Assembly: GCA_040754335.1 (NCBI GenBank) | Contig: JBFMCV010000005.1 | Span: forward strand, 263,586-327,585 | DNA: 64,000 bases | Source of the DNA: Thermodesulfobacteriota bacterium | GTDB taxonomy: Bacteria; Desulfobacterota_D; UBA1144; Nemesobacterales; UBA2774 | Direction of reading: 5' to 3' | Shown here: piece after piece, positions 1-64,000 of the stretch | How positions within the stretch are numbered: the stretch's first letter is position 1 | How the letters are laid out: every line of letters begins with the position of its first letter | The notes under the pieces: model-generated | What the model was told of the DNA's origin: nothing | Databases searched by the model: none | What the model saw: the letters and a program-made list of their open reading frames with translations, nothing else | Translations under genes and position numbers: made by a program

Positions 1-8
1 GGGGAGGG

Positions 9-2075
9 GTGTATCTCTTACGACTGGCTCGACCTGTTTTTCTGTTAATCGCTCTAAGCTTGGTTTCAATACCGACGATCGCAACTGCTCAGACTACGGG
101 CACCAGCTCTTCGTTCGGCGCGTTCGCGGACCTGACATTGCTGCCGCTTCTCGGCCCGGGCATCAACATCGATCTGGGACCCGTATCCACCGCTTCGGGG
201 AATGCGCCGCCCGATTATTCGGACTCTGACACGGTGCTGAGTGCCGGATTGTCCACAGGCCTGACGGGGAATATTCTATCGACCGGCGTCCTCGCGACGA
301 ACGCGAGCTCTGTTATCGCAAATGACAACACTTCTGCCGATGCCACGGTCGACGACCTGGCCCTCTCCATAGTGGGGGCGCTACAGCTTTTGACGATCGG
401 GGCCGATACCGTCGTTTCGACTGCCGATGTAAGCGGGGACTGCGGCACGGGCAGCCTGACGGCTACGGGGACGACGACGATAGAGGGAGCGTCCGTGGGA
501 GGAACGCTCGGGCTCGGTCTCAGCATCGCCGTGAACCCCCCGCCCAATTTCGAGCTCATTAACCTCCTCGGCATCAGGGTCGTGCTGAACGAGCAGATAG
601 TAACCGGCGACGGCGTTACCAGCAGAGGTATAACCGTAAACGCAATACACGTCGACCTGACGAATACGATTCTCACGCTGATAGGCGCACTCAGCGGGGA
701 TATTATTATTTCACAATCCCAGGCGCAGGTGCAGTGTAATGAGGTACAAGCATCAGCCGATCTCTCCATTACCAAAGCCGACAGTCCCGACCCCGTTACA
801 GTGGGTAACGTCCTCACGTACACGCTGACCGTGACCAACAGCGGGCCTGACCAGGCGACCGGAGTCACCGTCACCGACGTAATACCTTCGAGTTTTACGT
901 TCAACAACGCCACTCCCAGCCAGGGGACGTGCAACCCGCTCGTCGGCCAGACGCTCACCTGTAATCTGGGGACCATAGCAAACGGGGATAACGCCTCTGT
1001 TACTATATCTGTAACACCCACACAGGCCGGTATTATTTCAAATATGGCCGTAGTGTCGGGGAACGAGCCCGACCCCGACCCCGACGATAATTCGGATACG
1101 GAATCCACGACTGTCGAGGGGGCCGGTCCCGCGAGCGCCAATCTTTCGGTCGTAAAGTCGGACAGCCCCGACCCGGTAATCGTCAATCAGCAGCTGACGT
1201 ACACGGTTACGGTTACGAATCTGGGTCCCGACGACGCTACGAACGTCGTCGGGACGGACACTCTCCCCGCAGGCGCGACCTTCGGCTCCGCCACGCCGGA
1301 ACAGGGTAGCTGCGGTGAGGCAGCGGGAGTAGTAACGTGCAACCTGGGCGGCATTCCGAGCGGAAGCAGCGTAAATATCACGATCATAATTACTCCGACC
1401 GCTACCGGAACGGCCGTTAACACGGTCTCCGTTGCAGGTGACGAGAGCGATCCCGACAGCAACAATAATTCGGATACCGAAAATACGGCTGTCGATCCAG
1501 TTCCGCAGAACGCCGATCTTTCAATCGCAAAGTCGGACAGCCCCGACCCTGTAATTGTAAATCAGCCGCTGACGTATACTCTCACGGTTACTAATACGGG
1601 GCCCGACACGGCGACGAACGTCGTAGTGACTGATACACTGCCCGCTGGGGCCGTATTCGGCTCGGCCACGGCCGAGCAGGGGAGCTGCGGCGAAGCGGCG
1701 GGTGTAGTTACATGCAGCCTCGGAAACATAGCGGACGGGGACAGCGTGATAGTTACGATAACAGTTACCCCGACGGTCGTCGGAAACAACGTGAACAGCG
1801 CATCTGTGATAGGAGACGTCAACGACCCTGACCCGGGCGACAACTCTGATGACGAGGATACGGATGTCGATCCGGCCCCTCCGGGACCAACGCCGACAGG
1901 GCCTGTTCCGACGATCGATCCGTCAGAACCGCCGGGAACGCCACTCCCGGGTCCACGAATAAACTCGATACCCACACTCTCCGGCTGGGCGTCGGCAGGG
2001 ATGCCGCTGCTCATGGTGCTGATCTCGATCATGGTGCTCAGGAGGCGGGCTAAGAGGGGCACGGGAAACGTATGA
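9..2075 (+). CDS. Secreted surface protein with three or more DUF11 (conserved repeat domain) repeats, a Pro-rich linker and an IPTL-CTERM sorting signal. It may start just upstream of the window.
   Basis: N-terminal signal peptide (MYLLRLARPVFLLIALSLVSIPTIATAQ). Three repeats of the DUF11 pattern DLSI(T/A)KSDSPDPV..LTYT(L/V)TVTN.GPD.AT.V.VTD.LP. C-terminus PRINSIPTLSGWASAGMPLLMVLISIMVLRRRAKRG, i.e. IPTL/SEWG-like motif, TM helix, then an Arg cluster. The GTG start at position 9 has no room for an RBS, so the true start may lie outside the window. Confidence 0.8.
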   Translation: MYLLRLARPVFLLIALSLVSIPTIATAQTTGTSSSFGAFADLTLLPLLGPGINIDLGPVSTASGNAPPDYSDSDTVLSAGLSTGLTGNILSTGVLATNASSVIANDNTSADATVDDLALSIVGALQLLTIGADTVVSTADVSGDCGTGSLTATGTTTIEGASVGGTLGLGLSIAVNPPPNFELINLLGIRVVLNEQIVTGDGVTSRGITVNAIHVDLTNTILTLIGALSGDIIISQSQAQVQCNEVQASADLSITKADSPDPVTVGNVLTYTLTVTNSGPDQATGVTVTDVIPSSFTFNNATPSQGTCNPLVGQTLTCNLGTIANGDNASVTISVTPTQAGIISNMAVVSGNEPDPDPDDNSDTESTTVEGAGPASANLSVVKSDSPDPVIVNQQLTYTVTVTNLGPDDATNVVGTDTLPAGATFGSATPEQGSCGEAAGVVTCNLGGIPSGSSVNITIIITPTATGTAVNTVSVAGDESDPDSNNNSDTENTAVDPVPQNADLSIAKSDSPDPVIVNQPLTYTLTVTNTGPDTATNVVVTDTLPAGAVFGSATAEQGSCGEAAGVVTCSLGNIADGDSVIVTITVTPTVVGNNVNSASVIGDVNDPDPGDNSDDEDTDVDPAPPGPTPTGPVPTIDPSEPPGTPLPGPRINSIPTLSGWASAGMPLLMVLISIMVLRRRAKRGTGNV

Positions 2076-2087
2076 GCTAAGGTGACG

Positions 2088-2131
2088 AAATGAGGCGCAT
2101 ATGCCGTATCGCGGCTGAGCGCCTCTTTTCT
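2088..2131 (+). terminator. Possible intrinsic terminator after the DUF11 gene
   Basis: GAGGCGC ... GCGCCTC inverted repeat followed by CTTTTCT. The loop is long (about 23 nt), so this is weak. Confidence 0.3.
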
Positions 2132-2265
2132 GTCACCGGCAATCCCTCAAAAATTTCAGTACGATAATTTCTGTTAAAGAACAAAAGCCGTTGGGCGGAA
2201 TGACAGCTCAACGGCTTTTGCATATTAGAGGAGATATTGAGAATAGGGTTTCCTTGTTTAAGGCT

Positions 2266-2841
2266 TCAGTTTATCAAACCTTTTCTTCCCGAGTCTCTGC
2301 AGCACGCATTGAGTGCGAAAGAATCCTTATCGAGAACCCTGTCCATTGGAATAAAGTTCACTCTACTTTCGAGCCCCAGATCATCCGTACCGGAAGCTAC
2401 TTGTTTAGCTGAATCCCGGCATCCGTCGGCCGTTATGATTCTGTCGGGGTCAATTCCCATATCTATGAAATACTTTTTTATGGAGTCGGCTCTATCCGCG
2501 CCAAGCGTGTCCGCTGAATTCTCACCCGCACTGCAATACGCCTCGATCACGACGTCAATATCGGGCGATTCTTTGAGGACGCTGACATTTTCGTCGAGCA
2601 CTGGCTTCGCGTCATCCCTTATTTCAAAGCTGCCCGGGTCGAAGAAGACGTCCTTTAATTCGGGGATGTACGGATTGGGCAGAGCGGAGTCGGATGACGA
2701 GGCCGCGCCTGACAGTCCGGAGCCGGGCTCTTGCCCGTTTGAAACCGCGTGTACGTAGGTCGACGAGATCCCCATGACAATAAATACGCCGAGAACTGCA
2801 GCTAATAAATACCTATACCAAGAGTTAGAATGTTTATTCAT
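2266..2841 (-). CDS. OmpA/MotB-family peptidoglycan-binding protein (Pal-like)
   Basis: N-terminal TM/signal segment. C-terminal OmpA-like module (DVFFDPGSFEIRDDAKPVLDENVSVLKESPDIDVVIEAYCSAGENSADTL...ADRADSIKKYFIDMGIDPDRI), the typical OmpA_C pattern. Confidence 0.75.
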   Translation of the reverse strand: MNKHSNSWYRYLLAAVLGVFIVMGISSTYVHAVSNGQEPGSGLSGAASSSDSALPNPYIPELKDVFFDPGSFEIRDDAKPVLDENVSVLKESPDIDVVIEAYCSAGENSADTLGADRADSIKKYFIDMGIDPDRIITADGCRDSAKQVASGTDDLGLESRVNFIPMDRVLDKDSFALNACCRDSGRKGLIN

Positions 2842-3040
2842 ATCGATTACCTCCTGTAAATTGAGCTTGACTGCCTGGGGATAATAAGTGCAATCCCTGT
2901 GCCATAGCGGGGACGCTGAATAGTTCTATAATGCCGGGATATTACGGAGCATAGAGACAGATTCAGGCTATTAGAGATTTAGGGTTGTACAGATTCGTAC
3001 AATCCGGGTTGTTCGGAAATATACCGGGTAATCGGCCGTA

Positions 3041-3601
3041 TCAGGGGTTGATTTTATCGAGCTCCTGCTTTGCGAGAGCGGCTTCTCTCGAATCGGGGAA
3101 CCTGTCTATGAGAGTCTTGAAAAAGAATTTCGCCCCGTCAGGCCTCCCGATTTTAACGAGAGAAAGGCCCTGCTTCAGATAAGCGTCCGCGACTTTCCCG
3201 TCGTTCGGATAAGTGTCGATAAATACCTGATAAGCCAGTATAGCGTTCAGATACTGCCCCTCGTTGTAAAGGGCGGTTGCGCGCTGGTAGAGGTCTCCCG
3301 TAGGGGGTGGTGGTATCTCCTCGAGAGGGGATTCGCCCTTGGGCGACGCCGGCAGGACCCGCTTCTTCTGGAGGTCGTCCATTTTCATATACATGTCAGA
3401 ATAATTCTGCTCGAGGCTCCTGATTCTCGCTCCCTGAATTTCGAGTCTTCTCTGTATGTCGTTTAAATCACTTGACATGGCCGCGACTGTTTTTTCGAGG
3501 CTTTCCTGCCTCTCGTTGAGCTCCTGTATGGAACCGGGACCGGCGATGCAGCCGGCAAGCATGCACGAGAAAGCTAATATGGCGCAGATCGATATCTTCA
3601 T
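3041..3601 (-). CDS. YbgF/CpoB-like periplasmic lipoprotein (coiled coil plus C-terminal TPR)
   Basis: Lipoprotein signal MKISICAILAFSCMLAGC. Central coiled coil (LNDIQRRLEIQGARIRSLEQ). C-terminal TPR-like segment (YQRATALYNEGQYLNAILAYQVFIDTYPNDGKVADAYLKQGLSL). Adjacent to the OmpA-like gene. Confidence 0.6.
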   Translation of the reverse strand: MKISICAILAFSCMLAGCIAGPGSIQELNERQESLEKTVAAMSSDLNDIQRRLEIQGARIRSLEQNYSDMYMKMDDLQKKRVLPASPKGESPLEEIPPPPTGDLYQRATALYNEGQYLNAILAYQVFIDTYPNDGKVADAYLKQGLSLVKIGRPDGAKFFFKTLIDRFPDSREAALAKQELDKINP

Positions 3602-3671
3602 ATGCGACCCCGGGATTGTTCAATTGTCGTAGGGCATTAACTTGCTAAGTCTTTTTCACCCCGAGGAGAGA

Positions 3672-3700
3672 ATTATCTGATAATAATTCAGTGTTGTCAA
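3672..3700 (-). promoter_or_regulatory. Sigma-70-like promoter for the ybgF-like gene
   Basis: On the minus strand: TTGACA, 17 nt spacer, GATAAT (revcomp of plus 3695-3700 and 3672-3677), about 70 nt upstream of the start codon. Confidence 0.35.
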
Positions 3701-3738
3701 AGCGATCCTGATAATTGGCAAATACAGGTTTGTTTTCG

Positions 3739-3790
3739 CGGCTGGCCTGTCCTGAACTTGATTCAGGAAAGCCGCTCCTACAATCACGCA
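3739..3790. repeat. Copy 1 of a repeated intergenic palindromic element (GCTGGCCTGTCCTGAA ... TTCAGGAAAGCCGCTCCTACAA)
   Basis: Shares 5' arm GGCTGGCCTGTCCTGAAC and 3' arm TTCAGGAAAGCCGCTCCTACAA with 8341-8407. Contains the inverted repeat TCCTGAA/TTCAGGA. Confidence 0.5.
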
Positions 3791-3912
3791 AGATTCACGA
3801 TACAGGATGAGATTGCCGGGAAGTGGTTCAGGATTTGGCTCAACATGACAAGAAAATTAGAGAATTCCATCCGCGAATTATTTAACATCTACAGGGGGGA
3901 GGGGGAGATGAA

Positions 3913-3949
3913 TAAAAAAAGCGGCAGGGACGGGGCAAACGTCCCTGCC
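3913..3949 (-). terminator. Rho-independent terminator of the LysM gene
   Basis: Minus-strand hairpin GGCAGGGACG-(7 nt loop)-CGTCCCTGCC followed by GCTTTTTTTATTC. It lies about 70 nt past the stop codon of the 4021-4683 gene. Confidence 0.55.
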
Positions 3950-4020
3950 GGCATATTAACTTGAATAGCAGGCTAGCGCATAGCCGCTAAAGAAGTTAGG
4001 GTGTGTGAGAGTCTTTCGGT

Positions 4021-4683
4021 TCAGGCGCTCTTCTCGACCTTTTCCAGAGAAATGACCGTGCCGTTTTCGATTTCGAGCTTGACGAAATCGCCTACCGTCA
4101 CTCCTTCGAGCATAGTGTCGTCCTCGAATTTAGTGAAGGAATGTGTCATTCCCTGCTCGTCTTTAAGTGACAACTTGTCATTATCGGGGCTGATTTCCGT
4201 GATCTCGCCCTTGAGCTCCTGCTCACGGTTCATGGGCTGACTGTCCTCCGGCTTTTCGCTTTCCGTCATATCACCTGAGCCGGATTCGGCATCTTTCGCA
4301 GAAGTTTCTGCTGCGATATCCTGCTCCTGAGAGATTTCCTCATTATTCGCCTGGCCGGCCGCGCCGTCCTCAGCCGGAATCGTCAGCGTCTGCCCCTCGA
4401 AAATCCGGTCCGGGTTCTCGAGGTTGTTGGCCATCGCTATTTCCTGCCACCTGTCCTGAGACCCGAGCTGCTCTTCCGCTATCGTTGCGAGCGTGTCTCC
4501 GGCCTTAACCGTATACTGTCCGCCTACCGCACTGTGCTGATCCTGGGCCGGATCGAGCTGGTAATTCTCCGACGGCTGGCTGCCGTCTTCGGGATTTCCA
4601 TATTGATCGGCCGCATAAACCCCGCTCGCTCCGCCGAGAGCAAGCCCCGTAGCTAAAATCGATGCTAGTAATAAACGATTCAT
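4021..4683 (-). CDS. Secreted LysM-domain protein
   Basis: Signal peptide (MNRLLLASILATGLALGGASGVYAA). LysM motif YTVKAGDTLATIAEEQLGSQDRWQEIAMANNLENPDRIFEGQTLTIP. Acidic low-complexity linker and a C-terminal small beta domain. Confidence 0.75.
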   Translation of the reverse strand: MNRLLLASILATGLALGGASGVYAADQYGNPEDGSQPSENYQLDPAQDQHSAVGGQYTVKAGDTLATIAEEQLGSQDRWQEIAMANNLENPDRIFEGQTLTIPAEDGAAGQANNEEISQEQDIAAETSAKDAESGSGDMTESEKPEDSQPMNREQELKGEITEISPDNDKLSLKDEQGMTHSFTKFEDDTMLEGVTVGDFVKLEIENGTVISLEKVEKSA

Positions 4684-5013
4684 ATCTAATACCTCCCTGG
4701 TATAGGATTTTATGCATGCATATTCTATGCATACTCAAGGCAATAACGGCAAAAGCCGTGCCAGGTCTGCGCTCGCGTCGCATATTTTTAATGATTCCTT
4801 TTGGTTGCATTTAGAATTCGTCCGGCGGGGGGAACGAAGAATGACCGGTCAGTCGCATATGGAACAGAACAAGCTGTTTAGAATCTTACAATGCGGATTC
4901 TTTGCTGATATCGAGAGATTATTAATTTTCGGGTTTGAAAAACATTTAATTCTTCCGGGTAAAAGCTGGTAGAATTATCTTTTACCTCCGCAGAGGGTCG
5001 GGAGAGACTAAAA

Positions 5014-6282
5014 TTGAAACTCAGTAAACAGATAAGGCTCGGGTTCGGCCTCATGCTGATTCTCATGGTTATCATCGGGGGTCTTTTTGTATACAACGTC
5101 TACAGGCTGAACGACGCGGCTTCCAATATCGAGGGAAGGTATTCTACCCTGTATAAGCTGTTCTCGAACCCTGACAACACGATCGAGCCCGACCCCGGTA
5201 TCGGCAAGGAGATCGTCGACCGCGCCGTGGCGCTCGTCGACGAGCAGCTGAAATATAATTACACCTACGTATTGATCGCTGTCGGATTATCTTTGCTATT
5301 CGCGGGAATGATTACTGTCCTCTTCCCGTCAAAGATCACGAGACCGATTGAGCGGCTGATAAACGCCACAAAAACCGTAAAGAAGGGGGATTACTCCTAC
5401 AGGATCAAGAGCGTGGGGGAAGCCGACGAGATTTCCGCGCTGGCCGGCTCGTTCAACGAAATGCTTCAGAACATAGAGGACACCCACAGGAGCAACCTGG
5501 AGCTGCTCGAGCAGACAAAGAGGTTCAACGAGACCCTCAGGGAGAGGGTGGACGAGGCGACAAGCGAGATCAGGGAACAGCAGAACGAGCTTATCAAGGC
5601 GGAGAGGCTTGCGACGATCGGAGAGTTCGCGGCTCGCATAGCGCATGAGATAAAAAACCCGCTTTCGGGGATCACCGTTGCGCTTGAAATAATGAAAAGC
5701 AAATCGGATGACAATGACCAGCAGCAGTCCATTTCGGAGGTCCTGAAAGAGGTAAGGAGGCTCGATCGAATCCTGAAGGATCTGCTTCAGCTTTCGGTCC
5801 CGAAGGAAATGGATTTCAGAAAAGCCGATCCAAACGATATAGTGGAAAGGTCTATCCTTGTGGTGTCTCCGATCGCGGAAGAAAAGGGAGTGACCATAGA
5901 AACGGACCTCGGGTGCTCTGAAGAATTCAATCTCGATTATGAGAAGTGCCAGCAGGTCGTCATCAACCTCCTGATAAACGGAATAGACGCACTCGGGACG
6001 GGAGGAGGAAAGGTGACGGTCGGGACCGAAAGCGTCGACGGGGAGCTCCATATAAGAGTCACGGATACCGGCCACGGCATTCCGCCGCAGGATATAGATA
6101 AGGTCTTCGAGCCCTTTTATACGAGCAAAAAACAAGGTACCGGCCTCGGGCTCGCGATATCAAAAAGAATCGCGGAAGCACACGACGGGAGGATCACTGT
6201 TTCAAGCGAATTGGGGAAGGGTTCTACTTTTACGCTGGTTTTACCCGGGAGCTCAATGGAGAAAGCCAGAATATCGGTCTAG
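5014..6282 (+). CDS. Sensor histidine kinase (membrane anchor, coiled coil, HisKA, HATPase_c)
   Basis: N-terminal TM. H-box AHEIKNPLSGI. N/G1/G2 boxes (LINGIDAL, DTGHGIPPQDIDKVFEPFYTSK, GTGLGLAISKRI). Confidence 0.85.
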   Translation: MKLSKQIRLGFGLMLILMVIIGGLFVYNVYRLNDAASNIEGRYSTLYKLFSNPDNTIEPDPGIGKEIVDRAVALVDEQLKYNYTYVLIAVGLSLLFAGMITVLFPSKITRPIERLINATKTVKKGDYSYRIKSVGEADEISALAGSFNEMLQNIEDTHRSNLELLEQTKRFNETLRERVDEATSEIREQQNELIKAERLATIGEFAARIAHEIKNPLSGITVALEIMKSKSDDNDQQQSISEVLKEVRRLDRILKDLLQLSVPKEMDFRKADPNDIVERSILVVSPIAEEKGVTIETDLGCSEEFNLDYEKCQQVVINLLINGIDALGTGGGKVTVGTESVDGELHIRVTDTGHGIPPQDIDKVFEPFYTSKKQGTGLGLAISKRIAEAHDGRITVSSELGKGSTFTLVLPGSSMEKARISV

Positions 6283-6344
6283 TGTCGAGGCGCTCCTGTC
6301 GAGAACCCGAGTCCGCTGGTGTATTCTATGTCAAGGAGTAAAGA

Positions 6345-7721
6345 TTGAGCCAGACCGTATTGATAATCGACGACGAGGATTTCCTCTGTAAAAAATTGAG
6401 CGAGAGCCTCTCAGACGAGGGATTTCTCGTCAGCGCCGCCAACGACGGAGAGTCAGGGCTTCTTCTTGCCAGGAGAGACAACCCTGACCTGATCCTGCTC
6501 GACCTGAGACTCCCGGACATGGACGGGATCGAGGCCCTGGGCCAGATAAATAATATGGACCCCAGGCCCGTGACAATTCTCATGAGCGGGCACGGCAACG
6601 TGGACATGGCGGTCTCGGCCATTAAAAAGGGCGCGTATGATTTTATAGAGAAACCCTTTTCCATAGACAAGCTTAAAATAATCGTGAAGAACGCTCTCGA
6701 TAACGTCGGGCTCAAAAAAAACCTCGACACGAGGTTAAGGAGCGAGCAGAAGCAGTACGGGTTTCATGCATTAATAGGAAAGAGCGAGGCTATCAGGAAA
6801 ATTATCGAGCTCTTCGAGAAGCTCGTTACGACCGACCCCAAGACGGTGCTGATAAGCGGCGAGAGCGGGACCGGCAAGGGGCTTGCGGCGAAGGTTCTCC
6901 ACCACAACGGCGTGAGGGCTGAGAAGCCTATAATAGAGCTCAACTGCGCGGCGATTCCTGAAACACTCCTCGAAAGCGAGCTGTTCGGACACGAGGCGGG
7001 CTCGTTCACCGACGCTAAAAAGATGAAGACCGGAATATTGGAGGACGCTAACGGCGGGACTATTTTTCTCGACGAGATAGGGGATATGAGCCCCGCCCTC
7101 CAGGCGAAGCTCGTGAAGGCGGTCGAGGAGAGGACGTTCAGGAGGATCGGCGGCAAGAGGGACATAAAAGTAGACGTGAGGGTCGTCGCCGCAACGAACA
7201 AGGACTTGAAGGACCTGGTCGAAAAGAACCTTTTCAGGGAGGACCTCTACCACAGGCTCAACGTGATAAATTTCGAGATGCCGAGCCTGAGGGAGAGGAG
7301 GGAGGACATCCCCCTTCTCACGGAGCATTTTATAAGTTACTTCAACGTGGATTTCAACAAGAACATAAAGCACGTCCCCGAGGAAGTAGAAATGGCGTTT
7401 ATGGGCTACCAGTGGCCGGGGAACGTCCGCGAGCTACGGAGCACCATAGAGAGGGCGGTATTGCTCAGCGAAGGCGACACGCTCAACCCTAAGTACGTGC
7501 AGATCGACGAGCAGAGCAAGGGAGTAAAAATTCATGGCGACGAGCACAAGATGTTCTTCGAGCTCGATATGGACAAGCTCACGCTGGATACGGTCGAGGA
7601 GATGGTCATCAGGAAAGCGCTCGAGCTCAGCAGCTGGAACCAGACCAAGGCCGCCGATATGCTAGGGGTTACGAGACAGGTGCTCAGGAACAGGATGATT
7701 AAGATGGACCTGCTCAATTGA
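6345..7721 (+). CDS. Sigma-54-dependent response regulator (NtrC family: REC, AAA+ sigma-54 activator, Fis-type HTH)
   Basis: REC domain (LIIDDE...LLDLRLPDMDG). Walker A GESGTGKGLAAKVLH. GAFTGA-like GSFTDA. ESELFGHE. C-terminal HTH (TKAADMLGVTRQVLRNRM). Immediately downstream of the kinase. Confidence 0.9.
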   Translation: MSQTVLIIDDEDFLCKKLSESLSDEGFLVSAANDGESGLLLARRDNPDLILLDLRLPDMDGIEALGQINNMDPRPVTILMSGHGNVDMAVSAIKKGAYDFIEKPFSIDKLKIIVKNALDNVGLKKNLDTRLRSEQKQYGFHALIGKSEAIRKIIELFEKLVTTDPKTVLISGESGTGKGLAAKVLHHNGVRAEKPIIELNCAAIPETLLESELFGHEAGSFTDAKKMKTGILEDANGGTIFLDEIGDMSPALQAKLVKAVEERTFRRIGGKRDIKVDVRVVAATNKDLKDLVEKNLFREDLYHRLNVINFEMPSLRERREDIPLLTEHFISYFNVDFNKNIKHVPEEVEMAFMGYQWPGNVRELRSTIERAVLLSEGDTLNPKYVQIDEQSKGVKIHGDEHKMFFELDMDKLTLDTVEEMVIRKALELSSWNQTKAADMLGVTRQVLRNRMIKMDLLN

Positions 7722-7885
7722 TGTAATCGCAGAGATAAAATTCTCGTAACAAACCAGCCGAAAGTTCCCTCGTATCTTGATTGTTGGTAAAGAGATCTCG
7801 GTTTTGAGCTTTTCGGGAAAAAATTGTAATATGTCGCTTTATACGTGCATCAGTTTCCGTCTGGGGCTCGACAAAGGAGAATGAA

Positions 7886-8152
7886 ATGATGGAGATAATC
7901 TCGTGGATAATATTCGGACTCGTGGCGGGGGCAGTCGCAAAGATGCTGATGCCCGGAAAGGACCCCGGGGGCTTTATCGGCACTATAGCGATTGGCGTCG
8001 TCGGGGCGTTCGTTGGCGGGCTTATTGCCAGTATGCCGATGTTCGGAGGGACTCAAGTACAGCCCGGCTTCAACCTCAAGAGCTTTTTATTCGCGGTCGC
8101 GGGCTCTATCATTCTGCTGGCAGTGTACAGGTTGGTGAAGGGGAAGGCTTGA
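7886..8152 (+). CDS. GlsB/YeaQ/YmgE-family small membrane protein (transglycosylase-associated)
   Basis: MMEIISWIIFGLVAGAVAKMLMPGKDPGGFIGTIAIGVVGAFVGG is the hallmark of PF04226. Confidence 0.8.
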   Translation: MMEIISWIIFGLVAGAVAKMLMPGKDPGGFIGTIAIGVVGAFVGGLIASMPMFGGTQVQPGFNLKSFLFAVAGSIILLAVYRLVKGKA

Positions 8153-8303
8153 CCTAAGAACCTTACATCCTTCGACTGCACACTACGTGTGCGCTCAGGA
8201 TAAACGGTTTTTAGGAAAGGAAAATCCTCCCTAACCTATTTTGGCTTAGGCAACGACGACGCGGAAGATAATTTACTCATACGCCTTTGTTGGTATGGCG
8301 TCT

Positions 8304-8336
8304 GGTTCTTGCACACATTCAGAACCGTTCTTTTTC
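8304..8336 (+). terminator. Rho-independent terminator
   Basis: GGTTCT-(11 nt)-AGAACC hairpin followed by GTTCTTTTTCT. It sits about 150 nt downstream of the yeaQ-like stop. Confidence 0.5.
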
Positions 8337-8340
8337 TAAG

Positions 8341-8407
8341 GGCTGGCCTGTCCTGAACCATGTCCTGAATTTATTTCAGGATCTATTCAGGAAAGCCGCT
8401 CCTACAA
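8341..8407. repeat. Copy 2 of the same palindromic element, with a nested second TCCTGAA/TTCAGGA stem
   Basis: Same flanking arms as 3739-3790. The internal insertion duplicates the inverted-repeat core. About 85 nt upstream of the nif3 gene. Confidence 0.5.
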
Positions 8408-8491
8408 GGTATGAGGATTAAAGAAGCGAACCCGAGGGTTTTGTTCTAGTGAACTTACCAAGAATCCGTTAGTTGTGCATACTTTGAATCT

Positions 8492-9250
8492 ATGCCGAAG
8501 CTGAACAAGATCGTTGCATTCCTGGATGATTATCTCAAAACCGATGACATAGATGATTCCTCGTGGAACGGGCTCCAGTTCGAGGGAAAGGGGAATGTGA
8601 AGAAGGTCGCGTTTGCGGTGGATGCGGGAGTCGAGGCTTTCGAGAAAGCAGCCGGGGAGAAGACTGATTTGCTAGTAGTGCATCACGGACATTTCTGGGA
8701 TTTCCGCAACCCTTCCATAACCGGCTGGGCGAAGGAAAGAATAAGGATACTGTTCGAGAACGATATTTCTCTCTACGTGAGCCACAATCCGCTCGACAGG
8801 CACAAAGAGATCGGTCATAACGCGGAGCTCCTAAAATTGCTGGGCGCCAAGATTACGGAAGAATTCTTTCACTACCACGGGAAAAACATCGGCTGGATAG
8901 GGGAGGTCAAGAAGGGGCTTCCGCTCAAAGATATCGAGGAGAAGCTCAACCGTGAGTTAAGCACGATATGCAGGGTGCTCCCGTTCGGCCCGGATAGAGT
9001 CAGGTCGATAGCAGTCTGCAGCGGCGGGGGGAGCTACAGCGGGTTTTACAATGCGCTCGATGCGGGTGTCGATCTATACATAACCGGGGACGCGGTCGAG
9101 ATTTACCACACGGCGAAGGACGCGCGGGTCAACGTAATATTCGCCGGCCACCACGCGACCGAGACTCTGGGGTTAAAAGCGTTGTCCCGGATATTGAAGA
9201 AAAAATTCGGGATAGAGACGGTTTTCATAGACCTGCCGACAGGTTTATAG
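8492..9250 (+). CDS. Nif3-family dinuclear metal-centre protein (YqfO/YbgI-like)
   Basis: N-terminal LDDYLKTDDIDDSSWNGLQFEG...VAFAVDAG...DLLVVHHGHFW and C-terminal AGHHATE, typical of NIF3. Confidence 0.85.
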   Translation: MPKLNKIVAFLDDYLKTDDIDDSSWNGLQFEGKGNVKKVAFAVDAGVEAFEKAAGEKTDLLVVHHGHFWDFRNPSITGWAKERIRILFENDISLYVSHNPLDRHKEIGHNAELLKLLGAKITEEFFHYHGKNIGWIGEVKKGLPLKDIEEKLNRELSTICRVLPFGPDRVRSIAVCSGGGSYSGFYNALDAGVDLYITGDAVEIYHTAKDARVNVIFAGHHATETLGLKALSRILKKKFGIETVFIDLPTGL

Positions 9251-9354
9251 GGAATTCCCCGAACGGGGTTCCCGTCCATTCCCCACGCCAGCCCTTCAAT
9301 TGACAAAACATGCTCTAAGTCTTAGACTAATTTGAATTTGAGGAGGCGTAAGAG

Positions 9355-10902
9355 ATGGGCAGCGACAATATGGTGAAGATATTCGACACGACTTTAAGGG
9401 ATGGAGAACAGGCCCCGGGCTGCGGCATGACCGCGGAAGAGAAGCTCAGGGTGGCTCACCAGCTCGAAAAGCTCGGCGTCGATGTCATCGAAGCCGGCTT
9501 CCCGATTTCTTCAGAAGGCGATTTTCAGTCGGTGAAGGTCATTGCGGAGAAGATACGGGGCTGCGAGATCGCGGGCCTATGCAGGGCCAATTTCAACGAT
9601 ATAGACAGGGGCTGGGAAGCGGTCAAGAACGCCGAGTACCCGAGAATACACACATTCATCGCCACCTCCGACATCCATCTGAAACACAAGCTCAGAAAAT
9701 CGAGGGACGAGGTGCTCGAGATCATCAGCACCGCCGTCAAGCACGCGAGGCACTACACGGAGAACGTCGAGTTCTCGTGCGAGGACGCGACGAGGACGGA
9801 TTTGGATTACCTATGCCGCGCGGTAGACGTCGCGGTGAGATCAGGCGCAAAGATAATAAACATCCCTGACACGGTCGGATACACCGTCCCGGAGGAGTTC
9901 GCGTTCTTCATCAGGACTCTTAAGGAAAAGGTCCCCGGCCTCGACGACATCATACTGAGTGTACACTGCCATAACGACCTCGGGCTTGCGGTCGCGAACT
10001 CAATCGCCGCGATAAGGGAAGGCGCGAGGCAGGTCGAATGCACGATCAACGGCCTCGGGGAGAGGGCTGGGAACGCCTCGCTCGAAGAAATAGTGATGGG
10101 ACTAAAGGTCAGGAACGACCGCAATCCATACCTGACCAGAATAAACACCGACCAGCTCTATCCGACGAGCAGGCTCGTCTCGCAGGTTACGGGTGTAAAC
10201 GTCCAGCCGAATAAAGCTATCGTCGGCGCGAACGCGTTCGCCCACGAAGCGGGCATACACCAGGACGGCGTGCTCAAGGAAAGGATCACCTATGAGATCA
10301 TGGACCCCGAAGAGGTAGGGATTCCCTCGAACAAGCTCATCCTCGGAAAGCACTCGGGACGGCACGCTTTTAAGGACCGCCTCGAGGACTACGGGTATTT
10401 CCTCGACGATAAGGCGTTCGAGAGCGCGTTCAAGAAGTTCAAGGACCTGGCGGACAAGAAAAAATACGTCTTCGACGAAGACATCGAAGCTATTATAAGC
10501 GAAGAGTTCGTCCGCTCGTCCGATTTTTACAAGCTCATTACCGCCAACTACTCGGGCGGCTCCGACATGCAGCCCGTGGCCACGGTGAAGCTCCTCATCG
10601 ACGGCAAGGAAGTTACCGTTTCCGAGAGCGGGGACGGCCCGGTGGACGCGGCGTATCAGGCCGTGTCGAAAGCGACGGGACTCAGCCCTACGCTTGAAAG
10701 CTACGTCGTCACAGCTATTACCGAAGGCATAGACGCACAGGGGGAGGTTACCGTGAGGGTCGAGGACGAAGGCGTCATAACCCAGGGTCAGGGATCCAAT
10801 ACGGACATAGTGGTTGCGAGTGTAAAAGCGTACGTGAACGCGCTCAACAAGCTACGCTGGCGTAAAGAGCACCCGAAGAGGGTCACGTCGCAGGGGATGT
10901 AA
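9355..10902 (+). CDS. leuA: 2-isopropylmalate synthase (LeuA/CimA family, with C-terminal LeuA-dimer regulatory domain)
   Basis: KIFDTTLRDGEQAPGCGMT, HCHNDLGLAVANS and a roughly 130 aa C-terminal regulatory domain. Good RBS (GAGGAGG). Citramalate synthase cannot be excluded. Confidence 0.8.
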   Translation: MGSDNMVKIFDTTLRDGEQAPGCGMTAEEKLRVAHQLEKLGVDVIEAGFPISSEGDFQSVKVIAEKIRGCEIAGLCRANFNDIDRGWEAVKNAEYPRIHTFIATSDIHLKHKLRKSRDEVLEIISTAVKHARHYTENVEFSCEDATRTDLDYLCRAVDVAVRSGAKIINIPDTVGYTVPEEFAFFIRTLKEKVPGLDDIILSVHCHNDLGLAVANSIAAIREGARQVECTINGLGERAGNASLEEIVMGLKVRNDRNPYLTRINTDQLYPTSRLVSQVTGVNVQPNKAIVGANAFAHEAGIHQDGVLKERITYEIMDPEEVGIPSNKLILGKHSGRHAFKDRLEDYGYFLDDKAFESAFKKFKDLADKKKYVFDEDIEAIISEEFVRSSDFYKLITANYSGGSDMQPVATVKLLIDGKEVTVSESGDGPVDAAYQAVSKATGLSPTLESYVVTAITEGIDAQGEVTVRVEDEGVITQGQGSNTDIVVASVKAYVNALNKLRWRKEHPKRVTSQGM

Positions 10903-10974
10903 TAGTCCTCTATCCTTCATAATCCGCATTCCCGCAACTAATCAGACAGACTTGCTATATACTTACCAATAGTC

Positions 10975-12441
10975 ATGGCGTTCCCCACAAAGACTATCGA
11001 GAATTACGTAAAAGCGGGCTACCCGATCATCTATCTCGTCTCGTGGGAGGAGGAGAGGGTCGAGAATACGCTCAAATCCATAGGGAAAAACGTATACGGC
11101 GAGTCCGGCAAGTTCTCCGTATGGGCGTGTAACGACGGATTCAGGGAGGGAGCCGAGAACCTGGTAAATGCGCTCGACAGGGTGATGGTCGAGCAGGTAA
11201 AGGGGTTTTACGTTTTTAAGGACGTGAATTATTTTCTCGACGAACCCAGGCTGATAAGGAAGCTGAAAGACGCGTACCAGAAGCTCAGAAAGTCGTCCAA
11301 CACGATATTCATACTTTCAAACACCCTTTCAGTTCCGATTGAGCTCGAGAAGGAAGTCGCCGTCGTCGATATCGACCTCCCCGACAGGGCTGAGACCGGC
11401 AAGATCTTCGACTTCGTTATTAAAAACTATACGCCCGAGAGCGTGCAGAGTACGATGAAGCCATATTTCAGGGAGGCGGCCATAAACGCGCTCCAGGGTC
11501 TCGGCGCGCTGGAGATGGAGCTCGCGCTCAGGAGGACGCTCGTCGGAAGGGAAGAGCTCGGGGAAGACGCGGTCGACGCGCTGCTCGAAGAAAAGGCGCA
11601 GCTCGTGAGGAAATCGGGGACGCTCGATTTCGTGAGGAGCAGGGTCGATATAGAGAAGGTCGGGGGGCTCGAGAATATAAAAGAGTGGCTCAACGTAAGG
11701 AGGCTCGCCTTTTCGAGCGAGGCCAGGGAGTTCGGGCTGGATACGCCAAAGGGCATACTTCTCATGGGGATAAGCGGGTGCGGGAAGAGCCTCTGCGCTA
11801 AGGCGATAGCGACCGCGTGGAACCTGCCGCTCTTGAGATTAGATTTGAATCAGGTCTACAGCGAATCTTTCGGGAGCCCCGAGGAAGCGTTCAGGAAGGC
11901 GATAAAGACGGTAGAGGCGAGCGCCCCGTGCGTGCTGTGGATAGACGAGATCGAGGCGGGAATCACGAGGAGCGGGGAGAAGTCCGGGGACAGCCCTACG
12001 GCGAGGATATTCGGGTACTTCCTCACATGGATGCAGGAAAAGGCGTATCCAGTCTTCGTCACCGCTACGGCTAACCAGATAGACCTGCTCCCGCCCGAGA
12101 TACTGCGGAAGGGCAGGTTCGACGAGATATTCTTCATCACGTTGCCTAACCTGAAAGAAAGGAAGGAGATTTTCAGGATACACCTTCAGAACAGAGGTAA
12201 GAACCCCGAAGGGTTCGACCTCGATTCCCTCGCCAAGAACACGGAGGGCTTAAGCGGGGCCGAGATAGAGCAGGCCGTCATTTCGGCGCTCTTCGAGTCC
12301 TATTCAAAGGGGAAGGAGCTCGACGACAGGGAGCTCATAATCGCCGCTTCCTCGATTGTGCCTCTCTCGACCACGATGAGGGAGGAGATATCGAAGCTCG
12401 AGCGCTGGGCTTCTAACAGGGCGGTCAAGGCTTCGAGGTAA
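10975..12441 (+). CDS. AAA+ ATPase with a roughly 230 aa N-terminal extension (Ycf46-like)
   Basis: Walker A GILLMGISGCGKSLCAKAIA. Walker B PCVLWIDEIE. Arg finger region. The C-terminal AAA lid resembles cyanobacterial/plastid Ycf46-type standalone AAA proteins. Confidence 0.75.
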   Translation: MAFPTKTIENYVKAGYPIIYLVSWEEERVENTLKSIGKNVYGESGKFSVWACNDGFREGAENLVNALDRVMVEQVKGFYVFKDVNYFLDEPRLIRKLKDAYQKLRKSSNTIFILSNTLSVPIELEKEVAVVDIDLPDRAETGKIFDFVIKNYTPESVQSTMKPYFREAAINALQGLGALEMELALRRTLVGREELGEDAVDALLEEKAQLVRKSGTLDFVRSRVDIEKVGGLENIKEWLNVRRLAFSSEAREFGLDTPKGILLMGISGCGKSLCAKAIATAWNLPLLRLDLNQVYSESFGSPEEAFRKAIKTVEASAPCVLWIDEIEAGITRSGEKSGDSPTARIFGYFLTWMQEKAYPVFVTATANQIDLLPPEILRKGRFDEIFFITLPNLKERKEIFRIHLQNRGKNPEGFDLDSLAKNTEGLSGAEIEQAVISALFESYSKGKELDDRELIIAASSIVPLSTTMREEISKLERWASNRAVKASR

Positions 12442-12593
12442 TAGGCCGCCAGTCAATTGAAGCCCGCCGTGAAATGTGTTATATAATTTGCCTGCCGTTA
12501 TGATTCAGGATACAAGATGCAAGATTCATGCTGCATGATAAAAAAATGTCACATCATGTATCCTGTATCGTGCATCTTGCATCGTGAAACCGT

Positions 12594-12670
12594 GGGGATG
12601 TAGCTCAGCTTGGGAGAGCGCCGCGTTCGCAACGCGGAGGTCGGGGGTTCGATTCCCCTCATCTCCACCA
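12594..12670 (+). tRNA. tRNA-Ala (anticodon CGC)
   Basis: Cloverleaf fold by hand. Acceptor GGGGATG/CATCTCC with the G3:U70 alanine identity pair. Anticodon loop TTCGCAA. T-arm GGGGGTTCGATTCCCCC. Encoded CCA. Confidence 0.9.
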
Positions 12671-12676
12671 ATGGTT

Positions 12677-13010
12677 TCAGGGGGTTGCGTCACCTTCCCT
12701 TGATTGTAAATCTCTCCTGTCACCGGATTTGTCACCAATTGAGTCAGAAAAACAGGCAGAGAGTCCTTCTAAAGCCATCTTTAGGGACTCGTTAGGGTGA
12801 GCGTATCTCATGGTCATATCCAAGGTCGAATGTCCGAGTATCTCCTTTACCGCCACTATAGAATGCCCTAGCTCAACCATTCTTGTTGCCGCGGTATGTC
12901 TCAGGTCGTGAAACCTCAGTCCTTTTATACCTGCTTTTTCTAATGCGAGAGTGTAGGCTCTTTTTAAAGAGTCATGTCTCTTATAGGGTGTTCCTTTGGA
13001 GCTAAGAAAT
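12677..13010 (-). pseudogene. Frameshifted remnant of a tyrosine recombinase (phage-type integrase) C-terminus
   Basis: The 67 aa ORF ends ...ILGHSTLDMTMRYAHPNE (catalytic Tyr box). Further upstream, in another frame, revcomp of 12895-12916 encodes HDLRHTAAT (the integrase HxxR box). The frames are broken, so the gene is not intact. Confidence 0.6.
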
Positions 13011-13012
13011 AC

Positions 13013-13036
13013 GTTCGATTCCCCTCATCTCCACCA
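13013..13036 (+). repeat. Direct repeat of the tRNA-Ala 3' end (att-like), copy 2
   Basis: GTTCGATTCCCCTCATCTCCACCA matches tRNA positions 12647-12670 exactly. The downstream flank (GTGATCTCAGGGGGTTGCGG) also resembles the flank after the tRNA. Confidence 0.6.
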
Positions 13037-13254
13037 GTGATCTCAGGGGGTTGCGGATTCTTCTAACATAGGTTTTTGCCGATCCGGGCGATCTTCAATT
13101 TTACTACCTCTCTTGTATCGATAGCCCGAGAAAAAACAGCTTAGTTTTTCCAGTCTCGTATTGTAAGATTGATTTGACGGGTGGCAAGGGCGTGGCCGCT
13201 CAACAGAGCTGATAACGTCCATCCGAACGTAAATTAAATAAAGGAGGTTAGATC

Positions 13255-13716
13255 ATGCGAGACAAAATCGTTGTTCTTGTTATGGTCTTCTTAATCGCCG
13301 CGACCCCTTTCTCCTTTGCAAAGCAGAACCAGGTTTGTGATTCATCATGCGAGAACGACGTTACGATTGTCTACCAGTTTGATCCGCGAACGGAAAGCTG
13401 CGTCAAGCACTTCGCGTATCCGTGCGAGCCATACGCCTGTGATGCTGAAGGACTCACCTGCAAAACGTCATGCGTCAGCGATGCGGACTGTTCTCAGGCT
13501 GGGAAGTGCGATACGGCAACCGGCAAGTGCGGCACCATATCGTCTTTCTGCAAGGACGCTCTCACCGTAAAGCTGACCAACGGAATAGAGCAGGAATGTA
13601 CCCCGTATGCGTGTGTCGGAGGAGCATGTCAGCAGCAGTGTGTTACTGACGGCGACTGTGCGGAGGGATATGCGTGTGCGGACGGTCACAAGTGCGAACT
13701 ACTGCCAGCTGAGTAA
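13255..13716 (+). CDS. Small secreted Cys-rich protein (about 20 Cys) made of two homologous modules
   Basis: Signal peptide MRDKIVVLVMVFLIAATPFSFA. Module 1 CEPYACDAEGLTCKTSCVSDADCSQAGKCDTATGKCG and module 2 CTPYACVGGACQQQCVTDGDCAEGYACADGHKCE. Good RBS (AAGGAGG). Confidence 0.55.
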   Translation: MRDKIVVLVMVFLIAATPFSFAKQNQVCDSSCENDVTIVYQFDPRTESCVKHFAYPCEPYACDAEGLTCKTSCVSDADCSQAGKCDTATGKCGTISSFCKDALTVKLTNGIEQECTPYACVGGACQQQCVTDGDCAEGYACADGHKCELLPAE

Positions 13717-13784
13717 GCGGCCATTTAGTTAGTCCGGGCCGCTTTGCGTGTTTCAGATTTGATGAATCCCTGCTCATTGCGAGG

Positions 13785-13832
13785 CTGTGTCCGCAACGCG
13801 GACGCCAGGTTCGATTCCCCTCATCTCCACCA
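13785..13832 (+). repeat. Partial tRNA-Ala 3' half (pseudo-tRNA, att-like), copy 3
   Basis: GTCCGCAACGCGGACGCCAGGTTCGATTCCCCTCATCTCCACCA reproduces the anticodon-stem 3' side, the T-arm and the acceptor 3' end. It is followed by GTGATTACAGGTGGTTG, similar to the flank of copy 2. Confidence 0.6.
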
Positions 13833-13944
13833 GTGATTACAGGTGGTTGTGATACGATTGAGTTAGTTCCAGTTAGATATGTGATCTGTGTACATGATAT
13901 CATCAGCCCTTCTATCCAGGCTTATTTAAGCGCTCAGCACCCCG

Positions 13945-14232
13945 TCAAAATAATCCGCTCGCTGCCAGGAAAGGAATAACGAGATAAATAAATGAATCTC
14001 TTACAATGTAATAAGCAATCACTACGAGAATAAATTTCAGTCCCCGGGTTCGTAACAGTTCTTTAAAACCTCTGTTCTTGATGATAAAGACGCTATCGAT
14101 GATATAGTACTTGTACATACTAAAGAGATAATTCTCTTTTAATATCGTTAGAATCTTGCTCATAATAACCTCCCATGCTTTGTGATAGCGGGATCGGATT
14201 CGGAAAACCAGCCATGCCGGCCCCAGTCCCAT
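13945..14232 (-). CDS. Hypothetical small membrane protein
   Basis: ORF only. AT-rich. Predicted TM segments. Confidence 0.25.
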   Translation of the reverse strand: MGLGPAWLVFRIRSRYHKAWEVIMSKILTILKENYLFSMYKYYIIDSVFIIKNRGFKELLRTRGLKFILVVIAYYIVRDSFIYLVIPFLAASGLF

Positions 14233-14241
14233 ATCACGAGT

Positions 14242-15027
14242 TCAAGCTACGGTATCAACCGTCTTCTCTTCTGTATGATGTTTCATCTTCCTGGTAAACG
14301 GTATAAACATCGGAACAGACTCCCGATATTGTTCGTACGCCCTACCGTGCTCTGATATCAAATCTCTTTCTTCGTATCTGATGGCAACGAGTATGTAAGC
14401 GGTCGTAGCGATAGCGAAGAAAAGATGGGCTGCGGTCATAGTCGGAGTCGCCCAGAAAGCAAACAACCATCCGACATATAGCGGGTGTCTTATGTATTTA
14501 TACGGTCCGGGCGTTCCGAATTTAAGCTGAGTATACGTTTCACCCATCAAATAGAGCCATACCTGGCGCAGTCCGAATAGATCAAAATGGTTTATCAGAA
14601 AACTCGTCACTAAAACAGTCACCCACCCGAATGCAAAAAGTGAGTACAGAATTATTCTTAAAGTTTCATTTTCTGCGTTCCATATGGTTCCCCCCATAGG
14701 TTGCCACTGCCAGAATAACAATATAAGCGCGAGGTTCGAGAATAATACGTAGGTGCTGCGCTCGGCTGCTTTGGGAATGAGTTTGGTCAAAATACGTTTA
14801 AATCCCGGTCTGGCCATTATACTGTGTTGCAGGGCAAAGATTCCCAGTAACACCGTATTCAGTAATAGAGCTTGAGATAGAGGAGCTTCCGGGGTTGAGT
14901 CAATGGATTTAGGCACCAGAAAATTACCTACAAAACCTATGGCGTATAAATATGTTGCAACAAATAAAAAATAAGAAACCACTCCATATCCGAAAACTAT
15001 TATTCTTTTAGAAATATCGTCTTTCAT
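14242..15027 (-). CDS. Integral-membrane methyltransferase of the ICMT/PEMT/NnrU family
   Basis: Multi-TM protein with the C-terminal motif YKYIRHPLYVGWLFAFWATP...RYEERDL, characteristic of isoprenylcysteine carboxyl methyltransferase-like enzymes. Lower GC than the flanks. Confidence 0.65.
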   Translation of the reverse strand: MKDDISKRIIVFGYGVVSYFLFVATYLYAIGFVGNFLVPKSIDSTPEAPLSQALLLNTVLLGIFALQHSIMARPGFKRILTKLIPKAAERSTYVLFSNLALILLFWQWQPMGGTIWNAENETLRIILYSLFAFGWVTVLVTSFLINHFDLFGLRQVWLYLMGETYTQLKFGTPGPYKYIRHPLYVGWLFAFWATPTMTAAHLFFAIATTAYILVAIRYEERDLISEHGRAYEQYRESVPMFIPFTRKMKHHTEEKTVDTVA

Positions 15028-15109
15028 TTTTTCTCCCTCCTGATTTCATAAATTCTAAATAGAGCGGGAGTCTCGTTCGAACCAGACTCCCAGCCCGTTT
15101 AAACCTTTG

Positions 15110-15370
15110 TTATATCCTGACGCCGAACACGAGAAGAGTATTCTCATCGCTCGTCTCCTCAACCGTGGTCAACGTATCGTCGCCGTGCGTCTTGACCGGG
15201 CTGAGGTAGAAGCTCATCGGGCTCGTCTCTACTTCCCCGCCTATCGTCTCGCTCTTCAGCTCACAGACCGCAGGGCCGTTTGTGTAAAGGACCATGTAGT
15301 CGGAAGCGAACGATAGGGCGGAAAAACCGAGCGATAACCCTAATACCGTGACTGCGATTAACTTCTTCAT
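15110..15370 (-). CDS. Hypothetical small secreted protein
   Basis: Signal peptide MKKLIAVTVLGLSLGFSALSFA. ORF only. Confidence 0.4.
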   Translation of the reverse strand: MKKLIAVTVLGLSLGFSALSFASDYMVLYTNGPAVCELKSETIGGEVETSPMSFYLSPVKTHGDDTLTTVEETSDENTLLVFGVRI

Positions 15371-15582
15371 TGCACTTACCTCCGTTTGATTTATTTGCTG
15401 AGATAATGGTGCAACGGATGTGCCAAAGATAAATGAGAAACATATATCAACGATTACAGCGAGTTATGAAGTTATAGAGGGTAACGAATTATTATTGAAT
15501 TTTCGCTCATAGCGATTTCTCGCTACAATGTGCTAATATCTGTGATAACTAGGCTCGCTGTAATGAGAGCTCCGGGAAGGGG

Positions 15583-15990
15583 GTGGCAGAAATGAGGGGC
15601 ATGTACCTAGCATGTGCGGCGGCTGTTTTTATTATGCTTGTCGTACCGTTTTCCCGCGCCGGGTCGAACCTGAACTCGTCGAAGAGCAACCTCTATAAGC
15701 TCGTATATTCGACGGATGCAGTGAGCTCATCTCAGGCGGCGGCTATACTCGCGGACCTCGATGCCGCAACGCAGAGCCAGGGACGGGTAAATCTCGATGC
15801 CGCGGTGGGTCAGGCTTTGAACAAGCAGGGCCTCGACACGAAAATCAAAAAGACGATCATCAGGCCTGCGGCGGCAGGTCAGCTTACGACAATCATCATA
15901 CTCTCGAACCCTGCTGACGAGGCTCAGGCGATAGCCGTGGCCGACGAGGGCGTGCCAGCGGATAAGCCGAAAGGGAAGAAGACGAACTGA
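15583..15990 (+). CDS. Hypothetical secreted protein
   Basis: Hydrophobic N-terminus. ORF only. Confidence 0.4.
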   Translation: MAEMRGMYLACAAAVFIMLVVPFSRAGSNLNSSKSNLYKLVYSTDAVSSSQAAAILADLDAATQSQGRVNLDAAVGQALNKQGLDTKIKKTIIRPAAAGQLTTIIILSNPADEAQAIAVADEGVPADKPKGKKTN

Positions 15991-16115
15991 AGGACAGCTT
16001 TTTGCCGACTTCGGCGGTTCGATCCCATCTATCTCCGTGAGCGATCTTAACAACTCACACAGCGCCCTGGCGGGCGGAATAAAATCGTATAATTAAAGTC
16101 AATGTATCACGCGGG

Positions 16116-16829
16116 GTGAATCCGGCAATGTATGCGAAGAATATACCTTTCGCCAGTCACGAGGTGAGGTGGTTTTTCGACGGGGCTGTCGATAAAAATC
16201 CCGCCCTGGGGAGCTGGTTTGAAACCAGCTCGCCTATTCCAAAGCAGGGCGGCTTCGGCCCGCCTGTGTGGATGGGAAGACTCGGCGGCGAGCCTGACGT
16301 GTATCTGCTCGTACCGGGGGCGGACGACATGGGCATCAAGTGGCGGGAAGGGAACTTTCAGGTCAAGGGACGCACGGCTTCACTCGGGGTGCACTCGTTT
16401 TGCGGGCGGTTTCAAGGGTCTGTCGAGCGCTGGGTGAGGTGGTCCTACGCGGGCATGCCGGAGGCGTACCGGAATTTGTTTCTCGACGGGAACGAAAAGG
16501 GTTTAATCACAGTAAGCGTCCGGAAGACACGGGCACTCCGCAAGATAAAGATAGACACATACGACGGGAGCGCATTGGAAGTCGATCCGAAGGAGTTCAT
16601 CGACCGCGGGATTAATTTCGAGCTCACTGATATAGAAGTCGGCGGGAAGCCTTATTGCACGGTTGCGTTCGAAGCGTATCCCGACGATTCGGCGATGCAC
16701 GCCGCGTTTACGCGGGTGGTTGAAGCGTTTCTCGGCGGGCTTAAGGGGGTTGAATTGGGCGCGGGGAACTCGATGTCGTATCCGGAGTGGCTTTTGAACA
16801 TAGTTTCAGGAGCTGGTAATAGCGGATAA
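16116..16829 (+). CDS. Hypothetical protein
   Basis: Coding-like composition. No motif I can name. Confidence 0.45.
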   Translation: MNPAMYAKNIPFASHEVRWFFDGAVDKNPALGSWFETSSPIPKQGGFGPPVWMGRLGGEPDVYLLVPGADDMGIKWREGNFQVKGRTASLGVHSFCGRFQGSVERWVRWSYAGMPEAYRNLFLDGNEKGLITVSVRKTRALRKIKIDTYDGSALEVDPKEFIDRGINFELTDIEVGGKPYCTVAFEAYPDDSAMHAAFTRVVEAFLGGLKGVELGAGNSMSYPEWLLNIVSGAGNSG

Positions 16830-16989
16830 ATGGGGTAATTGTGGATTGGTCGAGGAGGGAGCAGAAAAAGTATTATCAAGATTACTGATATAGCTTGATG
16901 GAAAATTTTCCTTCATACTGTCGGATGTTATAGAAGCACGGTCAGACTATCAAAAGTTAAAAGAATCTGATTACTATTATAATATTTAT

Positions 16990-17916
16990 ATGACTGGCCC
17001 GAAAATAAATTACATTGCAAAGGTGGGCGAAAACAAAGGGTGGCGTTTGTTAGGTGATGAACCACAAATGCAATGGAAAGCATTGGAGCGATATATTGCT
17101 GAAAACTGGGGAAAAGACAAAGCCGGCATGAAGGCAATTTTAGGTTGCCTAGTAAAGCTTGATGCTTGTTTGATGCAAATCAGTAGAATTAGGGAATTTT
17201 ACGATAAATTTATACAGTCAGCTAGTGATAACGCCACAAAGAATAAAGGCAAAGAGTTTTTGTTTGTTTTAAATGGTCAAGAAGCAATTGCGGATTTTGA
17301 ATCATTACTACTTCATGGGAGAGCAGCGTTAGATAGATTGACATGGTTGGTTTCGGAGAAATATAATAGCAAAACGCAGAGTTATAGGAGTCTTGAAAAG
17401 ATTCTGAATAATTTTGCACACAAGGATCAAAAAGCAAAAAACATACTTGAGTTTGTAAATATATCGAATAGCTGGGTGCTTGGATTACTTGCTACAGTTG
17501 GCAATGATGAATCATTCAGGGATTTTGTCGCTCACAAAATTGCTAGCATAGAGAAGCGAGTAACTTGTTTTCAGATACATGTTATGACTGATGGTAAATG
17601 CATTTTACTAGATTGTGTTTTAGATAGGTTTCCCGTTTTCAAAAGTAGTACTGAAGCAGTTAAATTCCTGTCATATCTAGTCTTGAACTCATTGGCTACA
17701 ATTGTGGAACAGAAAGTATATAGTATAGATAAGTACGATTCGCTGTGGGAGAATAAAGCAGTTGTTTTCGCAGATTTTGTACTTGACGAGCCGGAAAATT
17801 CACCACTAGGTAAAAATCATTTAAGGGTCGTAAGTGATATGAATCCTGATAATTTCGTTCTACGTACTAGAAACGTGAGACCGGATATATTTAATCATAG
17901 CATTAAGTTACTGTAA
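16990..17916 (+). CDS. Hypothetical protein in a strongly AT-rich segment (likely foreign); contains an Rx4H motif (RDFVAH)
   Basis: Composition shifts sharply relative to neighbours (visually about 35-40% GC). 308 aa ORF with no recognisable catalytic motifs except a HEPN-compatible Rx4H. Confidence 0.5.
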   Translation: MTGPKINYIAKVGENKGWRLLGDEPQMQWKALERYIAENWGKDKAGMKAILGCLVKLDACLMQISRIREFYDKFIQSASDNATKNKGKEFLFVLNGQEAIADFESLLLHGRAALDRLTWLVSEKYNSKTQSYRSLEKILNNFAHKDQKAKNILEFVNISNSWVLGLLATVGNDESFRDFVAHKIASIEKRVTCFQIHVMTDGKCILLDCVLDRFPVFKSSTEAVKFLSYLVLNSLATIVEQKVYSIDKYDSLWENKAVVFADFVLDEPENSPLGKNHLRVVSDMNPDNFVLRTRNVRPDIFNHSIKLL

Positions 17917-18021
17917 TGAATAATTTTAGAATCTACCGTATCCTTCCAGAATTTCTTAATCCAATTCTAATATTGTCTATAGCTATGTTTGTAATGTTAT
18001 TAGGTCTAATAAATCTCGGTT

Positions 18022-19584
18022 TCACGCGATTTGGGCTTTCTTCTGCCTCTTTTCCATTTCGGACTTGAGGTAGGCGTTCTGGTCGTGGTAGATAGCGCCC
18101 TCGGGCAGGTATTCCCAGAGGGGGCCGAGGTCCTTCTTCATTATATCGATGTAGAACTGGGGTATCTCCCTCGTCTCGCCCTCGAAGAACGCCCTGAACT
18201 GAACATCATCGTCCAAAAATTTCCTTATCTTGCGATAGTACCGAAGACGCCCGAAGCCTTCCGTGGAGACGGCGCGCATCAGGTTCATCCACCGGGGAAT
18301 GCGAGTCCTCGTTTTCCTGAAGCGGTTGTAGATAGAGCGCCACGAGTACGAGTATTCGGCAAGCCCGATTATATTGTCGTAGAATTCGGGCCATGAGTAG
18401 TTCCTGGGCTTCACGTTAGAGGCGTGGCTGTTGTTCATAAAATGGAACGGGAACGGGAGCACCCTGTCCTCGCTCTGGTATTCGAGGTTGAGCGGCGCAG
18501 CCCTGCCGAAAGCCGTGATAAGCGGATAGGCAGGGAAAGCGGCGGGAGCGAGATCGACGAACCTCTTCGTGAGCTCGAAAGACTCCGCCCCGTTATCGCT
18601 GTCGAGCCCGACGACGAAATTCGTCTGCACGTAGGGTATGTAACTCAGTATTTGATTTATATGCTCCGAGACGGCCTTTACCTTTTCCATCCCCTGCTTC
18701 GCCCCGGTCTTGGACTTATTCCCCATATCGAACCAGGATTCGATGCCCGGCAGTACGGCCTGGAAGCAGTTTTGTTTGAGGCGCTTCAGGTGGGGCTCGG
18801 AAAGGAGAGAGAGGCTGCTCTCGGCTATGAAGTCGATGCTCCCTACCGGTACGGCTTCTTCGATCGCGTTCATGTAATCGTCGAAACGTACGCCGAAGTT
18901 GGGGTCGTACCAGCTCACAAGCGGCCGTTTTATCTTCGTCCGGACGAATCTTAAATCTTCCTTGAGCATATCGAAGTCGAGCGGCTGATAAGGCTCGCTC
19001 GCGTCGATGCAGAAGCTGCATGTATAAGGGCAGCCGAGGCTCCCGATCATCGGGACTACCTTAAAGAGGAAAGTCGTCTTCTCCAGCGCCTTCGAGATGT
19101 ACTTCCAGCGCTCCCTCACTCCGGGGAGGTGTTTCGGTGAGCTCTTCGCCGACAAGCTCACACCTTCGGGCCTGTAGGGCCTGCAGTCCTCGAGCACGTC
19201 CCGGCATAGCTCCTCGTCGGTGATCCCCATTACGTAGTCGAAATACTTGACCGCGTCTTCGGGGTAACAGCGTGCGTGAGGACCTCCAAGAGCGGTGACT
19301 ACGCCCTCCCGCCTGTATTTCGCACTAAGCGCATAAGCCTGAATTGCGGATTGAGTAAAGGCGCTTATGAAGACCATGTCCACGTCTTTCGGCGCGTCCT
19401 TAGCCAGGTCTTCGAGCCCCGTAAAAATGAAATATTGAACCTCGTGTCCCGCGTCCTCGCACCATTTGGCTATGACCTGGGGCATGATGCCCATGAAGTT
19501 TGCGTGCATAACGCGCGCCCAGATAGAATGGTTAGGGGACTTTGTGATGAAGTCGATTACGCCGATTTTGAGTTTCTGCATCAA
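18022..19584 (-). CDS. B12-binding-domain radical SAM enzyme (class B rSAM)
   Basis: N-terminal Rossmann-like B12-binding region. Radical SAM cluster motif GCPYTCSFC (Cx3Cx2C). About 520 aa, typical of class B rSAM methyltransferase-like enzymes. Confidence 0.8.
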   Translation of the reverse strand: MMQKLKIGVIDFITKSPNHSIWARVMHANFMGIMPQVIAKWCEDAGHEVQYFIFTGLEDLAKDAPKDVDMVFISAFTQSAIQAYALSAKYRREGVVTALGGPHARCYPEDAVKYFDYVMGITDEELCRDVLEDCRPYRPEGVSLSAKSSPKHLPGVRERWKYISKALEKTTFLFKVVPMIGSLGCPYTCSFCIDASEPYQPLDFDMLKEDLRFVRTKIKRPLVSWYDPNFGVRFDDYMNAIEEAVPVGSIDFIAESSLSLLSEPHLKRLKQNCFQAVLPGIESWFDMGNKSKTGAKQGMEKVKAVSEHINQILSYIPYVQTNFVVGLDSDNGAESFELTKRFVDLAPAAFPAYPLITAFGRAAPLNLEYQSEDRVLPFPFHFMNNSHASNVKPRNYSWPEFYDNIIGLAEYSYSWRSIYNRFRKTRTRIPRWMNLMRAVSTEGFGRLRYYRKIRKFLDDDVQFRAFFEGETREIPQFYIDIMKKDLGPLWEYLPEGAIYHDQNAYLKSEMEKRQKKAQIA

Positions 19585-20051
19585 GCTCCCGATTAAATCT
19601 CACGACACTAGTAGGGTCCGTTCTGGTTTAATCAGGAATGGAATAAATTCAGAAGGGTCTACTTACCATTTTCTGTAAGAGAACATTAAAGAGCCCAGGA
19701 AGATCATCTACGCTCTTTCAGAACATTTACAGAATACACGAAGGGTGGGGAGAAAGCAATCGTGATTAGAAATTCCCCTTAGGGGAGAGGGGAGTCGAGA
19801 AGACGAAGGACAGGGTATGTATATATTCAGACGACAGGCGGGCGGGAGCTGTAAGTTATTGCGGCATATGGGCTATCCGACTGTAGGGGAGTAGGCCGGC
19901 GATGAAAAAAGGTTGAGAGTAACCCAAAGAATCCAATTGTAATAGTAATAAAATTATTTTAATATCGACAGGGGGGATATTCTGCGATGACAAAATAAAC
20001 TATGCGTCATGTGATTATTAGTGAGGCATGAAGCAAAAGGAGGCGGGCATC

Positions 20052-21422
20052 ATGGGTATTTCAATATGTAATAAGCAGAATATTTCGGGGCGCTTGGGCA
20101 GTGACTTAATCGGAATTGCAGCAGTACTCCTCTTGTCGTTTTTTTCTCTCGATGTCCTTAGTAATTTTTCCTCGGCTCAGGAGGACTGCACGATTATGCA
20201 GGTTACCGATACAGTAGGCGGAGAGTCCGATGTTTGGTTTTTGAACTCGGGCGGGACATTGGGGGGTTTTGATTCCAATGCGGATGTAAACGGAGGTAAT
20301 CCCGACGGCAGCTTCGAAGCGTATCTGATCAACACGGATACGTTTGTCATAACACAGCTGACCGACAACGCGGGATTGGACAGCTTTCCCTTCGATATAT
20401 CCGCGGGGGACAACATCGTCGCTCTGTCTTCTGAAGGGGATCCGACGGGGGATAATCCTGACGGCAACAGGGAGATATTCCTGTTCGACAGGGGGACGGA
20501 GATATTCACTCAGATAACGGATACAACGGGTGAAGATAATATCGTTCCAGCGCTGAACAGCGACGGCACACTGATTGCCTTTGACTCTTCCGCGGATGTA
20601 ACTGGCGGGAACCCTGACGGGAACAGGGAGATATTCCTCTACGATGCCGATACGGATACATTCACTCAGATAACCGATACCGTGTCCGGAGACAGCCTCG
20701 TTCCCGACATAACGCCCGACGGGACCACCATCGGCTTTCATTCTTCCGCAGACCTGACCGGCTCAAACCCTGACGCGAGCCTGGAGGTATTTCTATTTGA
20801 CGTGGTCTCGATGACGTTTACACAGATAACGGACGGTGACGGCATAAATAGCGCGACGGCCGCGCTAAGCTCCGACGGCGGGGTTATCGGGCTCAACAGC
20901 GATACTAATCCGACAGGCGGGAACCCCGATAACAACCGTGAGATATTCCTGTTCGATACCGTTGCTATGTCATTCACGCAGGTGACGGATTCAGCTGATA
21001 CGGATAATGGCGGACCTTCTATAAGCGCGGACGGCACACGTCTCGTATTTACTTCACGCGCCAATCTGACCGGAGATAATCCCGACGGGAATAGAGAGGT
21101 GTTCCTTTTTGACGCAAATACGGGAATTACCACTCAGATAACCGATAGCGTGGGCGGCAGCTTCTCGGACGCCGTAATAAGCGGCGACGGCACGAGGATA
21201 CTGTTCACTTCGGGTTCGGATATTACGGGGGAGAACCCGGACGGGAACATAGAGGTCTATTTCGCCGACTGCCGCGTGATAGTAAGCGACGGCGACACAA
21301 GCGGCGGGTGCGCGATTGCCGGGGAGGTTTCGCCGGGTCAGGCGGGGGTAAATGCAGCCATAATGCTGCTCATTCTTTTCGCTGGGGTTTCAGGGGTGCT
21401 GAGGAAGAGAAAACGGGTTTAG
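20052..21422 (+). CDS. Secreted protein with about 9 PD40 (WD40-like beta-propeller) repeats and a Cys-containing C-terminal sorting-like signal
   Basis: Repeated S(S/D)DG..IAF.S.ADLTG.NPDGN.EIFL(F/Y)D units. C-terminus GGCAIAGEVSPGQAGVNAAIMLLILFAGVSGVLRKRKRV (motif, TM, then basic tail). Start moved to the ATG at 20052, which sits 8 nt after the RBS AAGGAGG. Confidence 0.75.
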   Translation: MGISICNKQNISGRLGSDLIGIAAVLLLSFFSLDVLSNFSSAQEDCTIMQVTDTVGGESDVWFLNSGGTLGGFDSNADVNGGNPDGSFEAYLINTDTFVITQLTDNAGLDSFPFDISAGDNIVALSSEGDPTGDNPDGNREIFLFDRGTEIFTQITDTTGEDNIVPALNSDGTLIAFDSSADVTGGNPDGNREIFLYDADTDTFTQITDTVSGDSLVPDITPDGTTIGFHSSADLTGSNPDASLEVFLFDVVSMTFTQITDGDGINSATAALSSDGGVIGLNSDTNPTGGNPDNNREIFLFDTVAMSFTQVTDSADTDNGGPSISADGTRLVFTSRANLTGDNPDGNREVFLFDANTGITTQITDSVGGSFSDAVISGDGTRILFTSGSDITGENPDGNIEVYFADCRVIVSDGDTSGGCAIAGEVSPGQAGVNAAIMLLILFAGVSGVLRKRKRV

Positions 21423-21500
21423 CCTAGCCTTATGCGTTGGAATTTGCTGAGAAAATTCCCCGCGGCGGATGAGCCCGCCGCGGGGAGTGTGGAACAAGTT

Positions 21501-22319
21501 CTAATTCTTCGCTTCCGGCGTGAATTCGCTTACTACGACATACTGCGGGTATACGAAGCTTCCCTGAGTCCATATCGCCCAGTCGGGCGCCTCTGCTAGG
21601 GGCTTTATCTTGTTGAGCGGGTGGTCTTCCGGGGCCTTGAACGTTATCTTCGGATTCTTCATCTCGACCGTGCCGCCGACCCAGGGTATCGGGTACTTCA
21701 CTACCTGGCTCGTCGTTTTGCCGTCTTTCTCTTCCGTCATTAATCCGAAGTAATTGAGGTGTCCTCCGCCGAAATTCCCGAGCTCGCTCCCTACGTCGGC
21801 AGTCGCCTCGATGAGGGGCTTTCCGTCAGCCGATGTGAGCACGGCAGTGAGCTTGCCGTCCTTTACCGTGGTGGTCGTCATGCCTTCCTGCGCGGGGATG
21901 CCTATCTTCTTCGTGTATTCGCGCATGGCGGGCGAGCTGTTGAAGTAATAGACGAAGTACCTCCCCGGGATCGTCGTATCTGACCCCATGACGTACGAGT
22001 CCTGGCCGTTCAGCTCGACGGTGAGATAGGTGAGCGTGTAGGCCCCGAAGCCCGAGGTCTGTGTCGCGTTCGGAACAGTGTACATGTTGATGACTATATG
22101 CCCCGCCGGGTTGGGCTCTAGTCCCGGCGGCAGGAGGGCTTTAAGCGTCTCGGGGTCGGTCTTGTAGGCCGCTATGAACATCCACGCGTCCGTCACAAGC
22201 TGGGGCGCGGGAAGGTCGGCGGCACGGGCGGCGTCCGCCTTCCAGACGCTCCCCACAGCGGACAGGGCGATCGATGCAAAAAGCAAAGCGGTACAGAATA
22301 TCTTGGCTAATCTTCTCAT
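21501..22319 (-). CDS. Hypothetical secreted protein
   Basis: Signal peptide MRRLAKIFCTALLFASIALSAVG. ORF only. Confidence 0.5.
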   Translation of the reverse strand: MRRLAKIFCTALLFASIALSAVGSVWKADAARAADLPAPQLVTDAWMFIAAYKTDPETLKALLPPGLEPNPAGHIVINMYTVPNATQTSGFGAYTLTYLTVELNGQDSYVMGSDTTIPGRYFVYYFNSSPAMREYTKKIGIPAQEGMTTTTVKDGKLTAVLTSADGKPLIEATADVGSELGNFGGGHLNYFGLMTEEKDGKTTSQVVKYPIPWVGGTVEMKNPKITFKAPEDHPLNKIKPLAEAPDWAIWTQGSFVYPQYVVVSEFTPEAKN

Positions 22320-22672
22320 AACATATCTCCTTTGATGATATGGGATAGATGCTGATACATTTTTAATACTAATATGAGAAGCCCGGCCGTTGCAAGAGGT
22401 TTTTAAACGCCCGGACGATAAGTCGAAGACAGAGTAATCCCAGTATTTGCGGGGGCTAAGCTTGAGAAACTAACGTTTGTACCAGGGATGGATAATTCGA
22501 AACAGGATTGACCACCCTCCAATCCTCCTTTATTCAATCGAAGAAAGGTCAATCTGCTACACAAGCTATTCTCATCGATTTTCACAATTATGTCAAGACT
22601 CTTTGTGCTTATGGAGGAAAGGCCGCCGGGAGCCGGGCCGGGCCGGGTCGTATTTTGAGGCTGGAAGCCGTA

Positions 22673-23293
22673 TCACAGGGACGACTTTTCACACATATAA
22701 ATGAATGCCGGCGGGATGTTACTCCACACGATCGGGCTCGTTTCGACTTTGTCGAATTTTGCATAGAGCTTCTTTTTGAACCTCCAGGCCGCTGGAGCCA
22801 CGACCCCGAGCACGTATGCATATGTCAGAAATAAGCCACCCGGCTTTAACACGTCGTAGATGGAATCGAGTATGAGCTGCTGGGTCTCTCCGTTGAATGT
22901 AGACCACGGGAGGCTGCTGATAATCCGGTCGCAGCCGCTCTCTCCGTGCATCTCCAGGTGCTTCATGACGTATTCGGCCGAGGACTGGTAGACGACGGCG
23001 TCGGGGCACTTTCTTTTGGTAGCCTCGACGAATGCGGGGTTTATCTCGAGTGCGAAGAAAGTAGTGCTCTCGGCTTTTTTCCGCATTATTTTTTCAGTAA
23101 CTACACCCGTCCCCGAGCCGAGCTCGATCACCGTGGAAACGTCCCCGAGTCCCGCCATGTCCGTCATCAGCTCGCAGAGCCTGTCGCTCGAAGGAAGGAT
23201 GGCTCCGGTTCTTGCCGGATTTATTATGAACTGGGTGAAGAATTTAAGGTTGTACTCTAGCTCCGTATCGGCGCTGATGTCGTTTCTTCTCAT
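22673..23293 (-). CDS. Class I SAM-dependent methyltransferase (small, PmtA-like)
   Basis: Motif I VIELGSGTGVVTEK. About 200 aa. ISSLPW post-II motif resembling phospholipid N-methyltransferases. Confidence 0.6.
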   Translation of the reverse strand: MRRNDISADTELEYNLKFFTQFIINPARTGAILPSSDRLCELMTDMAGLGDVSTVIELGSGTGVVTEKIMRKKAESTTFFALEINPAFVEATKRKCPDAVVYQSSAEYVMKHLEMHGESGCDRIISSLPWSTFNGETQQLILDSIYDVLKPGGLFLTYAYVLGVVAPAAWRFKKKLYAKFDKVETSPIVWSNIPPAFIYMCEKSSL

Positions 23294-23547
23294 CGCGTAT
23301 TGCCCCGTACTGCTGCAGCGCCGTAATAAGAGTGGCTATTAGGGGCGTGCAACCGTTTGTTATAAGCCTTTCTTTATACATCGATTGGGGGGAAATGTCA
23401 ATTTTTATGGCGTATTGGTGTTATCTCGCGAGAGCCCCGGCTCTTTTTGACAAATTATTGTTGTATAATTACAATCCCGAATGATCTTCTGAGAATTTAA
23501 TCACCGTTAGTGATTTATCATCACCTGATTGAAACGGCGGACATCGG

Positions 23548-24303
23548 ATGCAGGATGAAATAATTATAGACATAAAGGACGTTTATAAATCCTTCGGCCC
23601 CAAGGAAGTCCATATGGGCCTCACGCTGTCCATCAAAAAAGGGGAAAATATCACCGTGCTCGGCGGGAGCGGCTCGGGAAAGAGCGTGCTGCTCAAGGAA
23701 ATCACGGGGCTTCTGAAACCCGACTCGGGGGACGTTATAGTGGAAGGAGAAAATATCGTACCGATGGAAGAGAATGATCTCGTCAACGTGAGGAAGAAGA
23801 TGGGCATGCTTTTTCAGGGCGCCGCGCTCTTCGATTCGCTCACGGTCGAGGAGAACGTCGCATATCCGCTGAGAGAGAATACGAAGCTGCCGGAGAACGA
23901 AATCAGGGACATGGTCGCTAAAAACCTCGAGCTCGTTGGGCTTCCGGGGATAGAGGACAAGATGCCGTCCGACCTGAGCGGCGGTATGAAGAAGAGGGTC
24001 GGACTCGCGAGGGCGATGGCGATGAACCCGCGCATACTACTTTACGACGAGCCTACGACAGGGCTCGACCCGCCCAATATAAGCAGGATAAACCAGCTCA
24101 TAAGGCACATGCAGGCCCAGTTCGGCATAACGGCCGTCATAATCACGCACGACGTGAAGAGCGCTTTCGAGATATCTGACAGGATCGCGTTCCTCCATCA
24201 CGGGAAGATCATATTCACAGGGACCGTGAGCGATGCGGAAAAAACCGATATAGAGATCCTGAGCGACTTCATACACGGCAGGATGGGCGGGGCCGACGAG
24301 TGA
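23548..24303 (+). CDS. ABC transporter ATP-binding protein (MlaF-like)
   Basis: Walker A GGSGSGKSVLLK. Signature LSGGMKKRVGLARA. Walker B ILLYDEPTTGLD. H-loop ITHD. Confidence 0.85.
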   Translation: MQDEIIIDIKDVYKSFGPKEVHMGLTLSIKKGENITVLGGSGSGKSVLLKEITGLLKPDSGDVIVEGENIVPMEENDLVNVRKKMGMLFQGAALFDSLTVEENVAYPLRENTKLPENEIRDMVAKNLELVGLPGIEDKMPSDLSGGMKKRVGLARAMAMNPRILLYDEPTTGLDPPNISRINQLIRHMQAQFGITAVIITHDVKSAFEISDRIAFLHHGKIIFTGTVSDAEKTDIEILSDFIHGRMGGADE

Positions 24304-24328
24304 ATTATTTCACCGACACGGGCCTCCG

Positions 24329-24802
24329 CTAATAATCTCCCGGGGTGTCGAGTCCTTCGACTCCGGTGATCTTCCATCCGCCGATTCCCGATTTTTCGAG
24401 AGTGACCGTGACGTTGTCCGGGGACCCATCGCTTCCTATCAGTGTATGCGGCATTCCGGATTCGTGTCCCTTGACTAGGACATCAAGGTTTGCCGCGGCC
24501 TCCTTTTCGCCGGATTCGTTTTTGCCGAAGACGACGGAGAGCCCCGAGTACGAGACCTCGATCCTGTCGTACCGCTCAATGGCCTTCTTGATTATATTCT
24601 TCACGGCGGGGTAGCTCTCTCCGTATTCGCCTTTGTATTGAAGGGAGAAGTGTTCGGTTACGCCGTCCGTATCTTTATTGTCCGCCGCGACTATCATTTT
24701 ATTGAATACCGCTTCTATATCCCCCGCATCGTTCCCGCGCGGGAAGAAAAAATATATAACAGCCAGGGCCGCTACGACCAGAATCAGCAGATATTTCGAC
24801 AC
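24329..24802 (-). CDS. Hypothetical membrane-anchored protein
   Basis: N-terminal TM (YLLILVVAALAVIYFFF) plus a soluble domain. ORF only. Confidence 0.45.
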   Translation of the reverse strand: MSKYLLILVVAALAVIYFFFPRGNDAGDIEAVFNKMIVAADNKDTDGVTEHFSLQYKGEYGESYPAVKNIIKKAIERYDRIEVSYSGLSVVFGKNESGEKEAAANLDVLVKGHESGMPHTLIGSDGSPDNVTVTLEKSGIGGWKITGVEGLDTPGDY

Positions 24803-24811
24803 GGAGAAAGT

Positions 24812-27205
24812 TTACTTTAAGTCGACTTTCTTTTCACTGCCGTAAGATTCCGCGCTCAAATCCGTGCCGTCCGTTTCGACGGTTACCTCTCCGAGGACGG
24901 AAGTATCGAAGACTGCAACATGCCTTAGGGATTCTCTTAGCGGAACGTCGTCAGCCATGAGCGACGGATCATGCTCTCCCGTTACCAGAATGCGGGGCGA
25001 TACCTCGTTCAGGAATGAAGAAAACGCTTCGTCTGTAATAACGGGAGAAATAAAGAGGACGTCGCTCCTCAGCCTCTCCCCGTAAGTGCCCGTGAGCGCC
25101 GAAAGAGCCTTGGCATCGCCGAGGGACTCGCCCGTGAGAAAAATCCGGTTCTCGAAAGCAAGCCTGAGCGCGAGCGGGCGGGGGAGAGAAGAGTCCCTGA
25201 TTACGAAGTCGCCGCCGGGCTTAAATACTTCCAGTTTCGATCCATCGCCAAGTGGGATCTCGTCCATGCCGGCAAGGTCTTGCCAATTTATCCCCTTCTC
25301 CTTGATGATTCCCCAGAGCCCGCCGTCGAGCTTGTCGCCGTTCGTTATTACCTTACCTACCCTGAAATTCTCGAGCAGGTATTTCGCGCCGCTCATGTGG
25401 TCCTTATCTGTCGAAGTCAGAATCAGTATGTCGATACCGTTCACTCCGGAATGGAGCAGGAATCTGCCGGCCACGTTTCTTTCTATGTACCCCTTCCTGT
25501 CGAGGTTCGAATAGCCGCCGTCTATGAGGAGGTTTCTGCCGCCCGGGAGCTCGAAGAAGACAATGCTTTTATCCTCTCCGGCGTCGAGGAAGCTTGCCGT
25601 TAGTCCGCGGCCGCGATACCTCTCGATAACCGGGTACGCCGCGCTCAGTACGAATGCGAGCGCTATCGCGGGAAGGATGAATTTTATCCTCCCGTATCTT
25701 CCCGCGAGCAGTATGGCTATGCCGAGGGCAAAGAAGAGCAGAAGGCTGAGCGCGCCGAGAGGGGGTATCGTCAGGGACGAGTACGGTATATCGAGCAGCA
25801 GCCCGATGCCGAATACCATCATGTTGATGAAATGTATGTTGATGGATATGAGTGCCCACGCTATGCGTTCGGAAATCATAAATACAAGGAAAGAGAGTAG
25901 GCCCAGAGGCACTATCAGAAGCTCGACGAGCGGCACCAAGACGATGTTCGCCGGTACGGATACGAGGGGGAGTATGCCGAACGAGTTTATTATCAGCGGG
26001 AACGTCGCGAACGTGGCGGCGCACGTCGTCTTTACGAGAGTCGCCGCCTTATCCCTTAGCGTGCCGAACCTGAAGGGGAAGAACTTGTGCGCGAGCAGGA
26101 TGCCGAGAACTGCCGCGAACGAGAGCTGGAACGAGAGCTCGAACAAAGACCACGGGTGCCAGAGGAGAATGACGAACCCTGCAACGCCCAGGGTATTCAG
26201 CTTGTTTTCGTCCCTCCCGGCCATTATCGCGAGGAAGAAAACGGATATCATGATAAAGGCCCTGACCGCGGGAGTGTTGAAGCCGGCGACGGCGGTATAG
26301 AAGAAGAGAGGCAGTATCGTTAATGCCGCCGCGATCTTCATCACCTTGAAGCGAAGCATCATGTACTCGGAGCGCTTGAGAAGCCATTTGATCAAGAGAA
26401 AGAAGACCACGGCCACAGCGCCTACGTGAAGACCCGACACGGATAGCACATGGGCCACTCCGGCTTTCGAGAACTCCACCCTCGCGCCGGGCGGGATGCC
26501 GCCGTCGTCTCCTATGGTGAGCGCGTTAAGTATCTCGTTCCCGGGCGGCGGGAAATTCGTCCTAACGAAGTTCCCGTACCGGAGCCTGAGCCTGTCGAGG
26601 GAATATATGACGGAGCTATACGATTTATCGCGCCCGAACGAGATGATGTACTCGCTTCCCTCGACGAACCCCGTCGCGTAGACGCCCTGTCTTTCATAGT
26701 ACTTTCTGACGTCGAACGCACCTTCGTTTCTGAAATTGGTAACGGGCTTAAGCTTTACGCCTATAACGCGTATCCTGTCCCCGTACGAGATCCCGGGGGC
26801 GTCTTCAGCCGTCGAGATTATGACCTTTCCGTTCACCGGTTCTGGGACCCCGTCCGCTATCGCATATTCCGTATCTAAAAAGAGCCTGGATCCCGTTTCC
26901 TTTTTCTCGGGAGACTTGTAGACAGTACCTTCGAGGTCGATCTTCGTTCCCTCGAACGACGTAATGCCCGCGCCGGGGGAATATAAAGGGCCCACGCTGA
27001 AAAGAATGCCGATCGGGATGAATAAAAGGAACCTCAGGGCCGGTGCGAGGAGGGCGATTATGCCGAAAAGAGGGGTCGTTATTGCGATAACGAGCCAGGG
27101 GGTCCCTATATACTCGTTCAACAGAATGCCTGCGCAGAGTCCTGAGAGAGGGGGGATTATTTTATACCTTGCCGTGAAATCCCGTAAGATGGCTGCGATC
27201 CGCAT
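24812..27205 (-). CDS. comEC: DNA internalisation competence protein ComEC/Rec2 (DUF4131, competence and metallo-beta-lactamase domains)
   Basis: Multi-TM competence domain with the HVLSVSGLHVGAV motif. C-terminal MBL fold (LTASFLDAGEDKSIVFFELPGGRNLLIDGG ... HDHMSG). Confidence 0.85.
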   Translation of the reverse strand: MRIAAILRDFTARYKIIPPLSGLCAGILLNEYIGTPWLVIAITTPLFGIIALLAPALRFLLFIPIGILFSVGPLYSPGAGITSFEGTKIDLEGTVYKSPEKKETGSRLFLDTEYAIADGVPEPVNGKVIISTAEDAPGISYGDRIRVIGVKLKPVTNFRNEGAFDVRKYYERQGVYATGFVEGSEYIISFGRDKSYSSVIYSLDRLRLRYGNFVRTNFPPPGNEILNALTIGDDGGIPPGARVEFSKAGVAHVLSVSGLHVGAVAVVFFLLIKWLLKRSEYMMLRFKVMKIAAALTILPLFFYTAVAGFNTPAVRAFIMISVFFLAIMAGRDENKLNTLGVAGFVILLWHPWSLFELSFQLSFAAVLGILLAHKFFPFRFGTLRDKAATLVKTTCAATFATFPLIINSFGILPLVSVPANIVLVPLVELLIVPLGLLSFLVFMISERIAWALISINIHFINMMVFGIGLLLDIPYSSLTIPPLGALSLLLFFALGIAILLAGRYGRIKFILPAIALAFVLSAAYPVIERYRGRGLTASFLDAGEDKSIVFFELPGGRNLLIDGGYSNLDRKGYIERNVAGRFLLHSGVNGIDILILTSTDKDHMSGAKYLLENFRVGKVITNGDKLDGGLWGIIKEKGINWQDLAGMDEIPLGDGSKLEVFKPGGDFVIRDSSLPRPLALRLAFENRIFLTGESLGDAKALSALTGTYGERLRSDVLFISPVITDEAFSSFLNEVSPRILVTGEHDPSLMADDVPLRESLRHVAVFDTSVLGEVTVETDGTDLSAESYGSEKKVDLK

Positions 27206-27562
27206 TATCGTGTGTTCCGTAAGTATCCGACGTCCGGTCCGGGTTTGAGTATCAATTATATGACGAAGAGAGTGATATTCTCAATATCGAGAATCATCGT
27301 CGTACTACCCATAATCATTTATGATTGAAGCATCGGTTCGGTTTAGTAAGGGGATCCATCGAAAATTAGTTTTTATCGGAGTCTTTTCTTCATTTTGTAA
27401 TCAATTCATCGACCCAACTGAGGCTTGGTTTGTTTATATCAATCCCTCCTTGACGTATCAATCAATGATGCTATAATAATCATAACAGAATCATCACTTG
27501 GCCGATTGTTTTTGTTTGGTGATTCAGTTATATTAAAAAAGCACACTCGAAGAGGTGTTATT

Positions 27563-27991
27563 ATGATTGAGATTAGAGAAGCAATAGCTCAGAAAAAACG
27601 TGATATAGCCCGTCTTCGTTCAGCGGTAGCTGAACTTAAAGAAGCGGAAGAAGATCTAAAGGCTCTTGAACGGGCATATGAGTTAATGGGTGGTGCAAAT
27701 GAAAAGTCACCACAGCCGAAACTATCGATTGAACCGACTGATAAGACACAAAATCTAACCATTTCTGAAGCAGTGGAGATGATTCTAAATAAACGGAAAA
27801 CACCCTTACACATGGATGAAATCTTGAAAGAAATCAACGTAACCTACGGTAAAGATACAACAAAAGAAGCTTTGGCGGTCGCAATAGGCCGTAGTATGGC
27901 AAGACATAAGATCTTTATCAAAACAGATCCCGCAACGTATGGGTTAGTTACATGGTATCAGAAAGAAAATGATAAAAATAAAAAAGAATAG
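27563..27991 (+). CDS. Small protein with N-terminal coiled coil and C-terminal HARE-HTH-like winged-helix domain
   Basis: Located in an AT-rich stretch. C-terminal segment TISEAVEMILNKRKTPLHMDEILKEI...TDPATYGLVTW matches the HARE-HTH pattern (ends F.k...G.YGL). Start set at the ATG at 27563 after GAAGAGGTG. Confidence 0.45.
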   Translation: MIEIREAIAQKKRDIARLRSAVAELKEAEEDLKALERAYELMGGANEKSPQPKLSIEPTDKTQNLTISEAVEMILNKRKTPLHMDEILKEINVTYGKDTTKEALAVAIGRSMARHKIFIKTDPATYGLVTWYQKENDKNKKE

Positions 27992-28085
27992 GCGTTTAAT
28001 CGTGATCTTGTTCTTGAAAGGTGATAATTACGAAGAAAGCGGAGAAAGATACCCTAAATATCCTTCTCCGCTCAAACATGTTTTT

Positions 28086-28159
28086 GCTGCTGTCGTCTAG
28101 AGGGTCGAGGACACCCGACTTTGGATCGGGTAACGGGGGTTCAAATCCCCCCAGCAGCA
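28086..28159 (+). tRNA. tRNA-Gln (anticodon TTG)
   Basis: Acceptor GCTGCTG/CAGCAGC. Glu/Gln-type D-arm TCGTCTAGAGGGTCGAGGAC. Anticodon arm CCCGA-CTTTGGA-TCGGG. T-arm GGGGGTTCAAATCCCCC. CCA not encoded. Confidence 0.75.
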
Positions 28160-28252
28160 CTTATTATAAAATTATAACACGTATATATATCTTGTATAGG
28201 TATATACATTTAGCCTAAAGTAAATGAATGTCGGGCTGATTTTTCGTTGAAA

Positions 28253-28816
28253 TCATGTAAATGAGGTGGATTTTATCAAAGCGATTGCATAAGCCGCTAT
28301 GCCCTCTCCCCTGCCTGTAAACCCCATGCGGTCTGTGGTTGTGGCCTTTACCCCGATCCTGTTTCCGGGGAGCCCCATGATTTGAGAGAGCGAGTCTTTA
28401 ATAGCCTGAACATGGGGGGCGATCCTGGGCTTTTCGCATACGATGACGCTGTCTACGTTCTCGACTTCGTATCCTTCGCGGTTCAACATCCGGAGAATCT
28501 CGCTCAGGAACGAGAGGCTCGACACGCCTTTATACCGGGGGTCGCTGTCGGGGAAGAGAGAGCCTATGTCTCCCTCTCCCAGCGCTCCCAGGAGCGCGTC
28601 GCATATAGCGTGAGTCAGCACGTCCGCGTCCGAATGTCCCGACAAGCCGAGGCCGAACGGTATTTCGAGGCCTCCGAGTACGAGCTTCCTGCCTTCCGAG
28701 AATTTATGGGCGTCGAACCCGAATCCTATTTTGTACATATATGCGGCCTGTAACGTGATCAATCGCGAGCGGGCATATTTTTTGGAATGGATGCCGTCGC
28801 TCTTATTATTGCCCAC
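28253..28816 (-). CDS. ispF: 2-C-methyl-D-erythritol 2,4-cyclodiphosphate synthase (IspF)
   Basis: KIGFGFDAHKF ... GHSDADVLTHAICDALLGA ... typical IspF. The true start may be the internal ATG at 28738 (MYKIGFGFD). The long form overlaps ispD by 11 nt. Confidence 0.85.
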   Translation of the reverse strand: MGNNKSDGIHSKKYARSRLITLQAAYMYKIGFGFDAHKFSEGRKLVLGGLEIPFGLGLSGHSDADVLTHAICDALLGALGEGDIGSLFPDSDPRYKGVSSLSFLSEILRMLNREGYEVENVDSVIVCEKPRIAPHVQAIKDSLSQIMGLPGNRIGVKATTTDRMGFTGRGEGIAAYAIALIKSTSFT

Positions 28817-29543
28817 CCTGTCTCATTTTTAATATGAGCTCCCCCAGCATGAGGTCCTCAGGCGTCGTAATCTTGATATTGTAAGGCGAACCCTTCACTA
28901 TCTTTACCTTAACGCCCGTCCTCTCGACGAGCTGGGATTCGTCCGTACCCGTAAACCCTTCATTGTACGCCTTCGAGAAGGCGTATTTCAATATATCGTA
29001 TCTGAATGCCTGAGGTGTCTGCGCAAACCAGAGAGAGTCTCTCGGGACCGTGTCCTCCACGTGCATGTCTATGGACGTTCTCTTGATCGTATCGCTTGAG
29101 GGGAGCGCCGCCAAAGCTCCGCCGGAGATTAAGGCCTCCCTGATCACCTCTTCGAGTAGCTCGATTGTTACGAGCGGACGCGCGCCGTCGTGGACGACCA
29201 CGACGCCGGGGTTTCCCGACAGGGCATTTAAGCCGTTTAAGACCGAGTCCTGTCTTTCGGGGCCGCCGGGTATTACCCGTGTGACTTTCGCTATGGAGAA
29301 CCTGTCCACTATATCGGCTTTGACCGATCCCGCGCAATCGTAAGGGACGACTATTACGATCTCGCTTATAAGGTCCGACTTCGAGAACGTTTCCGCGGAA
29401 TACGCGAGTACGGGCTTCCCAAGGAGAGGCATGAACTGCTTCTGCAAGCCGTCCCCGAACCTTTTTCCCTGACCGGCCGCCGCAATGACAGCCGAGGCGC
29501 GAATTCTATCCACGGTAGTCGGAAACCGCGTGCTTGCTGTCAT
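28806..29543 (-). CDS. ispD: 2-C-methyl-D-erythritol 4-phosphate cytidylyltransferase (IspD)
   Basis: AVIAAAGQGKRFG ... KQFMPLLGKPVL ... VVVHDGARP motifs. Confidence 0.85.
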   Translation of the reverse strand: MTASTRFPTTVDRIRASAVIAAAGQGKRFGDGLQKQFMPLLGKPVLAYSAETFSKSDLISEIVIVVPYDCAGSVKADIVDRFSIAKVTRVIPGGPERQDSVLNGLNALSGNPGVVVVHDGARPLVTIELLEEVIREALISGGALAALPSSDTIKRTSIDMHVEDTVPRDSLWFAQTPQAFRYDILKYAFSKAYNEGFTGTDESQLVERTGVKVKIVKGSPYNIKITTPEDLMLGELILKMRQGGQ

Positions 29544-30525
29544 CTTCCTTGACCCTCGAGAATATCATCCTGCCGGTCGGGGTCTGGAGCACGCTCGTAA
29601 CGGATACCTCTATCTGGTCGCCGAGGTATCTCTTGGCCTCATCGACGACGACCATAGTGCCGTCGTCCAGATACCCTACGCCCTGGTTTTCCTCTTTCCC
29701 TTCCTTTACGACATGGATGCTCATCGTCTCTCCGGGAAGGACGACGGGCTTAAGCGCGTTCGAAAGCTGGTTCAGGTTCATTACCTTGACGTGCTGGAGA
29801 GCGGCTACTTTATTGAGGTTGAAGTCGTTCGTAATGATTATTCCCTTGAGCCTCCGCGCAAGTTCCACGAGCTTGAGGTCGGCCTCTTTTATGTTCGGGA
29901 AATCGTGGTTCGTGATCTTTACGGAAACGTTCGGAATGTCTTTCTGCATTCTCTTGAGGACGTCGAGGCCCCTTCTCCCGCGGACGCGCTTTATGGGCTC
30001 GGACGAATCCGCGATGTGCTGGAGCTCCTTGATAATGAATTTGGGGATTATCATAGGACCGCTTATAAAGCCCGCTTCTGCGACGTCGGCTATCCTGCCG
30101 TCGATGATCACGCTGGTGTCGAGAATCTTCGTTTCTGTCACCATTCTCGTATGGACCCGACCTCTACCGGCAGCCTGCTCGGTTTCCTTCCCCTTCCGGT
30201 ATCCGATCGTTATTCCGACGTAGAATAGAAACAGGAAGAACGCCGCCGAGATCAAAGGAGAAATCGCGCCCGGAAGCGCGAACCCCGAAACGACCTCCTT
30301 TACGGCGAAAAAGGAAAGAGAAGCGGCTGCTATTCCGATAGCCGCTCCGAGAAAAGATTTAGGTGTGTAGCTCCTGATATTTCTTTCGAGATAGAGCGCA
30401 ATGCCTGTGGATACGGCTCCCAGAAGGACGCCGGCCGCGGCTGCAATAACCAGGTCGTAATGCGTATAGGCAATAGAAAAACCTGTCAGAGCACCGAGTA
30501 TAAAAAATAGAACCTTTGTTTTCAT
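29506..30525 (-). CDS. PIN-domain and TRAM-domain membrane protein (YacL-like)
   Basis: N-terminal TM helices. PIN core ILDTSVIIDGRI. C-terminal TRAM-like beta domain. Conserved yacL-ispD-ispF synteny, as in Bacillus. Confidence 0.75.
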   Translation of the reverse strand: MKTKVLFFILGALTGFSIAYTHYDLVIAAAAGVLLGAVSTGIALYLERNIRSYTPKSFLGAAIGIAAASLSFFAVKEVVSGFALPGAISPLISAAFFLFLFYVGITIGYRKGKETEQAAGRGRVHTRMVTETKILDTSVIIDGRIADVAEAGFISGPMIIPKFIIKELQHIADSSEPIKRVRGRRGLDVLKRMQKDIPNVSVKITNHDFPNIKEADLKLVELARRLKGIIITNDFNLNKVAALQHVKVMNLNQLSNALKPVVLPGETMSIHVVKEGKEENQGVGYLDDGTMVVVDEAKRYLGDQIEVSVTSVLQTPTGRMIFSRVKEDDSKHAVSDYRG

Positions 30526-30724
30526 TTCTCCCTCACCACAATCCCTGCCCCTCTTGTATGGATTCGGTTATGACTAAGTATAAGTAATCGCTAAATTTTC
30601 ACAAGTTTACGAAAGAGCGCTTCGATTAAACCATGAAAGTCCGTCTTGAATCCGGGCGCGGCTTCGATTACTGATTCCGGAATCCGCAAGGGGAGCGAGA
30701 TTGTTATTTTTTAGTGTAAAGCTA

Positions 30725-31267
30725 TCAAGACTTGCCGCTGTTCACGGCGTCTATGACTTTCACAATCTCGTCAACAACTCTCACATACTTGCTTCTTCCG
30801 GTTCCGGGGGGCTTTGCCCTGCCGTCTATGCCAACATCGGCTAAGATTTCCCCGGTAGTTTCATCGACCAAAGTTACCCTGACCTGAACGGACATTTTTC
30901 CCTTGTCGTCGTAACCCATGAAAATATACTCACAGTACTTACATCCCCTGGTATATCCGCTTACGATCCCGTCGACAAGCAGTATCTTCTGATCGCCGCT
31001 CGATTCGAAATCGCTCACGCGGCTTATGACCTTAAACTTGTCCTGAGTCCTAAGCTCCTCGGCCACCATATCCGCTATTACGGTGCCTGAGTCATAAGGC
31101 ACCCATTCCAGATCCGTTTTCCTGAAGTCCGGGATCAGAACGACTTCGTAAGCAGAATAGGAGGCTTCGGGCGCTTTAAATACATTTACGTTGGTCGGGC
31201 CTTTGGCACACCCGAATAATAAGAGGAAATTTAGGATTACGCATATATATAAATATCTTGCTACCAT
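30725..31267 (-). CDS. Hypothetical lipoprotein
   Basis: Signal plus lipobox (LLLFGC). ORF only. Confidence 0.45.
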   Translation of the reverse strand: MVARYLYICVILNFLLLFGCAKGPTNVNVFKAPEASYSAYEVVLIPDFRKTDLEWVPYDSGTVIADMVAEELRTQDKFKVISRVSDFESSGDQKILLVDGIVSGYTRGCKYCEYIFMGYDDKGKMSVQVRVTLVDETTGEILADVGIDGRAKPPGTGRSKYVRVVDEIVKVIDAVNSGKS

Positions 31268-31499
31268 TACGTTCCTCCGTTTTTCGTGGGTTATATTGTA
31301 TACGATATTGCAATTTGTTAAAGTACCGTTTTTATTTGGATGACGAGCGTGAAAACCTGGATTCCCGCCGCCGTTCCAATCAAGAAATTAATGGAAGGCC
31401 GGGCATCGCTCAGCGCGCTTATATTTTCTACGCAGAAAACGAGACTATCCCGATGATTCCCTTTCGGGCGGTTCCCGGGGAGGGGAGCCGGGCTCCGCA

Positions 31500-32825
31500 G
31501 TGAGTCGGATGACGTCAATGAGCCTCTATAACTTTATCAGCTTTGCCGGGATATTCATACTCGTCGGGTTCGCGTGGCTTATTTCTTCCGACAGGAGGAA
31601 CGTGAATTACCGGGTGGTGATATGGGGAATCTCGCTCCAGCTGCTGTTCGGTGCGTTTATATTCCTCCTGCCTGCGGGAGCGAGTGTATTCCTCTTCGTT
31701 AACGATATTGTGGTAATGGTCTTGGGCTCTGCCTCTGCGGGCGCGGAGTTCCTTTTCGGGAGGCTCGCTCTCCCACCGGGCGGCACGAACGCCGCGGGGG
31801 AGGGCTCGCTCGGGTTTTTTCTGGCTTTCCAGGCCCTTCCGACAATTATCTTTTTCTCGGCCCTCATGTCCATCCTCTATTACACGGGCGTGATGCCCAG
31901 GGTCGTAAAGGGATTCTCTTCGATGTTCTCGAGGCTGATGAGAGTATCAGGGGCGGAATCCGTGAGCACGGCGTCTAATATCTTTGTCGGGATCGAATCG
32001 CTCCTGACGATAAAGCCTTATCTCGACCGGATGACCCGCTCCGAGCTCTGCACGGTCCTGACGGCGGGCATGGCGACCGTTTCATCGAATGTTCTCGCGC
32101 TCTATATTTTCAGCTTAAGGAGCGAATTCCCTACGATCGCGGCGCACCTCGTTTCGGCGTCCATACTCTCGGCTCCAGCCTCTCTCGTCATGTCCAAGCT
32201 GATAATCCCGGAGGACTCGGTCCCGCTGACCCTGGGGATAAAGGTGGAGCCTTATTTCGAAAGGGAGGCCAGCCTGTTTGAGGCCGTGATCAACGGAGCC
32301 GAGGGCGGGGTGAGGCTTATCGTTGGCATAGTCGCGCTTCTCGTTGCGGTGCTCGGGCTCGTAGCGCTGCTCGACCTCGTTACAGGAGGTCTCGGCTCGT
32401 ATTTGAATAATTTTCTCGGATTAGATATCGACTGGTCCCTGAAAGGACTGCTCGGGTATTTATTCTATCCGTTTACGCTCGTGATAGGGGTACCCCTTTC
32501 AGACGCTTATCAAATATCCAAAATAATCGGCGAGCGCGCCGTGGTCACGGAAGTCGTTTCCTACCAGGACCTCGCGCGCGCGATGAGGGAGGGGACGATA
32601 GCCGACCCACGCTCCCCCGTACTTGCGGCCTATGCCCTGTGCGGCTTCGCTCACGTGGCCTCCATGGCAATATTCGTGGGAGGAGCGGCGGCCCTTGCTC
32701 CGTCGAGGAAAAAGGATATCGCCTCCGTCGGACTGAGGGCGTTAATAGCAGCCACACTCGCCTGCCTGATGACCGCCTGCATCGCCGGCGTTTTCTTTAT
32801 GGGCAAATCCGCCCTTCTCGGTTGA
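31500..32825 (+). CDS. NupC/CNT-family concentrative nucleoside transporter
   Basis: About 440 aa, multi-TM. N-terminal pattern VVIWGISLQLLFGAFIF and GAEFLFG motif typical of CNT transporters. Confidence 0.75.
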   Translation: MSRMTSMSLYNFISFAGIFILVGFAWLISSDRRNVNYRVVIWGISLQLLFGAFIFLLPAGASVFLFVNDIVVMVLGSASAGAEFLFGRLALPPGGTNAAGEGSLGFFLAFQALPTIIFFSALMSILYYTGVMPRVVKGFSSMFSRLMRVSGAESVSTASNIFVGIESLLTIKPYLDRMTRSELCTVLTAGMATVSSNVLALYIFSLRSEFPTIAAHLVSASILSAPASLVMSKLIIPEDSVPLTLGIKVEPYFEREASLFEAVINGAEGGVRLIVGIVALLVAVLGLVALLDLVTGGLGSYLNNFLGLDIDWSLKGLLGYLFYPFTLVIGVPLSDAYQISKIIGERAVVTEVVSYQDLARAMREGTIADPRSPVLAAYALCGFAHVASMAIFVGGAAALAPSRKKDIASVGLRALIAATLACLMTACIAGVFFMGKSALLG

Positions 32826-32915
32826 GACGTAGTTCCATTGTAGAGCCCCCGTTCAGGGTGAGTTCGGCTACCTGAAACATCCGGGCCTATAGACAGGTAT
32901 CGAGGAGGAGTCTGA

Positions 32916-34115
32916 ATGCACAAGGCGGTTTCATATGAGGCGGCCTTCGATGGGCTTGATTACGAATCCGGGGAATTACCGGAGGAGGCGCTTCCCCAGG
33001 AGGGCTTCGAGTTCGATTTTACGGAAGGTGATGATGAACCGGAGAGCGGCCCTGTCGCTGAGGGCCGGGGGCTCGTGTCCGGAGACCTCAACCAGGAGCT
33101 AAGGCTCGTAAATGCATACTTTAAAGAGGTAGGCACGGAAGCACTTCTCACGAGGAGGGAGGAGGTAGAGATTGCCGCCAAGATGAAGGAGTGCGAGGCG
33201 CATTCGCTTCGAATAAAGAAGGCGATAAGCCGGCTACTCGGCAGACGAGCCGCCGGTGAGCTATTCATGGACGAGCTCAAGATGCTTGCAGACGGATGCG
33301 CAGACAAACCGGTGTTGAACAGCGGGGAGAGAGACCGCTTGAGGAGGCTGGTTCATCTCCTCGAAGCATATACGAGAGCCGGAGCCAGGCTAAGGAACCG
33401 GTTTATAAAGGCTAACCTGAGACTGGTCGCCAGTCTGGCGAAGAAATACGTCGGGAGAGGGATCCCGTTCCTCGATTTGATACAGGAGGGAAACCTCGGT
33501 CTCATGAAAGCGGTAGAGAGGTTCGACCACACGAGGGGCTACAGGTTTTCGACCTACGCCTGCTGGTGGATAAACCAGTCGATGCTGAGGGGCATCTTCA
33601 ACCAGACGCGGACGGTAAAGATACCGGCGTACGTTCTCGAGAAGGCCGGGAAGGTATGGGCCGAGCGGGGAAAATTTGTGGAAGAGAAGGGAAGGGAGCC
33701 ATACCCATACGAGATCGCGGATTCAGTCGAGATGAGCGAGGAGAACGTAAAACAGATACTGGAATCGGGAAACGGGGTCAACATGGTAAGGCTCGACTCC
33801 CCGGTATGGGCCGGCGAGAAGGCTACATATATGGATTATATTCCCGATTCTGGCTCAACGCCCGTAGACTCGCTCATTGCCGAGATTTCCATCCCCGAGA
33901 GCGTCGAGCGGGCGTTACGCATGCTCGACGAGAGGGAGAGGGAGATCATAAAAATGAGGTTCGGCATCGGATATCAGGGGACGTTCACACTGAACGAGAT
34001 CGGAACCAGGTTCGGACTAACGAGAGAGAGGATAAGGCAGTTAGAAAAGAAAGCCCTTTCAACCTTAAGGCATTCGGATTGCGCGCAGGCTCTCAAGAGC
34101 CTTATCGAGCATTGA
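32916..34115 (+). CDS. RNA polymerase sigma factor, sigma-70 family (RpoD/RpoS-like, group 1/2)
   Basis: Region 2 (ANLRLVASLAKKYVGRGIPFLDLIQEGNLGLMKAVERFDHTRGYRFSTYACWWI). Region 3. Region 4 HTH (TLNEIGTRFGLTRERIRQLEKKAL). Confidence 0.85.
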   Translation: MHKAVSYEAAFDGLDYESGELPEEALPQEGFEFDFTEGDDEPESGPVAEGRGLVSGDLNQELRLVNAYFKEVGTEALLTRREEVEIAAKMKECEAHSLRIKKAISRLLGRRAAGELFMDELKMLADGCADKPVLNSGERDRLRRLVHLLEAYTRAGARLRNRFIKANLRLVASLAKKYVGRGIPFLDLIQEGNLGLMKAVERFDHTRGYRFSTYACWWINQSMLRGIFNQTRTVKIPAYVLEKAGKVWAERGKFVEEKGREPYPYEIADSVEMSEENVKQILESGNGVNMVRLDSPVWAGEKATYMDYIPDSGSTPVDSLIAEISIPESVERALRMLDEREREIIKMRFGIGYQGTFTLNEIGTRFGLTRERIRQLEKKALSTLRHSDCAQALKSLIEH

Positions 34116-34338
34116 ACATGGGTCGTCGGGCCGTATGTTACATGATTATGCTCTACTTGTTGAGCCCGGCAATTCAAACCTATATATTTTCTGAAAAAAT
34201 AAACGTTGGGATACAGCGAGTTACAACACTTCCAGCCCTATTCCCCTACAAATTTAGCTGTAAATTAAAAAATCTCTTGACAGTGCTGCTGTGAATGGTA
34301 ATATTTTACCGACTAGTCAACTAAAGGTTTTGAATCAA

Positions 34339-34965
34339 ATGGGACGCACGAGCGATACAAAAGAAAATCTCTTAAACAGTGCGATAGAGCTCATAGGGAC
34401 TCGCAGCTACAATGCGGTCGGGGTTCAGGAGCTTTGCGAGCACGCCGGGGTGAAGAAGGGTAGTTTTTATCACTTTTTCCCTTCGAAGCGCGATCTCACT
34501 CTGGCGGCCCTGGACAGGATATGGAAGAAGTTCAAGGATGAGACTCTCGACCCGGTCTTTAACTCCGAGACTACGACACTCGAAAAGTTCCAGACGCTGC
34601 TCGCGAGGTCTTATGAATACCAGTCAAACCAAAAGGACTGCACGGGGTGTATGACCGGATGCGGCTTCGGGAATCTGGCCCTCGAATTGAGCACTCAGGA
34701 CGAGGAGATAAGGAAGAAGATCGAGGAGATATTCTGCGAATGGGTGAGGTATCTGGAAAAGGTAATTGCGCAGGCCGTCGAAGAGGGTGTGCTGCCCTCG
34801 GATACCGACCCCTCCGTCACGTCGCAAGCCGTGGTCGCTTATATCGAGGGTGTTTACCTGCTGGGCAAGACATTTAACGACCCGTGCATGATACAAAGGC
34901 TCGGTGAAGGGGTGCTGAAGTTATGCATACCGAAAAAGAAGACGGGTGCATGTTCTCAAGGGTAA
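34339..34965 (+). CDS. TetR/AcrR-family transcriptional regulator
   Basis: N-terminal HTH (YNAVGVQELCEHAGVKKGSFYHFFPSKRDL). Start placed at the ATG at 34339. Confidence 0.75.
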   Translation: MGRTSDTKENLLNSAIELIGTRSYNAVGVQELCEHAGVKKGSFYHFFPSKRDLTLAALDRIWKKFKDETLDPVFNSETTTLEKFQTLLARSYEYQSNQKDCTGCMTGCGFGNLALELSTQDEEIRKKIEEIFCEWVRYLEKVIAQAVEEGVLPSDTDPSVTSQAVVAYIEGVYLLGKTFNDPCMIQRLGEGVLKLCIPKKKTGACSQG

Positions 34966-35041
34966 AAAGATCGGGGCATATATTTTTTGTTGACGAACAA
35001 ACAGACCGGTCAACTATATTATCGAATCAGGAGGCGTATTT

Positions 35042-35731
35042 ATGAAGTCCGCTAAATCTGCTCATGAAAGGATGATCTCGGTATTGAGTCTCAAGAATAA
35101 AGCCGGCTGGGGTGTCGAGCGCAGCGTAAGCGAGCTTCCCGACGAGGAGCTCGTGAGCCTGTTCGTCGCCGGAAGGGACGAAGAAGCATTCAACGAGCTC
35201 GTGAACAGGTATGGGGACAAGGTTTTCAGGCTCGCCTATAGGATAACGAATAATCAGAACGATGCCGAAGAAATACTTCAGGAGGTTTTTCTCATACTCG
35301 TGGAAAAGCTGGCTACATTCAGGAAAGAATCCAGGTTTTCGACCTGGCTTTACAGGGTAGCCTCGAACGCGAGCTTCATGTATATAAGGAATTCGAGAAG
35401 GAGCAGCGACAGGGTGCTGAGCCTGGACGACTATAAGCCCTATAACGATTACGGTGTGCTCGACGGTGTCGAGGAGAGGGACTGGAGCGGCAGGCCTGAT
35501 TCCGAGCTCCTCGGAAAGGAGGGTAGAAACGTTATAGAAAAAGCCATAGGCGAGCTGCCGGAAGAGTACCGGGTGGTCTTTCACATGAAGGATATTGAAA
35601 AAATGACGAGTAAAGAAATATCAAGCATATTGAAGCTTTCGGTGCCGGCGGTGAAATCGAGGGTGTTAAGAGCGAGGCTCTTCCTGAGGGATAAGCTTTC
35701 GGAATACTATTCGGAGCTAGATAACGGCTAG
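35042..35731 (+). CDS. ECF-type RNA polymerase sigma factor (sigma-24 family)
   Basis: Region 2 (ELVNRYGDKVFRLAYRITNNQNDAEEILQEVF ... WLYRVASN) and region 4 HTH (MTSKEISSILKLSVPAVKSRV). Confidence 0.8.
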   Translation: MKSAKSAHERMISVLSLKNKAGWGVERSVSELPDEELVSLFVAGRDEEAFNELVNRYGDKVFRLAYRITNNQNDAEEILQEVFLILVEKLATFRKESRFSTWLYRVASNASFMYIRNSRRSSDRVLSLDDYKPYNDYGVLDGVEERDWSGRPDSELLGKEGRNVIEKAIGELPEEYRVVFHMKDIEKMTSKEISSILKLSVPAVKSRVLRARLFLRDKLSEYYSELDNG

Positions 35732-35732
35732 G

Positions 35733-36053
35733 TTATTCCCGCACGGCTTCCTTGAGTATGGGTTCGAGCTCGCCCGACTCGTCCATTTCGACGCATATAT
35801 CGCACCCGCCTATGAACTTTCCGCCGACGAACAGCTGGGGGATCGTTGGCCACTGGGAATACTCCTTGATTCCCTGTCTGATCTCGGGGTCCGCAAGCAC
35901 GTCGACGGTCTCATAATCGACGCCGTAGGAGTTCAATATCTGCACGACTTTCGCCGAAAAACCGCACTGAGGCATTTCCCTCGTTCCCTTCATAAATAAA
36001 ATCACTTTGTTGTTCGCGATCTGCGATTCTATTTTCTTTTGCACGTCTTCCAT
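35733..36053 (-). CDS. grxD: Grx4-family monothiol glutaredoxin
   Basis: [17 protein letters not shown] active site. [19 protein letters not shown]. Confidence 0.9.
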
Positions 36054-36132
36054 TTTATACCGCCTCCCGATTCTAAACGATCTGCTATAAATTCAAGCGC
36101 CTGACCATACGGCACGATCCGTGTTTCGAGCT

Positions 36133-36369
36133 CTATTTAATCTTTTCCCGCTGTTCGGGGGTGTAGGTCTTGAGCGATAGCGCGTGGATCCTTTCCTTCA
36201 TGGCGTCGCCCAGGACCTTATATACTAGCTGGTGGCGCTCGAGCAGTGTCTTTCCGTTAAATTCGCTTGATACGATTACCGCTTCGAAATGCGTCCCGTC
36301 CCCGTCCACATCGACGGAAGAACCCGGCATTCCGGCCTCAATCATGGCTTTGATTTCCTTCGGATCCAT
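36133..36369 (-). CDS. BolA-family protein
   Basis: HFEAVIVSSEFNGKTLLERHQLVYKVL ... IHALSLKTYTPEQ. Paired with Grx4, as is usual. Confidence 0.85.
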   Translation of the reverse strand: MDPKEIKAMIEAGMPGSSVDVDGDGTHFEAVIVSSEFNGKTLLERHQLVYKVLGDAMKERIHALSLKTYTPEQREKIK

Positions 36370-36749
36370 CGGATTATTATAAATGTTTTTAGTACCCTTT
36401 CAAGAAACCGGTGCTCCGCGGGGCTATTGAAACGGAGGGCTTGGAAACCTATAATTTCAAGCGTGAGCTGGAGAACCGCTGTCGGCATTATTATTCTCAT
36501 AGTCCTTATTTTCGGGGTCTCAAAACTCCTGGGGCGCCTCGGGGAAAAGCACGACCCTTCCGATTCTTATCTGCGCGAGATGGTCCATACGACGAAGAAA
36601 GTCAGGGATCTTAAGGAAGAGAGGTCGAAGCTGATAAAGGAGCAGGAAGAAGACGTTCTCGAACCTGAATAAACGAAACCTCCGTGCCGGTTTCATTCCC
36701 TGCGCCCGTATACAATGACACGAGCAAAGTCTATGAGCGGAATTGAGAG

Positions 36750-37112
36750 ATGAGCAAGTTCGGCGTCAGCCCCGCGAAGGAGAAAGCCCTCATTGAAAGG
36801 ATGGCCGAGCTTGGAATACGCGAAAACGACCTGGAGGAGACGTTTCTCAAATCGGGGGGGCCGGGCGGACAGAACGTCAACAAGGTCTCTACATGTGTCC
36901 GGCTGAAGCATATCCCGACTGGATTAGTGGTAAGGGCGGATAAAGAACGCTCACAGGGGCTCAATCGTTTTCTCGCCCGGAGGGTGCTCGTATCGAAGAT
37001 CGAAGAAACGGTGTCAGGCAGGCCGTCGCCTGGGGCGATCAAGAGGGAGAAACTCCGGAAGCAGAAGAAGAGGAGGGAGAGGAGAGCCAGATCTAAGTCC
37101 CTACCGGAATGA
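36750..37112 (+). CDS. arfB: Alternative ribosome-rescue factor ArfB (peptidyl-tRNA hydrolase, RF-like GGQ domain)
   Basis: GGPGGQNVNKVSTCVRLKHIPTG GGQ motif. Basic C-terminal tail (KLRKQKKRRERRARSK). Confidence 0.8.
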   Translation: MSKFGVSPAKEKALIERMAELGIRENDLEETFLKSGGPGGQNVNKVSTCVRLKHIPTGLVVRADKERSQGLNRFLARRVLVSKIEETVSGRPSPGAIKREKLRKQKKRRERRARSKSLPE

Positions 37113-37161
37113 ACCCCGCCCGAGCCTCTCCGGCACTTGATACGCGCGAGAACTGACCCCT

Positions 37162-38775
37162 CTATTCCCTCACCCTGTACAGCTTGTATCCGCCGATCTC
37201 TTTCTCGAGATAATAATTATCGCTGATGAACTCGTCGATATAGTCGATGCGGGTTATCTGCCCTTCGTGTTTACCTTCATAGACAACGAAATATTCGGGC
37301 TTGTTGGCGTTTAACGCCGGCGGCACCGTTTCCTTAAGATTTAATATCTCGAAGAGGACTTCGTGGTGATTGGGCCACCAGAAGTCTTTTATAGGCGCCC
37401 TTCTGTCTGAAAGGAATTGTACTATAGGCTGCCCGCCGATAACGAGAATGGTGTCATCCTCCGAAGTATTGCTTCTTATATAATCGGCGACCGCGTAGCT
37501 TGTGTCCGCTTCGAACCACACCTTGTCTTCGTTCTTCACGTACCGGATCGTCTCCGTTACGGGGTAGTGGACCAGGAACACCGCCGCGAGTATGACGATC
37601 AGCGCCTGGACGTATTTTCCACCGAGCCCGAGCTTCGAGACGCCGAGAGCGGTCAATAGAGAGAAAGACAGGCTCATTTGAAGGTAATAGTGCGGAAACA
37701 TACGCCTTCCCCAGAGCACTCCGACGAGCGAGAGAACCGTTAGAGCTGCGATGAACAGGAGAGACCTTTTTCCCTCGTCGCCGAACTTCCGCCTAAAAAG
37801 CTGAATCAGGATGACTAACGACGAAACGGTGGCCAGGAGCGTCGTGAAGTCTCGGCTCCATACGACAGCACCGTAAATAAAATAGTACAGGTTATCTACC
37901 GCTTCCCTGAACGAAACAGCCCCTACGTATCTGCCGTTGATAACGAAATACGTATAATAGAAATCGTATACGGCTCCGTGAATCGAAAAATATATGGTGA
38001 GGACCGATACTATCGACAGGACGCCCAGGGAGTACGAGGCCGATTCCTTTATGAACGATTTTATATCGAACCTTCGGTGTTTAACGTTCCTGTAAATTAT
38101 AAACAGAGGCACTACGAAGGCTGAGAACACCGCTGTGCCCTTCGTAAAGAAAGCAGCCGCCGTAAAAAATCCGCTCAGGAATAAAAGCGTCAATCCCCCT
38201 TTTTTCTCATAATCCAGAAAACAGAGAAGAGCCAGAATTACTGGAAGCATCATGAAGAGCTCGCCGTTTGAGGCCAGCCCTCCCATACCCGGCGTCGTAA
38301 AACTCAGGCCGTAGATTAAAGGCGGGATAAGGGATGTAAAGCCCTGAAAGAACCTCCGGGCCAACAAATAGACGAAGAACATGGATAGAAGAAGATAGAG
38401 CGTGGTATAGATGCGAAGCGCGGCGATGCTTTCGTCGAAGAGGAGGATCACGGGGACGAACGCGAAGAATAGAAAAGGGCCTTTTGTGTCCCAGGAGGTC
38501 TTATAAGGCACTCCCCCGTTAGCTACGTCCTGGGCGATAGTAAAGTAAACGGACTCGTCCCAGTCTATCACCGAGACGTCCGCGACCGGCAGCCTAAGTG
38601 CGAAAATCAGAAGCATTATCAGGAATAGCCAGACGGACTGGCTGTTTAACAAGCCTTTAAGTGTCATCTTCTCATCCGTTCCCACGTGGGGACATATTAT
38701 AATATTCGATTCATTTTGTGAAGCTGCACGTTCATCCCGGAGGCGGGATTTGACTGATCGACGAGAGCGAAGCAA
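37162..38775 (-). CDS. GT-C fold integral-membrane glycosyltransferase (GT39/GT83, ArnT/PMT-like)
   Basis: About 12 TM helices. First-loop motif VIDWDESVYF resembling the DE motif of PMT/ArnT. 537 aa. Confidence 0.65.
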   Translation of the reverse strand: MLRSRRSVKSRLRDERAASQNESNIIICPHVGTDEKMTLKGLLNSQSVWLFLIMLLIFALRLPVADVSVIDWDESVYFTIAQDVANGGVPYKTSWDTKGPFLFFAFVPVILLFDESIAALRIYTTLYLLLSMFFVYLLARRFFQGFTSLIPPLIYGLSFTTPGMGGLASNGELFMMLPVILALLCFLDYEKKGGLTLLFLSGFFTAAAFFTKGTAVFSAFVVPLFIIYRNVKHRRFDIKSFIKESASYSLGVLSIVSVLTIYFSIHGAVYDFYYTYFVINGRYVGAVSFREAVDNLYYFIYGAVVWSRDFTTLLATVSSLVILIQLFRRKFGDEGKRSLLFIAALTVLSLVGVLWGRRMFPHYYLQMSLSFSLLTALGVSKLGLGGKYVQALIVILAAVFLVHYPVTETIRYVKNEDKVWFEADTSYAVADYIRSNTSEDDTILVIGGQPIVQFLSDRRAPIKDFWWPNHHEVLFEILNLKETVPPALNANKPEYFVVYEGKHEGQITRIDYIDEFISDNYYLEKEIGGYKLYRVRE

Positions 38776-38961
38776 CTCATCCGTCCGGGTTTCATTTCAC
38801 GTAATTTATTTAGGCGCATAAGGCGGGTATCGCTTAGTTGAAATTTTCCGTGAATTAATTGTTAATCGGCGAGTACTTACACGTAAGTTATTGACAACGA
38901 AAAACGTTTAACTGTAAATTTTCAAAAGGCGTGGATTTCTTAATTTAGAGAACACTACTCA

Positions 38962-39642
38962 GAAGGAGGATTTTCAGCCGTGACGAGGATAAGGAAATAC
39001 TTCCCTCTCATTATTTTCATAATTCCGGTAACAGCGATTTTATTAATCTTAGGACCGACCAGGTTCAACAAGCCCGTAAAGGGGAGCTCCGATTCTCTGA
39101 GCGTTCGGACAGAGAACGACTTCGTTACGGACCCCGGACTTGTAGCCCTGCCCGGGGAGGACATAGTGGCTGTGCTTCTGGAATCCCAGGACTGCAGCGT
39201 TCTCGAGAAAGACACCGGGGGTAAGGGTTACGACATAATCCCGTATAGATATACGGCGCCGATGGAGCAGACGTTCTGCTGGGACGACCGGAACAAGGGT
39301 GCGGGGCATTACATGGTGCTGGTAGACGACGAGGGCGTTGAGGTTCTTCAAGTTAATGCGAACGGGGAATGCGCTACGGGGACGGTGGAGGCCGGGGATT
39401 ACGAGATGAGGGTGTTCCACGACGAGGAGACGGAGAAGAACGTGGCCGTGTTCATAGTGCCCGAGAACAACAAATCTACTCTCAGCACTGCGTCGGACGA
39501 GACGCTCGAGAATATATCAACCTTTCTCGATACGGACAGGTGCGTGGGGTGTGATCTTTCTGGGGCGAACCTTTACAATGCCGATCTCAGCGGAGTGGAC
39601 CTTGAGGGGGCGAAGCTTAATGACGCGATATTGGCTAATGCG
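38962..39642 (+). repeat. About 680 bp block nucleotide-identical to 44854-45534 (RBS plus the 5' coding region of the giant paralogs)
   Basis: Six-frame ORFs on both strands are letter-for-letter identical between the copies (e.g. 39049-39420 and 44941-45312). The offset is exactly 5892 bp. Identity decays to about 80-90% after 39642. Confidence 0.85.
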
Positions 39643-42600
39643 GATCTGAGCGGAGCAAACCTGAAAGGGGCTGAGCTTAAGAACGCTGACCTGACGGGGG
39701 CTAAGCTGAAGGGGGCGGCGCTTGCAGGAGCGGACCTCACGAACGCGGTTCTAATAAACTCGGACCTTTCGGACGCGGACCTCACCGCGGCCAACATGGA
39801 GGGCGCGGACGTAACGGGGGCTAACGTCACGGACGCTCAACTTTCAGGGGCGGTTACGACAGGGATAGTACGAAATAATATTGACACGGGTGAAGAGATT
39901 AAACCGAGGGTCCACGAGGACATGGTTTCAACCGTCACCTGCACTACTGGTGCAATAGCCGCCGGAACGGGGGAGGACCTCGATGTCACGGGCCCGTGCA
40001 CGGTCGGCGCGGGGACTTACCACTACCGCAACGTTCATATATATAACGGCGGCTCGCTCACTTTCGAGGACGCCGTAATTCATTTCTGGGCTTACAACAT
40101 ACTTGTGGAAAATAACGGGAGCCTAATTGCGGGTTCTGTAACAACTCCTATCGGCGCAGCCGGCGGTAAACTGACGATTCATTTATACGGCGAGGACCAG
40201 GGCAACGGCGGAAAAGGCGTTCTCTGCAAAACGGGCGACATGTGCGGCGTGGATACCAACATATGGAACAACGACCATACGAGCAAGCAGAGCCTGCCCG
40301 GTCCGGTATCCGACTTCTTCTACCAGTACCATCACCTGCCTGTTGACTCGGGCGATACTCATGGCTACTTCGGGTACAAGACTCTCGCGGTCTCTTACGG
40401 CGGGACTTTGAGATTGTTCGGAAAGAAGGGGGCACTTTATCCCGATACAGCTCCCTCGCCTTCCGATTCCGGAATGAGCTGGGTGCGTCTAAACGGCACG
40501 GTCAACGTCGGAGCCACGCAGCTTACGGTCGACCGTCCCGTCGATTGGGGAGTCGGGGACAGGATCGTGATCACTACGACCGACTATCTCCCCGCGCATT
40601 CCGAGGTCCTCGAAATAATAGCGCCGCCAGTCAGCAGTACGACGTTTAATTTCAAGGTCATAAACCCGTTCACGGGCGCGGAAATACCCGGCGGGCTGAA
40701 GTACAGGCACCACGGCGTCACTTACCCCCTGACCGCGATACCTACTTCATACGGAATAAACATCAAGGTCAACGGCCAGCCGGCCGCCGAGACAAGGGCT
40801 GCAGTTGCGCTGCTGTCGCGCAGCATACGCATAGTTTCGGGGGGCGACACTTTCAACGCCGCGAACCCCACGTGTGAATACGACTGCCTCAGCAGCTCCC
40901 CCGCGACCTATCACTTCGGGGGCCACACGAGCGTGAGACAAGGGGCTAAAGAGGTCAAGATACAGGGCGTCGAGTTTTACCAGCTCGGGCAGGGCGGGAG
41001 GCTCGGACACTATCCGGTCCACTTCCACATAGCGAGGCAAGTTCCGGACGGCACTTTCGTGAAGGACTCCTCCATATGGGATTCGATGACCCGGTTTATC
41101 ACCATACATGCGACCCAGGGCGTTACGCTCGCGAGAAACGTGGGTTTCATGTCCATAGGCCACGGTTTTTATCTCGAGGACGGCACGGAGATAAACAACA
41201 AGCTCTATTCGAATATAGGCATACTTGCGCGCGCGGCGGTAAACAACCCTCAGAACCCGCGCCAGGTGCCGGGCATACTCGCCTGGAGCGGGAACCCCGG
41301 CGCTCCGCTGGTTCCTTATAATTCGGATATCTACAATCCAACCGTTTTCTGGATCATGAACGGGTGGAACGATTTCGAATATAACATGGCCGCGGGCGCA
41401 ACCGGGTGCGGCGTGTGCTACTGGCTCCTTTCCGGCGCCAACAGCGGCGCTTCGCAGGGCATGAAGTGGGAATCCTACGCCTCGATGCAGAGCGGCCCGG
41501 TCAAGACGGTAGACATGAAGACGTACGAGGAAAATTTCGGCAGGGCAGGGATGACGCCTCTTAAATCGTTCGTAGGCAACTACTGCACGTCGGCAATGAT
41601 GTCCTTCAATACCGTGGGAGCCACTGATTCATGCATAGGCGTGAGCAGCTTCACTCCGCTTACCAACCCGCTGGCCGAGACGCCGGCAGGGGATAAAAAC
41701 ATGGAAACCTATTACCCGAAGGTCGACCCCGGAGGCGGACGCTTCGCCACCAGGTGCGACGGCACTGACTGCGGCCCGACGGCGATACCGAACAGGTGCA
41801 GCACCGGCGACCGGAGCAAGTGCATGGTCACTGTACTCGACAGGTACACTTCGTCCTTCCACTGGCCTCAGCAGAATTTCGCCGCGATATGGCTCCGTCC
41901 GCAGTGGTACCTCTATATAAATAGCTTCCTCTCAGACGTGCAGAACGGCGGGCTCGGCTTCGTTACCGGAGGGGACTATACGCTTGCGAGCGTAATCCCG
42001 GGTCTCTGGCAGCTTGCGACGAAATCCGTCTTCGTAGGACATACACAGACCGATAACCCTCTCTCTTCGAACGCAGGGCCGTTCAACCCGCTCAAGAGCA
42101 CAGACATGAAGATTTCCGGCCTTGTCTGCGACAACGGCGATGCCAACCACTGCAGGTCGGCAGCGGAGGGTATAAGCATGCCGATCGACAATTTCGGCGT
42201 GAATCAGCGTTTCTACAACATATACGACGGCCCCAATTACCAGGACACGAACGCGTACCTCGACATAACGGAAACAAATCTCAACCCGGTGTGCCAGCCG
42301 GGCAATTGTCCCCAGTTCGGACCGGGAATCGGCATGCCTGCATGGATGTATACGCGGGTTATAGGAGTACCTGTAAACAAGACGAAGAACGCGTGTGTCC
42401 TGCCGAACGCGGCTATAGGATGGAAACAGCCGAACGGATTTTTCTATCCCCCTGCTTTCCATTCGGAGAAGCTTTATTTCCACAATGTGGACATACGACA
42501 TTATGTGCTTGAGCCTCTTTGGGATGCCGGTACATATACAACGAATGAGGATAAAGTCAAAACGGATTACTGCACGTTTCCAGCAAGCAATATGTTCGGA

Positions 42601-44622
42601 AACTTCAGCAGTGTCGACAGGCAGACCGTGCTAAACGACGACGACGGGTCGCTCACCGGACTATTGAGTCCCCCTGTTCCCGCCAAGGGTGAAACTATTT
42701 CAGTGAACCTCGACCCCTTCTTTAACGCACCGATTGAAGCAACTGAGTGCGAGTCCTTCAACACCGCAAAAACGAGTCCGTACGAGTACCTATCTACCAT
42801 TATTTATCCGGGTTGTGTGGGGAACAAGGACTGCGGCGCAAAGTGCGCCATCGACCAGAAGCCGTGCCTCGATAACAGCAACTGCGGCGGGGTTTGCAAG
42901 ATCGACCACAAGTCATGCTCCACTAACAACGATTGCAATTTGAGTAATCCGGACAATACGTGCGACTTTGGCCTCAATGCGTGTAATCTCAATGTTTCTT
43001 ACTGGTCAAGGCCATGTACTAACGCATCCTGCTACGGTGTCCCTCTGGAGAGGCAGCTCTTGACGTCAGCGGACAATCCTGATTTGTCCACAACGGGAAT
43101 CCGAATGGCCGGGATGGATCTCTATCAGAGGAGCATGATGACGCTCAACGACGGCGTTTATTACATTGATACGACGGTTTCGGAGGCCGAGCAGAGAAAG
43201 ACCGCGCAGAACCTGAACGTGTTTAAGCCGGGGGATACATACTATGTGTTCTTCCTCTACGCCAAGCCGAGCACGAAGCAGACATACCAGATATACGTGG
43301 GCACAGGGCTTAACCTTGACACCGATGTCAACATCGTACGTGCCAACATTGCCGGTTTTCCGATCATGTTCCCTGCAGGACCGGCCGACTGGGGCAGCGT
43401 CGGGTGGACGAAGAATTACGACAGCAATACTGGCATACTGACCGTCACTGTCGATATGAGCTCGTTCGCTACGGAATTCGCAGACACAAAGAAAGATTTC
43501 TGCCAGCCGGCGAGCTTCTGCACCCTGACCGGGGATACATGCGGATGCTCGACCTCGCTCCCGAGTGACCAGCTTGCGGCTTGCCAGGCGGGCAATATAT
43601 GCGGCAAGTGGGCGGGAAAGGATATAGACTGTCCCAAGGGCGGGTGCCTCGGTTTCTCGTTCAAACTCCCGAATCCGGGTTTCGTCGCGGACAATAAGGG
43701 GAATATCCTCCAACCCACGGGACACCGCCCAAAGCCTGTGTGCTTCCCGAACGAGGCTCCCTGGAATATAAGCCTGACGCGCGCGTCTGTTGAAGTCGCG
43801 GGCTCGTGCTCGACTACGCCGATAGACAATCCCAAGTTCTGCTCGCCGGGTGTTCCGCCTCCACCTCCGCCTCCGACCGAGCCTCCACCTCCGCCCCCGC
43901 CTCCTCCCCCAGGCGCTGATAAGGACAACGACGGAGTTGGGGACGACGTTGATTCCGACGGTGATAACGACGGCATTCCTAACAGCATGGAATCGTCATC
44001 GAGCGCTACAAACGTATTGAGCTCGACGCGCCTGACGATACTCAACGACCCCGACGGGGACGGGATACCGAACGAGTTCGACCTTGATTCGGACGGGGAC
44101 GGCATCCCCGACCACTTCGAAGCGGGCGGGAACAACGATGCGAACAGGGACGGACTTGCGGACAACCATATTGATACGGACGGGGACGGCCACCACGACG
44201 CGCACGATCCCGAAACGGGCGGCGCTCTCCTGCCGCTCCACGACACGGACGGGGACGATATACCGGACTTCCTGGATACGGATTCGGACGGGGACGGCGT
44301 TACAGACACGAATGAAACTGCGGGCTGTGTGGATGCGGACGGGGACGGTGAGCACGATAATTCCGGTGATTCGAACAGTGACGGACTTCCGGACAGCGTT
44401 CATCCCGCTACGGGCGCCCCGTGCGGTTTAATCGATTCGGACGGTGACGGGATTTTCGACCACCTCGACGCCGTGCACGACGGAGGGGGTGTTGAAGATG
44501 ACGGAGGCGGGAACTGCGCGATCGCCGGAACCGGTAGCGGCAAAGGAAGCCTCGCCGGACTCCTGCTCGCGTATTCTCTCATACCCGCAAGCATCCTTGT
44601 ACGCAGGAAGATGAGGAGTTAG
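38980..44622 (+). CDS. Giant secreted/surface protein 1 (1880 aa) with pentapeptide repeats, a large conserved core, Cys-rich inserts, a poly-Pro linker, TSP3-like Ca-binding repeats and a C-terminal sorting-like signal
   Basis: GTG start 8 nt after the RBS AAGGAGGA. N-terminal TM/signal (YFPLIIFIIPVTAILLILG). Pentapeptide repeats A(D/N)L(S/T)GA(N/K)L. Motifs shared with the paralog (RAAVALLSRSIRIVS, GVEFYQLGQGGR.G.YPVH.H, NGWNDFEYNMAAGA). PPPPPPTEPPPPPPPPPP. DxDxDG repeats (DSDGDGIPDHFE etc). C-terminus GGGNCAIAGTGSGKGSLAGLLLAYSLIPASILVRRKMRS. Confidence 0.85.
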   Translation: MTRIRKYFPLIIFIIPVTAILLILGPTRFNKPVKGSSDSLSVRTENDFVTDPGLVALPGEDIVAVLLESQDCSVLEKDTGGKGYDIIPYRYTAPMEQTFCWDDRNKGAGHYMVLVDDEGVEVLQVNANGECATGTVEAGDYEMRVFHDEETEKNVAVFIVPENNKSTLSTASDETLENISTFLDTDRCVGCDLSGANLYNADLSGVDLEGAKLNDAILANADLSGANLKGAELKNADLTGAKLKGAALAGADLTNAVLINSDLSDADLTAANMEGADVTGANVTDAQLSGAVTTGIVRNNIDTGEEIKPRVHEDMVSTVTCTTGAIAAGTGEDLDVTGPCTVGAGTYHYRNVHIYNGGSLTFEDAVIHFWAYNILVENNGSLIAGSVTTPIGAAGGKLTIHLYGEDQGNGGKGVLCKTGDMCGVDTNIWNNDHTSKQSLPGPVSDFFYQYHHLPVDSGDTHGYFGYKTLAVSYGGTLRLFGKKGALYPDTAPSPSDSGMSWVRLNGTVNVGATQLTVDRPVDWGVGDRIVITTTDYLPAHSEVLEIIAPPVSSTTFNFKVINPFTGAEIPGGLKYRHHGVTYPLTAIPTSYGINIKVNGQPAAETRAAVALLSRSIRIVSGGDTFNAANPTCEYDCLSSSPATYHFGGHTSVRQGAKEVKIQGVEFYQLGQGGRLGHYPVHFHIARQVPDGTFVKDSSIWDSMTRFITIHATQGVTLARNVGFMSIGHGFYLEDGTEINNKLYSNIGILARAAVNNPQNPRQVPGILAWSGNPGAPLVPYNSDIYNPTVFWIMNGWNDFEYNMAAGATGCGVCYWLLSGANSGASQGMKWESYASMQSGPVKTVDMKTYEENFGRAGMTPLKSFVGNYCTSAMMSFNTVGATDSCIGVSSFTPLTNPLAETPAGDKNMETYYPKVDPGGGRFATRCDGTDCGPTAIPNRCSTGDRSKCMVTVLDRYTSSFHWPQQNFAAIWLRPQWYLYINSFLSDVQNGGLGFVTGGDYTLASVIPGLWQLATKSVFVGHTQTDNPLSSNAGPFNPLKSTDMKISGLVCDNGDANHCRSAAEGISMPIDNFGVNQRFYNIYDGPNYQDTNAYLDITETNLNPVCQPGNCPQFGPGIGMPAWMYTRVIGVPVNKTKNACVLPNAAIGWKQPNGFFYPPAFHSEKLYFHNVDIRHYVLEPLWDAGTYTTNEDKVKTDYCTFPASNMFGNFSSVDRQTVLNDDDGSLTGLLSPPVPAKGETISVNLDPFFNAPIEATECESFNTAKTSPYEYLSTIIYPGCVGNKDCGAKCAIDQKPCLDNSNCGGVCKIDHKSCSTNNDCNLSNPDNTCDFGLNACNLNVSYWSRPCTNASCYGVPLERQLLTSADNPDLSTTGIRMAGMDLYQRSMMTLNDGVYYIDTTVSEAEQRKTAQNLNVFKPGDTYYVFFLYAKPSTKQTYQIYVGTGLNLDTDVNIVRANIAGFPIMFPAGPADWGSVGWTKNYDSNTGILTVTVDMSSFATEFADTKKDFCQPASFCTLTGDTCGCSTSLPSDQLAACQAGNICGKWAGKDIDCPKGGCLGFSFKLPNPGFVADNKGNILQPTGHRPKPVCFPNEAPWNISLTRASVEVAGSCSTTPIDNPKFCSPGVPPPPPPPTEPPPPPPPPPPGADKDNDGVGDDVDSDGDNDGIPNSMESSSSATNVLSSTRLTILNDPDGDGIPNEFDLDSDGDGIPDHFEAGGNNDANRDGLADNHIDTDGDGHHDAHDPETGGALLPLHDTDGDDIPDFLDTDSDGDGVTDTNETAGCVDADGDGEHDNSGDSNSDGLPDSVHPATGAPCGLIDSDGDGIFDHLDAVHDGGGVEDDGGGNCAIAGTGSGKGSLAGLLLAYSLIPASILVRRKMRS

Positions 44623-44871
44623 TACGACAAATTCGTCTGCACTCAATCGTCCTTACAGCATTGCTTCGAGCGGGGTGTCGCGTGTCGTAACGACACCCTG
44701 TTCGAAACTCCTCCCTGCGGTAAACCGGTTACCGGGTTAATCAATCGATATAAACAGTAGTCTTTTGGTTTTTTATGTTCTTTTGATATATAAATACAAG
44801 AAGCGTTAAAATTATCATGGAGTTGGATGTTTCTATAATTGGGGCAATACCTTGAAGGAGGATATTCAGCC

Positions 44872-47800
44872 GTGACGAGGATAAGGAAATACTTCCCTCT
44901 CATTATTTTCATAATTCCGGTAACAGCGATTTTATTAATCTTAGGACCGACCAGGTTCAACAAGCCCGTAAAGGGGAGCTCCGATTCTCTGAGCGTTCGG
45001 ACAGAGAACGACTTCGTTACGGACCCCGGACTTGTAGCCCTGCCCGGGGAGGACATAGTGGCTGTGCTTCTGGAATCCCAGGACTGCAGCGTTCTCGAGA
45101 AAGACACCGGGGGTAAGGGTTACGACATAATCCCGTATAGATATACGGCGCCGATGGAGCAGACGTTCTGCTGGGACGACCGGAACAAGGGTGCGGGGCA
45201 TTACATGGTGCTGGTAGACGACGAGGGCGTTGAGGTTCTTCAAGTTAATGCGAACGGGGAATGCGCTACGGGGACGGTGGAGGCCGGGGATTACGAGATG
45301 AGGGTGTTCCACGACGAGGAGACGGAGAAGAACGTGGCCGTGTTCATAGTGCCCGAGAACAACAAATCTACTCTCAGCACTGCGTCGGACGAGACGCTCG
45401 AGAATATATCAACCTTTCTCGATACGGACAGGTGCGTGGGGTGTGATCTTTCTGGGGCGAACCTTTACAATGCCGATCTCAGCGGAGTGGACCTTGAGGG
45501 GGCGAAGCTTAATGACGCGATATTGGCTAATGCGAATCTCTCAGGGGCTAACTTAAAGGGGGCGGAGCTCAGGAACGCTGACCTGACGGGGGCTAAGCTC
45601 AAGGGTGCAACACTTGCGGGTGCAGATCTCACGAACGCGGTGCTTATAAACTCGGACCTCTCAGACGCGGACCTCACCGCGGCCAACATGGAGGGCGCGG
45701 ATGTGACGGGGGCTAATTTCGGTAATGCAAACCTTACGGGCGTCTTACAAACCAAATCCGCTGATACGGGCGCCGACGCCGGTGAAGATATTGTCTCACT
45801 GAGCGAGGAGCTGGAGGCCGCTCCAACAGACACATGTTCCGAGGGTAAGCTCGCGCCGGGGGACGGAACGAAGGACCTCCTTATATCTGCTAAATGCGAT
45901 GTGTCGGCTGGAGTATACCTTTATCAGAACGTAAACGTTATACAAAACGGCGTGCTCAATTTCGTGGACGGGGGCGGAGAGACGCATTTCTGGGCCAAGT
46001 CTATACTGGTCGAGAACAACGGAACTATATCGGCGGGAACCACGCAGGCGCCGTTCGGGAAAAATAAGAGCGTCCTAACGATACACCTCTACGGGGGCGA
46101 CAGCGACAAGACGGGCATTGAATGCAGGACTCCCAAGCAGAATACAAATGATCCGCCGTGCGGCATAGACAAGAATGTGTGGACCTCAAACGGTGGATCA
46201 AAAGTCACCCTGCCGCCGGGTAACATTTCGGATTATTTCTACCAGTATACTCAGCACGATAATACGCAGGGCGAAACGGGTTTCTTCGGCAGAAAAGTAT
46301 TAGCTGTATCCTACGGCGGGACTTTGAAGCTATACGGCAAGAAGGGTGCTAAATACGGGGACAACATTCCAAATTACGACTCGGGCACTAGCTGGGTGAG
46401 GCTAAAGAACGACAAAGACGCATCCAAAACACTAATCTTTCTCGACCGCGACGTGGATTGGGAAGTGGGGGACCGCATAGTGGTCACCACTACGGACTAC
46501 CTTCCCGGGCATTCCGAGGAGCTTCAGATCGTAAAGAAAGAGGGACCGAGAAAGCTCAGGATAACTATTGTCGACCCCGCGACGAATATGCCGCCCGCGG
46601 GCTGTGTCACCGATAATCCCAATGTAGACAAGTGCGGTCTCAGGTGGGTGCATAACGGGGATACTTACCCGGATACTGACTTCAACTTTCAGAGTGACGA
46701 TCTTAAGCGCCTGAGTCTCAATATCAAACTAGCCAACGGCGGGGTCGACAACGGGAAGGCGCTTGCCGAGACCAGGGCCGCTGTCGCGCTCCTCTCCCGC
46801 AGCATACGCATAGTGTCCGCGGGAGACAGTATCCCGGCTGAATCCGGCAGGAAGTGCAAGTTCGACTGCTTCCCGACGGGATTTTACGGCGGCCATACCA
46901 TGTTAAGGCAGGGCATTAAGCTCGTACAGATACAGGGGGTCGAGTTTTACCAACTGGGCCAGGGAGGGCGGAAGGGACGCTACCCGGTCCATTTGCACCT
47001 GCTCCGCAAAGCGCCTCCTACTACGTTCGTTAAAGATTCTTCAATAAACGAGTCTATGACCAGGTGGATTACGTTCCACGGCACGCAGAACGTGACCGCC
47101 GCGAGGAACGTGGGCTGGAAGTCCATAGGGCACGGATATTATCTCGAGGACGGCACGGAGACGGATAACAAGTTATATTCGAACATAGGTATCTTCGCCC
47201 GGGCTGCGCTCAACAACGTACAGAACCCGCGCCAGGTGCCCGGAATTCTGGCGTACGCAGTTGCCGACGTACCTTTTGGAAAGCAGGACACGGTTGCCGT
47301 CCCCTACCACAGTGATTACGCGCAGCCAGCAGTGTTCTGGATAATGAACGGATGGAATGACTTCGAATACAACATGGCCGCGGGGGCGAACGCATGCGGC
47401 ATCTGTTACTGGTGGCTGCCGGGAGCTATAAGCGGCATGTCGCAGGACCAGAAATGGGAGTCCTACGCCTCGCAGCAAAGTAATCTGGGCAGGGCGGGAC
47501 TCACACCGCTCAAGAATTTCAAGGGCAATTACTGCTCTTCGGCGATGAACGCCTTTAATTCCATACAGGATATAAGCCCGTGTCTCGGCGTCGGCGGTAT
47601 TGGAGGCACGTTCCCGACCCTCGAGCCTGTTACCGTAGGAAACATTTCACCTGCGCCTAAGCCGGGGGAGGGGGAAAGATATTATCCCAAGGTTAACGGT
47701 TCGCATAATCCTACGAAATGCGACCAGACTGACTGTTCTAATGCGCCCGTCTGTACATCGGGAGACCGAAAAAATTGCGTGGTCGCTGTTATAGACCGGC

Positions 47801-49767
47801 TTACTACTGCGTTTCACTGGGCCGAGACGAATTTTTCGGCAATATGGCTCCGCCCGCGGTGGTATCTCGTCATAAACAGCGTGATATCGGACGTACAGAG
47901 CGCGGGCCTGACATTCGTGACCGGCGGCGACTATACGGAATCGAATTTCTTCCCCGGACAGTGGCAGCTAGCTAGGCAGAATGTATTTATAGGTCAGACT
48001 CAGCCCAATAATCCACTCGCGTCGGCCGCGGGACCTGTCAATAAGGGTACGAATCTTAAATGCGCGGACCAAACCAACGGCGTCGTAGTCAATAGTTATT
48101 GCCTACTCAAGGATGAGGGAATAAGCTTCCCCCTCGCAAATTTCGCGAACAACCAGCGTTTGTTCAATATATACGACGGCCCGAGTTTCGAAGACTCGAA
48201 TGCCTTTTTCGACATCAAAAAGACGTTTATAGACGATTGCACGGTTGGGCAAGGTAGCTGCTCGGCAAGTAAGTCGATGTACGGAAGGGTTCCGCTTATG
48301 CCTTATGATAAGAAGAAAAATCAGTGCTATCTGCCGAACGCAGCGATCGCATGGAAACAGCCGAACGGCTTTTACTACCCTCCGGCATTCCACTCTGCGA
48401 ACCTCTATTTCCGGAACAACGTCGATATACGCCATTTCGTTATAGAGCCGCTGTTTCAGCCGGGCAAGTTCGCATTCCAGTCTGACGACGAGCGCACAAA
48501 ACAGAATTACTGTACCTTCACACTTAACAACTCCGAAGGTTTCGGGGGATCGTTCGGCAATTTCTCTGCTATCGACAGGCAGACCATACTCAACGACGAC
48601 GACGGCTCGCTGACCGGGCTTAAGAACACGATATCCGTAAATGAGGACCCGTTTTTTAACGCTCCGACTGAAACGCTCGAATGTCAGTCGGAGGAGACGG
48701 CCAAAACCAGTCCTTATGACTATGTAACGACGGTCATATATCCGGACTGTGTGGCGAAAAAGAACTGCGGCGGTGTATGTAAAGTGGACAAGAAACCATG
48801 CGCCGATACCAGTAATTGCGCGGATATTCCGAATAATACGTGCGATGACAGTAACGCGTTCTGGAACAGCGACTGCGGGAGCTCTTTCTGCTACGGCGTC
48901 CCGCTTTACAGGCAGTTACTTACCAAAGACGAAGCAAGCAACACGAAAGGCGCCGAGATACGCATGATGGGAATGAACTTTTTCCAGAGGAGCAACCTCA
49001 CGGCAAACCACGGCGTTTATTACATTGATACTACGGTTTCAGATGCGAACCAGAGGGCGGGTCTGAATCTAGCGCCTCTTCAGAAGCCTTCCGTGAACGT
49101 ATTTAAGGGCGGTGAAACTTATTACGTACTCTTCATATTCGCCAAGGCTAACACGAAGCAGACTTACCAGATTTATGTCGGGAACGGGTTCGATCCTGAG
49201 AAAGACGTAAGCGGAATACAGTCCCCCCTTAAAAAGAGCCGTCCGCTCGACGTTAATTCTATAAGCTGGCCGGCTAAATGGACGAGAAAATGGTATAAAG
49301 ACGACCCGTCGACGGGCATCCTGGAAGTTACGGTGGATTTCAGTGACTTCAAGACGCAGTTCGATAACGCCAGGAAGGACAGGTGCCAGCCGGAGACTTT
49401 CTGCACGTGGACCGGTTCCGCCGCTACGGGCTCGTGCGGATGTTCTGATAAGCTGAAGACGAGCAACCCCGAGCTCTACGCTGAATGCACAAAGTCGCTC
49501 GGGGATAATAAGAACAATATATGCAGCTGGGCTGTGAGAGCGGTCGACTGCCCCGAGGGCGGCTGCTACGGGTTTGCGGTCAATCTGAAGAATGATCCCC
49601 CGGCCGAGCCTATTGCCCCTCCGGCGCCGTGCTGCTTCCCCGATAACCCAGACTGGAATGTTAACTTCAGCCCGGTGGGACAGAACGTAGCCGGGAGCTG
49701 TCAGGACTCGAATCCGCCGAAACCTGAGTTCTGCACTTCTCCGGTATGTCCGACGACACAGTTGTAA
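44872..49767 (+). CDS. Giant secreted protein 2 (about 1630 aa), paralog of 38980-44622, lacking the TSP3 repeats and the C-terminal sorting signal
   Basis: Same GTG/RBS context as copy 1, which is why I prefer 44872 over the upstream ATG of the ORF track. The first roughly 220 aa are identical, then about 55-60% identical through the core. Ends ...EFCTSPVCPTTQL. Confidence 0.85.
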   Translation: MTRIRKYFPLIIFIIPVTAILLILGPTRFNKPVKGSSDSLSVRTENDFVTDPGLVALPGEDIVAVLLESQDCSVLEKDTGGKGYDIIPYRYTAPMEQTFCWDDRNKGAGHYMVLVDDEGVEVLQVNANGECATGTVEAGDYEMRVFHDEETEKNVAVFIVPENNKSTLSTASDETLENISTFLDTDRCVGCDLSGANLYNADLSGVDLEGAKLNDAILANANLSGANLKGAELRNADLTGAKLKGATLAGADLTNAVLINSDLSDADLTAANMEGADVTGANFGNANLTGVLQTKSADTGADAGEDIVSLSEELEAAPTDTCSEGKLAPGDGTKDLLISAKCDVSAGVYLYQNVNVIQNGVLNFVDGGGETHFWAKSILVENNGTISAGTTQAPFGKNKSVLTIHLYGGDSDKTGIECRTPKQNTNDPPCGIDKNVWTSNGGSKVTLPPGNISDYFYQYTQHDNTQGETGFFGRKVLAVSYGGTLKLYGKKGAKYGDNIPNYDSGTSWVRLKNDKDASKTLIFLDRDVDWEVGDRIVVTTTDYLPGHSEELQIVKKEGPRKLRITIVDPATNMPPAGCVTDNPNVDKCGLRWVHNGDTYPDTDFNFQSDDLKRLSLNIKLANGGVDNGKALAETRAAVALLSRSIRIVSAGDSIPAESGRKCKFDCFPTGFYGGHTMLRQGIKLVQIQGVEFYQLGQGGRKGRYPVHLHLLRKAPPTTFVKDSSINESMTRWITFHGTQNVTAARNVGWKSIGHGYYLEDGTETDNKLYSNIGIFARAALNNVQNPRQVPGILAYAVADVPFGKQDTVAVPYHSDYAQPAVFWIMNGWNDFEYNMAAGANACGICYWWLPGAISGMSQDQKWESYASQQSNLGRAGLTPLKNFKGNYCSSAMNAFNSIQDISPCLGVGGIGGTFPTLEPVTVGNISPAPKPGEGERYYPKVNGSHNPTKCDQTDCSNAPVCTSGDRKNCVVAVIDRLTTAFHWAETNFSAIWLRPRWYLVINSVISDVQSAGLTFVTGGDYTESNFFPGQWQLARQNVFIGQTQPNNPLASAAGPVNKGTNLKCADQTNGVVVNSYCLLKDEGISFPLANFANNQRLFNIYDGPSFEDSNAFFDIKKTFIDDCTVGQGSCSASKSMYGRVPLMPYDKKKNQCYLPNAAIAWKQPNGFYYPPAFHSANLYFRNNVDIRHFVIEPLFQPGKFAFQSDDERTKQNYCTFTLNNSEGFGGSFGNFSAIDRQTILNDDDGSLTGLKNTISVNEDPFFNAPTETLECQSEETAKTSPYDYVTTVIYPDCVAKKNCGGVCKVDKKPCADTSNCADIPNNTCDDSNAFWNSDCGSSFCYGVPLYRQLLTKDEASNTKGAEIRMMGMNFFQRSNLTANHGVYYIDTTVSDANQRAGLNLAPLQKPSVNVFKGGETYYVLFIFAKANTKQTYQIYVGNGFDPEKDVSGIQSPLKKSRPLDVNSISWPAKWTRKWYKDDPSTGILEVTVDFSDFKTQFDNARKDRCQPETFCTWTGSAATGSCGCSDKLKTSNPELYAECTKSLGDNKNNICSWAVRAVDCPEGGCYGFAVNLKNDPPAEPIAPPAPCCFPDNPDWNVNFSPVGQNVAGSCQDSNPPKPEFCTSPVCPTTQL

Positions 49768-49782
49768 TGTTTAAGTGATCTG

Positions 49783-49814
49783 AATAGTCTGCTGCCGGTC
49801 CGAGAGGGCCGGCG
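49783..49814 (+). terminator. Possible intrinsic terminator after giant protein 2
   Basis: CCGGTCC-GAGAG-GGGCCGG hairpin, then a weak T tract (CTCTTT). Confidence 0.3.
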
Positions 49815-49890
49815 GCACTCTTTGGGACGTACACTCCTGTTAAAATAATCCTGTGCAAGCGAGGCTATTGTCCGGCTCGTAGCTTTGTAT

Positions 49891-50686
49891 TCAAACAGTC
49901 TCGGATCGCCCTGCCTTACTTGCTTTATAAGAGTAGTAAAGAAGGAAAGCGAGCATCGATAGCCAGATAACCGCTTGGCCGGTCCTGAATAGTGTCCCGA
50001 GCGGGGGCTGGAGCTGGAGAAAGAAGGCAGGTGAAAGTAGCCCGAGGCAGGAGAGGATTAAAATCAAGACCGCTGCTCTTCTCTGGTTTTCTGAAAGCCC
50101 TCCGCTTCTTAACAACCTGAATACCGCAACAATAGGGATTAATATCAGCAGGTCGTCATAGAGCCTGTGGTAGGTCCATAACCGCGCGATTATGGCTATG
50201 ACGCCTAGCTGGATCCATATATCCGTTTTACGGTATTTATAAACCCATATTCCCGAAGCGGCCATCAATATCAGCGAGGAAGGGAGCAGCAGGTATTTCA
50301 TGCCGAAGGGGCCTAGAAAGTGATGGATGTTGGCGTAACCGCCTCTGGTGATGATAATTGAATTAACTTCGACCCAGCGGGACGAGTATTGAATAATATC
50401 CATGTCACGGAACGAGAGCGCCAGGAATGTGAGAAAGATATATGCGGCGGCAACAGATATTATTACCCTGAAAGCTCTTTGGGAAATAAGTATTATGAGG
50501 AAAAAGGGCGCCTCCGTTTTTCTCAAGTACAAACACGAGCCGCCATATCTCGTAAGAGAGCCTCGACACGGCAAGAATACCCATTGACCACAACAACGCA
50601 TTGAGAATTCTCTTGCGGTTCCTAGCCGACCATGCTTCGATAGCGGAGAGACGGGAAAGAGTCGAGGAGCTAATGTTGAAAGCCAT
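49891..50686 (-). pseudogene. Disrupted tandem paralog of the 50953-52167 membrane protein (frameshift plus internal deletion)
   Basis: The 236 aa ORF matches the C-terminal half of the neighbour at about 70% (RGGYANIH ... IWIQLGV.AI.ARLWTYHRLYDDLLI ... FRTGQA.IWLSMLAFLLYYSYK). A separate 93 aa ORF (50405-50686) in another frame matches its N-terminus. About 100 aa of the middle are missing. Confidence 0.5.
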
Positions 50687-50952
50687 AATTTATAAGATGC
50701 CGATAGATTTCGTGTTTGGACGATATAATATTTTTTCTTATCGAGCGAGTCAATGAGGGCGGCGCATAGAATATTATCGAATTCATCAGCGGATAAAGGT
50801 CAGGAGTGCGGGTATGTATTCCAATAAACCATACATGTTTCATAACAATAGATTCGTGGGATGCCGATTTCGGAATGTTTGGCCGGAGTAAGCGGTAAAT
50901 ATATGATAGTCGGCATTATCGACGCGGGTCAGGCAGGACTTTCCTGTGGATA

Positions 50953-52167
50953 TCAGCTCTTGAAGACGGGTCCTGTCCTCTCTGTTTTATAGGAGTAGTA
51001 AAGAAGGAATGCCAGCATCGATAGCCAGATAAACGCCTGGCCGGTTCTGAAAGGTGTCCCGAGAGGAAAAGGGAGCTGGAGGAAGGACCCGGGAGAGAGT
51101 AGGGCCAGCCAGGAGATAAGGAGCAGGAGGTCGGCTGCGAGACTCTCATTCGGAGAAAGTTTATCAGTTCTTACTATTCTGAAGATTGCAATCATCGGAA
51201 CGATAATCAACAGGTCGTCGTACAGGCGGTGATAAGTCCAGAGACGAGCGACAATAGCAGCGACCCCGAGCTGAATCCAGATGTCAATTTTCCGGAATTT
51301 GAATAACCAGAGTGAGAACGCTGCGATGAGGACGAATGAGGCAGGGAATATTAATCGTTCGAGGCCAAGGGTAATGAGCCAGATGTGGATGTTCGCATAT
51401 CCACCCCGTGCCGCCACGGCGGAACAATCATGAAGCCAGATTTGAAGCGTCTGAACAAGGCCCTCGTCTCTGTACGATATTGCAACGTAGGTCAGAACTG
51501 AATAACCGCAGGCTGCAATAGCTAAAGGGCGGATAGCTCTTTGGGTAATGAGCGCTATCAGAAAGAACGGCGCTGTAACGGTGATCTTGAGTGAGGCAAA
51601 AAGGAAAAGCAAGGAGAGAATGACGTCCTTGATTATGCTGATTTCACGCTCGCTCTCCATCAACACAGCCGTTAGGATGCACGGAAGGAGAAAGAGGATG
51701 ACCTGACCGTTCCCGATCGTTATTCCTGTCGGGTAGATTGACAGGATAAATAGAGCAGCGAATATTCTCTCTTCCCTTTTCTCGATACCGGTTTCTGCTG
51801 ACACTATTCGAAAGAGCCACACAATTGAGACTGCATATAAAGCCGCCCAAAGCCATCTCGTCGATTCGAAGGAGAGCCATCCCGTGAGCGGCCAGATTAT
51901 CGCGTAGGTCGCGGGAAGGTGTATGATCTCAAAGAGCGCCTCTCCTTTGAACCATTGGTCGACGCTTTCATAGATGATTCTGAGATCGATCGCTCCGTTC
52001 CAATTATGGTCGAGCAGGAGGCGCCAGAACTGATATCCCAGTCTCGTTACCGCAAGTATGGACATCAAAACAAATGCGATTCTGAATAACGGCGCTCGCG
52101 GATGACGGCACCGCCGCTGAATTACGGACAACCGTTTTGTAAATGAAGCACCGGCCGGGGAGCTCAT
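50953..52167 (-). CDS. Polytopic membrane protein, putative polyprenol-phosphate-sugar-dependent glycosyltransferase (DUF2029/GT87-like, tentative)
   Basis: About 10 TM helices, 404 aa. The family assignment is by topology and size only. Confidence 0.5.
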   Translation of the reverse strand: MSSPAGASFTKRLSVIQRRCRHPRAPLFRIAFVLMSILAVTRLGYQFWRLLLDHNWNGAIDLRIIYESVDQWFKGEALFEIIHLPATYAIIWPLTGWLSFESTRWLWAALYAVSIVWLFRIVSAETGIEKREERIFAALFILSIYPTGITIGNGQVILFLLPCILTAVLMESEREISIIKDVILSLLFLFASLKITVTAPFFLIALITQRAIRPLAIAACGYSVLTYVAISYRDEGLVQTLQIWLHDCSAVAARGGYANIHIWLITLGLERLIFPASFVLIAAFSLWLFKFRKIDIWIQLGVAAIVARLWTYHRLYDDLLIIVPMIAIFRIVRTDKLSPNESLAADLLLLISWLALLSPGSFLQLPFPLGTPFRTGQAFIWLSMLAFLLYYSYKTERTGPVFKS

Positions 52168-52407
52168 ATGGTCCAGCCTACGATATTATCATATCCAGCC
52201 GGCGCTTTATACAGATTCCGGGGCCGGATGCCGTTCCGGGACCGGGCGCACCCGACCCATGCCTCAATTTATTTCGGGACTGCCGCAGCACGGACTGGAA
52301 TGCGCTATTTTTTAGACCGGCTTTCAAATCAATTAAATTATTTTATTATCATTAGTGATTCCGGTGGGATTGCCGCCAGAGGGATCAACACACACTAGAG
52401 CTTAAAT

Positions 52408-53838
52408 ATGATGAAGGTCGGTGTCATAGGCGCGGGTCCCGCTGGTCTCTCATGTGCGTATCAGCTGGCTAAGGCGGGTATAAAAACAGACGTGTACGAG
52501 GCGAGCGGTCACGTCGGCGGGCTTGCGAGGTCGTTTGACCTGTGGGATCAGCGTGTCGATCTTGGACCACACCGTTTTTTCAGCAAAGACCCCCGCGTAA
52601 ACAGGCTCTGGCTCGAGGTAGTGGGCAGGGACTATCTGATGGTCGACCGATTGACGAGGATCTTGTACAATAACCGGTTCTACCGCTACCCCCTTCAGGC
52701 GGTAGACGTCGTCACGAAGCTCGGGGCTGCCGAGATGTCTCTTTGTTTATTAAGCTACATGCGGCAGAAAGCTGCCCCTACGGAGAGCGGGGGTGAGGAG
52801 ACGTTCGAGAACTGGGTTGTCAGGAGGTTCGGCAGGAGACTGTTCGAGATTTTTTTTAAAACTTACAGCGAGAAGCTATGGGGTATACCCTGCAGCGAGC
52901 TCGACGCCGATTTCGCCGTACAGAGGATTAAAAAGTTTTCGCTTTTCGAGGCGCTCAAGGCCGCGGTCTCGACCGATAAGTCGGGTAAGCATAAGACGCT
53001 CGTAGACAGGTTCGCTTACCCCGTGGAAGGTACGGGAATGGTCTATGAGCGGATGGCGGCTTATGTCTCGGAGAAAGGCGGGAATATCTACCTGAAGGCG
53101 CCAATCAAAAGGGTTATCAATACGGCACGGGAAGTTAAGGGCATCGAGCTTATGGACGGCAGGACGGAGAATTATGATAAAATCGTCTCTACTATGCCGC
53201 TGCCGCTGCTCGTTCTCGGTTTGCATGGTGCGGATACGGAGGCGATTGCTTCCGCGAAAGCCCTCAAGTTCAGGAATACAATACTGGTCTATCTGAATGT
53301 CCGGAACGATAATCTATTCCCCGACAACTGGGTTTATGTCCATTCGCCGCAGATGAAGGTGGGGAGGATCACAAATTTCAGGAACTGGTCGCCCCGTTTA
53401 TACGGAGCGTCAAGCAACTCGATACTGGCGCTCGAATACTGGTGCGATGAATCGGACGCATTCTGGTCATGGGACGATAATAAGCTGATCGAATTGGGAA
53501 TGAAGGAGATAAACGACACGGGGCTCGCGAGGGCCGGAGATACGAGCGAGGGTTATGTGCACCGAATAAACAGATGCTATCCGGTATACATGAAAGGGTA
53601 CAAAAAACTTCTGAAACCGATTGAGAAGTACCTTGACGGAATGAAGGGGCTGACCGTGATCGGACGGTACGGTGCGTTTAAGTATAATAACCAGGACCAC
53701 AGCATATTGATGGGCATCCTGGCAGCAGAAAACATAGTTAACGGTGCGGAAAATAATCTATGGGCCACGAACACAGATTACGAATATCAGGAGTCCGCTT
53801 TGATCACGGAGACCGGCCTCGTCGAATTGAATAAATGA
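52408..53838 (+). CDS. FAD/NAD(P)-binding oxidoreductase of the amine-oxidase/UDP-galactopyranose-mutase superfamily (UGM-like)
   Basis: N-terminal dinucleotide fold VGVIGAGPAGLSCAYQLAKAGIKTDVYEASGHVGGLARSF, followed by DLGPHRFFSKDPRVNRLW, resembling the Glf GAHIFHTND segment. 476 aa. Confidence 0.65.
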   Translation: MMKVGVIGAGPAGLSCAYQLAKAGIKTDVYEASGHVGGLARSFDLWDQRVDLGPHRFFSKDPRVNRLWLEVVGRDYLMVDRLTRILYNNRFYRYPLQAVDVVTKLGAAEMSLCLLSYMRQKAAPTESGGEETFENWVVRRFGRRLFEIFFKTYSEKLWGIPCSELDADFAVQRIKKFSLFEALKAAVSTDKSGKHKTLVDRFAYPVEGTGMVYERMAAYVSEKGGNIYLKAPIKRVINTAREVKGIELMDGRTENYDKIVSTMPLPLLVLGLHGADTEAIASAKALKFRNTILVYLNVRNDNLFPDNWVYVHSPQMKVGRITNFRNWSPRLYGASSNSILALEYWCDESDAFWSWDDNKLIELGMKEINDTGLARAGDTSEGYVHRINRCYPVYMKGYKKLLKPIEKYLDGMKGLTVIGRYGAFKYNNQDHSILMGILAAENIVNGAENNLWATNTDYEYQESALITETGLVELNK

Positions 53839-53859
53839 GCGGGCATAAATCACAACATC

Positions 53860-55305
53860 ATGTCCAGAAACGGCGTTTTGCAAAGATATTCATCGCATCT
53901 CAAAATTCTGATGAAAAAAGATACTGAGGACGTGCTGTGGCGGGTCTTGTTATGGGGGATATTTGCGGGAATCCTCGTCTCTATTTTTTTCTATTCGTAT
54001 AATCGGGAATTTGATCCGGATGAAATAGAGCATTTACATACTGCATGGAAAATCGCTCAGGGTCAGGAAATATTTGTCGATTTCTTTCAGCACCATCATC
54101 CGTTCTTCGATTACTTGATTACACCAATTATCCGTACTTTCGGGGCCACCGTCGAGTCCATATTCGTTAGTCGTTATTTCATGTTATTGTTCACTGCTTG
54201 TATTTTGATTACGACCTATCTGTTGTCTCTCAGAATATTCAAGAATTCCGAAGTGGGAATCATCAGTTTGATATTGACCTCGACTGACATTACGTTTTAT
54301 ATGAAATCGATCGAGATCAGGCCCGACGTTCCGCAAGTACTGGCGGGACTTTTATCAATATATTTTTTATTTGTCTACTATGATAGAAAGTCTCTCAAGA
54401 GTCTTATAGCCAGTTCGGTATTCCTGGCAGTCTCTTTTCTTTTTCTGCAAAAAAGCATTGTTTTAATTATTGCTATCGGCGCACTGCTGCTTTACGACGT
54501 ATTCAAAAAGTACGTTACCTACCGGCATGCAGCCCTATACGCGGCGGTCTTTATAATATCGATATCGCCGTATTACATATATGTCTTGCTGAGCGGTACT
54601 TTTGAGCAATATTTTGTGACAAACTGGTTAGTCAACTATCATCTTCATGAGGGTTCAGGAATGCTGGATATCTATCTTGTAATCGCGAGAGAGAACACCA
54701 TTACGTTGGTCCTTTACCTGATAGGCGTGATAACGATGTTCGGGTTGGGCATGGAAAGGAGATTTGCTGCGCTTTCGCTCCTTCTGATGATCATCCCATC
54801 AATTTTGTTTCATAACATCTTGAGGCAGTACCTGGTGCTTGCAGTGCTCCCCTTCTGTATTATCGCGAGCTACGCGCTTTATTCGGTTTTTGACAGAAGG
54901 CTGTTCAGGCTAATCGTTGTAATAGGGGCAATATATATACCTCTAATCTACACTCACAATTATGGATTTTTCAGATTGGATAGACGGGGTCAGAGAGATC
55001 AGCTGGCTAAAATTGAATATGTGTTGTCGATAACCGACGAAAACGACAAAGTTTATGACGGCAATGTCATATTTAATGTATTTCGTGACGACATCGATTA
55101 TTTCTGGTTTTGCATGGAGCATTCGTCCTGTCTCGATGCGTATAAGAAAGTAACGGGTTACAAATATAACGTCTATGATTCGATCGTTGCAAAGAAGCCT
55201 AAAGTCATATCGACTTACGAAATTGGCAGTCTCGATGACGTAAGAATCAAGAATAACTATAAAGTGTCGGAGAGGTATCCGGATTTGTTAATAAGAGTGG
55301 ATTAG
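53860..55305 (+). CDS. GT-C-like integral-membrane glycosyltransferase candidate with a C-terminal soluble domain (paralog A)
   Basis: About 10 TM helices. First-loop motif FDPDEIEHLHTAWKI (DE motif as in PMT/ArnT). About 130 aa C-terminal soluble domain. About 60% identical to 55489-56883. Confidence 0.55.
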   Translation: MSRNGVLQRYSSHLKILMKKDTEDVLWRVLLWGIFAGILVSIFFYSYNREFDPDEIEHLHTAWKIAQGQEIFVDFFQHHHPFFDYLITPIIRTFGATVESIFVSRYFMLLFTACILITTYLLSLRIFKNSEVGIISLILTSTDITFYMKSIEIRPDVPQVLAGLLSIYFLFVYYDRKSLKSLIASSVFLAVSFLFLQKSIVLIIAIGALLLYDVFKKYVTYRHAALYAAVFIISISPYYIYVLLSGTFEQYFVTNWLVNYHLHEGSGMLDIYLVIARENTITLVLYLIGVITMFGLGMERRFAALSLLLMIIPSILFHNILRQYLVLAVLPFCIIASYALYSVFDRRLFRLIVVIGAIYIPLIYTHNYGFFRLDRRGQRDQLAKIEYVLSITDENDKVYDGNVIFNVFRDDIDYFWFCMEHSSCLDAYKKVTGYKYNVYDSIVAKKPKVISTYEIGSLDDVRIKNNYKVSERYPDLLIRVD

Positions 55306-55488
55306 GTCGATGAGAGTCGCTGAAAGAATTGATATCCACGTGGTTGGAACGGAAGAGAAAAATGTCTTAACCTTACTTTTCGCCCCGGAACCGGCCTTGT
55401 TGAATTGAATAACCGACCGGCATGCGGAGTTCATCATCATGTTTTGGCAGAAAGTGAAGTCACGGTTAGCATTGTAACTACAATCTAA

Positions 55489-56883
55489 ATGCTAAAGAAT
55501 CATAATGATATAGTCTGGACAGTTCTTCTATGGGTATTGTTTTTGGGGATACTGGTCTCCATATTTTTCTATTCGTATAACAGGGAGTATGACCAGGACG
55601 AGATCGAGCACCTGCACACGGGATGGAAGATCGTTCAGGGACAGAAAATCTATATTGACTTCTTTCAGCACCACCACCCGTTCTACGATTACATAATTGC
55701 GGCGGTCATCCGTACATATGGGGAAACCGTCGATTCCATATTCGCAAGTCGCTATGTCATGTTATTGCTCACCGCGGGGATTCTGGCTGCAACCTATCTT
55801 ATATCCGTCAGGGTGTTCAAGAGCGCCGAGGTCGGCGTCTTAAGCATGATACTGACTTCCACGGTAATTACGTTCTATATGAAAACTATAGAGATCAGGC
55901 CCGATGTCCCTCAGGCTCTTGCCGGACTTCTGTCGATATATTTCCTGTTTTCGTACTACGATAAGAAGTCTCTCAAGAGTCTTATAGCGAGCTCGGTATT
56001 CCTGGCCGTCTCTTTTCTCTTTCTGCAAAAAAGCATCGTTCTAATCGTCGCCATCGGCGCGCTGCTATTGTTCGACTTATATAAGAAGCGTATCGGATAC
56101 CGGCACGCTGTTATTTATGCGGGGACGTTCCTCATAGCGGTTTCGCCGTATTACATCTACCTGCTGCTGAGCGGCACGTTCGAGCAATATATCGTGATGA
56201 ACTGGCTCGTGAATTATTACATCCCGCAGGTCTTCGGCAAGGTTCATACTCTTGTCGCATTTTCAAGAGAGAATACAATAACATGCGTTTTTTACCTGAT
56301 AGGTCTGATAATATTGATGAGGACGGGTAAGTGCGGGAGGTTCGCAGCTCTGTCGGTCTTGCTGATGCTCTTGACCGTAATCGTATTTAACAACCTCTGG
56401 AGACAATATTTTTTGCTCTCGATTCCCCCGATTGCCATAATTGCGAGCTACGCTCTTTATTCCAGTTCCAACAGCAGGCTGATAAGACTCGTCTTTCTGA
56501 TTGGAGCCATATATTTCCCTGTGTCGTATATGCACAATTTCGCTCTTTTCAATATGGATGGGTCTCGGCAGCGTCAGCAGTTGGCCAAGATTGAGTATGT
56601 GTTATCAATAACGGACAAGGACGACAAGGTTTACGACGGCAATGTAGAATTCAACGTATTTCGCGACGATATTGATTTTGTCTGGTTCTGTATGGAGGAT
56701 CCCTCGTGTCTCGATGCCTACAGGCAGGTTGAGCCATATCAATATAACGTCTACGATTCGGTCGCCGCGCGGAATCCGAAAGTTATTTCTGATTTCGGGA
56801 TATACAGTTTCAATGACGTAAGGATAAGGAAAAAATACAAGAAGTCGGACAGATATCCTGACCTTTATATAAGAGTGGATTGA
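55489..56883 (+). CDS. GT-C-like integral-membrane glycosyltransferase candidate (paralog B, tandem)
   Basis: Same architecture and motifs (YDQDEIEHLHTGWKI ... RYPDLYIRVD). Tandem to paralog A. Confidence 0.55.
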   Translation: MLKNHNDIVWTVLLWVLFLGILVSIFFYSYNREYDQDEIEHLHTGWKIVQGQKIYIDFFQHHHPFYDYIIAAVIRTYGETVDSIFASRYVMLLLTAGILAATYLISVRVFKSAEVGVLSMILTSTVITFYMKTIEIRPDVPQALAGLLSIYFLFSYYDKKSLKSLIASSVFLAVSFLFLQKSIVLIVAIGALLLFDLYKKRIGYRHAVIYAGTFLIAVSPYYIYLLLSGTFEQYIVMNWLVNYYIPQVFGKVHTLVAFSRENTITCVFYLIGLIILMRTGKCGRFAALSVLLMLLTVIVFNNLWRQYFLLSIPPIAIIASYALYSSSNSRLIRLVFLIGAIYFPVSYMHNFALFNMDGSRQRQQLAKIEYVLSITDKDDKVYDGNVEFNVFRDDIDFVWFCMEDPSCLDAYRQVEPYQYNVYDSVAARNPKVISDFGIYSFNDVRIRKKYKKSDRYPDLYIRVD

Positions 56884-56911
56884 TGCCCGCTGACGGCATG
56901 GAGGTTATATT

Positions 56912-57469
56912 GTGATTCTGAATGACCTTGCTTTGTTTTCATCTCTTTTTCTATTCCAGATACTATTATTCTGTCTTCTGCAAATCGTAATTCTGAGGAT
57001 TTTTGCGGAAATCAACATTCTATGCTCATCGGCAGTTGCCGTCGTTCTGAGCGTATCATCGGTAACAATCCTGAGCTATTTTCTTGTCTCCGGCCTGTTT
57101 TCCACTCCCCAATCATACGCCGTTTCGGCTGCGGGGAGCGGAGCGGCTGCAGTATTCGCCTGCGGCCTCTATACGTTTTTGGGGCCGGCTACCGCGGACC
57201 GGTCATTGGCATGTCAGCTGCTGGTATTCCTTTATGGCAGGGCCGGGACCGCATACGGGCTGGAGGAACTGAATCTTCGTTTCGACTCTCTGGGTTTTAT
57301 CGAGAAGCGAATAAACGAATGCAGGAGAGAGGATATTATCGAGGATTTTAACGGAACGGTGGTATTGACGGAAAAGGGGAAAAGGATCGCGAAGGTCTAT
57401 ATATTTCTTCTCCGCTCACTCGGTCTTCGCGAAAGAAGTGATTACAAGGAATATTTCCCGAACGGTTAG
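56912..57469 (+). CDS. Hypothetical small membrane protein with a C-terminal soluble domain
   Basis: Three predicted TM segments. ORF only. Confidence 0.35.
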   Translation: MILNDLALFSSLFLFQILLFCLLQIVILRIFAEINILCSSAVAVVLSVSSVTILSYFLVSGLFSTPQSYAVSAAGSGAAAVFACGLYTFLGPATADRSLACQLLVFLYGRAGTAYGLEELNLRFDSLGFIEKRINECRREDIIEDFNGTVVLTEKGKRIAKVYIFLLRSLGLRERSDYKEYFPNG

Positions 57470-57477
57470 CACGCATA

Positions 57478-59097
57478 ATGGATGAGCGGAATAAATCTCT
57501 ATATCGCGCTCTTTTAAATTATATTCGGTGCACGGATAAGCTTTTCTGGCTGCTGCTTGTCGTCTTCGCGGGGATCCCCATATTGTATTTTTCCTATGTC
57601 CCGGTTTGGGACGGATGGCAGTTTTCCCGCTGTTACATGCAGGCGGTGACAGAGGGGTCACTGGATTGCCACAGGCACAGCGCATTTCTGCACACACTTA
57701 TTTTCAGCCTCACGCAATGGATAGATCTCGGAAATTTTCGGCTCATCTATACATTGAATTTACTGTTCGGGATTCTGGGGCTGATATGTTTTAGGTCCTT
57801 ATTGCGAAACCTTTTCGGCAGCCGCTTGTCCCCTGTCAATCTCACCTTGCTTACATTCTGCTTCGGGCTTAATCCGGTCTTTTTAGTCCACGTGATACAG
57901 CCGTCTCTCGATTTTACGCTCCCGATTTATTTGGTGATACTCCTACTTTGCCTGTTTAAGAAAAGGTTTTTATATGCAACAGCAGTGGGCATACCGCTCG
58001 TCTTCACCAAGGAATCCGGATTCATGCTCTACGGCGTAAGTGTATTTCTATTTATTCTTCTTATGGTATTAAACGATCCCTCACTGCTCAAAGATAAAAC
58101 CAAGCTCTTCAAGAAAATAAGCGTTCTGATTCTGCCTATTCCGCTCTTTGCTCTTTATATGGTCTTTGTCCCGGAAACACAAATCGGCCATTCCTGGACG
58201 GAAGGTATCATGAAGATGTTTCAGTTTTATTTGCCGGACAATATAATCCTGGCTCAGCTCGTATCATTGCTGATTATAAACTTCAATTGGATAATTACGG
58301 CATTCATTCTGGTTAACGTAATTACCCTGGGCGCTCTGTATTTAAAATCGCTGAAAAATAAGGTCGGCATAAGGCCGGTTTTTAACAGCGGGTACGAAGG
58401 CGTGTATTTTTACCTGTTGTTCATAATTATTATTTATTTCCTCACCCGCATCCCGTTCGTAAACAACCCGCGGTACATGCTGCCTGTTCTTCCGATACTG
58501 ATAATCCTGCTCGGCGGTTCGCTCATAAACGTTCTGCGGAAACAGTTGCTTATTACGGTTGCACTGGCCATGATGCTCGTGTTATTGACGGCGTCGTCTT
58601 TCAGGACTGTCGATCCGGTATCGAAAAAGATCATGGGCACGTTTCAATTCGGATCACATGAAATGCTTCAAATGGCGAGATACGACGAGCTCAAGCACGG
58701 CTTCGGAAAGGACCAGCTCGTCTATAATTTCGAGTTCACTCAATTCCATTACATAACGGAAAAGATATTCAGAAGAGTGGGGTGGGCAGGAATTTTCGCC
58801 ATCGCGCGGGAATTCACATGGCTGCCTGATTTCAGCGCTTTTGACACCGGGTCAGGTCATCGGTCCATACATGGGGAAGAGGTCAGATCTCTTCCATTCA
58901 TGTTCTCCGATGAAATTACCGCTGACAATGCTCCCCGGGAATTTTATTTTATTTCCTATCCTAATTACGACAGGGACAACGTTAACGCAAACGAGAGAGC
59001 CAGATTATCACGCATGTACGACCTTAAGGAGACTATCACGGTAGAAAACGACGGCTACAGCGTCGATGTTTATCGCTATGTGAGGAAGGATGGTTGA
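57478..59097 (+). CDS. Large polytopic membrane protein with a C-terminal soluble domain (possible third GT-C-type transferase)
   Basis: More than 10 TM helices followed by a roughly 160 aa soluble C-terminus. Lower GC, like its neighbours. Confidence 0.45.
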   Translation: MDERNKSLYRALLNYIRCTDKLFWLLLVVFAGIPILYFSYVPVWDGWQFSRCYMQAVTEGSLDCHRHSAFLHTLIFSLTQWIDLGNFRLIYTLNLLFGILGLICFRSLLRNLFGSRLSPVNLTLLTFCFGLNPVFLVHVIQPSLDFTLPIYLVILLLCLFKKRFLYATAVGIPLVFTKESGFMLYGVSVFLFILLMVLNDPSLLKDKTKLFKKISVLILPIPLFALYMVFVPETQIGHSWTEGIMKMFQFYLPDNIILAQLVSLLIINFNWIITAFILVNVITLGALYLKSLKNKVGIRPVFNSGYEGVYFYLLFIIIIYFLTRIPFVNNPRYMLPVLPILIILLGGSLINVLRKQLLITVALAMMLVLLTASSFRTVDPVSKKIMGTFQFGSHEMLQMARYDELKHGFGKDQLVYNFEFTQFHYITEKIFRRVGWAGIFAIAREFTWLPDFSAFDTGSGHRSIHGEEVRSLPFMFSDEITADNAPREFYFISYPNYDRDNVNANERARLSRMYDLKETITVENDGYSVDVYRYVRKDG

Positions 59098-59170
59098 TTA
59101 TTCGGCGCGTAAGGCACAATTGTGATTCCGGCGGGTATAGATTCATAGATTCCCGAAGTCGGCTGCCGGA

Positions 59171-60766
59171 TTATTTCCCGCTGGCTAAGACAGCCAATTG
59201 GACGTGCTCAGTTATCCTCGCAACGTGTCTGCTCACACGCCTCAGCCACCTGACCGCTTCGAGCTTACCCGTGCCGAGATAGACGTCGTAAGTTCCCCTT
59301 GCGATCCCGGCCATCACGCTCCTTCTGTACGGTCTGACTTTGAGGTGGATTTTTGAAGAGGCGTCGTTCGCTTTCTCCGCAGCCTGGAGCCAGTTATTGT
59401 CTTCGATATCGTCAACGATGCTTCTTACGCAGCTTATGAGCAGGCTGCATTCTTCCGCGAGCTCCGGGGTGTCTCTCGCGGTTACGGCGCGGTCCTCGTC
59501 CTCTTCGCACCTTTCGTGAAGCCGCTGCAGGTGGTCGAGCGTGTGAAACATATTCAGCAGCCTTTCCCATTCCGCTCCCTCGGTAGAACCGGGTTTAATA
59601 CGGTCGAGGAAGGCGTGGGTATCGTTGAGCGCGGTCTGGAGCTCCTCGAGGTCCGCCCTTTTGCCCCTTTCCTTATCGCCCAGAATGGCATTAACGTGCA
59701 GGAAGAGCGCCGTGGACAGCGTGCTTATGGCGGACTGAGCGGCGTTAAGCGCAAGGTCCGCATCTTCCAATACAGCACTGTCCAGCTTTTGTGTATAAAC
59801 GGATGCTCTTTCGGGAATAAGCTTTTCCATGAACCGGGCGAATCGGTTCGTGAAAGGCAGTATTATGATCACGCCCAGTATATTGAAGCACGTGTGAAAC
59901 GCGACGAGAGCGATCTCCGCGTTGCTGTTCAGCTCGCCCAGTGAGAAATAATTCCATGTCAAGGCGAATGGATTTATCAGGAGTAAGGCCAGGACTGCCG
60001 TTAAAATGTTGAATATAACATGGGAAAAACCCGTCCTCTTAACTCCTACCGAGCCGCCGATCGTCGCCAGAGCCGCCGTGGAGGTCGTGCCCAGATCCAT
60101 CCCGATTACAAGGGCTGCAGCCTGATTGAAATTGATTAAATCCGCGTATAATGCGGTCAGGGCCGCGGCGACACTGACGCTCGATGATTGCGTTATGACT
60201 GTGAATACCAGTCCCAGCGCGACTAACAGCAACCGGCCCGGGAGGGTATCGGCGGGCAGATTTTCAAATGAAACGAAACCCCGCAGCTCGCCCATGGACC
60301 CCTGCATGAAGGTAAGACCTACGAAGACCAGTCCGAATCCCGCGATTGCATACCCTATATCGGCCAGGCGTCCTTTTGAAAAAAGGCGTAGAACAGCTCC
60401 TATGAATACGATAGGCAAAAACACGTTCCCGAGGCTGAGCTTGAATCCCAGAACCGCGATGACCCACCCTTTGAGCGTGGTGCCGATATTGGCCCCGAAT
60501 ATTATTCCGAGGGCCTCCGGGAAGGTTATGAGACCGGCGCCTACGAAACCTACAGCGGCGACCGTGGTCACGCCCGACGCCTGAAGAATCGCTGTGCTTA
60601 CCGCGCCTGTGAGCGCCCCGGTCAGGGGACTCTTCGTAAAACGCATCAATGCTGACCGCATCGCGCTCCCGGCAAGCGCGCGGAGCCCGTCGGTGAGCAC
60701 TATCATGCCCAGTAGAAAAAGGCCGATGCCGCCCGCGATGTTGAGAAATATCAGGAGCTTGTCCAT
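59171..60766 (-). CDS. Na/Pi-cotransporter II-related protein (YjbB-like, with C-terminal PhoU-like domain)
   Basis: N-terminus MDKLLIFLNIAGGIGLFLLGM...TDGLR, duplicated Na_Pi_cotrans repeats, C-terminal PhoU-like helical domain. Confidence 0.8.
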   Translation of the reverse strand: MDKLLIFLNIAGGIGLFLLGMIVLTDGLRALAGSAMRSALMRFTKSPLTGALTGAVSTAILQASGVTTVAAVGFVGAGLITFPEALGIIFGANIGTTLKGWVIAVLGFKLSLGNVFLPIVFIGAVLRLFSKGRLADIGYAIAGFGLVFVGLTFMQGSMGELRGFVSFENLPADTLPGRLLLVALGLVFTVITQSSSVSVAAALTALYADLINFNQAAALVIGMDLGTTSTAALATIGGSVGVKRTGFSHVIFNILTAVLALLLINPFALTWNYFSLGELNSNAEIALVAFHTCFNILGVIIILPFTNRFARFMEKLIPERASVYTQKLDSAVLEDADLALNAAQSAISTLSTALFLHVNAILGDKERGKRADLEELQTALNDTHAFLDRIKPGSTEGAEWERLLNMFHTLDHLQRLHERCEEDEDRAVTARDTPELAEECSLLISCVRSIVDDIEDNNWLQAAEKANDASSKIHLKVRPYRRSVMAGIARGTYDVYLGTGKLEAVRWLRRVSRHVARITEHVQLAVLASGK

Positions 60767-60939
60767 GAATAATGTGCTCTGATTAATTTATAAATCGTCT
60801 GCGGTACATATGTCAACAAGTTCGCCGCATGAGGTTGAAATTAGTACGCCGCGAGCTGAATCTTCATTCGGATTAGAGGGTAAAAAAGATGATGGAGGAC
60901 CACTCCGTTTTCTAAAGGGTCTTTTTCCGGGCGGCTCTT

Positions 60940-61545
60940 TCAGAATGTGAAACCGGTCGCGAACATTATGTGCTCGAAGTCACTCGTCCCCAGGGTCATA
61001 TTGAGTTTTCCCAAACGCCCGACGTCGGCGCCCACCATGTTCTGCTGCTCGTAATATTTGATGATCTGATTTTTCATCAAATCGTCGAGATTATCGTCCG
61101 ACACGATTATAAGAGTGTCTTCCCCTTCGCCGCCGACCGCATAATCCTTGTATCCCTTATTGTTATCGAGGTAATAAACCAGCGTATCGTTGCCGGGGCC
61201 CAGGTTTATGAAGTCGCTCCCCGGCCCGTCGCTGACCGTGTCGCTGCCTTCGTTTCCCATTATGTAGTCGTCGCCCGCTCCGCCCTGTATCTTGTCGTCA
61301 CCCGCTCCGCCCGAGACGAGGTCGTCTCCCTCGCCAGATTCTATAAAATCGTTCCCGCCCTTTCCCGAAACGTTGTCGTTTCCGTCGCCCGTGTCTATTT
61401 TATCGTTCCCGTCCGTGCCCGTAACGACGTCTTCATTCGTTGCCGCCTCCGAATTTGCCTGATTCTGGGAACCGGCTCTGAGCGGTATTAAAAGTGCGGA
61501 CAGGAGCATAAGAATCACGATCAGGGATAAAAATTTAGCTTTCAT
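60940..61545 (-). CDS. Small secreted protein with haemolysin-type (RTX) Ca-binding nonapeptide repeats
   Basis: Signal peptide. Nine tandem GGxG(N/D)Dxxx units (GTDGNDKID TGDGNDNVS GKGGNDFIE SGEGDDLVS GGAGDDKIQ GGAGDDYIM ...). Confidence 0.7.
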   Translation of the reverse strand: MKAKFLSLIVILMLLSALLIPLRAGSQNQANSEAATNEDVVTGTDGNDKIDTGDGNDNVSGKGGNDFIESGEGDDLVSGGAGDDKIQGGAGDDYIMGNEGSDTVSDGPGSDFINLGPGNDTLVYYLDNNKGYKDYAVGGEGEDTLIIVSDDNLDDLMKNQIIKYYEQQNMVGADVGRLGKLNMTLGTSDFEHIMFATGFTF

Positions 61546-61636
61546 GGCTCATCCTCACGTGTTTGTGATGTCCTAACTATACAACAAGTGGGCCGTGCGA
61601 GTCTATCTGGATGTATTTTGAGTTAATGCAGCCGGT

Positions 61637-61714
61637 TGGTAGCCCCTACGGGATTTGAACCCGTGTTTTAGCCTTGAGAGGGCTACGTCCTAGGCCAGGC
61701 TAGACGAAGGGGCC
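61637..61714 (-). tRNA. tRNA-Glu (anticodon CTC)
   Basis: Minus-strand GGCCCCTTCGTCTAGCCTGGCCTAGGACG-TAGCC-CTCTCAA-GGCTA-...ACGGGTTCAAATCCCGT-AGGGGCT-A-CCA. Glu-type D-arm. Encoded CCA. Confidence 0.85.
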
Positions 61715-62044
61715 GTGCTCTAAAGCAGGCTTCTAAATTTATCATAAGGATACATAAAAGCAACGACACGGATATCGCGCTTCGGTTTAAAAGAAGAGGA
61801 AAGGGGTTTCTTGCGGGGTATAATTTATGCGTACCGGGGTTACCCCGATAAATGTTTCGGGCATGACACTTATTTTCTGTCATCGCGAGGCCGTGTTCCG
61901 GCCGTGGCGATCTCTCATTTTCAAGAGATTGCCGCGTCGCTTCCGGCTTCGCCTAAAGGCTACGCCGGGATAAATCGCTCCTCGCAATGACAATTAAACA
62001 AAGGGTAAAACGAGATTCTGAAACAAGTTCAGAATGACTAATAT

Positions 62045-62617
62045 GTGGAGGATGATTCGATCAAAAAGCTGCTCACTCTAAACGCGGTTCTTTTCATTTT
62101 ACTTCTGATCTTCGCTGCATGCGACGGCGGGTCGGGCGGGGGCGACTCTACGCCCGGGTCGACTAACCCGCCCCCTGCGAGTCCCCCTCCGGATGATCTC
62201 GAGTCCGCTATACTCGAGCTCATAAACGAGGCGAGGGCGGAAGGGCGGGACTGCGGGAATGAATTCTTCCCGGCGGCTCCCCCGCTCAGCTGGGACGACA
62301 GGTTAGAGGCCGCGGCGCTCGGGCACTCGCTCGATATGGCCGAGAACCAGTTCTTCGGCCACGAGGGCTCGGACGGCTCCGACACGGGCGACAGGCTCAT
62401 GAACGAAGGGTACGACCCGAGCGCATGGGGCGAGACCATACTCGTCGGTATTGAGGACGAAGCGGCCGTCGTTGAGGCCTTTCTGGATTCCCCTGACCAC
62501 TGCGCGATATTGATGGACCCCGTATACGAGGACGTCGGCGCTGGCGCAGCCGAGGGCATGTTTCAGGGAAGCTCTACCCTCTACTGGACGATCGACGTCG
62601 CGACCGAGAGCAATTAA
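62045..62617 (+). CDS. CAP/SCP/PR-1-like domain lipoprotein (YkwD-like)
   Basis: Lipobox LLLIFAAC. CAP motifs (LINEARAEG..CG ... HSLDMAENQFFGHEGSDG ... GETI). Confidence 0.7.
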   Translation: MEDDSIKKLLTLNAVLFILLLIFAACDGGSGGGDSTPGSTNPPPASPPPDDLESAILELINEARAEGRDCGNEFFPAAPPLSWDDRLEAAALGHSLDMAENQFFGHEGSDGSDTGDRLMNEGYDPSAWGETILVGIEDEAAVVEAFLDSPDHCAILMDPVYEDVGAGAAEGMFQGSSTLYWTIDVATESN

Positions 62618-62679
62618 CGGGCCGCCGTCCCGGTTTCTTGCTAAAGCCCCGCCACTTGGCTATTCTCAATGCTGACGAT

Positions 62680-64000
62680 ATGACTCAGGACGTTAAGGAA
62701 CTCGGTCTCATTACGAGCGGCTCGCTCGTCGAGGGGCTTCAGATGAAGCTCGGCACAGAGAGGAGCGTCGAGGAGGTGAAGGCCGGGAAGTTCGTCGTCA
62801 TTCACGGACTTTACAATCAGTTCTTCACACTAATCACGGACGTTAGGCTGGACGCCTCGTCCCCCGACATACTTGTCAATCCGCCTTCCCGTGATGAAGA
62901 GCTCCTGAGGAGCGTGCTCTCCGGCACGAGCGCATACGCGACGATCGAGCTTAGACCCATGCTGATGCTCGCGCACGGGGACCGTGAGCTCCGGCCTGTC
63001 AAGACCATCCCCCCGCATTTCGCATCAGTATCTGAAGCCTCGAGCGCTGATGTGAGCACCGTATTCGGCAAAGAGGACGGGAAGGGCAGGTTCTTCAACA
63101 TAGGCACGCCGCTCGATATGGACATACCTGTCTGCATAAACCTCGACAGGTTCGTCGAGAGGAGTAACGGCATATTCGGAAAGAGCGGGACAGGTAAGAC
63201 ATTTTTAACCAGGGTCATGCTCGCGGGCGTCATCAGATATGGGAAAGCCGTGAACCTCATATTCGACATGCACAACGAGTACGGCTGGGAAACTGAGAGC
63301 GAGGACTCGAAGGGCTTCGTCAAGGGGCTCAAGCAGCTCTTTCCCGAGAAGGTCGCCATATTCTCGCTCGACCCCGGGTCGACCAGGAAGAGAGGGAGGA
63401 AGCCCGACGTCGAGGCGTTCATATCGCTCGACCAGATAGACATCGAGGACATAGCGCTCCTCCAGGACGAGCTTCAGCTCAACACGACGGCGATAGAATC
63501 CGCGTTCGCCATATACAGGCGGTACGGGCAGAGGTGGCTCTCCGAGCTCCTCTCGTGGGAGGAAGACGAGCTCGCGGACATATCGAAAGAGCTCGGCACG
63601 CACGTACAGTCCCTCTCCGCAATGAGGAGGAAGCTCAACAGGATCAGGGCGCTCCCGTTCATAGTGGAGGACAGCGTTCAGAGCGAAGGGACGATCAAGA
63701 AAATACTCGACCACCTCGGGCGCGGGATAAGCATAGTGCTCGAGTTCGGAAGGAGCAACAGCGCGCTCGCGTACCTGCTTGCGGCGAACATCATATCGAG
63801 AAGGATCCACGATACATATATAGACAGGACAGAGAAATACCACGCGACGAAAGACTCTTCCGATAAGCCCCGGCAGCTCATGATCACGATCGAGGAAGCG
63901 CACAAGTTCCTGAATTCCCAGGCGGCGAAGCAGACCATATTCGGGACTATAGCGAGGGAGCTGAGAAAGTATTCGGTGACGATGCTCATAGTCGACCAGA
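62680..64000 (+). CDS. HerA/FtsK-like P-loop ATPase (DUF87-type), 3'-truncated by the window edge
   Basis: Open frame from the ATG at 62680 with no stop before the window end. Walker A GIFGKSGTGKTFL about 165 aa in. Walker-B-like MLIVDQ at the end. The listed minus-strand ORFs here are antisense shadows. Confidence 0.6.
   Translation, partial: MTQDVKELGLITSGSLVEGLQMKLGTERSVEEVKAGKFVVIHGLYNQFFTLITDVRLDASSPDILVNPPSRDEELLRSVLSGTSAYATIELRPMLMLAHGDRELRPVKTIPPHFASVSEASSADVSTVFGKEDGKGRFFNIGTPLDMDIPVCINLDRFVERSNGIFGKSGTGKTFLTRVMLAGVIRYGKAVNLIFDMHNEYGWETESEDSKGFVKGLKQLFPEKVAIFSLDPGSTRKRGRKPDVEAFISLDQIDIEDIALLQDELQLNTTAIESAFAIYRRYGQRWLSELLSWEEDELADISKELGTHVQSLSAMRRKLNRIRALPFIVEDSVQSEGTIKKILDHLGRGISIVLEFGRSNSALAYLLAANIISRRIHDTYIDRTEKYHATKDSSDKPRQLMITIEEAHKFLNSQAAKQTIFGTIARELRKYSVTMLIVDQ

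Follow-up and report, generated by a model that had tools for sequence, protein, structure and literature searches.

The DNA downstream of the tRNA-Ala(CGC) gene in this 64,000-nt stretch (the window), whose host is an uncultivated Dadabacteria-like lineage, very probably records how small integrative elements of one family inserted serially at the 3' end of this tRNA and then decayed into two leftovers, S1 and S2. The genomic-island scar is real, though of an ordinary kind, and much shorter than first suspected, as the block from the first to the third attachment (att) copy measures only 1162 nt. Relatives occur with and without the individual units, with boundaries at the repeats, which supports serial tRNA-targeted integration and erosion; the preliminary description had proposed this history, and the repeats, an integrase remnant, empty and alternative sites and intact relatives now bear it out. 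The array comprises the following features:

12594–12670, plus strand: intact tRNA-Ala(CGC), called by ARAGORN; the integration target, with att copy 1 at its 3' end.
12647–12689, plus strand: att copy 1, a 24-nt core (T-loop to CCA) with a 19-nt conserved flank.
12671–12769, plus strand: P'-arm-like sequence of the element family, overlapping the poorly conserved integrase tail.
12677–13012, minus strand: integrase pseudogene, unit S1, with PF00589 and phrog_1 integrase matches.
13013–13055, plus strand: att copy 2, core 24/24 and flank 16/19.
13056–13783, plus strand: unit S2, att-bounded, single-gene and CIME-like; the same unit is found in the related loci L051/L052/L053.
13255–13716, plus strand: the S2 cargo, an open reading frame whose 153-aa secreted-type product contains 18 Cys and starts with a signal-peptide-like stretch.
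13784–13851, plus strand: att copy 3, attR type, a degenerate tRNA 3' half with the 24-nt core (13809–13832) and flank (13833–13851).

The window contains exactly three copies of the 24-nt 3' end of the tRNA-Ala gene, GTTCGATTCCCCTCATCTCCACCA, all of them on the plus strand (12647–12670, 13013–13036 and 13809–13832), whereas 100 shuffles gave no match, even with 3 mismatches allowed. Likeness among all three copies extends ~19 nt beyond the CCA, giving a 43-nt repeat family (24-nt core plus 19-nt flank) with 93% and 88% identity to copy 1. A 24–25-nt tRNA end recurring at 13013–13036 with a similar flank had been noticed at the outset and holds at the identities listed above, and alignment confirmed the longer 3' half of ~48 nt at the third copy, where the exact core is preceded by a diverged anticodon-stem to T-stem piece (13784–13809, 77% identity, 2-nt deletion). 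This degenerate tRNA half is element-derived. What had been called three nested copies are two extra copies, or three counting the tRNA's own end, arranged as tandem direct repeats. The tRNA gene itself, with its T-stem paired, was left intact beside inserted DNA bounded by direct repeats of its 3' part. No 3'-end repeats were found for the window's two other tRNAs, and in an Rfam search only the tRNA region scored, with tmRNA-like matches below the gathering threshold. The P'-arm-like sequence contains two TGTCAC repeats spaced 11 nt apart (12719–12724 and 12730–12735) and may act as an integrase arm site; the intact integrase of L016 has a weak Arm-DNA-bind_3 match, under the Pfam cutoff. 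The conserved flank after the tRNA is common to L002, L005, L010, L011, L030, L035, L037, L051 and L072.

The gene order leuA-AAA-tRNA-Ala is kept in 17 Dadabacteria-like loci, and comparison with empty sites, which the preliminary description had suggested, placed the boundaries of presence and absence at the repeats. In L046 the tRNA is contiguous with the DNA found beyond copy 3 in the window (L046rc 5344–7049 corresponds to 13789–15526, at 83% identity), and the flank of copy 3 matches the native tRNA flank of that locus; copies 1 and 3 therefore delimit the 1162-nt block as inserted DNA. L051, L052 and L053 share another order, namely tRNA-Ala, S2 alone, one att copy, the native flank and then the core gene o135, with 89% nucleotide identity over 13095–13832; the homology between L051 and the window spans the degenerate tRNA-like P arm and stops at the CCA. 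L003, L004, L006 and L007 carry none of the block, the tRNA being followed by o135. This pattern is compatible both with vertical inheritance plus differential loss and with independent insertion.

Elsewhere this tRNA adjoins a complete element or an intact integrase belonging to the S1 family. In L016 the tRNA is followed, 25 nt on, by an intact integrase of 363 aa; another adjoins it in L072, and L044 has a clean 5.75-kb element between tRNA-derived direct repeats of ~70 nt that include the same post-CCA flank; its genes are an integrase, a PrimPol/PriCT/AAA_25 helicase and an HTH_17 protein. Other cargo at this tRNA site includes an ars operon (L005), a restriction-modification (R-M) system (L015), a TIR gene (L069) and a PRTase gene (L008), the latter two as att-bounded single-gene units of 0.8–1.25 kb without an integrase.

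In the account that we favour, Dadabacteria-like bacteria harbour small integrative elements whose attachment site is the tRNA-Ala(CGC) 3' end and which employ a three-domain tyrosine integrase; besides this integrase and cargo, a complete copy has genes for a PrimPol-helicase and an HTH_17 excisionase-like protein. Each integration would rebuild the tRNA while duplicating its 3' part at the far end, so that repeated integration would stack elements head to tail. S1 would then be the leftover of one element (its P' arm and the last third of its integrase gene), and S2 that of another, reduced to one Cys-rich secreted-protein gene between att copies and devoid of an integrase; copy 3 would be the attR-type junction to the lineage's original post-tRNA DNA, an older segment that holds mddA. 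We infer a crossover within the common 24-nt core (T-loop to CCA), and likewise infer the order of the integration events and the manner in which the integrase gene was cut. In L051, T-stem position 64 differs between the copies, and a single T-loop crossover is not a full explanation there.

S1 encodes the C-terminal third of a tyrosine recombinase (PF00589 positions 96–170 of 172, E 8.7e-17), retains the HDLRH, LGH and RY motifs, and has the position and orientation beside the tRNA that are canonical for the integrase; its GC content is 0.45, against 0.56 in core genes. A frameshifted recombinase C-terminus had been described between the copies: the C-terminus stands, but the frameshift does not, since a single open frame runs from 13012 to 12677 and is cut off on its 5' side precisely at copy 2, with ~258 N-terminal codons gone and no start codon for the full frame. 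Its product is 88% identical to the intact L072 integrase and 87% to that of P0001/L037. DNA homology to L037 and L072 ends at 13014, and the left edge of copy 2 is joined to the truncated gene via a GT microhomology. This 5'-truncated pseudogene is the only recombinase gene adjoining attL in the window, where neither a functional integrase nor an N-terminal integrase part was found; right of copies 2 and 3 there were no further integrase remnants, with only the 19-nt flank in common. Copy 2 is thus fused to the middle of an integrase gene and not to a P arm, which counts against simple stacking and calls for an extra event. In L070/L063, too, a C-terminal integrase part directly adjoins an att copy on its left side, ~8 codons from the window's breakpoint; such breakpoints recur near codons 251–259. 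Within intact integrase genes, TTCATTGCCC or TTCACTTCCCC forms a pseudo-core similar to TTCGATTCCCC. Recombination of the att core with this pseudo-core, as a secondary site used in register, was considered, but the window and L070 junctions are out of register with these sequences.

S2 is ~0.8 kb long with a GC content of 0.51 (core genes 0.56), and its one open reading frame lacks recombinase homology, so the unit is without an integrase. The Cys-rich secreted-protein gene first noted from the sequence does lie between copies 2 and 3. Homologues of its product form only 6 clusters among 5.8 billion proteins, and searches of Pfam, NCBIfam, PADLOC and PHROG with it gave no match. The gene is followed by what reads as a GC hairpin (13717–13742) with a T-rich tail, conserved in L051; a 62-nt block (13125–13186) is identical to L051 as well. 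In L054 the Cys-rich gene adjoins a PrimPol-helicase remnant of the L044 element type. S2 has no integration or transfer genes, as befits a CIME, and keeps attL- and attR-type sites in copies 2 and 3, both with a 24/24 core. Its P arm is conserved with L051; its P' flank is degraded in the window, with only 50% identity to that of L051 and without the TGTCAG repeats. On these features S2 is best described as a CIME-like remnant, for which mobilisation is indicated only indirectly, by the occurrence of one unit in two array contexts.

That last observation could also be read as activity. S2-like single-gene units might be live non-autonomous mini-elements, moved in and out of the att array by an integrase acting in trans, much like cassettes, in which case S2 entered the window and L051 lineages independently. 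S2 has identical ends in its two array contexts, both cores around it are intact, the L051 copy retains a canonical P' arm, and the PRTase and TIR units described above sit at the same tRNA without an integrase. However, S2 and the neighbouring o135 region differ to a similar degree between the window and L051 (89% and 85% identity), as vertical descent predicts, the P' arm in the window is degraded, no circular form or trans-acting integrase was seen, and just one cassette was found in two contexts; we regard this account as unlikely.

S1 and S2 might instead have arrived together, as a pre-assembled composite excised from its outermost att sites elsewhere and integrated once. Tandem transfer of a CIME with an ICE is documented (PMC5704250), and both units are missing from L046. 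Yet S2 is present without S1 in L051, and S1-type elements are present without S2 in L037 and L072; the units thus occur separately in relatives, and a joint arrival is quite improbable. Also improbable is the idea that the tRNA-Ala(CGC) att site of Dadabacteria is a cassette platform, on which ~1-kb integrase-less units (Cys-rich, TIR, PRTase) are captured, shuffled and lost via trans-acting integrases. On this reading every unit would have its own P and P' arms with a tRNA-tail core, and the integrase cutting near codons 251–259 would be a by-product. If true, the platform would be a functional analogue of the integron built on a tRNA att site.

A system of SSV type, whose integrase gene contains attP and is therefore split by integration into N- and C-terminal parts, would account for the integrase fragments that abut att copies in the window and in L070/L063 with breakpoints ~8 codons apart. 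We rejected it as very improbable: the att core contains stop codons when read in the integrase frame, the intact L016 and L072 integrases adjoin the tRNA and have no internal att, no N-terminal integrase part follows the tRNA, and the two junctions do not line up, differing by 25 nt on the integrase side but by 7 nt on the tRNA side. Chance matches or slippage duplications of the tRNA 3' end, of which chance had been named beforehand as part of the refuting outcome, have only the short length of copy 2 in their favour and can be dismissed almost entirely given the empty shuffle control, the integrase remnant between the copies and the coincidence of insertion boundaries in relatives with the repeats. 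Serial integration followed by decay remains the reading that we adopt.

To the right of the array lies an older non-core segment with the following features:

13852–15505, minus strand: segment S3, GC 0.43, holding o86-mddA-o95.
13945–14232, minus strand: o95, small membrane-type protein, last gene of the mddA module; found with mddA in L045, L046, L047 and L059.
14242–15027, minus strand: mddA, predicted methanethiol S-methyltransferase, by NCBIfam equivalog NF045656.
15110–15370, minus strand: o86, small protein with a signal peptide, first gene of the module; found upstream of mddA in L045, L046 and L047.
15410–15425, minus strand: predicted sigma-54 type promoter TGGCACatccgTTGCA, a consensus match ahead of o86-mddA-o95.

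S3 opens with a P'-like flank, and its right end is without an att copy: no fourth copy was found at that border within 4 mismatches, and homology with empty sites picks up again at ~15505–15516. The segment is absent from L003, L004, L006, L007 and L051, and present at this locus in L059 and in L046. Because the mddA module lies right of the last att copy and is already joined to the tRNA in L046, it is older than both att-bounded units. The gene at 14242–15027 encodes a predicted MddA (NF045656, 339 bits against a cutoff of 270, E 1e-101, residues 7–243 on profile positions 2–238 of 238), and homologues at 77–93% identity are named methanethiol S-methyltransferase by JGI. TGGCACatccgTTGCA is one of only two sigma-54 consensus matches in the 64 kb; it is conserved in L045, L046 and L047, and the homology of the module begins there.

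Cargo had been suggested to extend to ~18 kb, an extent that comparison with relatives did not support. The mddA module is indeed non-core, but it does not belong to the att-bounded stack; the supposed ICMT-like methyltransferase, identified here as the product of mddA, is encoded in this module and thus outside the att block. The genes o135 (135 aa) and o237 (237 aa) proved to be conserved neighbours of the tRNA in relatives and not cargo, and the 308-aa low-GC gene was inserted separately, in the variable o237-rSAM spacer, without an att copy. The AT-rich composition reported near 16.9–18.0 kb was reproduced (GC 0.35 at 16.8–18.0 kb against 0.55–0.57 in flanking core genes). Searches with o86, o95, o135, o237 and o308 against PADLOC, PHROG, Pfam and NCBIfam gave no matches.

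These results document a hot spot at which genes are gained and lost in the Dadabacteria, whose phylum is known from metagenomes alone, and provide precise att sites and intact integrase references (L072, L016) for island annotation in Dadabacteria MAGs, where automated "integrase" calls at this tRNA site are mostly pseudogenes. They also reassign cargo, the methyltransferase gene being a predicted mddA whose product would form dimethylsulfide (DMS) from methanethiol, and the three-gene module with its predicted sigma-54 promoter occurs in at least 2 genomic contexts, which bears on the spread of DMS-producing capacity.

At tRNA genes, P4-like or satellite-type elements combine an integrase, a primase-helicase and an AlpA/HTH_17 excisionase. 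The complete element of L044 resembles this type in its integrase, PrimPol/PriCT/AAA_25 helicase, HTH_17 gene and tRNA-derived repeats; no phage-related genes or helper link could be shown, and the window keeps only the integrase fragment. Integron cassettes offer a resemblance only, as arrays of single promoter-poor or self-contained genes between recombination sites near a tyrosine recombinase. Identity with an integron was rejected, because here copies of the 3' end of a tRNA serve as the recombination sites and the integrase family is phage-type and arm-binding; unlike integrons, the locus has no IntI-type integrase, attI or folded attC, and its units keep arm-like sequences.

Closer parallels exist. 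At ssrA in Dehalococcoides, a single small-RNA gene is followed by multiple tandem islands, every one of which terminates in a direct repeat of the gene's 3' end; many of these islands lack an integration module and were proposed to be CIMEs (PMC3146451). Both systems show extra conservation around the repeats and an inferred crossover in the T-loop, whereas Dehalococcoides uses a serine recombinase, a 20-bp ssrA repeat and rdhA cargo, against a tyrosine integrase, a tRNA-Ala repeat of 24 to ~70 nt and secreted-protein, defence, ars and R-M cargo here. Streptococcal ICEs and IMEs likewise accrete in tandem with CIMEs at the 3' ends of tRNA and housekeeping genes (Pavlovic 2004, Bellanger 2011, reviewed in PMC5704250). 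There, as here, a tyrosine integrase directs integration at a gene 3' end, the resident decays to an att-flanked integrase-less remnant, and a second integration next to it yields an att-element-att-element-att array. The remnants here, by contrast, measure a mere 0.34 and 0.8 kb and consist of a single gene or gene fragment, conjugation and mobilisation genes are lacking, the host is uncultivated, and the complete relatives resemble PrimPol-helicase elements instead of ICEs. The scheme of accretion and decay was already established for other elements (PMC5704250, PMC3146451), and the current understanding of integrative elements is unchanged by this locus, which belongs to a known type: tandem accretion with CIME-like remnants.

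The DNA downstream of tRNA-Ala is a real stack of integrated units, and in this the core reading of the preliminary description was right; the att-bounded block itself measures only 1.16 kb. Serial integrase-mediated insertion into the 3' end of the tRNA gene, followed by decay, is very probably how the stack arose. The window features on which this reading draws are as follows.

12594-12670, plus strand: tRNA-Ala(CGC), called by ARAGORN
13012 to 12677, minus strand: integrase remnant in one continuous frame, encoding VFLSSKGTPYKRHDSLKRAYTLALEKAGIKGLRFHDLRHTAATRMVELGHSIVAVKEILGHSTLDMTMRYAHPNESL...
Between att copies 2 and 3: 153-aa ORF (ORF call) with 18 Cys and a signal-peptide-like N-terminus
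13945-15426, minus strand: o86-mddA-o95 module, 1.48 kb, GC 0.44, with the 86-aa ORF (o86) upstream and the 95-aa ORF (o95) downstream of mddA
15410-15425, minus strand: predicted consensus sigma-54 promoter preceding this module
16797-18021: low-GC (0.35) insertion of 1.2 kb carrying a 308-aa ORF (o308), delimited by spacer comparison

The exact 24-mer GTTCGATTCCCCTCATCTCCACCA, the last 24 nt of tRNA-Ala(CGC) from T-loop to CCA, occurs three times in the 64-kb window, always on the plus strand (copies 1 to 3, at 12647-12670, 13013-13036 and 13809-13832), while shuffled controls (n = 100, up to 3 mismatches) gave no match to it. The likeness extends 19 nt beyond CCA in all three copies, giving a 43-nt repeat family with identities to copy 1 of 93% and 88%. 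Downstream repetition of the tRNA 3' end had thus been correctly recognized, as had the longer 3' half at copy 3, where a diverged anticodon stem-to-T-stem duplicate (13784-13809; 77% identity, 2-nt deletion) adjoins the core; the supposed three nested copies are instead two additional copies, arranged in tandem. The post-tRNA flank is kept across many loci and holds two TGTCAG/TGTCAC repeats 11 nt apart, and its sequence suggests a P' arm with arm-site function.

A tyrosine-recombinase C-terminus does lie between copies 1 and 2: the remnant matches positions 96-170 of 172 of Pfam Phage_integrase (E 8.7e-17), as well as PHROG integrase families. It had been described as frameshifted, but it is a single open frame, truncated at its 5' end, that corresponds approximately to integrase residue 259 onward and meets copy 2 with only GT microhomology. 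Intact relatives occupy the same place in other genomes. In locus L016 a 363-aa integrase on the minus strand lies 25 nt past the tRNA, with catalytic and SAM-like N-terminal domains above Pfam cutoffs and a weak, sub-cutoff match to Arm-DNA-bind_3; in L072 an intact integrase of ~365 aa at the equivalent position is 88% identical to the window remnant. DNA homology to the window runs from the tRNA up to 13014 and no further in L072 (81%) and L037 (86%). We saw the gene intact in L016, L064 and L072 only. The best 120 database homologues of the remnant are all 67-195 aa long, the integrases of L040-L044 are spread across three reading frames, that of L015 is in two pieces, and only the tail remains in L005. 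Damage in most integrases of the family that we saw points to pervasive decay or to contigs fragmented at the repeat, and fragmentation may account for part of it.

Using the AAA-ATPase gene that flanks tRNA-Ala as query, we retrieved 36 loci, the nearest of which (82-91% amino acid identity) belong to MAGs labelled Candidatus Dadabacteria or Thermodesulfobacteriota; the order leuA-AAA-tRNA-Ala(CGC) is kept in 17. Relatives passed the proposed empty-site test in three ways. L046, a 15-kb ENA contig that matches the window at 84.5% identity across leuA-AAA, lacks the block between copies 1 and 3: its tRNA-Ala runs straight into GTGGTTTCAAATAGTTGTGATACAATTGAG, the counterpart of the GTGATTACAGGTGGTTGTGATACGATTGAG that follows copy 3, and homology continues for 1.7 kb (L046 reverse complement 5344-7049 to window 13789-15526, 83%). 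Relative to L046, the window contains an insertion of exactly 1162 nt between copies 1 and 3, and because L046 joins the tRNA directly to this DNA, copy 3 is the attR-type junction to what natively followed the tRNA in this lineage. In L051 (also L052 and L053), tRNA-Ala and a canonical P' arm are followed by DNA 89% identical to window 13095-13832, which covers the Cys-rich gene with its hairpin and also the degenerate tRNA-like part; homology ends at CCA, and next come another att copy, a flank similar to the one in empty-site relatives and then a homologue of the 135-aa ORF (o135). Finally, L003, L004, L006 and L007 lack the insert altogether. There, an o135 homologue (window 15583-15990) lies within 0.2-0.4 kb after the tRNA and is followed, contig permitting, by the 237-aa ORF (o237; 16116-16829) and a B12/radical-SAM gene (18022-19584), so these three genes are conserved neighbours and not cargo. 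Homology of these empty-site loci to the window resumes only at ~15505-15516, and window 12671 to ~15500 is therefore additional DNA.

Since it stands alone between the tRNA and an att copy in L051, the unit between copies 2 and 3 (S2) is a discrete att-bounded element of ~0.8 kb without integrase. The degenerate tRNA half left of copy 3 is part of S2, its P arm, as the integration model predicts. The Cys-rich secreted-type gene anticipated among the repeats is present, and its product is rare (6 clusters in 5.8 billion proteins). In L054 a homologue adjoins the remnant of a helicase of the L044 type, which supports the protein being element cargo. Upstream of the gene, a 62-nt block (13125-13186) is 100% identical to L051, the ORF itself being only ~91% identical; a minus-strand match to a sigma-70-like promoter (13187-13160) overlaps the block and faces the side where an integrase gene would be expected.

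Complete elements and other occupants were found at the same site. In L044, ~70 nt running from the anticodon stem of tRNA-Ala through CCA into the post-CCA flank known from the window recur 5.75 kb away, and in between lie genes for an integrase, a PrimPol/PriCT/AAA_25 helicase and an HTH_17 protein, along with small ORFs; tRNA-Ala(GGC) in L040-L043 is occupied by a related integrase, with a ~50-nt repeat and similar flank. Other occupants are listed here.

L005, 11950-15000: arsR-arsC-arsD-arsA arsenic-resistance operon at the tRNA-Ala site
L015, 12811-14639: DNA methyltransferase and restriction enzyme pair at the tRNA-Ala site
L008, 11595-12922: 1.25-kb unit with one PRTase-domain gene and no integrase, between the tRNA and one att copy
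L069, 2101-3228: 1.1-kb unit with one TIR-domain gene and no integrase, between the tRNA and one att copy

The TIR and PRTase units look defence-related. That the tRNA-Ala att site is a cassette-like, trans-mobilised system strikes us as improbable, and serial integration with decay is the reading we prefer. In L070 (1-4750) and L063, 4.3 kb of DNA after tRNA-Ala encodes seven small (82-156 aa), Cys-rich proteins that carry signal peptides. Beyond it, a C-terminal piece of an integrase is joined directly to another att copy at that copy's left edge, a junction similar to the one at copy 2 in the window. The integrase break lies near residue 251 there and near 259 in the window, ~8 codons apart, and two random breaks in a 1.1-kb integrase gene would fall this close with a chance of ~5%; the L070 and window junctions are out of register by 25 nt in the integrase and 7 nt in the tRNA-like part.

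Cargo had been suggested to extend to ~18 kb, which holds only in part, as the stack ends after 1.16 kb. The gene called ICMT-like is indeed a non-core methyltransferase, but it is mddA (methanethiol S-methyltransferase; NCBIfam equivalog NF045656, 339 bits, cutoff 270), whose product methylates methanethiol to dimethylsulfide (PMC5607357, PMC11445057), and it lies in older DNA beyond the stack. The o86-mddA-o95 module with its promoter recurs in L045 (88% nucleotide identity) and L047 (78%), where it adjoins a sigma-54 activator but the rest of the neighbourhood differs, and has therefore changed genomic context; L046 and L059 have the module too, at their tRNA-Ala locus. The segment that contains it (S3, 13852 to ~15505) begins with a P'-like flank, lacks an att copy on the right and is probably a relic of an earlier insertion. 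The AT-rich composition noted near 16.9-18.0 kb is confirmed (GC 0.35 across 16797-18021). This stretch, in the spacer between o237 and the radical-SAM gene, is a separate insertion unrelated to the att stack: homology to relatives stops at 16793-16796 and restarts at 18022, neither flanking repeats nor an att copy were found around it, and the spacer varies from relative to relative (64 nt in L012, ~0.9 kb in L005, ~1.9 kb in L004). None of the related loci has a homologue of its o308 gene (GC 0.36), and Pfam, NCBIfam, PADLOC and PHROG gave no match to it.

Several further observations concern the tRNA genes. The T-stem pair is G50:C64 in the window and C50:G64 in its nearest relatives; the L001 tRNA-Ala (11531-11607) has a G50/G64 mismatch (5' strand GGGGG, 3' strand CCCGT), and the distal att copy of L051 (1101-1143) the identical combination. 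Such differences may have been left by crossovers in which element and host differed in their tRNA allele. The spacer that separates the tRNA from the AAA gene (152 nt in the window, 142 nt in L004, 66 nt in L001) contains an imperfect palindrome of ~85 nt at 12495-12592 (36-nt arms, 81% complementary). Related short repeats (TTCAGGA..., CAGGATACAGGAT) are present in pieces around 3770-3820 and 8350-8400, and the palindrome may represent a MITE or a small dispersed repeat. Low-GC stretches (0.41-0.49) at 27000-28160 and 54000-61714 adjoin tRNA-Gln and tRNA-Glu, whose 3' ends have no repeats in the window.

In conclusion, serial tRNA-targeted integration followed by erosion, as originally proposed, is supported by the repeats, the integrase remnant, the intact homologues in place and the three kinds of alternative site; we infer where the crossover lies, in which order the events came, what the arm sites do and by what route the integrase-remnant unit (S1) was truncated. 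An element attP would bear a tRNA-like 3' half, and a crossover in the core common to both (T-loop to CCA) would restore the tRNA with the element's copy and shift the other one to the distal end. If another element then integrated at one of the sites so formed, the order would become att-unit-att-unit-att, and loss of integrase and backbone would leave an integrase stub (S1) and a single, CIME-like gene (S2). This scheme agrees with the accretion and decay model known from streptococcal ICE/IME/CIME tandems (PMC5704250), and with Dehalococcoides, in which islands at ssrA are likewise arranged in tandem (PMC3146451).

What the first reader, a model, noticed from the sequence alone, without database searches (positions are those of the whole stretch)
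21300..21422. Shared Cys-containing C-terminal sorting-like signal (G-[GN]-C-A-I-A-G, spacer, TM, basic tail) on two unrelated secreted proteins
- The PD40-repeat protein ends GGCAIAGEVSPGQAGVNAAIMLLILFAGVSGVLRKRKRV.
- Giant protein 1 (44500-44622) ends GGGNCAIAGTGSGKGSLAGLLLAYSLIPASILVRRKMRS.
- Both have the tripartite architecture of exosortase/archaeosortase-type signals. The invariant Cys is reminiscent of MYXO-CTERM-like signals and could be a lipidation or cleavage site.
- A third protein in the window (9-2075) uses a different signal, IPTL-CTERM.
- So this genome seems to use at least two distinct C-terminal sorting classes.
- The CAIAG motif is not one I can assign to a named class.
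Basis: seen in the sequence. Interest (0 to 1): 0.7.

Follow-up and report, generated by a model that had tools for sequence, protein, structure and literature searches.

The report
Unmodelled cysteine-containing C-terminal protein-sorting tail
Two unrelated secreted proteins in this Thermodesulfobacteriota genome end in the same short cysteine-containing membrane tail, which belongs to a widespread surface-protein sorting tag resembling the myxobacterial MYXO-CTERM signal but passing no curated model; its processing enzyme was not found.

Summary
Both ORFs end in a G/S-rich run, C-A-I-A-G, a spacer, a transmembrane helix and a basic cluster.

It is not chance:
- Orthologues of both proteins keep the tail down to about 50-60% identity.
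- PD40-family homologues carry this tail, a JDVT-like Cys tail or an IPTL-CTERM tail, so tails are swapped.
- A tail profile finds 108 cluster representatives among 1.84 billion proteins at E <= 1e-3. The 104 whose tails could be anchored on the Cys all carry it at the extreme C-terminus. Carriers include subtilases, DUF11, He_PIG, NHL and "choice-of-anchor Q" proteins.

The consensus is [GS]n-C-[AST]-[ILV]-[AS]-[GPS], usually one Cys, a Pro in the helix 18-23 residues after the Cys, then a dibasic.

The only sorting models the tails touch repeatedly are the three bacterial Cys-type signals (Synerg-, MYXO- and JDVT-CTERM). The window's own tails score 9-11 bits, below every cutoff.

Best reading: a new variant of the Cys-containing sorting signals, lipidated on Cys and cleaved by an Rce1-like (CPBP) myxosortase-type protease. 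The enzyme was not found. No CPBP, exosortase or rhomboid gene lies in the window or within 10 kb of tail genes in ten other loci.

The parts
20028..21422 (+). Gene for a secreted PD40/TolB-like beta-propeller repeat protein (464 aa) that carries the Cys-type C-terminal tail.
   Evidence: ORF and translation. PF07676 and TolB-like hits. Signal peptide conserved in orthologues P0002-P0008. The 100% identical NCBI protein P0001 is called from Met57.
21303..21323 (+). Signature motif G-G-C-A-I-A-G of the PD40 protein. The Cys codon is 21309-21311.
   Evidence: The Cys is invariant, and A/[ILVF]/A/G is conserved in orthologues P0001-P0016.
21348..21419 (+). Transmembrane segment VNAAIMLLILFAGVSGVL (21348-21401) and basic cluster RKRKR-V (21402-21419) of the PD40 tail. 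This is the Pro-less subtype.
   Evidence: Recognised by an HMM trained without its own family, at 19.2 bits.
38980..44622 (+). Gene for giant surface protein 1 (1880 aa): pentapeptide repeats, G8 domain, CEMIP beta-helix, Pro-rich linker, acidic Asp-rich repeats (weak MtsC-like hit), and the Cys-type tail.
   Evidence: Orthologues P0121-P0144, P0150 and P0152 keep the tail.
44506..44529 (+). Signature motif G-G-N-C-A-I-A-G of giant protein 1. The Cys codon is 44515-44517.
   Evidence: CAIAG is the commonest 5-mer at this position across the family, 11 of 104.
44551..44619 (+). Transmembrane segment LAGLLLAYSLIPASILV, with the family's conserved Pro (44551-44601), followed by the basic cluster RRKMR-S (44602-44619).
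   Evidence: Pro is present in the helix of 99 of 104 family tails, mostly 18-23 residues after the Cys.
44839..49767 (+). Giant protein 2, a paralogue without linker, acidic repeats or tail. It ends ...CPTTQL.
   Evidence: A conserved tail-less subfamily (P0145-P0149, P0153, P0157) ends the same way. In a related genome both paralogues carry tails (L004).
1968..2075 (+). IPTL-CTERM-like tail (SIPTLSGWASAGMPLLMVLISIMVLRRRAKR...) of the DUF11-repeat protein encoded at 9-2075. This is the second sorting class in the window.
   Evidence: TIGR04174 scores 16.3 bits on the tail alone and 10.5 bits in the whole protein, against a cutoff of 20.5. DUF11 domains.

Best explanation
The CAIAG tails are two copies of a modular C-terminal protein-sorting signal. 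It belongs to the Cys-containing tripartite type but is a variant that current models do not cover. Its consensus is a Gly/Ser-rich run, an invariant Cys, [AST]-[ILV]-[AS]-[GPS], a spacer of about 8-12 residues, a transmembrane helix that usually contains L-I-P, and an Arg/Lys cluster.

Proposed mechanism, with the status of each step:
1. The client is exported by Sec through its N-terminal signal peptide and held in the inner membrane by the C-terminal helix, with the basic cluster in the cytoplasm. The sequence features are shown; the topology is inferred.
2. The periplasm-proximal Cys is lipidated (inferred by analogy).
3. A housekeeping CPBP/Rce1-like glutamic intramembrane protease of the myxosortase family cleaves just after the modified Cys and removes the helix (inferred; the enzyme was not found).
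4. The lipid-anchored protein is moved to the cell surface, probably by a type II secretion system (inferred).

The signal serves many clients per genome rather than one dedicated client.
For: Conservation and modularity:
- The tail is kept in orthologues of two unrelated families down to about 50-60% identity.
- The giant1-type tail also occurs on a PD40-family protein, P0068.
- PD40-family homologues carry this tail, a JDVT-like Cys tail or an IPTL-CTERM tail.

Breadth:
- A 45-position tail profile finds 108 representatives at E<=1e-3, seven of them at <=1e-10, among 1.84e9 proteins.
- In all 104 tails that could be anchored on the Cys, it lies 30-50 residues from the C-terminus.
- Carriers fall into at least 13 unrelated body groups and 64 Pfam families typical of surface proteins. 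Counts include choice-of-anchor Q 15, DUF7151 13, DUF11 7, He_PIG 7 and Peptidase_S8 6.
- Most full-length carriers have signal peptides.

Position statistics:
- Cys in 104 of 104.
- G or S at positions -1 to -5.
- A/S/T at +1, I/L/V at +2, A/S at +3.
- Pro in the helix in 99 of 104.
- A single Cys in 91 of 104.

Relation to known signals: among 18,950 NCBIfam models, the three families matched by most of the 39 tails are the three bacterial Cys-type signals. These are Synerg-CTERM (15), MYXO-CTERM (14) and JDVT-CTERM (10). One distant PD40-family tail, P0113, passes the JDVT cutoff at 27.6 bits against 27.

Several clients per genome:
- Two in this 64-kb window.
- A subtilase plus a PD40 protein in L001.
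- Three tailed genes in L058.
- P0136 plus P0281 on chromosome OZ244197.1.

Mechanism by analogy: MYXO-CTERM cleavage by MrtX depends on the Cys (PMC11980579). CPBP partners are predicted for all four known Cys-type signals (bioRxiv 10.1101/2023.06.07.544157).
Against: - No sorting enzyme was identified. No PF02517 (CPBP), exosortase or rhomboid hit appears among about 55 window ORFs.
- None appears within +-10 kb of tail genes in L001-L004, L006 and L057-L061.
- The rest of the genome could not be read with these tools.
- The window tails score only 9-11 bits against the JDVT and MYXO models, so homology to those signals is suggestive, not shown.
- Short hydrophobic profiles can collect composition-driven matches.
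- Lipidation and cleavage are entirely inferred.
- The PD40-type tail lacks the family's Pro and is a weak member at 19.2 bits.
Confidence: 0.6

Rival explanations
1. The tails are divergent members of an existing class, either JDVT-CTERM (cleaved by MrtJ) or MYXO-CTERM (cleaved by MrtX/C/P), and not a separate variant.
For: - PD40-family relatives with GGGGCSLAPS...LSLLMLxPAL tails score 21-27.6 bits on NF033191, and one passes the cutoff of 27.
- All subtypes align in one block anchored on the Cys.
- Haft notes that MYXO-CTERM needs lineage-specific models.
Against: - The window tails score 9 bits on JDVT (cutoff 27) and 11 bits on MYXO (cutoff 20).
- There is no D-P motif 9 residues after the Cys. 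GCGC is rare, with a single Cys in 91 of 104. Pro is present in the helix of 99 of 104, unlike MYXO-CTERM.
- There are several clients per genome and no adjacent CPBP gene, unlike the one-client, adjacent-MrtJ JDVT system.
- The lineage is Thermodesulfobacteriota/Dadabacteria, not Myxococcota, Bradymonadales or the Pseudomonadota (beta- and gammaproteobacterial) hosts of JDVT-CTERM.
- In full-length carriers no known CTERM model is among the 25 most-matched NCBIfam families at E<=1e-3.
Confidence: 0.15
2. The signal is processed by a different sorting enzyme type, such as an exosortase/archaeosortase-family or rhombosortase-type protease or an unknown enzyme, and the Cys plays another role.
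For: - The tripartite architecture is common to all these systems.
- No CPBP gene was seen anywhere in the DNA examined.
- The same genomes also use IPTL-CTERM tails, whose partner enzyme was not looked for here, and the two tail types are exchanged on homologous proteins.
Against: - PEP-CTERM and GlyGly-CTERM do not appear among the hits at E<=10.
- An invariant Cys in the signature is the hallmark of the CPBP-processed classes, and only those classes are hit repeatedly.
- No exosortase or rhomboid gene was seen nearby either.
Confidence: 0.15
3. The tail is a permanent C-terminal membrane anchor on a type I membrane protein. It is never cleaved, and the Cys serves for a disulfide or for S-acylation.
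For: A helix plus a basic cluster is enough to anchor a protein. No processing enzyme was found.
Against: - A plain anchor would not need an invariant Cys with a conserved [AST]-[ILV]-[AS]-[GPS] context and a conserved Pro across at least 13 unrelated protein groups.
- Exchange with IPTL-CTERM sorting tails on homologous proteins points to an equivalent sorting role.
- Carriers include 15 'choice-of-anchor Q' proteins. From background knowledge, that name marks domains found with alternative sorting tags.
Confidence: 0.09
4. The two tails resemble each other by chance or through shared composition.
For: The tails are short and of low complexity. Overall tail identity between the two window proteins is only 33%.
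Against: - An identical 5-mer CAIAG sits at the same offset in both tails.
- The tail is conserved in both orthologue sets.
- The leave-family-out HMM gives E=1.6e-4.
- The profile finds 108 significant hits, and the 104 that could be anchored all carry the tail at the C-terminus.
Confidence: 0.01

Closest known systems
MYXO-CTERM / myxosortase MrtX, MrtC, MrtP (TIGR03901; Myxococcota, Bradymonadales)
   Same: - Gly-rich signature with an invariant Cys, a spacer, a helix and an Arg-rich end.
- Many unrelated surface clients per genome.
- The sorting enzyme is not encoded next to clients.
- Giant protein 1's acidic repeat region gives a weak hit (22.9 bits, cutoff 350) to the MYXO-CTERM protein MtsC.
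- 14 of 39 tails give weak hits to the model.
   Different: - Usually one Cys, without the frequent GCGC.
- A conserved Pro in the helix, where MYXO-CTERM helices lack Pro.
- A conserved C-[AST]-[ILV]-[AS]-[GPS] context.
- A different phylum.
- Scores of 8-13 bits against the cutoff of 20.
JDVT-CTERM / MrtJ (NF033191 / NF033192)
   Same: - A single invariant Cys after a Gly run, with a Leu-rich helix.
- Distant PD40-family tails reach 21-27.6 bits.
   Different: - No D-P motif 9 residues after the Cys.
- Several clients per genome instead of one.
- No adjacent CPBP gene in the neighbourhoods examined.
- The window tails score 9 bits or give no hit.
Synerg-CTERM / MrtS (TIGR04564; Synergistota)
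   Same: A single Cys after a Ser/Gly cluster, and a conserved Pro inside a Leu-rich helix. 15 of 39 tails give weak hits.
   Different: - Synerg-CTERM has no spacer between the Cys and the helix. Here the spacer is about 8-12 residues.
- The hits align only the helix (model positions 7-26), not the Cys.
- The ten giant-type tails checked individually are all below the cutoff of 22.5.
Eukaryotic/archaeal CAAX processing (Rce1, MmRce1; CPBP family PF02517)
   Same: Proposed logic: the Cys side chain is lipidated first, then an intramembrane glutamic protease cleaves just after it.
   Different: CAAX lies at the very C-terminus with only three residues after the Cys. Here 30-50 residues follow the Cys, including a helix. 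The lipid, the transferase and the protease are all unknown.
IPTL-CTERM (TIGR04174 / PF18203)
   Same: Same position and tripartite design. It is used by homologues of the same PD40 family and by the DUF11 protein in this window, and it is encoded next to Cys-type clients in related genomes.
   Different: Its signature is IPTLSEWG with no Cys, so it is a different class and presumably uses a different enzyme.

Membership tests
Generic tripartite C-terminal sorting signal | A short signature motif, a hydrophobic helix and a basic cluster at the extreme C-terminus of a protein with an N-terminal signal peptide. | tested here: met
   In all 104 family tails that could be anchored, the Cys lies 30-50 residues from the end.
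Generic tripartite C-terminal sorting signal | Modular: shared by proteins with no other homology, and exchangeable with other sorting tails among homologues. | tested here: met
Cys-containing sorting signals processed by CPBP/myxosortase-family proteases | An invariant Cys in the signature motif. | tested here: met
   Cys is invariant in alignment A2 and in 104 of 104 tails.
Cys-containing sorting signals processed by CPBP/myxosortase-family proteases | A cognate CPBP (PF02517) protease co-distributed with the signal in the same genomes. | not testable with these tools
   No PF02517 gene was seen in the window or in ten +-10 kb neighbourhoods. Whole genomes could not be scanned.
MYXO-CTERM (TIGR03901.2) | HMM score at or above the curated cutoff of 20 bits. 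| tested here: not met
   Giant protein 1 tail scores 10.9-11.1 bits. The PD40 tail gives no hit.
MYXO-CTERM (TIGR03901.2) | Frequent second Cys (GCGC), and no Pro or charged residue in the helix. | tested here: not met
   A single Cys in 91 of 104 tails, and Pro in the helix of 99 of 104.
MYXO-CTERM (TIGR03901.2) | Restricted to Myxococcota and Bradymonadales. | tested here: not met
   Named carriers are Thermodesulfobacteriota, Candidatus Dadabacteria and a 'delta proteobacterium' MAG.
JDVT-CTERM (NF033191) | HMM score at or above 27 bits. | tested here: not met
   The PD40 tail scores 9 bits and the giant protein 1 tail gives no hit. Only one distant relative, P0113, reaches 27.6 bits.
JDVT-CTERM (NF033191) | A nearly invariant D-P motif 9 residues after the Cys. 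| tested here: not met
   Absent from both window tails. In the family the Pro lies mostly 18-23 residues after the Cys.
JDVT-CTERM (NF033191) | One client per genome, encoded next to MrtJ. | tested here: not met
   Two clients lie in this 64-kb window, and several lie in L001, L004 and L058. No adjacent CPBP gene was seen.
Synerg-CTERM (TIGR04564) | HMM score at or above 22.5 bits, with the Cys directly abutting the helix (no spacer). | tested here: not met
   The window tails give no hit. Ten giant-type relatives checked individually score 10-21.7 bits, aligned on the helix only. A spacer of about 8-12 residues is present.
PEP-CTERM / GlyGly-CTERM / LPXTG | A match to the class HMM or its signature motif. 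| tested here: not met
   No PEP-CTERM or GlyGly-CTERM model appears among the hits at E<=10. LPXTG scores 12.6 bits against 15.9, on the helix only.
IPTL-CTERM (TIGR04174), for ORF 9-2075 | HMM score at or above 20.5 bits, with the IPTLSEWG-type signature. | tested here: inconclusive
   SIPTLSGW is present. The score is 16.3 bits on the tail alone and 10.5 bits in the whole protein.

The most novel reading that the evidence does not exclude
The '[GS]n-C-[AST]-[ILV]-[AS]-[GP] ... L-I-P ... RR' tail is a distinct fifth class of Cys-containing sorting signal. It would have its own cognate enzyme, either a new myxosortase (Mrt) subfamily or a non-CPBP enzyme. That enzyme would act as a housekeeping sorter for a large and varied set of surface proteins in Dadabacteria-like Thermodesulfobacteriota and other uncultured lineages, alongside an IPTL-CTERM system with which tails are exchanged.
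Probability: 0.4. Interest if true: 0.65.

Novelty: new variant of a known kind. Interest (0 to 1): 0.55.

Why it matters
C-terminal sorting tags determine which proteins a cell displays on its surface. Each known class has led to a dedicated sorting enzyme: sortase, exosortase, archaeosortase, rhombosortase and myxosortase.

This tail marks surface proteins in poorly known, uncultured lineages such as Dadabacteria-like Thermodesulfobacteriota. In the full-length carriers tested, no known sorting-tail model was among the families most often matched. The carriers include proteases, adhesin-like repeat proteins and CEMIP-like giant proteins.

A dedicated HMM would improve annotation. It would also give a query profile for finding the cognate enzyme by phylogenetic profiling. 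That would test whether Rce1-like proteases sort Cys-tagged proteins well beyond Myxococcota.

Tried and rejected
- Tail-only search of the 5.8-billion-protein word index found nothing, not even the identical NCBI protein. This is a limit of the index, not evidence.
- The look-up of encoding contigs does not hold this MAG, so the window could not be extended.
- A degenerate DNA pattern for the giant1-type tail was scanned over 185,579 species genomes and gave 50 matches, about my prior rough estimate of chance matches. After in-frame filtering, eight intact hits remained. All look like giant-protein orthologues by their upstream sequence, and there was also one apparently degraded copy (L052). 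The scan was useful for naming lineages but not for a census.
- I looked for CPBP motifs (EExxxR, FxxxH, HxxxN) in the unannotated window ORFs and found none convincing.
- I tested whether the unknown polytopic membrane proteins beside the giant genes could be the protease. There was no PDB sequence match, and the AlphaFold model was unusable at pLDDT 39, so this stays open.
- I considered a functional link to the ICMT-like methyltransferase at 14242-15027, by analogy with CAAX processing. It is syntenic in L002 but absent from the neighbourhoods of tail genes in the other loci. I rejected the link for lack of association.
- I considered Synerg-CTERM membership and rejected it, because the hits align only the helix and not the Cys.
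Full report
**1. The observation**

window:21300-21422(+) translates to SGGCAIAGEVSPGQAGVNAAIMLLILFAGVSGVLRKRKRV*. window:44500-44622(+) translates to DGGGNCAIAGTGSGKGSLAGLLLAYSLIPASILVRRKMRS*. Both match the finding exactly.

They close two ORFs:
- ORF 20028-21422 encodes 464 aa with PD40/TolB-like propeller repeats.
- ORF 38980-44622 encodes 1880 aa with pentapeptide repeats, a G8 domain, a CEMIP-type beta-helix, a poly-Pro linker and acidic Asp-rich repeats.

The two proteins share no domain. Both begin with a signal peptide or anchor that is conserved in orthologues. NCBI's 408-aa call for the PD40 protein (P0001) starts at Met57 and drops that signal peptide.

A six-frame scan for C-terminal tails with a hydrophobic stretch and a basic end listed 12 ORFs. 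Only three are on plausible secreted-protein genes: these two and the IPTL-like tail of the DUF11 protein at 9-2075. The neighbouring paralogue, giant protein 2 (44839-49767), has no tail.

**2. Whether it is more than chance**

The window comes from an NCBI MAG labelled Thermodesulfobacteriota bacterium. P0001, P0121 and P0145 are 100% identical to window proteins and lie on a 351,956-bp contig.

Orthologues keep the tails:
- PD40 orthologues at 70-84% identity (P0002-P0012 and P0014-P0016) keep SGGCA[LIVF]AG...VNAAIMLLVLF...RKR.
- Giant-protein orthologues down to about 48-60% identity keep [GSN]-C-[AT]-[ILV]-[AS]-[GPS]-x-GGLAGLLxYxLIPAxxLxRRR.

Within the PD40 family the tail is exchanged:
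- P0068 carries a giant1-type tail.
- More distant members carry GGGGCSLAPS..LSLLMLxPAL..RR.
- Many carry canonical IPTL-CTERM tails.

An unrelated subtilase in locus L001 ends ...SSGCAIAYGPIQISTAVANLLIPLVP...RRKKK.

An HMM trained without any PD40-family sequence ranks the window PD40 tail first among untrained ORFs. It scores E=1.6e-4 and 19.2 bits among 4400 six-frame ORFs, and its orthologue in L002 comes next.

**3. How wide the family is**

A profile of 39 tails (alignment A2) was searched against 1.84 billion cluster representatives. It gave 108 proteins at E<=1e-3 and seven at <=1e-10.

Statistics on the 104 tails that could be anchored on the Cys:
- Every tail sits at the extreme C-terminus, with the Cys 30-50 residues from the end.
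- Cys is invariant.
- Positions -1 to -5 are G or S.
- Position +1 is A/S/T, +2 is I/L/V, +3 is A/S, and +4 is G/P/A/S.
- Pro lies inside the helix in 99 of 104, mostly at +18 to +23.
- The first dibasic lies at +24 to +33.
- 91 of 104 have a single Cys.
- CAIAG is the commonest 5-mer, at 11 of 104.

Carriers are typical secreted or surface proteins:
- Choice-of-anchor Q (15), DUF7151 (13), DUF11 (7), He_PIG (7) and Peptidase_S8 (6), plus NHL and other propellers, PMP repeats, collagen and RTX.
- Together they match 64 Pfam families.
- They form at least 13 unrelated body groups.

Several genomes hold several clients:
- Two in this window.
- A subtilase plus a PD40 protein in L001.
- Both giant paralogues in L004.
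- Three tailed genes in L058.
- P0136 and P0281 on the 3.1-Mb chromosome OZ244197.1.

Named carriers are Thermodesulfobacteriota MAGs, Candidatus Dadabacteria (a class of that phylum in the NCBI taxonomy) and a 'delta proteobacterium' MAG. Most other carriers come from unnamed metagenome contigs.

**4. Comparison with known classes**

Against NCBIfam release 20, the window tails give only MYXO-CTERM at 11.1 bits (cutoff 20), JDVT-CTERM at 9 bits (cutoff 27) and LPXTG at 12.6 bits (cutoff 15.9).

Across the 39 tails, the three models matched by the most members are the three bacterial Cys-type signals: Synerg-CTERM (15), MYXO-CTERM (14) and JDVT-CTERM (10).

The scores are almost all below the cutoffs:
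- In the ten giant-type tails checked individually, Synerg hits align only the helix and reach at most 21.7 bits against 22.5.
- JDVT reaches 21-27.6 bits, but only on the distant GGGGCSLAPS subtype.

In 101 full-length carriers no sorting-tail model is among the 25 most-matched families at E<=1e-3. Pfam has no matching tail model.

Measured against the published definitions:
- Like JDVT-CTERM, the class has a single Cys, but it lacks the D-P motif.
- Like MYXO-CTERM and JDVT-CTERM, it has a spacer, which Synerg-CTERM lacks.
- Like Synerg-CTERM, it has a helix Pro, which MYXO-CTERM lacks.
- Like MYXO-CTERM, it serves many clients, whereas JDVT-CTERM serves one.

It is therefore a variant of the Cys-containing kind and not a member of any modelled family.

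**5. Mechanism**

The architecture is shown: a Sec signal, a periplasm-side Cys motif, a helix and a cytoplasmic basic cluster.

The rest is inferred from the MYXO-CTERM system. There, MrtX, a CPBP/Rce1-like intramembrane protease, cleaves the tail in a Cys-dependent way. Prior lipidation and export to the surface by a type II secretion system are proposed (PMC11980579). CPBP partners are also predicted for all four known Cys-type signals (bioRxiv 10.1101/2023.06.07.544157).

**6. The missing enzyme**

I could not find the enzyme. No CPBP, exosortase or rhomboid gene lies among about 55 window ORFs. None lies within 10 kb of tail genes in L001-L004, L006 and L057-L061.

Non-adjacency is what a multi-client housekeeping sorter predicts, as with myxosortase. 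It is still absence of evidence, so the enzyme class remains open.

**7. Verdict**

The motif is a real, conserved, modular sorting-type signal. It is closest to MYXO-, JDVT- and Synerg-CTERM, and it is not captured by current models. It coexists with an IPTL-like class in the same genome.

It is a new variant of a known kind. Its main value is as a handle for annotation and for finding its cognate sorting enzyme.

Noticed in passing
window 38980-39639 and 44872-45531: The first 660 nt of the giant protein 1 and giant protein 2 coding sequences are 100% identical, and identity then decays quickly. The two upstream regions share only the stretch around the ribosome-binding site. This suggests recent gene conversion between the tandem paralogues or an assembly artefact.
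   Followed up: partly
window 14242-15027 (-): A polytopic membrane protein hits ICMT (PF04140, 26.4 bits) and PEMT. ICMT is the third enzyme of eukaryotic CAAX processing. The gene lies 5 kb upstream of the PD40 gene and is syntenic in L002, but it is absent near tail genes in the other loci, so no link is supported.
   Followed up: partly
window 37162-38775 (-), 49891-52167 (-), 53860-59097 (+): The giant-protein genes are flanked by three PMT_2-type (GT-C) glycosyltransferases, an amine oxidase and several polytopic membrane proteins with no family assignment. Two of those are paralogues sharing a C-terminal PFPLGTxFRTGQAxIWLSMLAFLLYYSYK block. Part of this arrangement recurs in L004. It may be a glycosylation or export module for the giant proteins.
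   Followed up: partly
window 38980-49767 (+): The giant proteins combine pentapeptide repeats with G8 and CEMIP-type beta-helix domains, which are known from animal hyaluronan-binding and -degrading proteins. The family is widespread in uncultured bacteria, with 513 hits at E<=1e-3. Some members carry RTX repeats at the C-terminal end in place of the Cys tail.
   Followed up: no
window 18022-19584 (-): A B12-binding radical SAM enzyme is encoded divergently next to the PD40 gene. The pairing is conserved in L002. Its function and any relation to the PD40 protein are unknown.
   Followed up: no
window 20028-20196: The NCBI protein for the PD40 gene (P0001, 408 aa) starts at Met57 and omits the signal peptide. 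Orthologues of 457-470 aa support the longer form with the signal peptide.
   Followed up: yes
window 13255-13716 (+): A small secreted Cys-rich protein (153 aa with a signal peptide) with no Pfam match.
   Followed up: no
L052 2246-2583 (delta proteobacterium MFD09730.bin.2.52): An apparently degraded copy of the giant-protein tail region. It reads ...GGSKCAIAG and then goes out of frame, while two intact copies lie on other contigs of the same MAG (L018, L048).
   Followed up: no
L059 16150-18770 and 23574-24731; L001 9385-9774: Small proteins with canonical IPTL-CTERM tails are encoded next to Cys-tail clients in a metagenome-assembled genome. The two tag systems therefore seem to coexist regularly in these lineages.
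   Followed up: partly
window 60940-61545 (-) and 62045-62617 (+): An RTX calcium-binding repeat protein and a CAP/SCP-domain secreted protein. A CAP-domain gene also lies near tail genes in L003 and L059.
   Followed up: no

Follow-up and report, generated by a model that had tools for sequence, protein, structure and literature searches.

A candidate periplasmic glycan assembly locus with five GT-C genes and a UGM-like flavoenzyme beside tandem G8/CEMIP-type surface proteins

Organization of the locus

The window (the whole 64,000-nucleotide stretch analysed) carries a module that we read, with modest confidence, as a vertically inherited locus for periplasmic glycan assembly or decoration from lipid-linked, probably furanose, donors in an uncultured soil bacterium of Thermodesulfobacteriota/Dadabacteria type. 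The module's functions are deduced from homology, fold predictions and synteny, in organisms that have not been cultured. The operon runs on one strand in the order FAD enzyme, PMT_2 paralogues a and b, 185-aa membrane protein and 539-aa GT-C protein, with gaps of 8–183 bp (Table 1). The GT87 gene lies divergently beside it, the GT87 pseudogene is next to that gene, and a third PMT_2 gene is found beyond the two tandem giants. All gene positions in an earlier note on this DNA are confirmed. The conserved 185-aa protein was left out of that note. The note did not recognise the module as a described system, and our literature search likewise found no published description of it. The module resembles known systems that decorate the cell surface with sugars, of which it would be an undescribed variant.

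Table 1. Features of the module and its neighbours in the window
Feature	Position	Strand	Remarks
Upstream PMT_2-type GT-C glycosyltransferase	37162..38775	(-)	537 aa from TTG start; divergent from giant A
Giant protein A	38980..44622	(+)	1880 aa; G8/CEMIP-type beta-helix
Giant protein B	44839..49767	(+)	1642 aa; A paralogue lacking the Asp-rich, anchor-bearing C-terminal extension
GT87 pseudogene	49891..50671	(-)	Internally deleted, frame-shifted copy; ORF 49891-50601
Divergent GT87 (PimE-like) GT-C glycosyltransferase	50953..52167	(-)	404 aa; public annotation has 370-aa start; divergent from FAD operon
Eukaryote-type UDP-sugar pyranose/furanose mutase homologue	52408..53838	(+)	476 aa, FAD; first gene of operon
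PMT_2-type GT-C paralogue a	53860..55305	(+)	481 aa; DPDEIEH motif, soluble C-terminal domain
PMT_2-type GT-C paralogue b	55489..56883	(+)	464 aa; DQDEIEH motif
185-aa membrane protein	56912..57469	(+)	About 3-4 N-terminal TM helices and soluble C-terminal part
GT-C-fold glycosyltransferase candidate	57478..59097	(+)	539 aa; family without Pfam model

The UGM-like flavoenzyme

The first gene of the operon encodes a flavoenzyme that the earlier note compared with UDP-galactopyranose mutase (UGM), and the comparison holds. Its best solved relatives are the UGMs of A. fumigatus and T. cruzi (E 3e-25, residues 3-449). It aligns full-length with these eukaryote-type enzymes (PDB entries 3UTE and 4DSG, E ~1e-25), differing from them in being bacterial and about 35 residues shorter. 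Among the catalytic, diphosphate-binding and uridine-binding residues of the A. fumigatus active site, 17 of 20 are kept in the protein and its orthologues. The His-loop, R182, W315, Y317, R327, Y419, R447, Y453 and N457 are all retained, as are the equivalents of Y104, Q107, F158 and W167 in the uridine site. Differences from the fungal enzyme are N163S, N207V and Y334W in the sugar pocket and G62P in the His loop, and all four are constant across the orthologues.

Family models leave room for another assignment. Among Pfam families Amino_oxidase scores best (E 5.6e-25), the curated bacterial Glf models stay below threshold (Pfam GLF, 24.0 against 26.3; TIGR00031, 33.3 against 303.75), and the matching NCBIfam family NF005548 (PRK07208.1-4; 516.8 bits, cut-off 389) is named only 'hypothetical protein'. 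The protein might then oxidize or reduce a lipid-linked sugar or other lipid (as a DprE1-like or amine-oxidase/desaturase-type enzyme) and tailor the GT-C donor in this way, and some pentofuranose systems do pair FAD oxidoreductases with GT-C enzymes. We consider this improbable, because the full-length similarity is specific to UGMs, the next non-UGM solved matches cover the N-terminal Rossmann segment only, and the active site is conserved to the extent given above. We treat the protein as a putative mutase with an equally putative sugar substrate.

The GT-C glycosyltransferases

Profile and structure searches place the polytopic proteins in GT-C families or folds (PMT_2, GT87, Pmt4/ArnT-like), as the earlier note had anticipated. 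The tandem paralogues a and b are 67% identical over 464 aa and match Pfam PMT_2 with E 3.9e-13 and 2.1e-14; their motif-bearing stretches are REFDPDEIEHLH and REYDQDEIEHLH, respectively. Paralogue a is 85% identical to the first member of the corresponding pair in locus L002, and paralogue b is 100% identical to a Thermodesulfobacteriota MAG protein named 'glycosyltransferase family 39 protein'. A sequence search with paralogue b gave no match to solved PMT or ArnT chains. The upstream PMT_2 protein, on the (-) strand, matches the same family (E 7.8e-10, 39.6 bits against a cut-off of 26.1) and has about 11 hydrophobic segments. It contains VIDWDESVYF, the DWDES acidic motif following the first TM, in line with the GT39/ArnT-like assignment made earlier from DWDESVYF. 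The window's PMT_2 enzymes share with GT39 PMT/Pmt and GT83 ArnT the PMT_2 domain (common to both), a first-loop acidic motif of DE type and the soluble C-terminal domain. Their sequences do not tell which sugar is transferred, or whether it goes to protein, lipid A or glycan.

The 539-aa protein, noted earlier as a further large polytopic protein, has about 10–11 TM helices and a C-terminal alpha/beta domain. Its closest fold match is the protein O-mannosyltransferase Pmt4, with Pmt2 and ArnT also matching, and a 26%-identical family member is found in a Wzx/GT2/NeuB polysaccharide locus. The 185-aa protein has no Pfam or NCBIfam match, only a sub-threshold winged-helix hint (E 0.075–0.19). 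Its gene adjoins the 539-family gene in all close module loci with enough sequence and also in the distant L103, L104 and L156; in L169 a 186-aa gene abuts a 38%-identical 539-family homologue. The 185-aa protein is a conserved partner of the 539-aa GT-C and part of a conserved unit.

The divergent 404-aa protein itself has no match in a Pfam search, and its family profile finds none of the solved chains by sequence. Of its homologues at 36–80% identity, 21 of 32 match PF09594 (GT87). The AlphaFold model (pLDDT 86, pTM 0.86) has PimE as its best solved match (9dm5/9dm7, TM 0.62–0.69, probability 1.0, about 400 columns superposed), and D61, in the first periplasmic loop, is invariant across the family. 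The protein thus resembles this mycobacterial polyprenyl-phosphate-mannose-dependent mannosyltransferase in predicted fold and first-loop Asp, but it is only 14–15% identical, below Pfam detection; the host lies outside the actinobacteria, and the resemblance does not imply a PIM/LAM pathway. The GT87/DUF2029-like pair of the earlier note, one intact and one decayed, is real. In the decayed copy, residues 199-399 (at 49909-50511) are 58% identical to the intact protein, residues ~6-59 follow at 50510-50671 in a different frame, and residues ~60-198 are deleted, including D61 and the family-invariant G152-N-G-Q155. Its positional counterpart in L011 is an intact 416-aa gene.

The giant surface proteins

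Giants A and B are, by their sequences, G8/CEMIP beta-helix surface proteins in tandem. Giant A combines an N-terminal membrane anchor, pentapeptide repeats, a G8 domain, a CEMIP-type beta-helix and Cys-rich regions with a C-terminus made of a poly-Pro linker, Asp-rich thrombospondin-type-3-like repeats, and then Cys, a hydrophobic stretch and RRKMRS. Pfam matches are CEMIP_beta-hel (E 1.7e-46), G8 and Pentapeptide; the TMEM2 ectodomain 8c6i also matches (E 2.6e-22), and there is a weak match of MtsC/MYXO-CTERM type. Giant B is 56% identical overall with the same Pfam domains, and the 5' 865 bp of the two genes are 96.6% identical in DNA (38962-39824 and 44854-45716). In CEMIP_beta-hel, G8 and TMEM2 ectodomain matches the giants resemble CEMIP/HYBID and TMEM2, vertebrate hyaluronan-depolymerisation proteins with G8 and beta-helix. 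They differ in being bacterial, with pentapeptide repeats and many Cys (52 in giant A), and giant A further differs in its thrombospondin-3-like Asp-rich tail and C-terminal anchor. The hyaluronidase activity of TMEM2 itself is disputed, to judge from the title of PMC10206443.

Conservation of the module and its linkage to the giants

In the Thermodesulfobacteriota/Dadabacteria clade, a giant lies directly upstream in 13 of 14 module-bearing loci. This linkage is strong only within the clade: in other phyla (among them Acidobacteriaceae, Binataceae, Burkholderiales and Rokubacteria), the 52 giant loci with complete flanks all lack module genes, and a Pfam spot check of 10 genes flanking giants of other phyla found no GT-C. 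Conserved adjacency makes the giants, or a glycan that they bind or process, the leading acceptor candidate. The earlier note went further: to it the genes flanking the two giants looked like a dedicated module for surface-protein glycosylation (or furanose-containing glycan decoration). O-glycosylation dedicated to the giants, begun by a PMT-like enzyme and extended by the remaining GT-C enzymes, is possible, though we think it rather unlikely. It fits the 13 loci, the upstream PMT_2 gene divergently adjoining the giant in the window and, as orthologues directly 5' of it, in L001, L014, L015 and L026, and the joint absence of giant and GT87 from the very AT-rich L007. The Pmt4-like fold of the 539-aa protein also agrees with it, and bacterial precedents for GT-C protein glycosylation are TfpW and, reportedly, streptococcal glycosylation of disordered regions. 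Against it, the module is missing from the 52 loci and from L013, a same-clade chromosome with the same upstream synteny and a giant at the same site, while UGM-like and GT-C genes occur without a giant in L003 and in L007, where FAD, two PMT_2, 185-aa and 539-aa genes stay together. Nor are the giants rich in Ser/Thr, overall or locally: S+T is 14–15%, an average value (14.8% in giant A), and every 30-aa window is below 37%. The loci with both giant and module belong to related genomes, and the synteny may be merely inherited. As an acceptor, an envelope glycan other than a protein-bound one is no less likely than the giants or a giant-associated glycan.

The neighbours could also be functionally unrelated, with independent GT-Cs (for example an ArnT-like lipid A modifier and an O-antigen or EPS modifier) and an unrelated flavoenzyme gathered in a variable envelope region. 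The PMT_2 family is wide and takes in ArnT, the upstream PMT_2 is variably present between loci and only 17–19% identical to the operon paralogues, L022 lacks GT87, and L028 lacks the 185-aa and 539-aa genes. We nevertheless judge this hardly probable, because the closely spaced same-strand genes from FAD to 539-aa stay together from 85% to about 50% identity and also in L007. FAD and GT-C genes are adjacent again at much greater distance: FAD homologues lie within about 3 kb of 25–31%-identical 539-family genes in L108, L109, L121, L137, L143, L150 (which additionally has a sugar nucleotidyltransferase) and L160, and the paralogous module L003/L004 combines GT2, LPG_synthase_TM, UGM-like FAD and PMT_2 genes.

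Proposed pathway and related systems

In the glycan-assembly reading that we favour, the FAD enzyme would convert a UDP-sugar from pyranose to furanose and supply the furanose nucleotide sugar in the cytoplasm. A GT2 polyprenyl-phosphate glycosyltransferase, cluster-encoded in L001 and L003 and present as a 30-aa remnant in L028, would put the sugar(s) on polyprenyl phosphate. The lipid-linked donor would be flipped, with the 185-aa protein as a candidate helper, and the five GT-C enzymes of three families would add sugars to the acceptor at the periplasmic face. The presence of several distinct GT-C enzymes points to a multi-residue glycan that is built up or decorated in steps, rather than to one transfer alone. 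The donor pathway is incomplete in the window, because the 64 kb have no detectable polyprenyl-phosphate GT2, no flippase-family gene (GtrA-, Wzx- or MATE-type) and no further gene for nucleotide sugars. UDP-furanose could instead feed cytoplasmic transferases encoded outside the window. We know of no described polyprenyl-phosphate hexofuranose intermediate, and a literature search for such a donor found none.

As in the three-/four-component transmembrane glycosylation systems GtrABC, CsdCD/CflA and GacIJKL (PMC10821137, PMC11194591), GT-C enzymes of the window would work at the outer face of the cytoplasmic membrane, presumably with a polyprenyl-phosphate monosaccharide. L001 and L003 come nearer to these systems with their GT2 synthase, and L003 adds the flippase-like LPG_synthase_TM protein. 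The window differs in having five GT-C genes of three families instead of one, a UGM-like flavoenzyme heading the operon, and neither synthase nor flippase. For pentofuranoses it is established that GT-C enzymes add the sugar outside the cytoplasm from polyprenyl-phosphate donors (PMC11127046), and the window would be alike in this to the three-component Und-P-pentofuranose systems (GT136 of the Citrobacter youngae O antigen; Kelly et al. 2024), P. aeruginosa TfpW and the mycobacterial DPA-dependent Emb/Aft arabinosyltransferases, some of which also use several GT-C enzymes. There the furanose comes from PRPP via a UbiA-like polyprenyl phosphoribose synthase and epimerases. The window has no such synthase, and its furanose source would be a flavin mutase on a nucleotide sugar; neither Galf nor a mutase is mentioned in PMC11127046.

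Composition and inheritance

The segment 53860-59097 is AT-rich, as first noticed in the earlier note: GC at 54–59 kb is 0.41–0.49 against ~0.50–0.58 nearby, and GC3 of these genes is 0.50–0.59 against 0.64–0.77 for most other genes of the window. AT-richness is partly a matter of amino-acid composition, because GC1 and GC2 are low too. In orthologous loci at 50–85% protein identity, the PMT_2, 185-aa and 539-aa genes again have a lower GC3 than the giant and FAD genes, and the order giant, GT87, FAD, PMT_2, 185-aa, 539-aa is kept among relatives even at about 50% identity. The composition thus dates far back in these genes and does not indicate recent import. The module was most likely inherited vertically, contrary to the earlier suggestion of probable horizontal acquisition; the tandem duplication proposed with it is real and recurs among the relatives' loci. 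The window also holds three other small islands whose AT content is far higher.

Organization of the locus

We rate the locus as a putative GT-C-type periplasmic glycosylation module, GT-C being the polytopic membrane glycosyltransferase class, with a UDP-galactopyranose mutase (UGM)-like flavoenzyme and a new GT-C family. The genes and families lie where the earlier note, made from the sequence alone, had placed them. Its GT-C and UGM-like assignments and its tandem duplication are borne out, and a recent horizontal origin is not. Beginning with the FAD enzyme and ending with the 539-aa protein, five genes follow each other on one strand at intervals of 21, 183, 28 and 8 bp and look like a single operon. 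The GT87 gene is transcribed away from this operon across a 240-bp spacer. The window comes from a MAG that carries the label Thermodesulfobacteriota, in which AB1598_12360 and AB1598_12385 are the locus tags on either side of the module; PMT_2b is 100% identical to a protein of this MAG. Labels of the nearest relatives are Thermodesulfobacteriota, delta proteobacterium and Candidatus Dadabacteria; homologous loci in other genomes and metagenomes carry L numbers.

Features of the module and its immediate neighbors (window positions)
Feature	Position	Strand
PMT_2 (upstream)	37162-38775	-
Giant A	38980-44622	+
Giant B	44839-49767	+
GT87 remnant	49891-50671	-
GT87	50953-52167	-
FAD enzyme	52408-53838	+
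PMT_2a	53860-55305	+
PMT_2b	55489-56883	+
185-aa membrane protein	56912-57469	+
539-aa polytopic protein	57478-59097	+
Na/Pi cotransporter	59171-60766	-

The flavoenzyme resembles eukaryote-type UGMs

The FAD protein belongs to the Pfam family Amino_oxidase. It scores 24.0 bits against a cut-off of 26.3 for Pfam GLF (PF03275) and 33.3 against 303.75 for TIGR00031, and as judged by these profiles it falls outside the bacterial Glf equivalog. The NCBIfam model PRK07208.1-4, labelled 'hypothetical protein', takes it with 516.8 bits (cut-off 389). The best solved relatives are the eukaryote-type UGMs of A. fumigatus and T. cruzi, matched with E 3e-25 and, over residues 3–449, with E about 1e-25; solved non-UGM proteins match the N-terminal Rossmann segment only. 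For residue mapping, the protein and nine relatives were aligned with fragments of A. fumigatus UGM. Equivalents of G61, H63, F66, Y104, Q107, F158, Y162, W167, R182, W315, Y317, R327, Y419, R447, Y453 and N457 are kept. We take the UGM residues to make up the flavin His-loop, the diphosphate-binding Arg/Tyr, the uridine pocket, the sugar contacts and the catalytic Arg. The UGM residue numbers fall on residues of the type expected for these roles, in support of the mapping. The protein departs from the A. fumigatus enzyme at G62P, N163S, N207V and Y334W, and the same changes occur in every orthologue. With full-length homology to solved UGMs and most active-site residues kept, the UGM-like call holds. 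The protein is very probably a UDP-sugar pyranose/furanose mutase, and its sugar may be other than galactose. PRK07208.1-4 can reasonably carry a UGM-like flag.

Three families of putative membrane glycosyltransferases

All three PMT_2 proteins of the window exceed the curated cut-off of 26.1 bits for Pfam PMT_2 (PF13231; GT39/GT83-type), the upstream protein with 39.6, PMT_2a with 50.4 and PMT_2b with 54.5 bits. A crude hydropathy scan gives 7–11 hydrophobic segments, and the acidic motifs DWDES, DPDEIEH and DQDEIEH come after the first segment, presumably in the first extracytoplasmic loop; they are those that the earlier note quoted with its PMT/ArnT-like call. Known enzymes of this type take the sugar from a polyprenyl-phosphate carrier and place it on acceptors in the periplasm, Ser/Thr of proteins in the case of GT39 and lipid A in that of ArnT. 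A sequence search of solved structures with PMT_2b returned no PMT or ArnT chain. PMT_2a and PMT_2b share 67% identity over 464 residues, and the upstream protein is only 17–19% identical to them. In a neighbor-joining tree, PMT_2a of the window pairs with the a copy of L002 (85% identical), PMT_2b adjoins the L001 group, the b copy of L002 goes with L022, and the two L007 copies pair together. The proposed tandem duplication, or loss, therefore occurred more than once.

The 404-aa GT87 protein has no Pfam match at E≤1 and no NCBIfam match, and no GT87-family profile match was found among solved-chain sequences. Pfam GT87 (PF09594) is matched by 21 of its 32 homologues (36–80% identity; best E 4e-11), and an 83%-identical relative bears the NCBI name 'glycosyltransferase 87 family protein'. 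An AlphaFold model built on the homologue alignment (pLDDT 86, pTM 0.86) has PimE, entries 9dm7 and 9dm5, as its two top Foldseek PDB matches (E 1e-4, TM 0.62–0.69). Because of these homologue matches and the PimE likeness of the model, we accept the protein as a divergent GT87 with a predicted PimE-type GT-C fold. D61 is invariant across 32 family members and is a candidate counterpart of PimE D58, the catalytic Asp of the first periplasmic loop. The neighboring 236-aa ORF is 58% identical to the intact GT87 in its C-terminal half (residues 199–399). Residues ~6–59 persist in another frame at 50510-50671, and residues ~60–198 are missing, and with them the family-invariant D61 and the GNGQ motif. 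The ORF is a GT87 pseudogene, so that the earlier description of a GT87/DUF2029-like pair, one intact and one decayed, was right. In L011 (Dadabacteria) both GT87 genes are intact and tandem at the same position; the pair is ancestral, and one copy decayed in the window.

The fold of the 539-aa protein is of the GT-C type, and an acidic residue that follows TM1 is conserved, as anticipated when the protein was listed as a further large polytopic glycosyltransferase candidate. Its family comprises ~1,500 clusters at 50% identity with no Pfam model, and the protein defines a sizeable new GT-C-fold family. The 185-aa gene, absent from the earlier gene list, accompanies 539-family genes across loci. 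Its product likewise matches no Pfam or NCBIfam family, and six orthologues searched against Pfam at E≤10 gave sub-threshold winged-helix hints only.

The conserved unit and a possible donor pathway

The order giant, GT87, FAD enzyme, PMT_2 (one or two copies), 185-aa and 539-aa gene is kept in close relatives (L001, L002, L009, L011, L019, L022, L028, L088, L091, L095 and L096), where the Na/Pi cotransporter and an RTX protein often come next after the 539-aa gene. L007, a relative of 37% GC, has the FAD gene, two PMT_2 genes, the 185-aa gene and a split 539-aa gene without giant or GT87; MurQ, AnmK, GH3 and a transporter lie upstream. A paralogous module in L003 and L004 runs GT2, LPG_synthase_TM, UGM-like FAD protein, PMT_2. 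Its FAD protein is 27% identical to that of the window and still has T. cruzi UGM as best match (E 9e-15). At seven metagenome loci a distant 539-family gene (25–31% identical) has a FAD homologue within ~3 kb, one of them with a sugar-1-phosphate nucleotidyltransferase as well. Another distant 539-family member lies inside a Wzx/GT2/NeuB polysaccharide locus. What recurs is therefore a core of a UGM-like mutase with at least one GT-C, sometimes with GT2 and flippase-like genes, which are expected in a lipid-linked-donor pathway.

In the window, tblastn with the cluster GT2s of relatives found no GT2, the 240-bp GT87/FAD spacer included, and no GT2 or MprF-like gene or remnant matched better than E 0.08. 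The 51 window ORFs scanned against Pfam contain no GT2, and no dedicated flippase (GtrA, Wzx, MATE or MprF-like) is recognizable in the window. In L001 a 229-aa GT2 lies between the GT87 and FAD genes, and L028 retains a 30-aa remnant of it. The LPG_synthase_TM protein was seen only in the paralogous L003 module, and a GT2 is also present in L003.

In L003 the paralogous module (6721-11413) lies directly beside a B12-binding radical-SAM-type gene, followed by ADC, methyltransferase, ABC, ComEC, IspF, IspD and PIN genes, syntenic with window 18–30 kb. At the position of the L003 module (comparison window 15500-30500) the window has Pfam-less ORFs, one of 36% GC included, so the second module is absent from it.

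The giant proteins and their association with the module

Giants A and B are paralogous (56% identical) surface proteins. Both combine an N-terminal anchor with pentapeptide repeats, a G8 domain and a CEMIP-type beta-helix (E 1e-46), and both match the TMEM2 ectodomain with E 2.6e-22. The giant core, searched with one genome per species, gave 80 loci. The loci in which module genes adjoin the giant are limited to eight with the label Thermodesulfobacteriota, Dadabacteria or delta proteobacterium, L019 (Spirochaetia) and L028 ('uncultured bacterium'); two further giant loci have the upstream PMT_2 alone. No module gene was found at 52 giant loci whose flanks are complete to 10 kb; these belong to Acidobacteriaceae, Binataceae, Burkholderiales, Rokubacteria/Methylomirabilota, Gammaproteobacteria and other groups. 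These tblastn searches with window queries cover homologues only and are blind to GT-C genes of unrelated families that may lie close to giants in other phyla. At four module-less loci, ten genes flanking the giant were compared with Pfam and showed no GT-C; the genes include permease, NodZ, Lnt, multicopper oxidase, arginine biosynthesis, BipA and beta-lactamase. In L013, which is a complete chromosome from this clade, the upstream synteny of the window (nucleoside transporter, sigma-70, ECF sigma) is retained, and an amino-acid permease comes after the giant, with no module within 10 kb.

The giant lies upstream in 13 of the 14 module loci with enough sequence on that side, several of them from near-identical organisms. 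Since adjacency is confined to the clade and the 52 other giant loci are module-less, the association is real but lineage-bound. The expected co-occurrence was thus seen inside the clade and neither at giant loci elsewhere nor in L013. It is compatible with functional coupling or with inherited synteny. For the giants as glycosylation substrate, as the earlier note proposed, the argument is one of clade-restricted synteny. They have no Ser/Thr-rich stretch (S+T 14–15%, no 30-residue window reaching 37%), and PMT-style acceptor regions in them were rejected on these values.

G8/CEMIP beta-helix giants are widespread (L034-L087; 42–57% identity over the 800-aa core), and their uncultured hosts include Acidobacteriaceae, Binataceae, Rokubacteria/Methylomirabilota, Burkholderiales and Gammaproteobacteria; spot checks showed no conserved neighbors. 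Common in uncultured soil phyla, they form a large bacterial equivalent of vertebrate CEMIP/TMEM2, and the locus is a first genetic lead on them. At their 5' ends, ~18 bp upstream included (38962-39824 and 44854-45716), the genes for giants A and B are 96.6% identical over 865 bp, and the remainder has diverged to 56% protein identity. The near-identity suggests that the tandem paralogues underwent gene conversion recently; a MAG assembly artefact is also possible. Only giant A has a C-terminal tail of 260 aa (~43840-44622), in which a poly-proline linker leads into Asp-rich thrombospondin-type-3-like repeats, followed by a Cys, a hydrophobic helix and RRKMRS. This tail resembles a MYXO-CTERM-type signal for sorting or anchoring, supported by a single weak match, NCBIfam MtsC (E 3e-5, far under the cut-off).

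Upstream of the giants, window 31500-35731 encodes a nucleoside transporter, a sigma-70-family factor, a TetR regulator and an ECF sigma (35042-35731), the last a candidate regulator of the giants. ORFs of like size and order, a 229-aa ECF-sigma-sized one included, precede the giants in L009, L013, L014, L022 and L028. The interval from the ECF sigma region to the upstream PMT_2 contains a 120-aa ORF with an RF-1 (peptidyl-tRNA hydrolase/ArfB-like) domain (36750-37112). The window encodes two further proteins of surface type. The left edge (9-2075) holds a DUF11-repeat protein with 23% Ser+Thr. Downstream, a 201-aa RTX calcium-binding repeat protein (60940-61545) and the Na/Pi cotransporter are conserved after the module in L001, L022 and L028, and an RTX homologue also follows it in L002 and L009.

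Comparison with known systems

The overall design is like that of Gtr-type multi-component transmembrane glycosylation systems. However, these encode a GT2 with the GT-C and a dedicated flippase, neither of which was detected in the window. The closest likeness is to the Und-P-pentofuranose systems (PMC11127046), to mycobacterial DPA/Emb/Aft and to PimE, in which furanoses or mannose are attached by GT-C enzymes on the extracytoplasmic side. The presumed furanose source here is a flavin mutase, whereas in the Und-P-pentofuranose systems it is PRPP with a UbiA-like synthase; Kelly et al. 2024 (PMC11127046) make no mention of Galf or a mutase. If the pathway presumed here is right, periplasmic GT-C glycosylation would have a second furanose route, through a flavin mutase that works on nucleotide sugars, next to the PRPP-derived one for pentofuranoses described in 2024. 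Unlike the Gtr, pentofuranose and mycobacterial systems, the window locus combines three GT-C families, one of them unclassified, has the 185-aa partner and adjoins the CEMIP-like giants. In the literature searched, with most subscription journals outside its scope, no description of a module with a UGM-like mutase and GT-C was found, in keeping with the earlier remark that it was not recognized as a described system.

A more specific reading, which we consider unlikely, would make the locus a hexofuranose counterpart of the Und-P-pentofuranose systems. The eukaryote-type UGM-like mutase would supply a UDP-furanose whose sugar passes to polyprenyl phosphate, and the new GT-C family (539-aa with 185-aa protein), together with PMT_2 and GT87, would build a furanose-containing glycan in the periplasm on the CEMIP-like giants of Dadabacteria-type bacteria.

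Base composition and origin

GC3 is 0.50–0.59 in the PMT_2a, PMT_2b, 185-aa and 539-aa genes, 0.56–0.58 in the GT87 copies, 0.62 in the upstream PMT_2 and 0.65–0.69 in the FAD enzyme and giants; most other window genes have 0.64–0.77. GC1 and GC2 are likewise low in these hydrophobic proteins, where Phe, Ile, Tyr, Lys and Asn are abundant. Orthologous loci have the same GC3 offset, with 0.51/0.51/0.49 against 0.70/0.64 in L001 and 0.61/0.64/0.64 against 0.80/0.73 in L019, and it is an old, shared feature of these loci. The AT-richness described in the earlier note is real. Recent transfer as the cause of the AT-richness is rejected because the dip is common to orthologous loci and comes partly from amino-acid composition; the clade may still have acquired the genes long ago, at its base.

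Three small islands have a far higher AT content than the module and, more than the GT-C genes, are candidates for recently acquired foreign DNA. The first (14242-15027, GC3 0.44) encodes an ICMT/PEMT-like membrane methyltransferase, the second (16990-17916, GC3 0.32) a 308-aa ORF with no Pfam match, and the third (27425-27991, GC3 0.29) a HARE-HTH protein inserted between ComEC and IspF.
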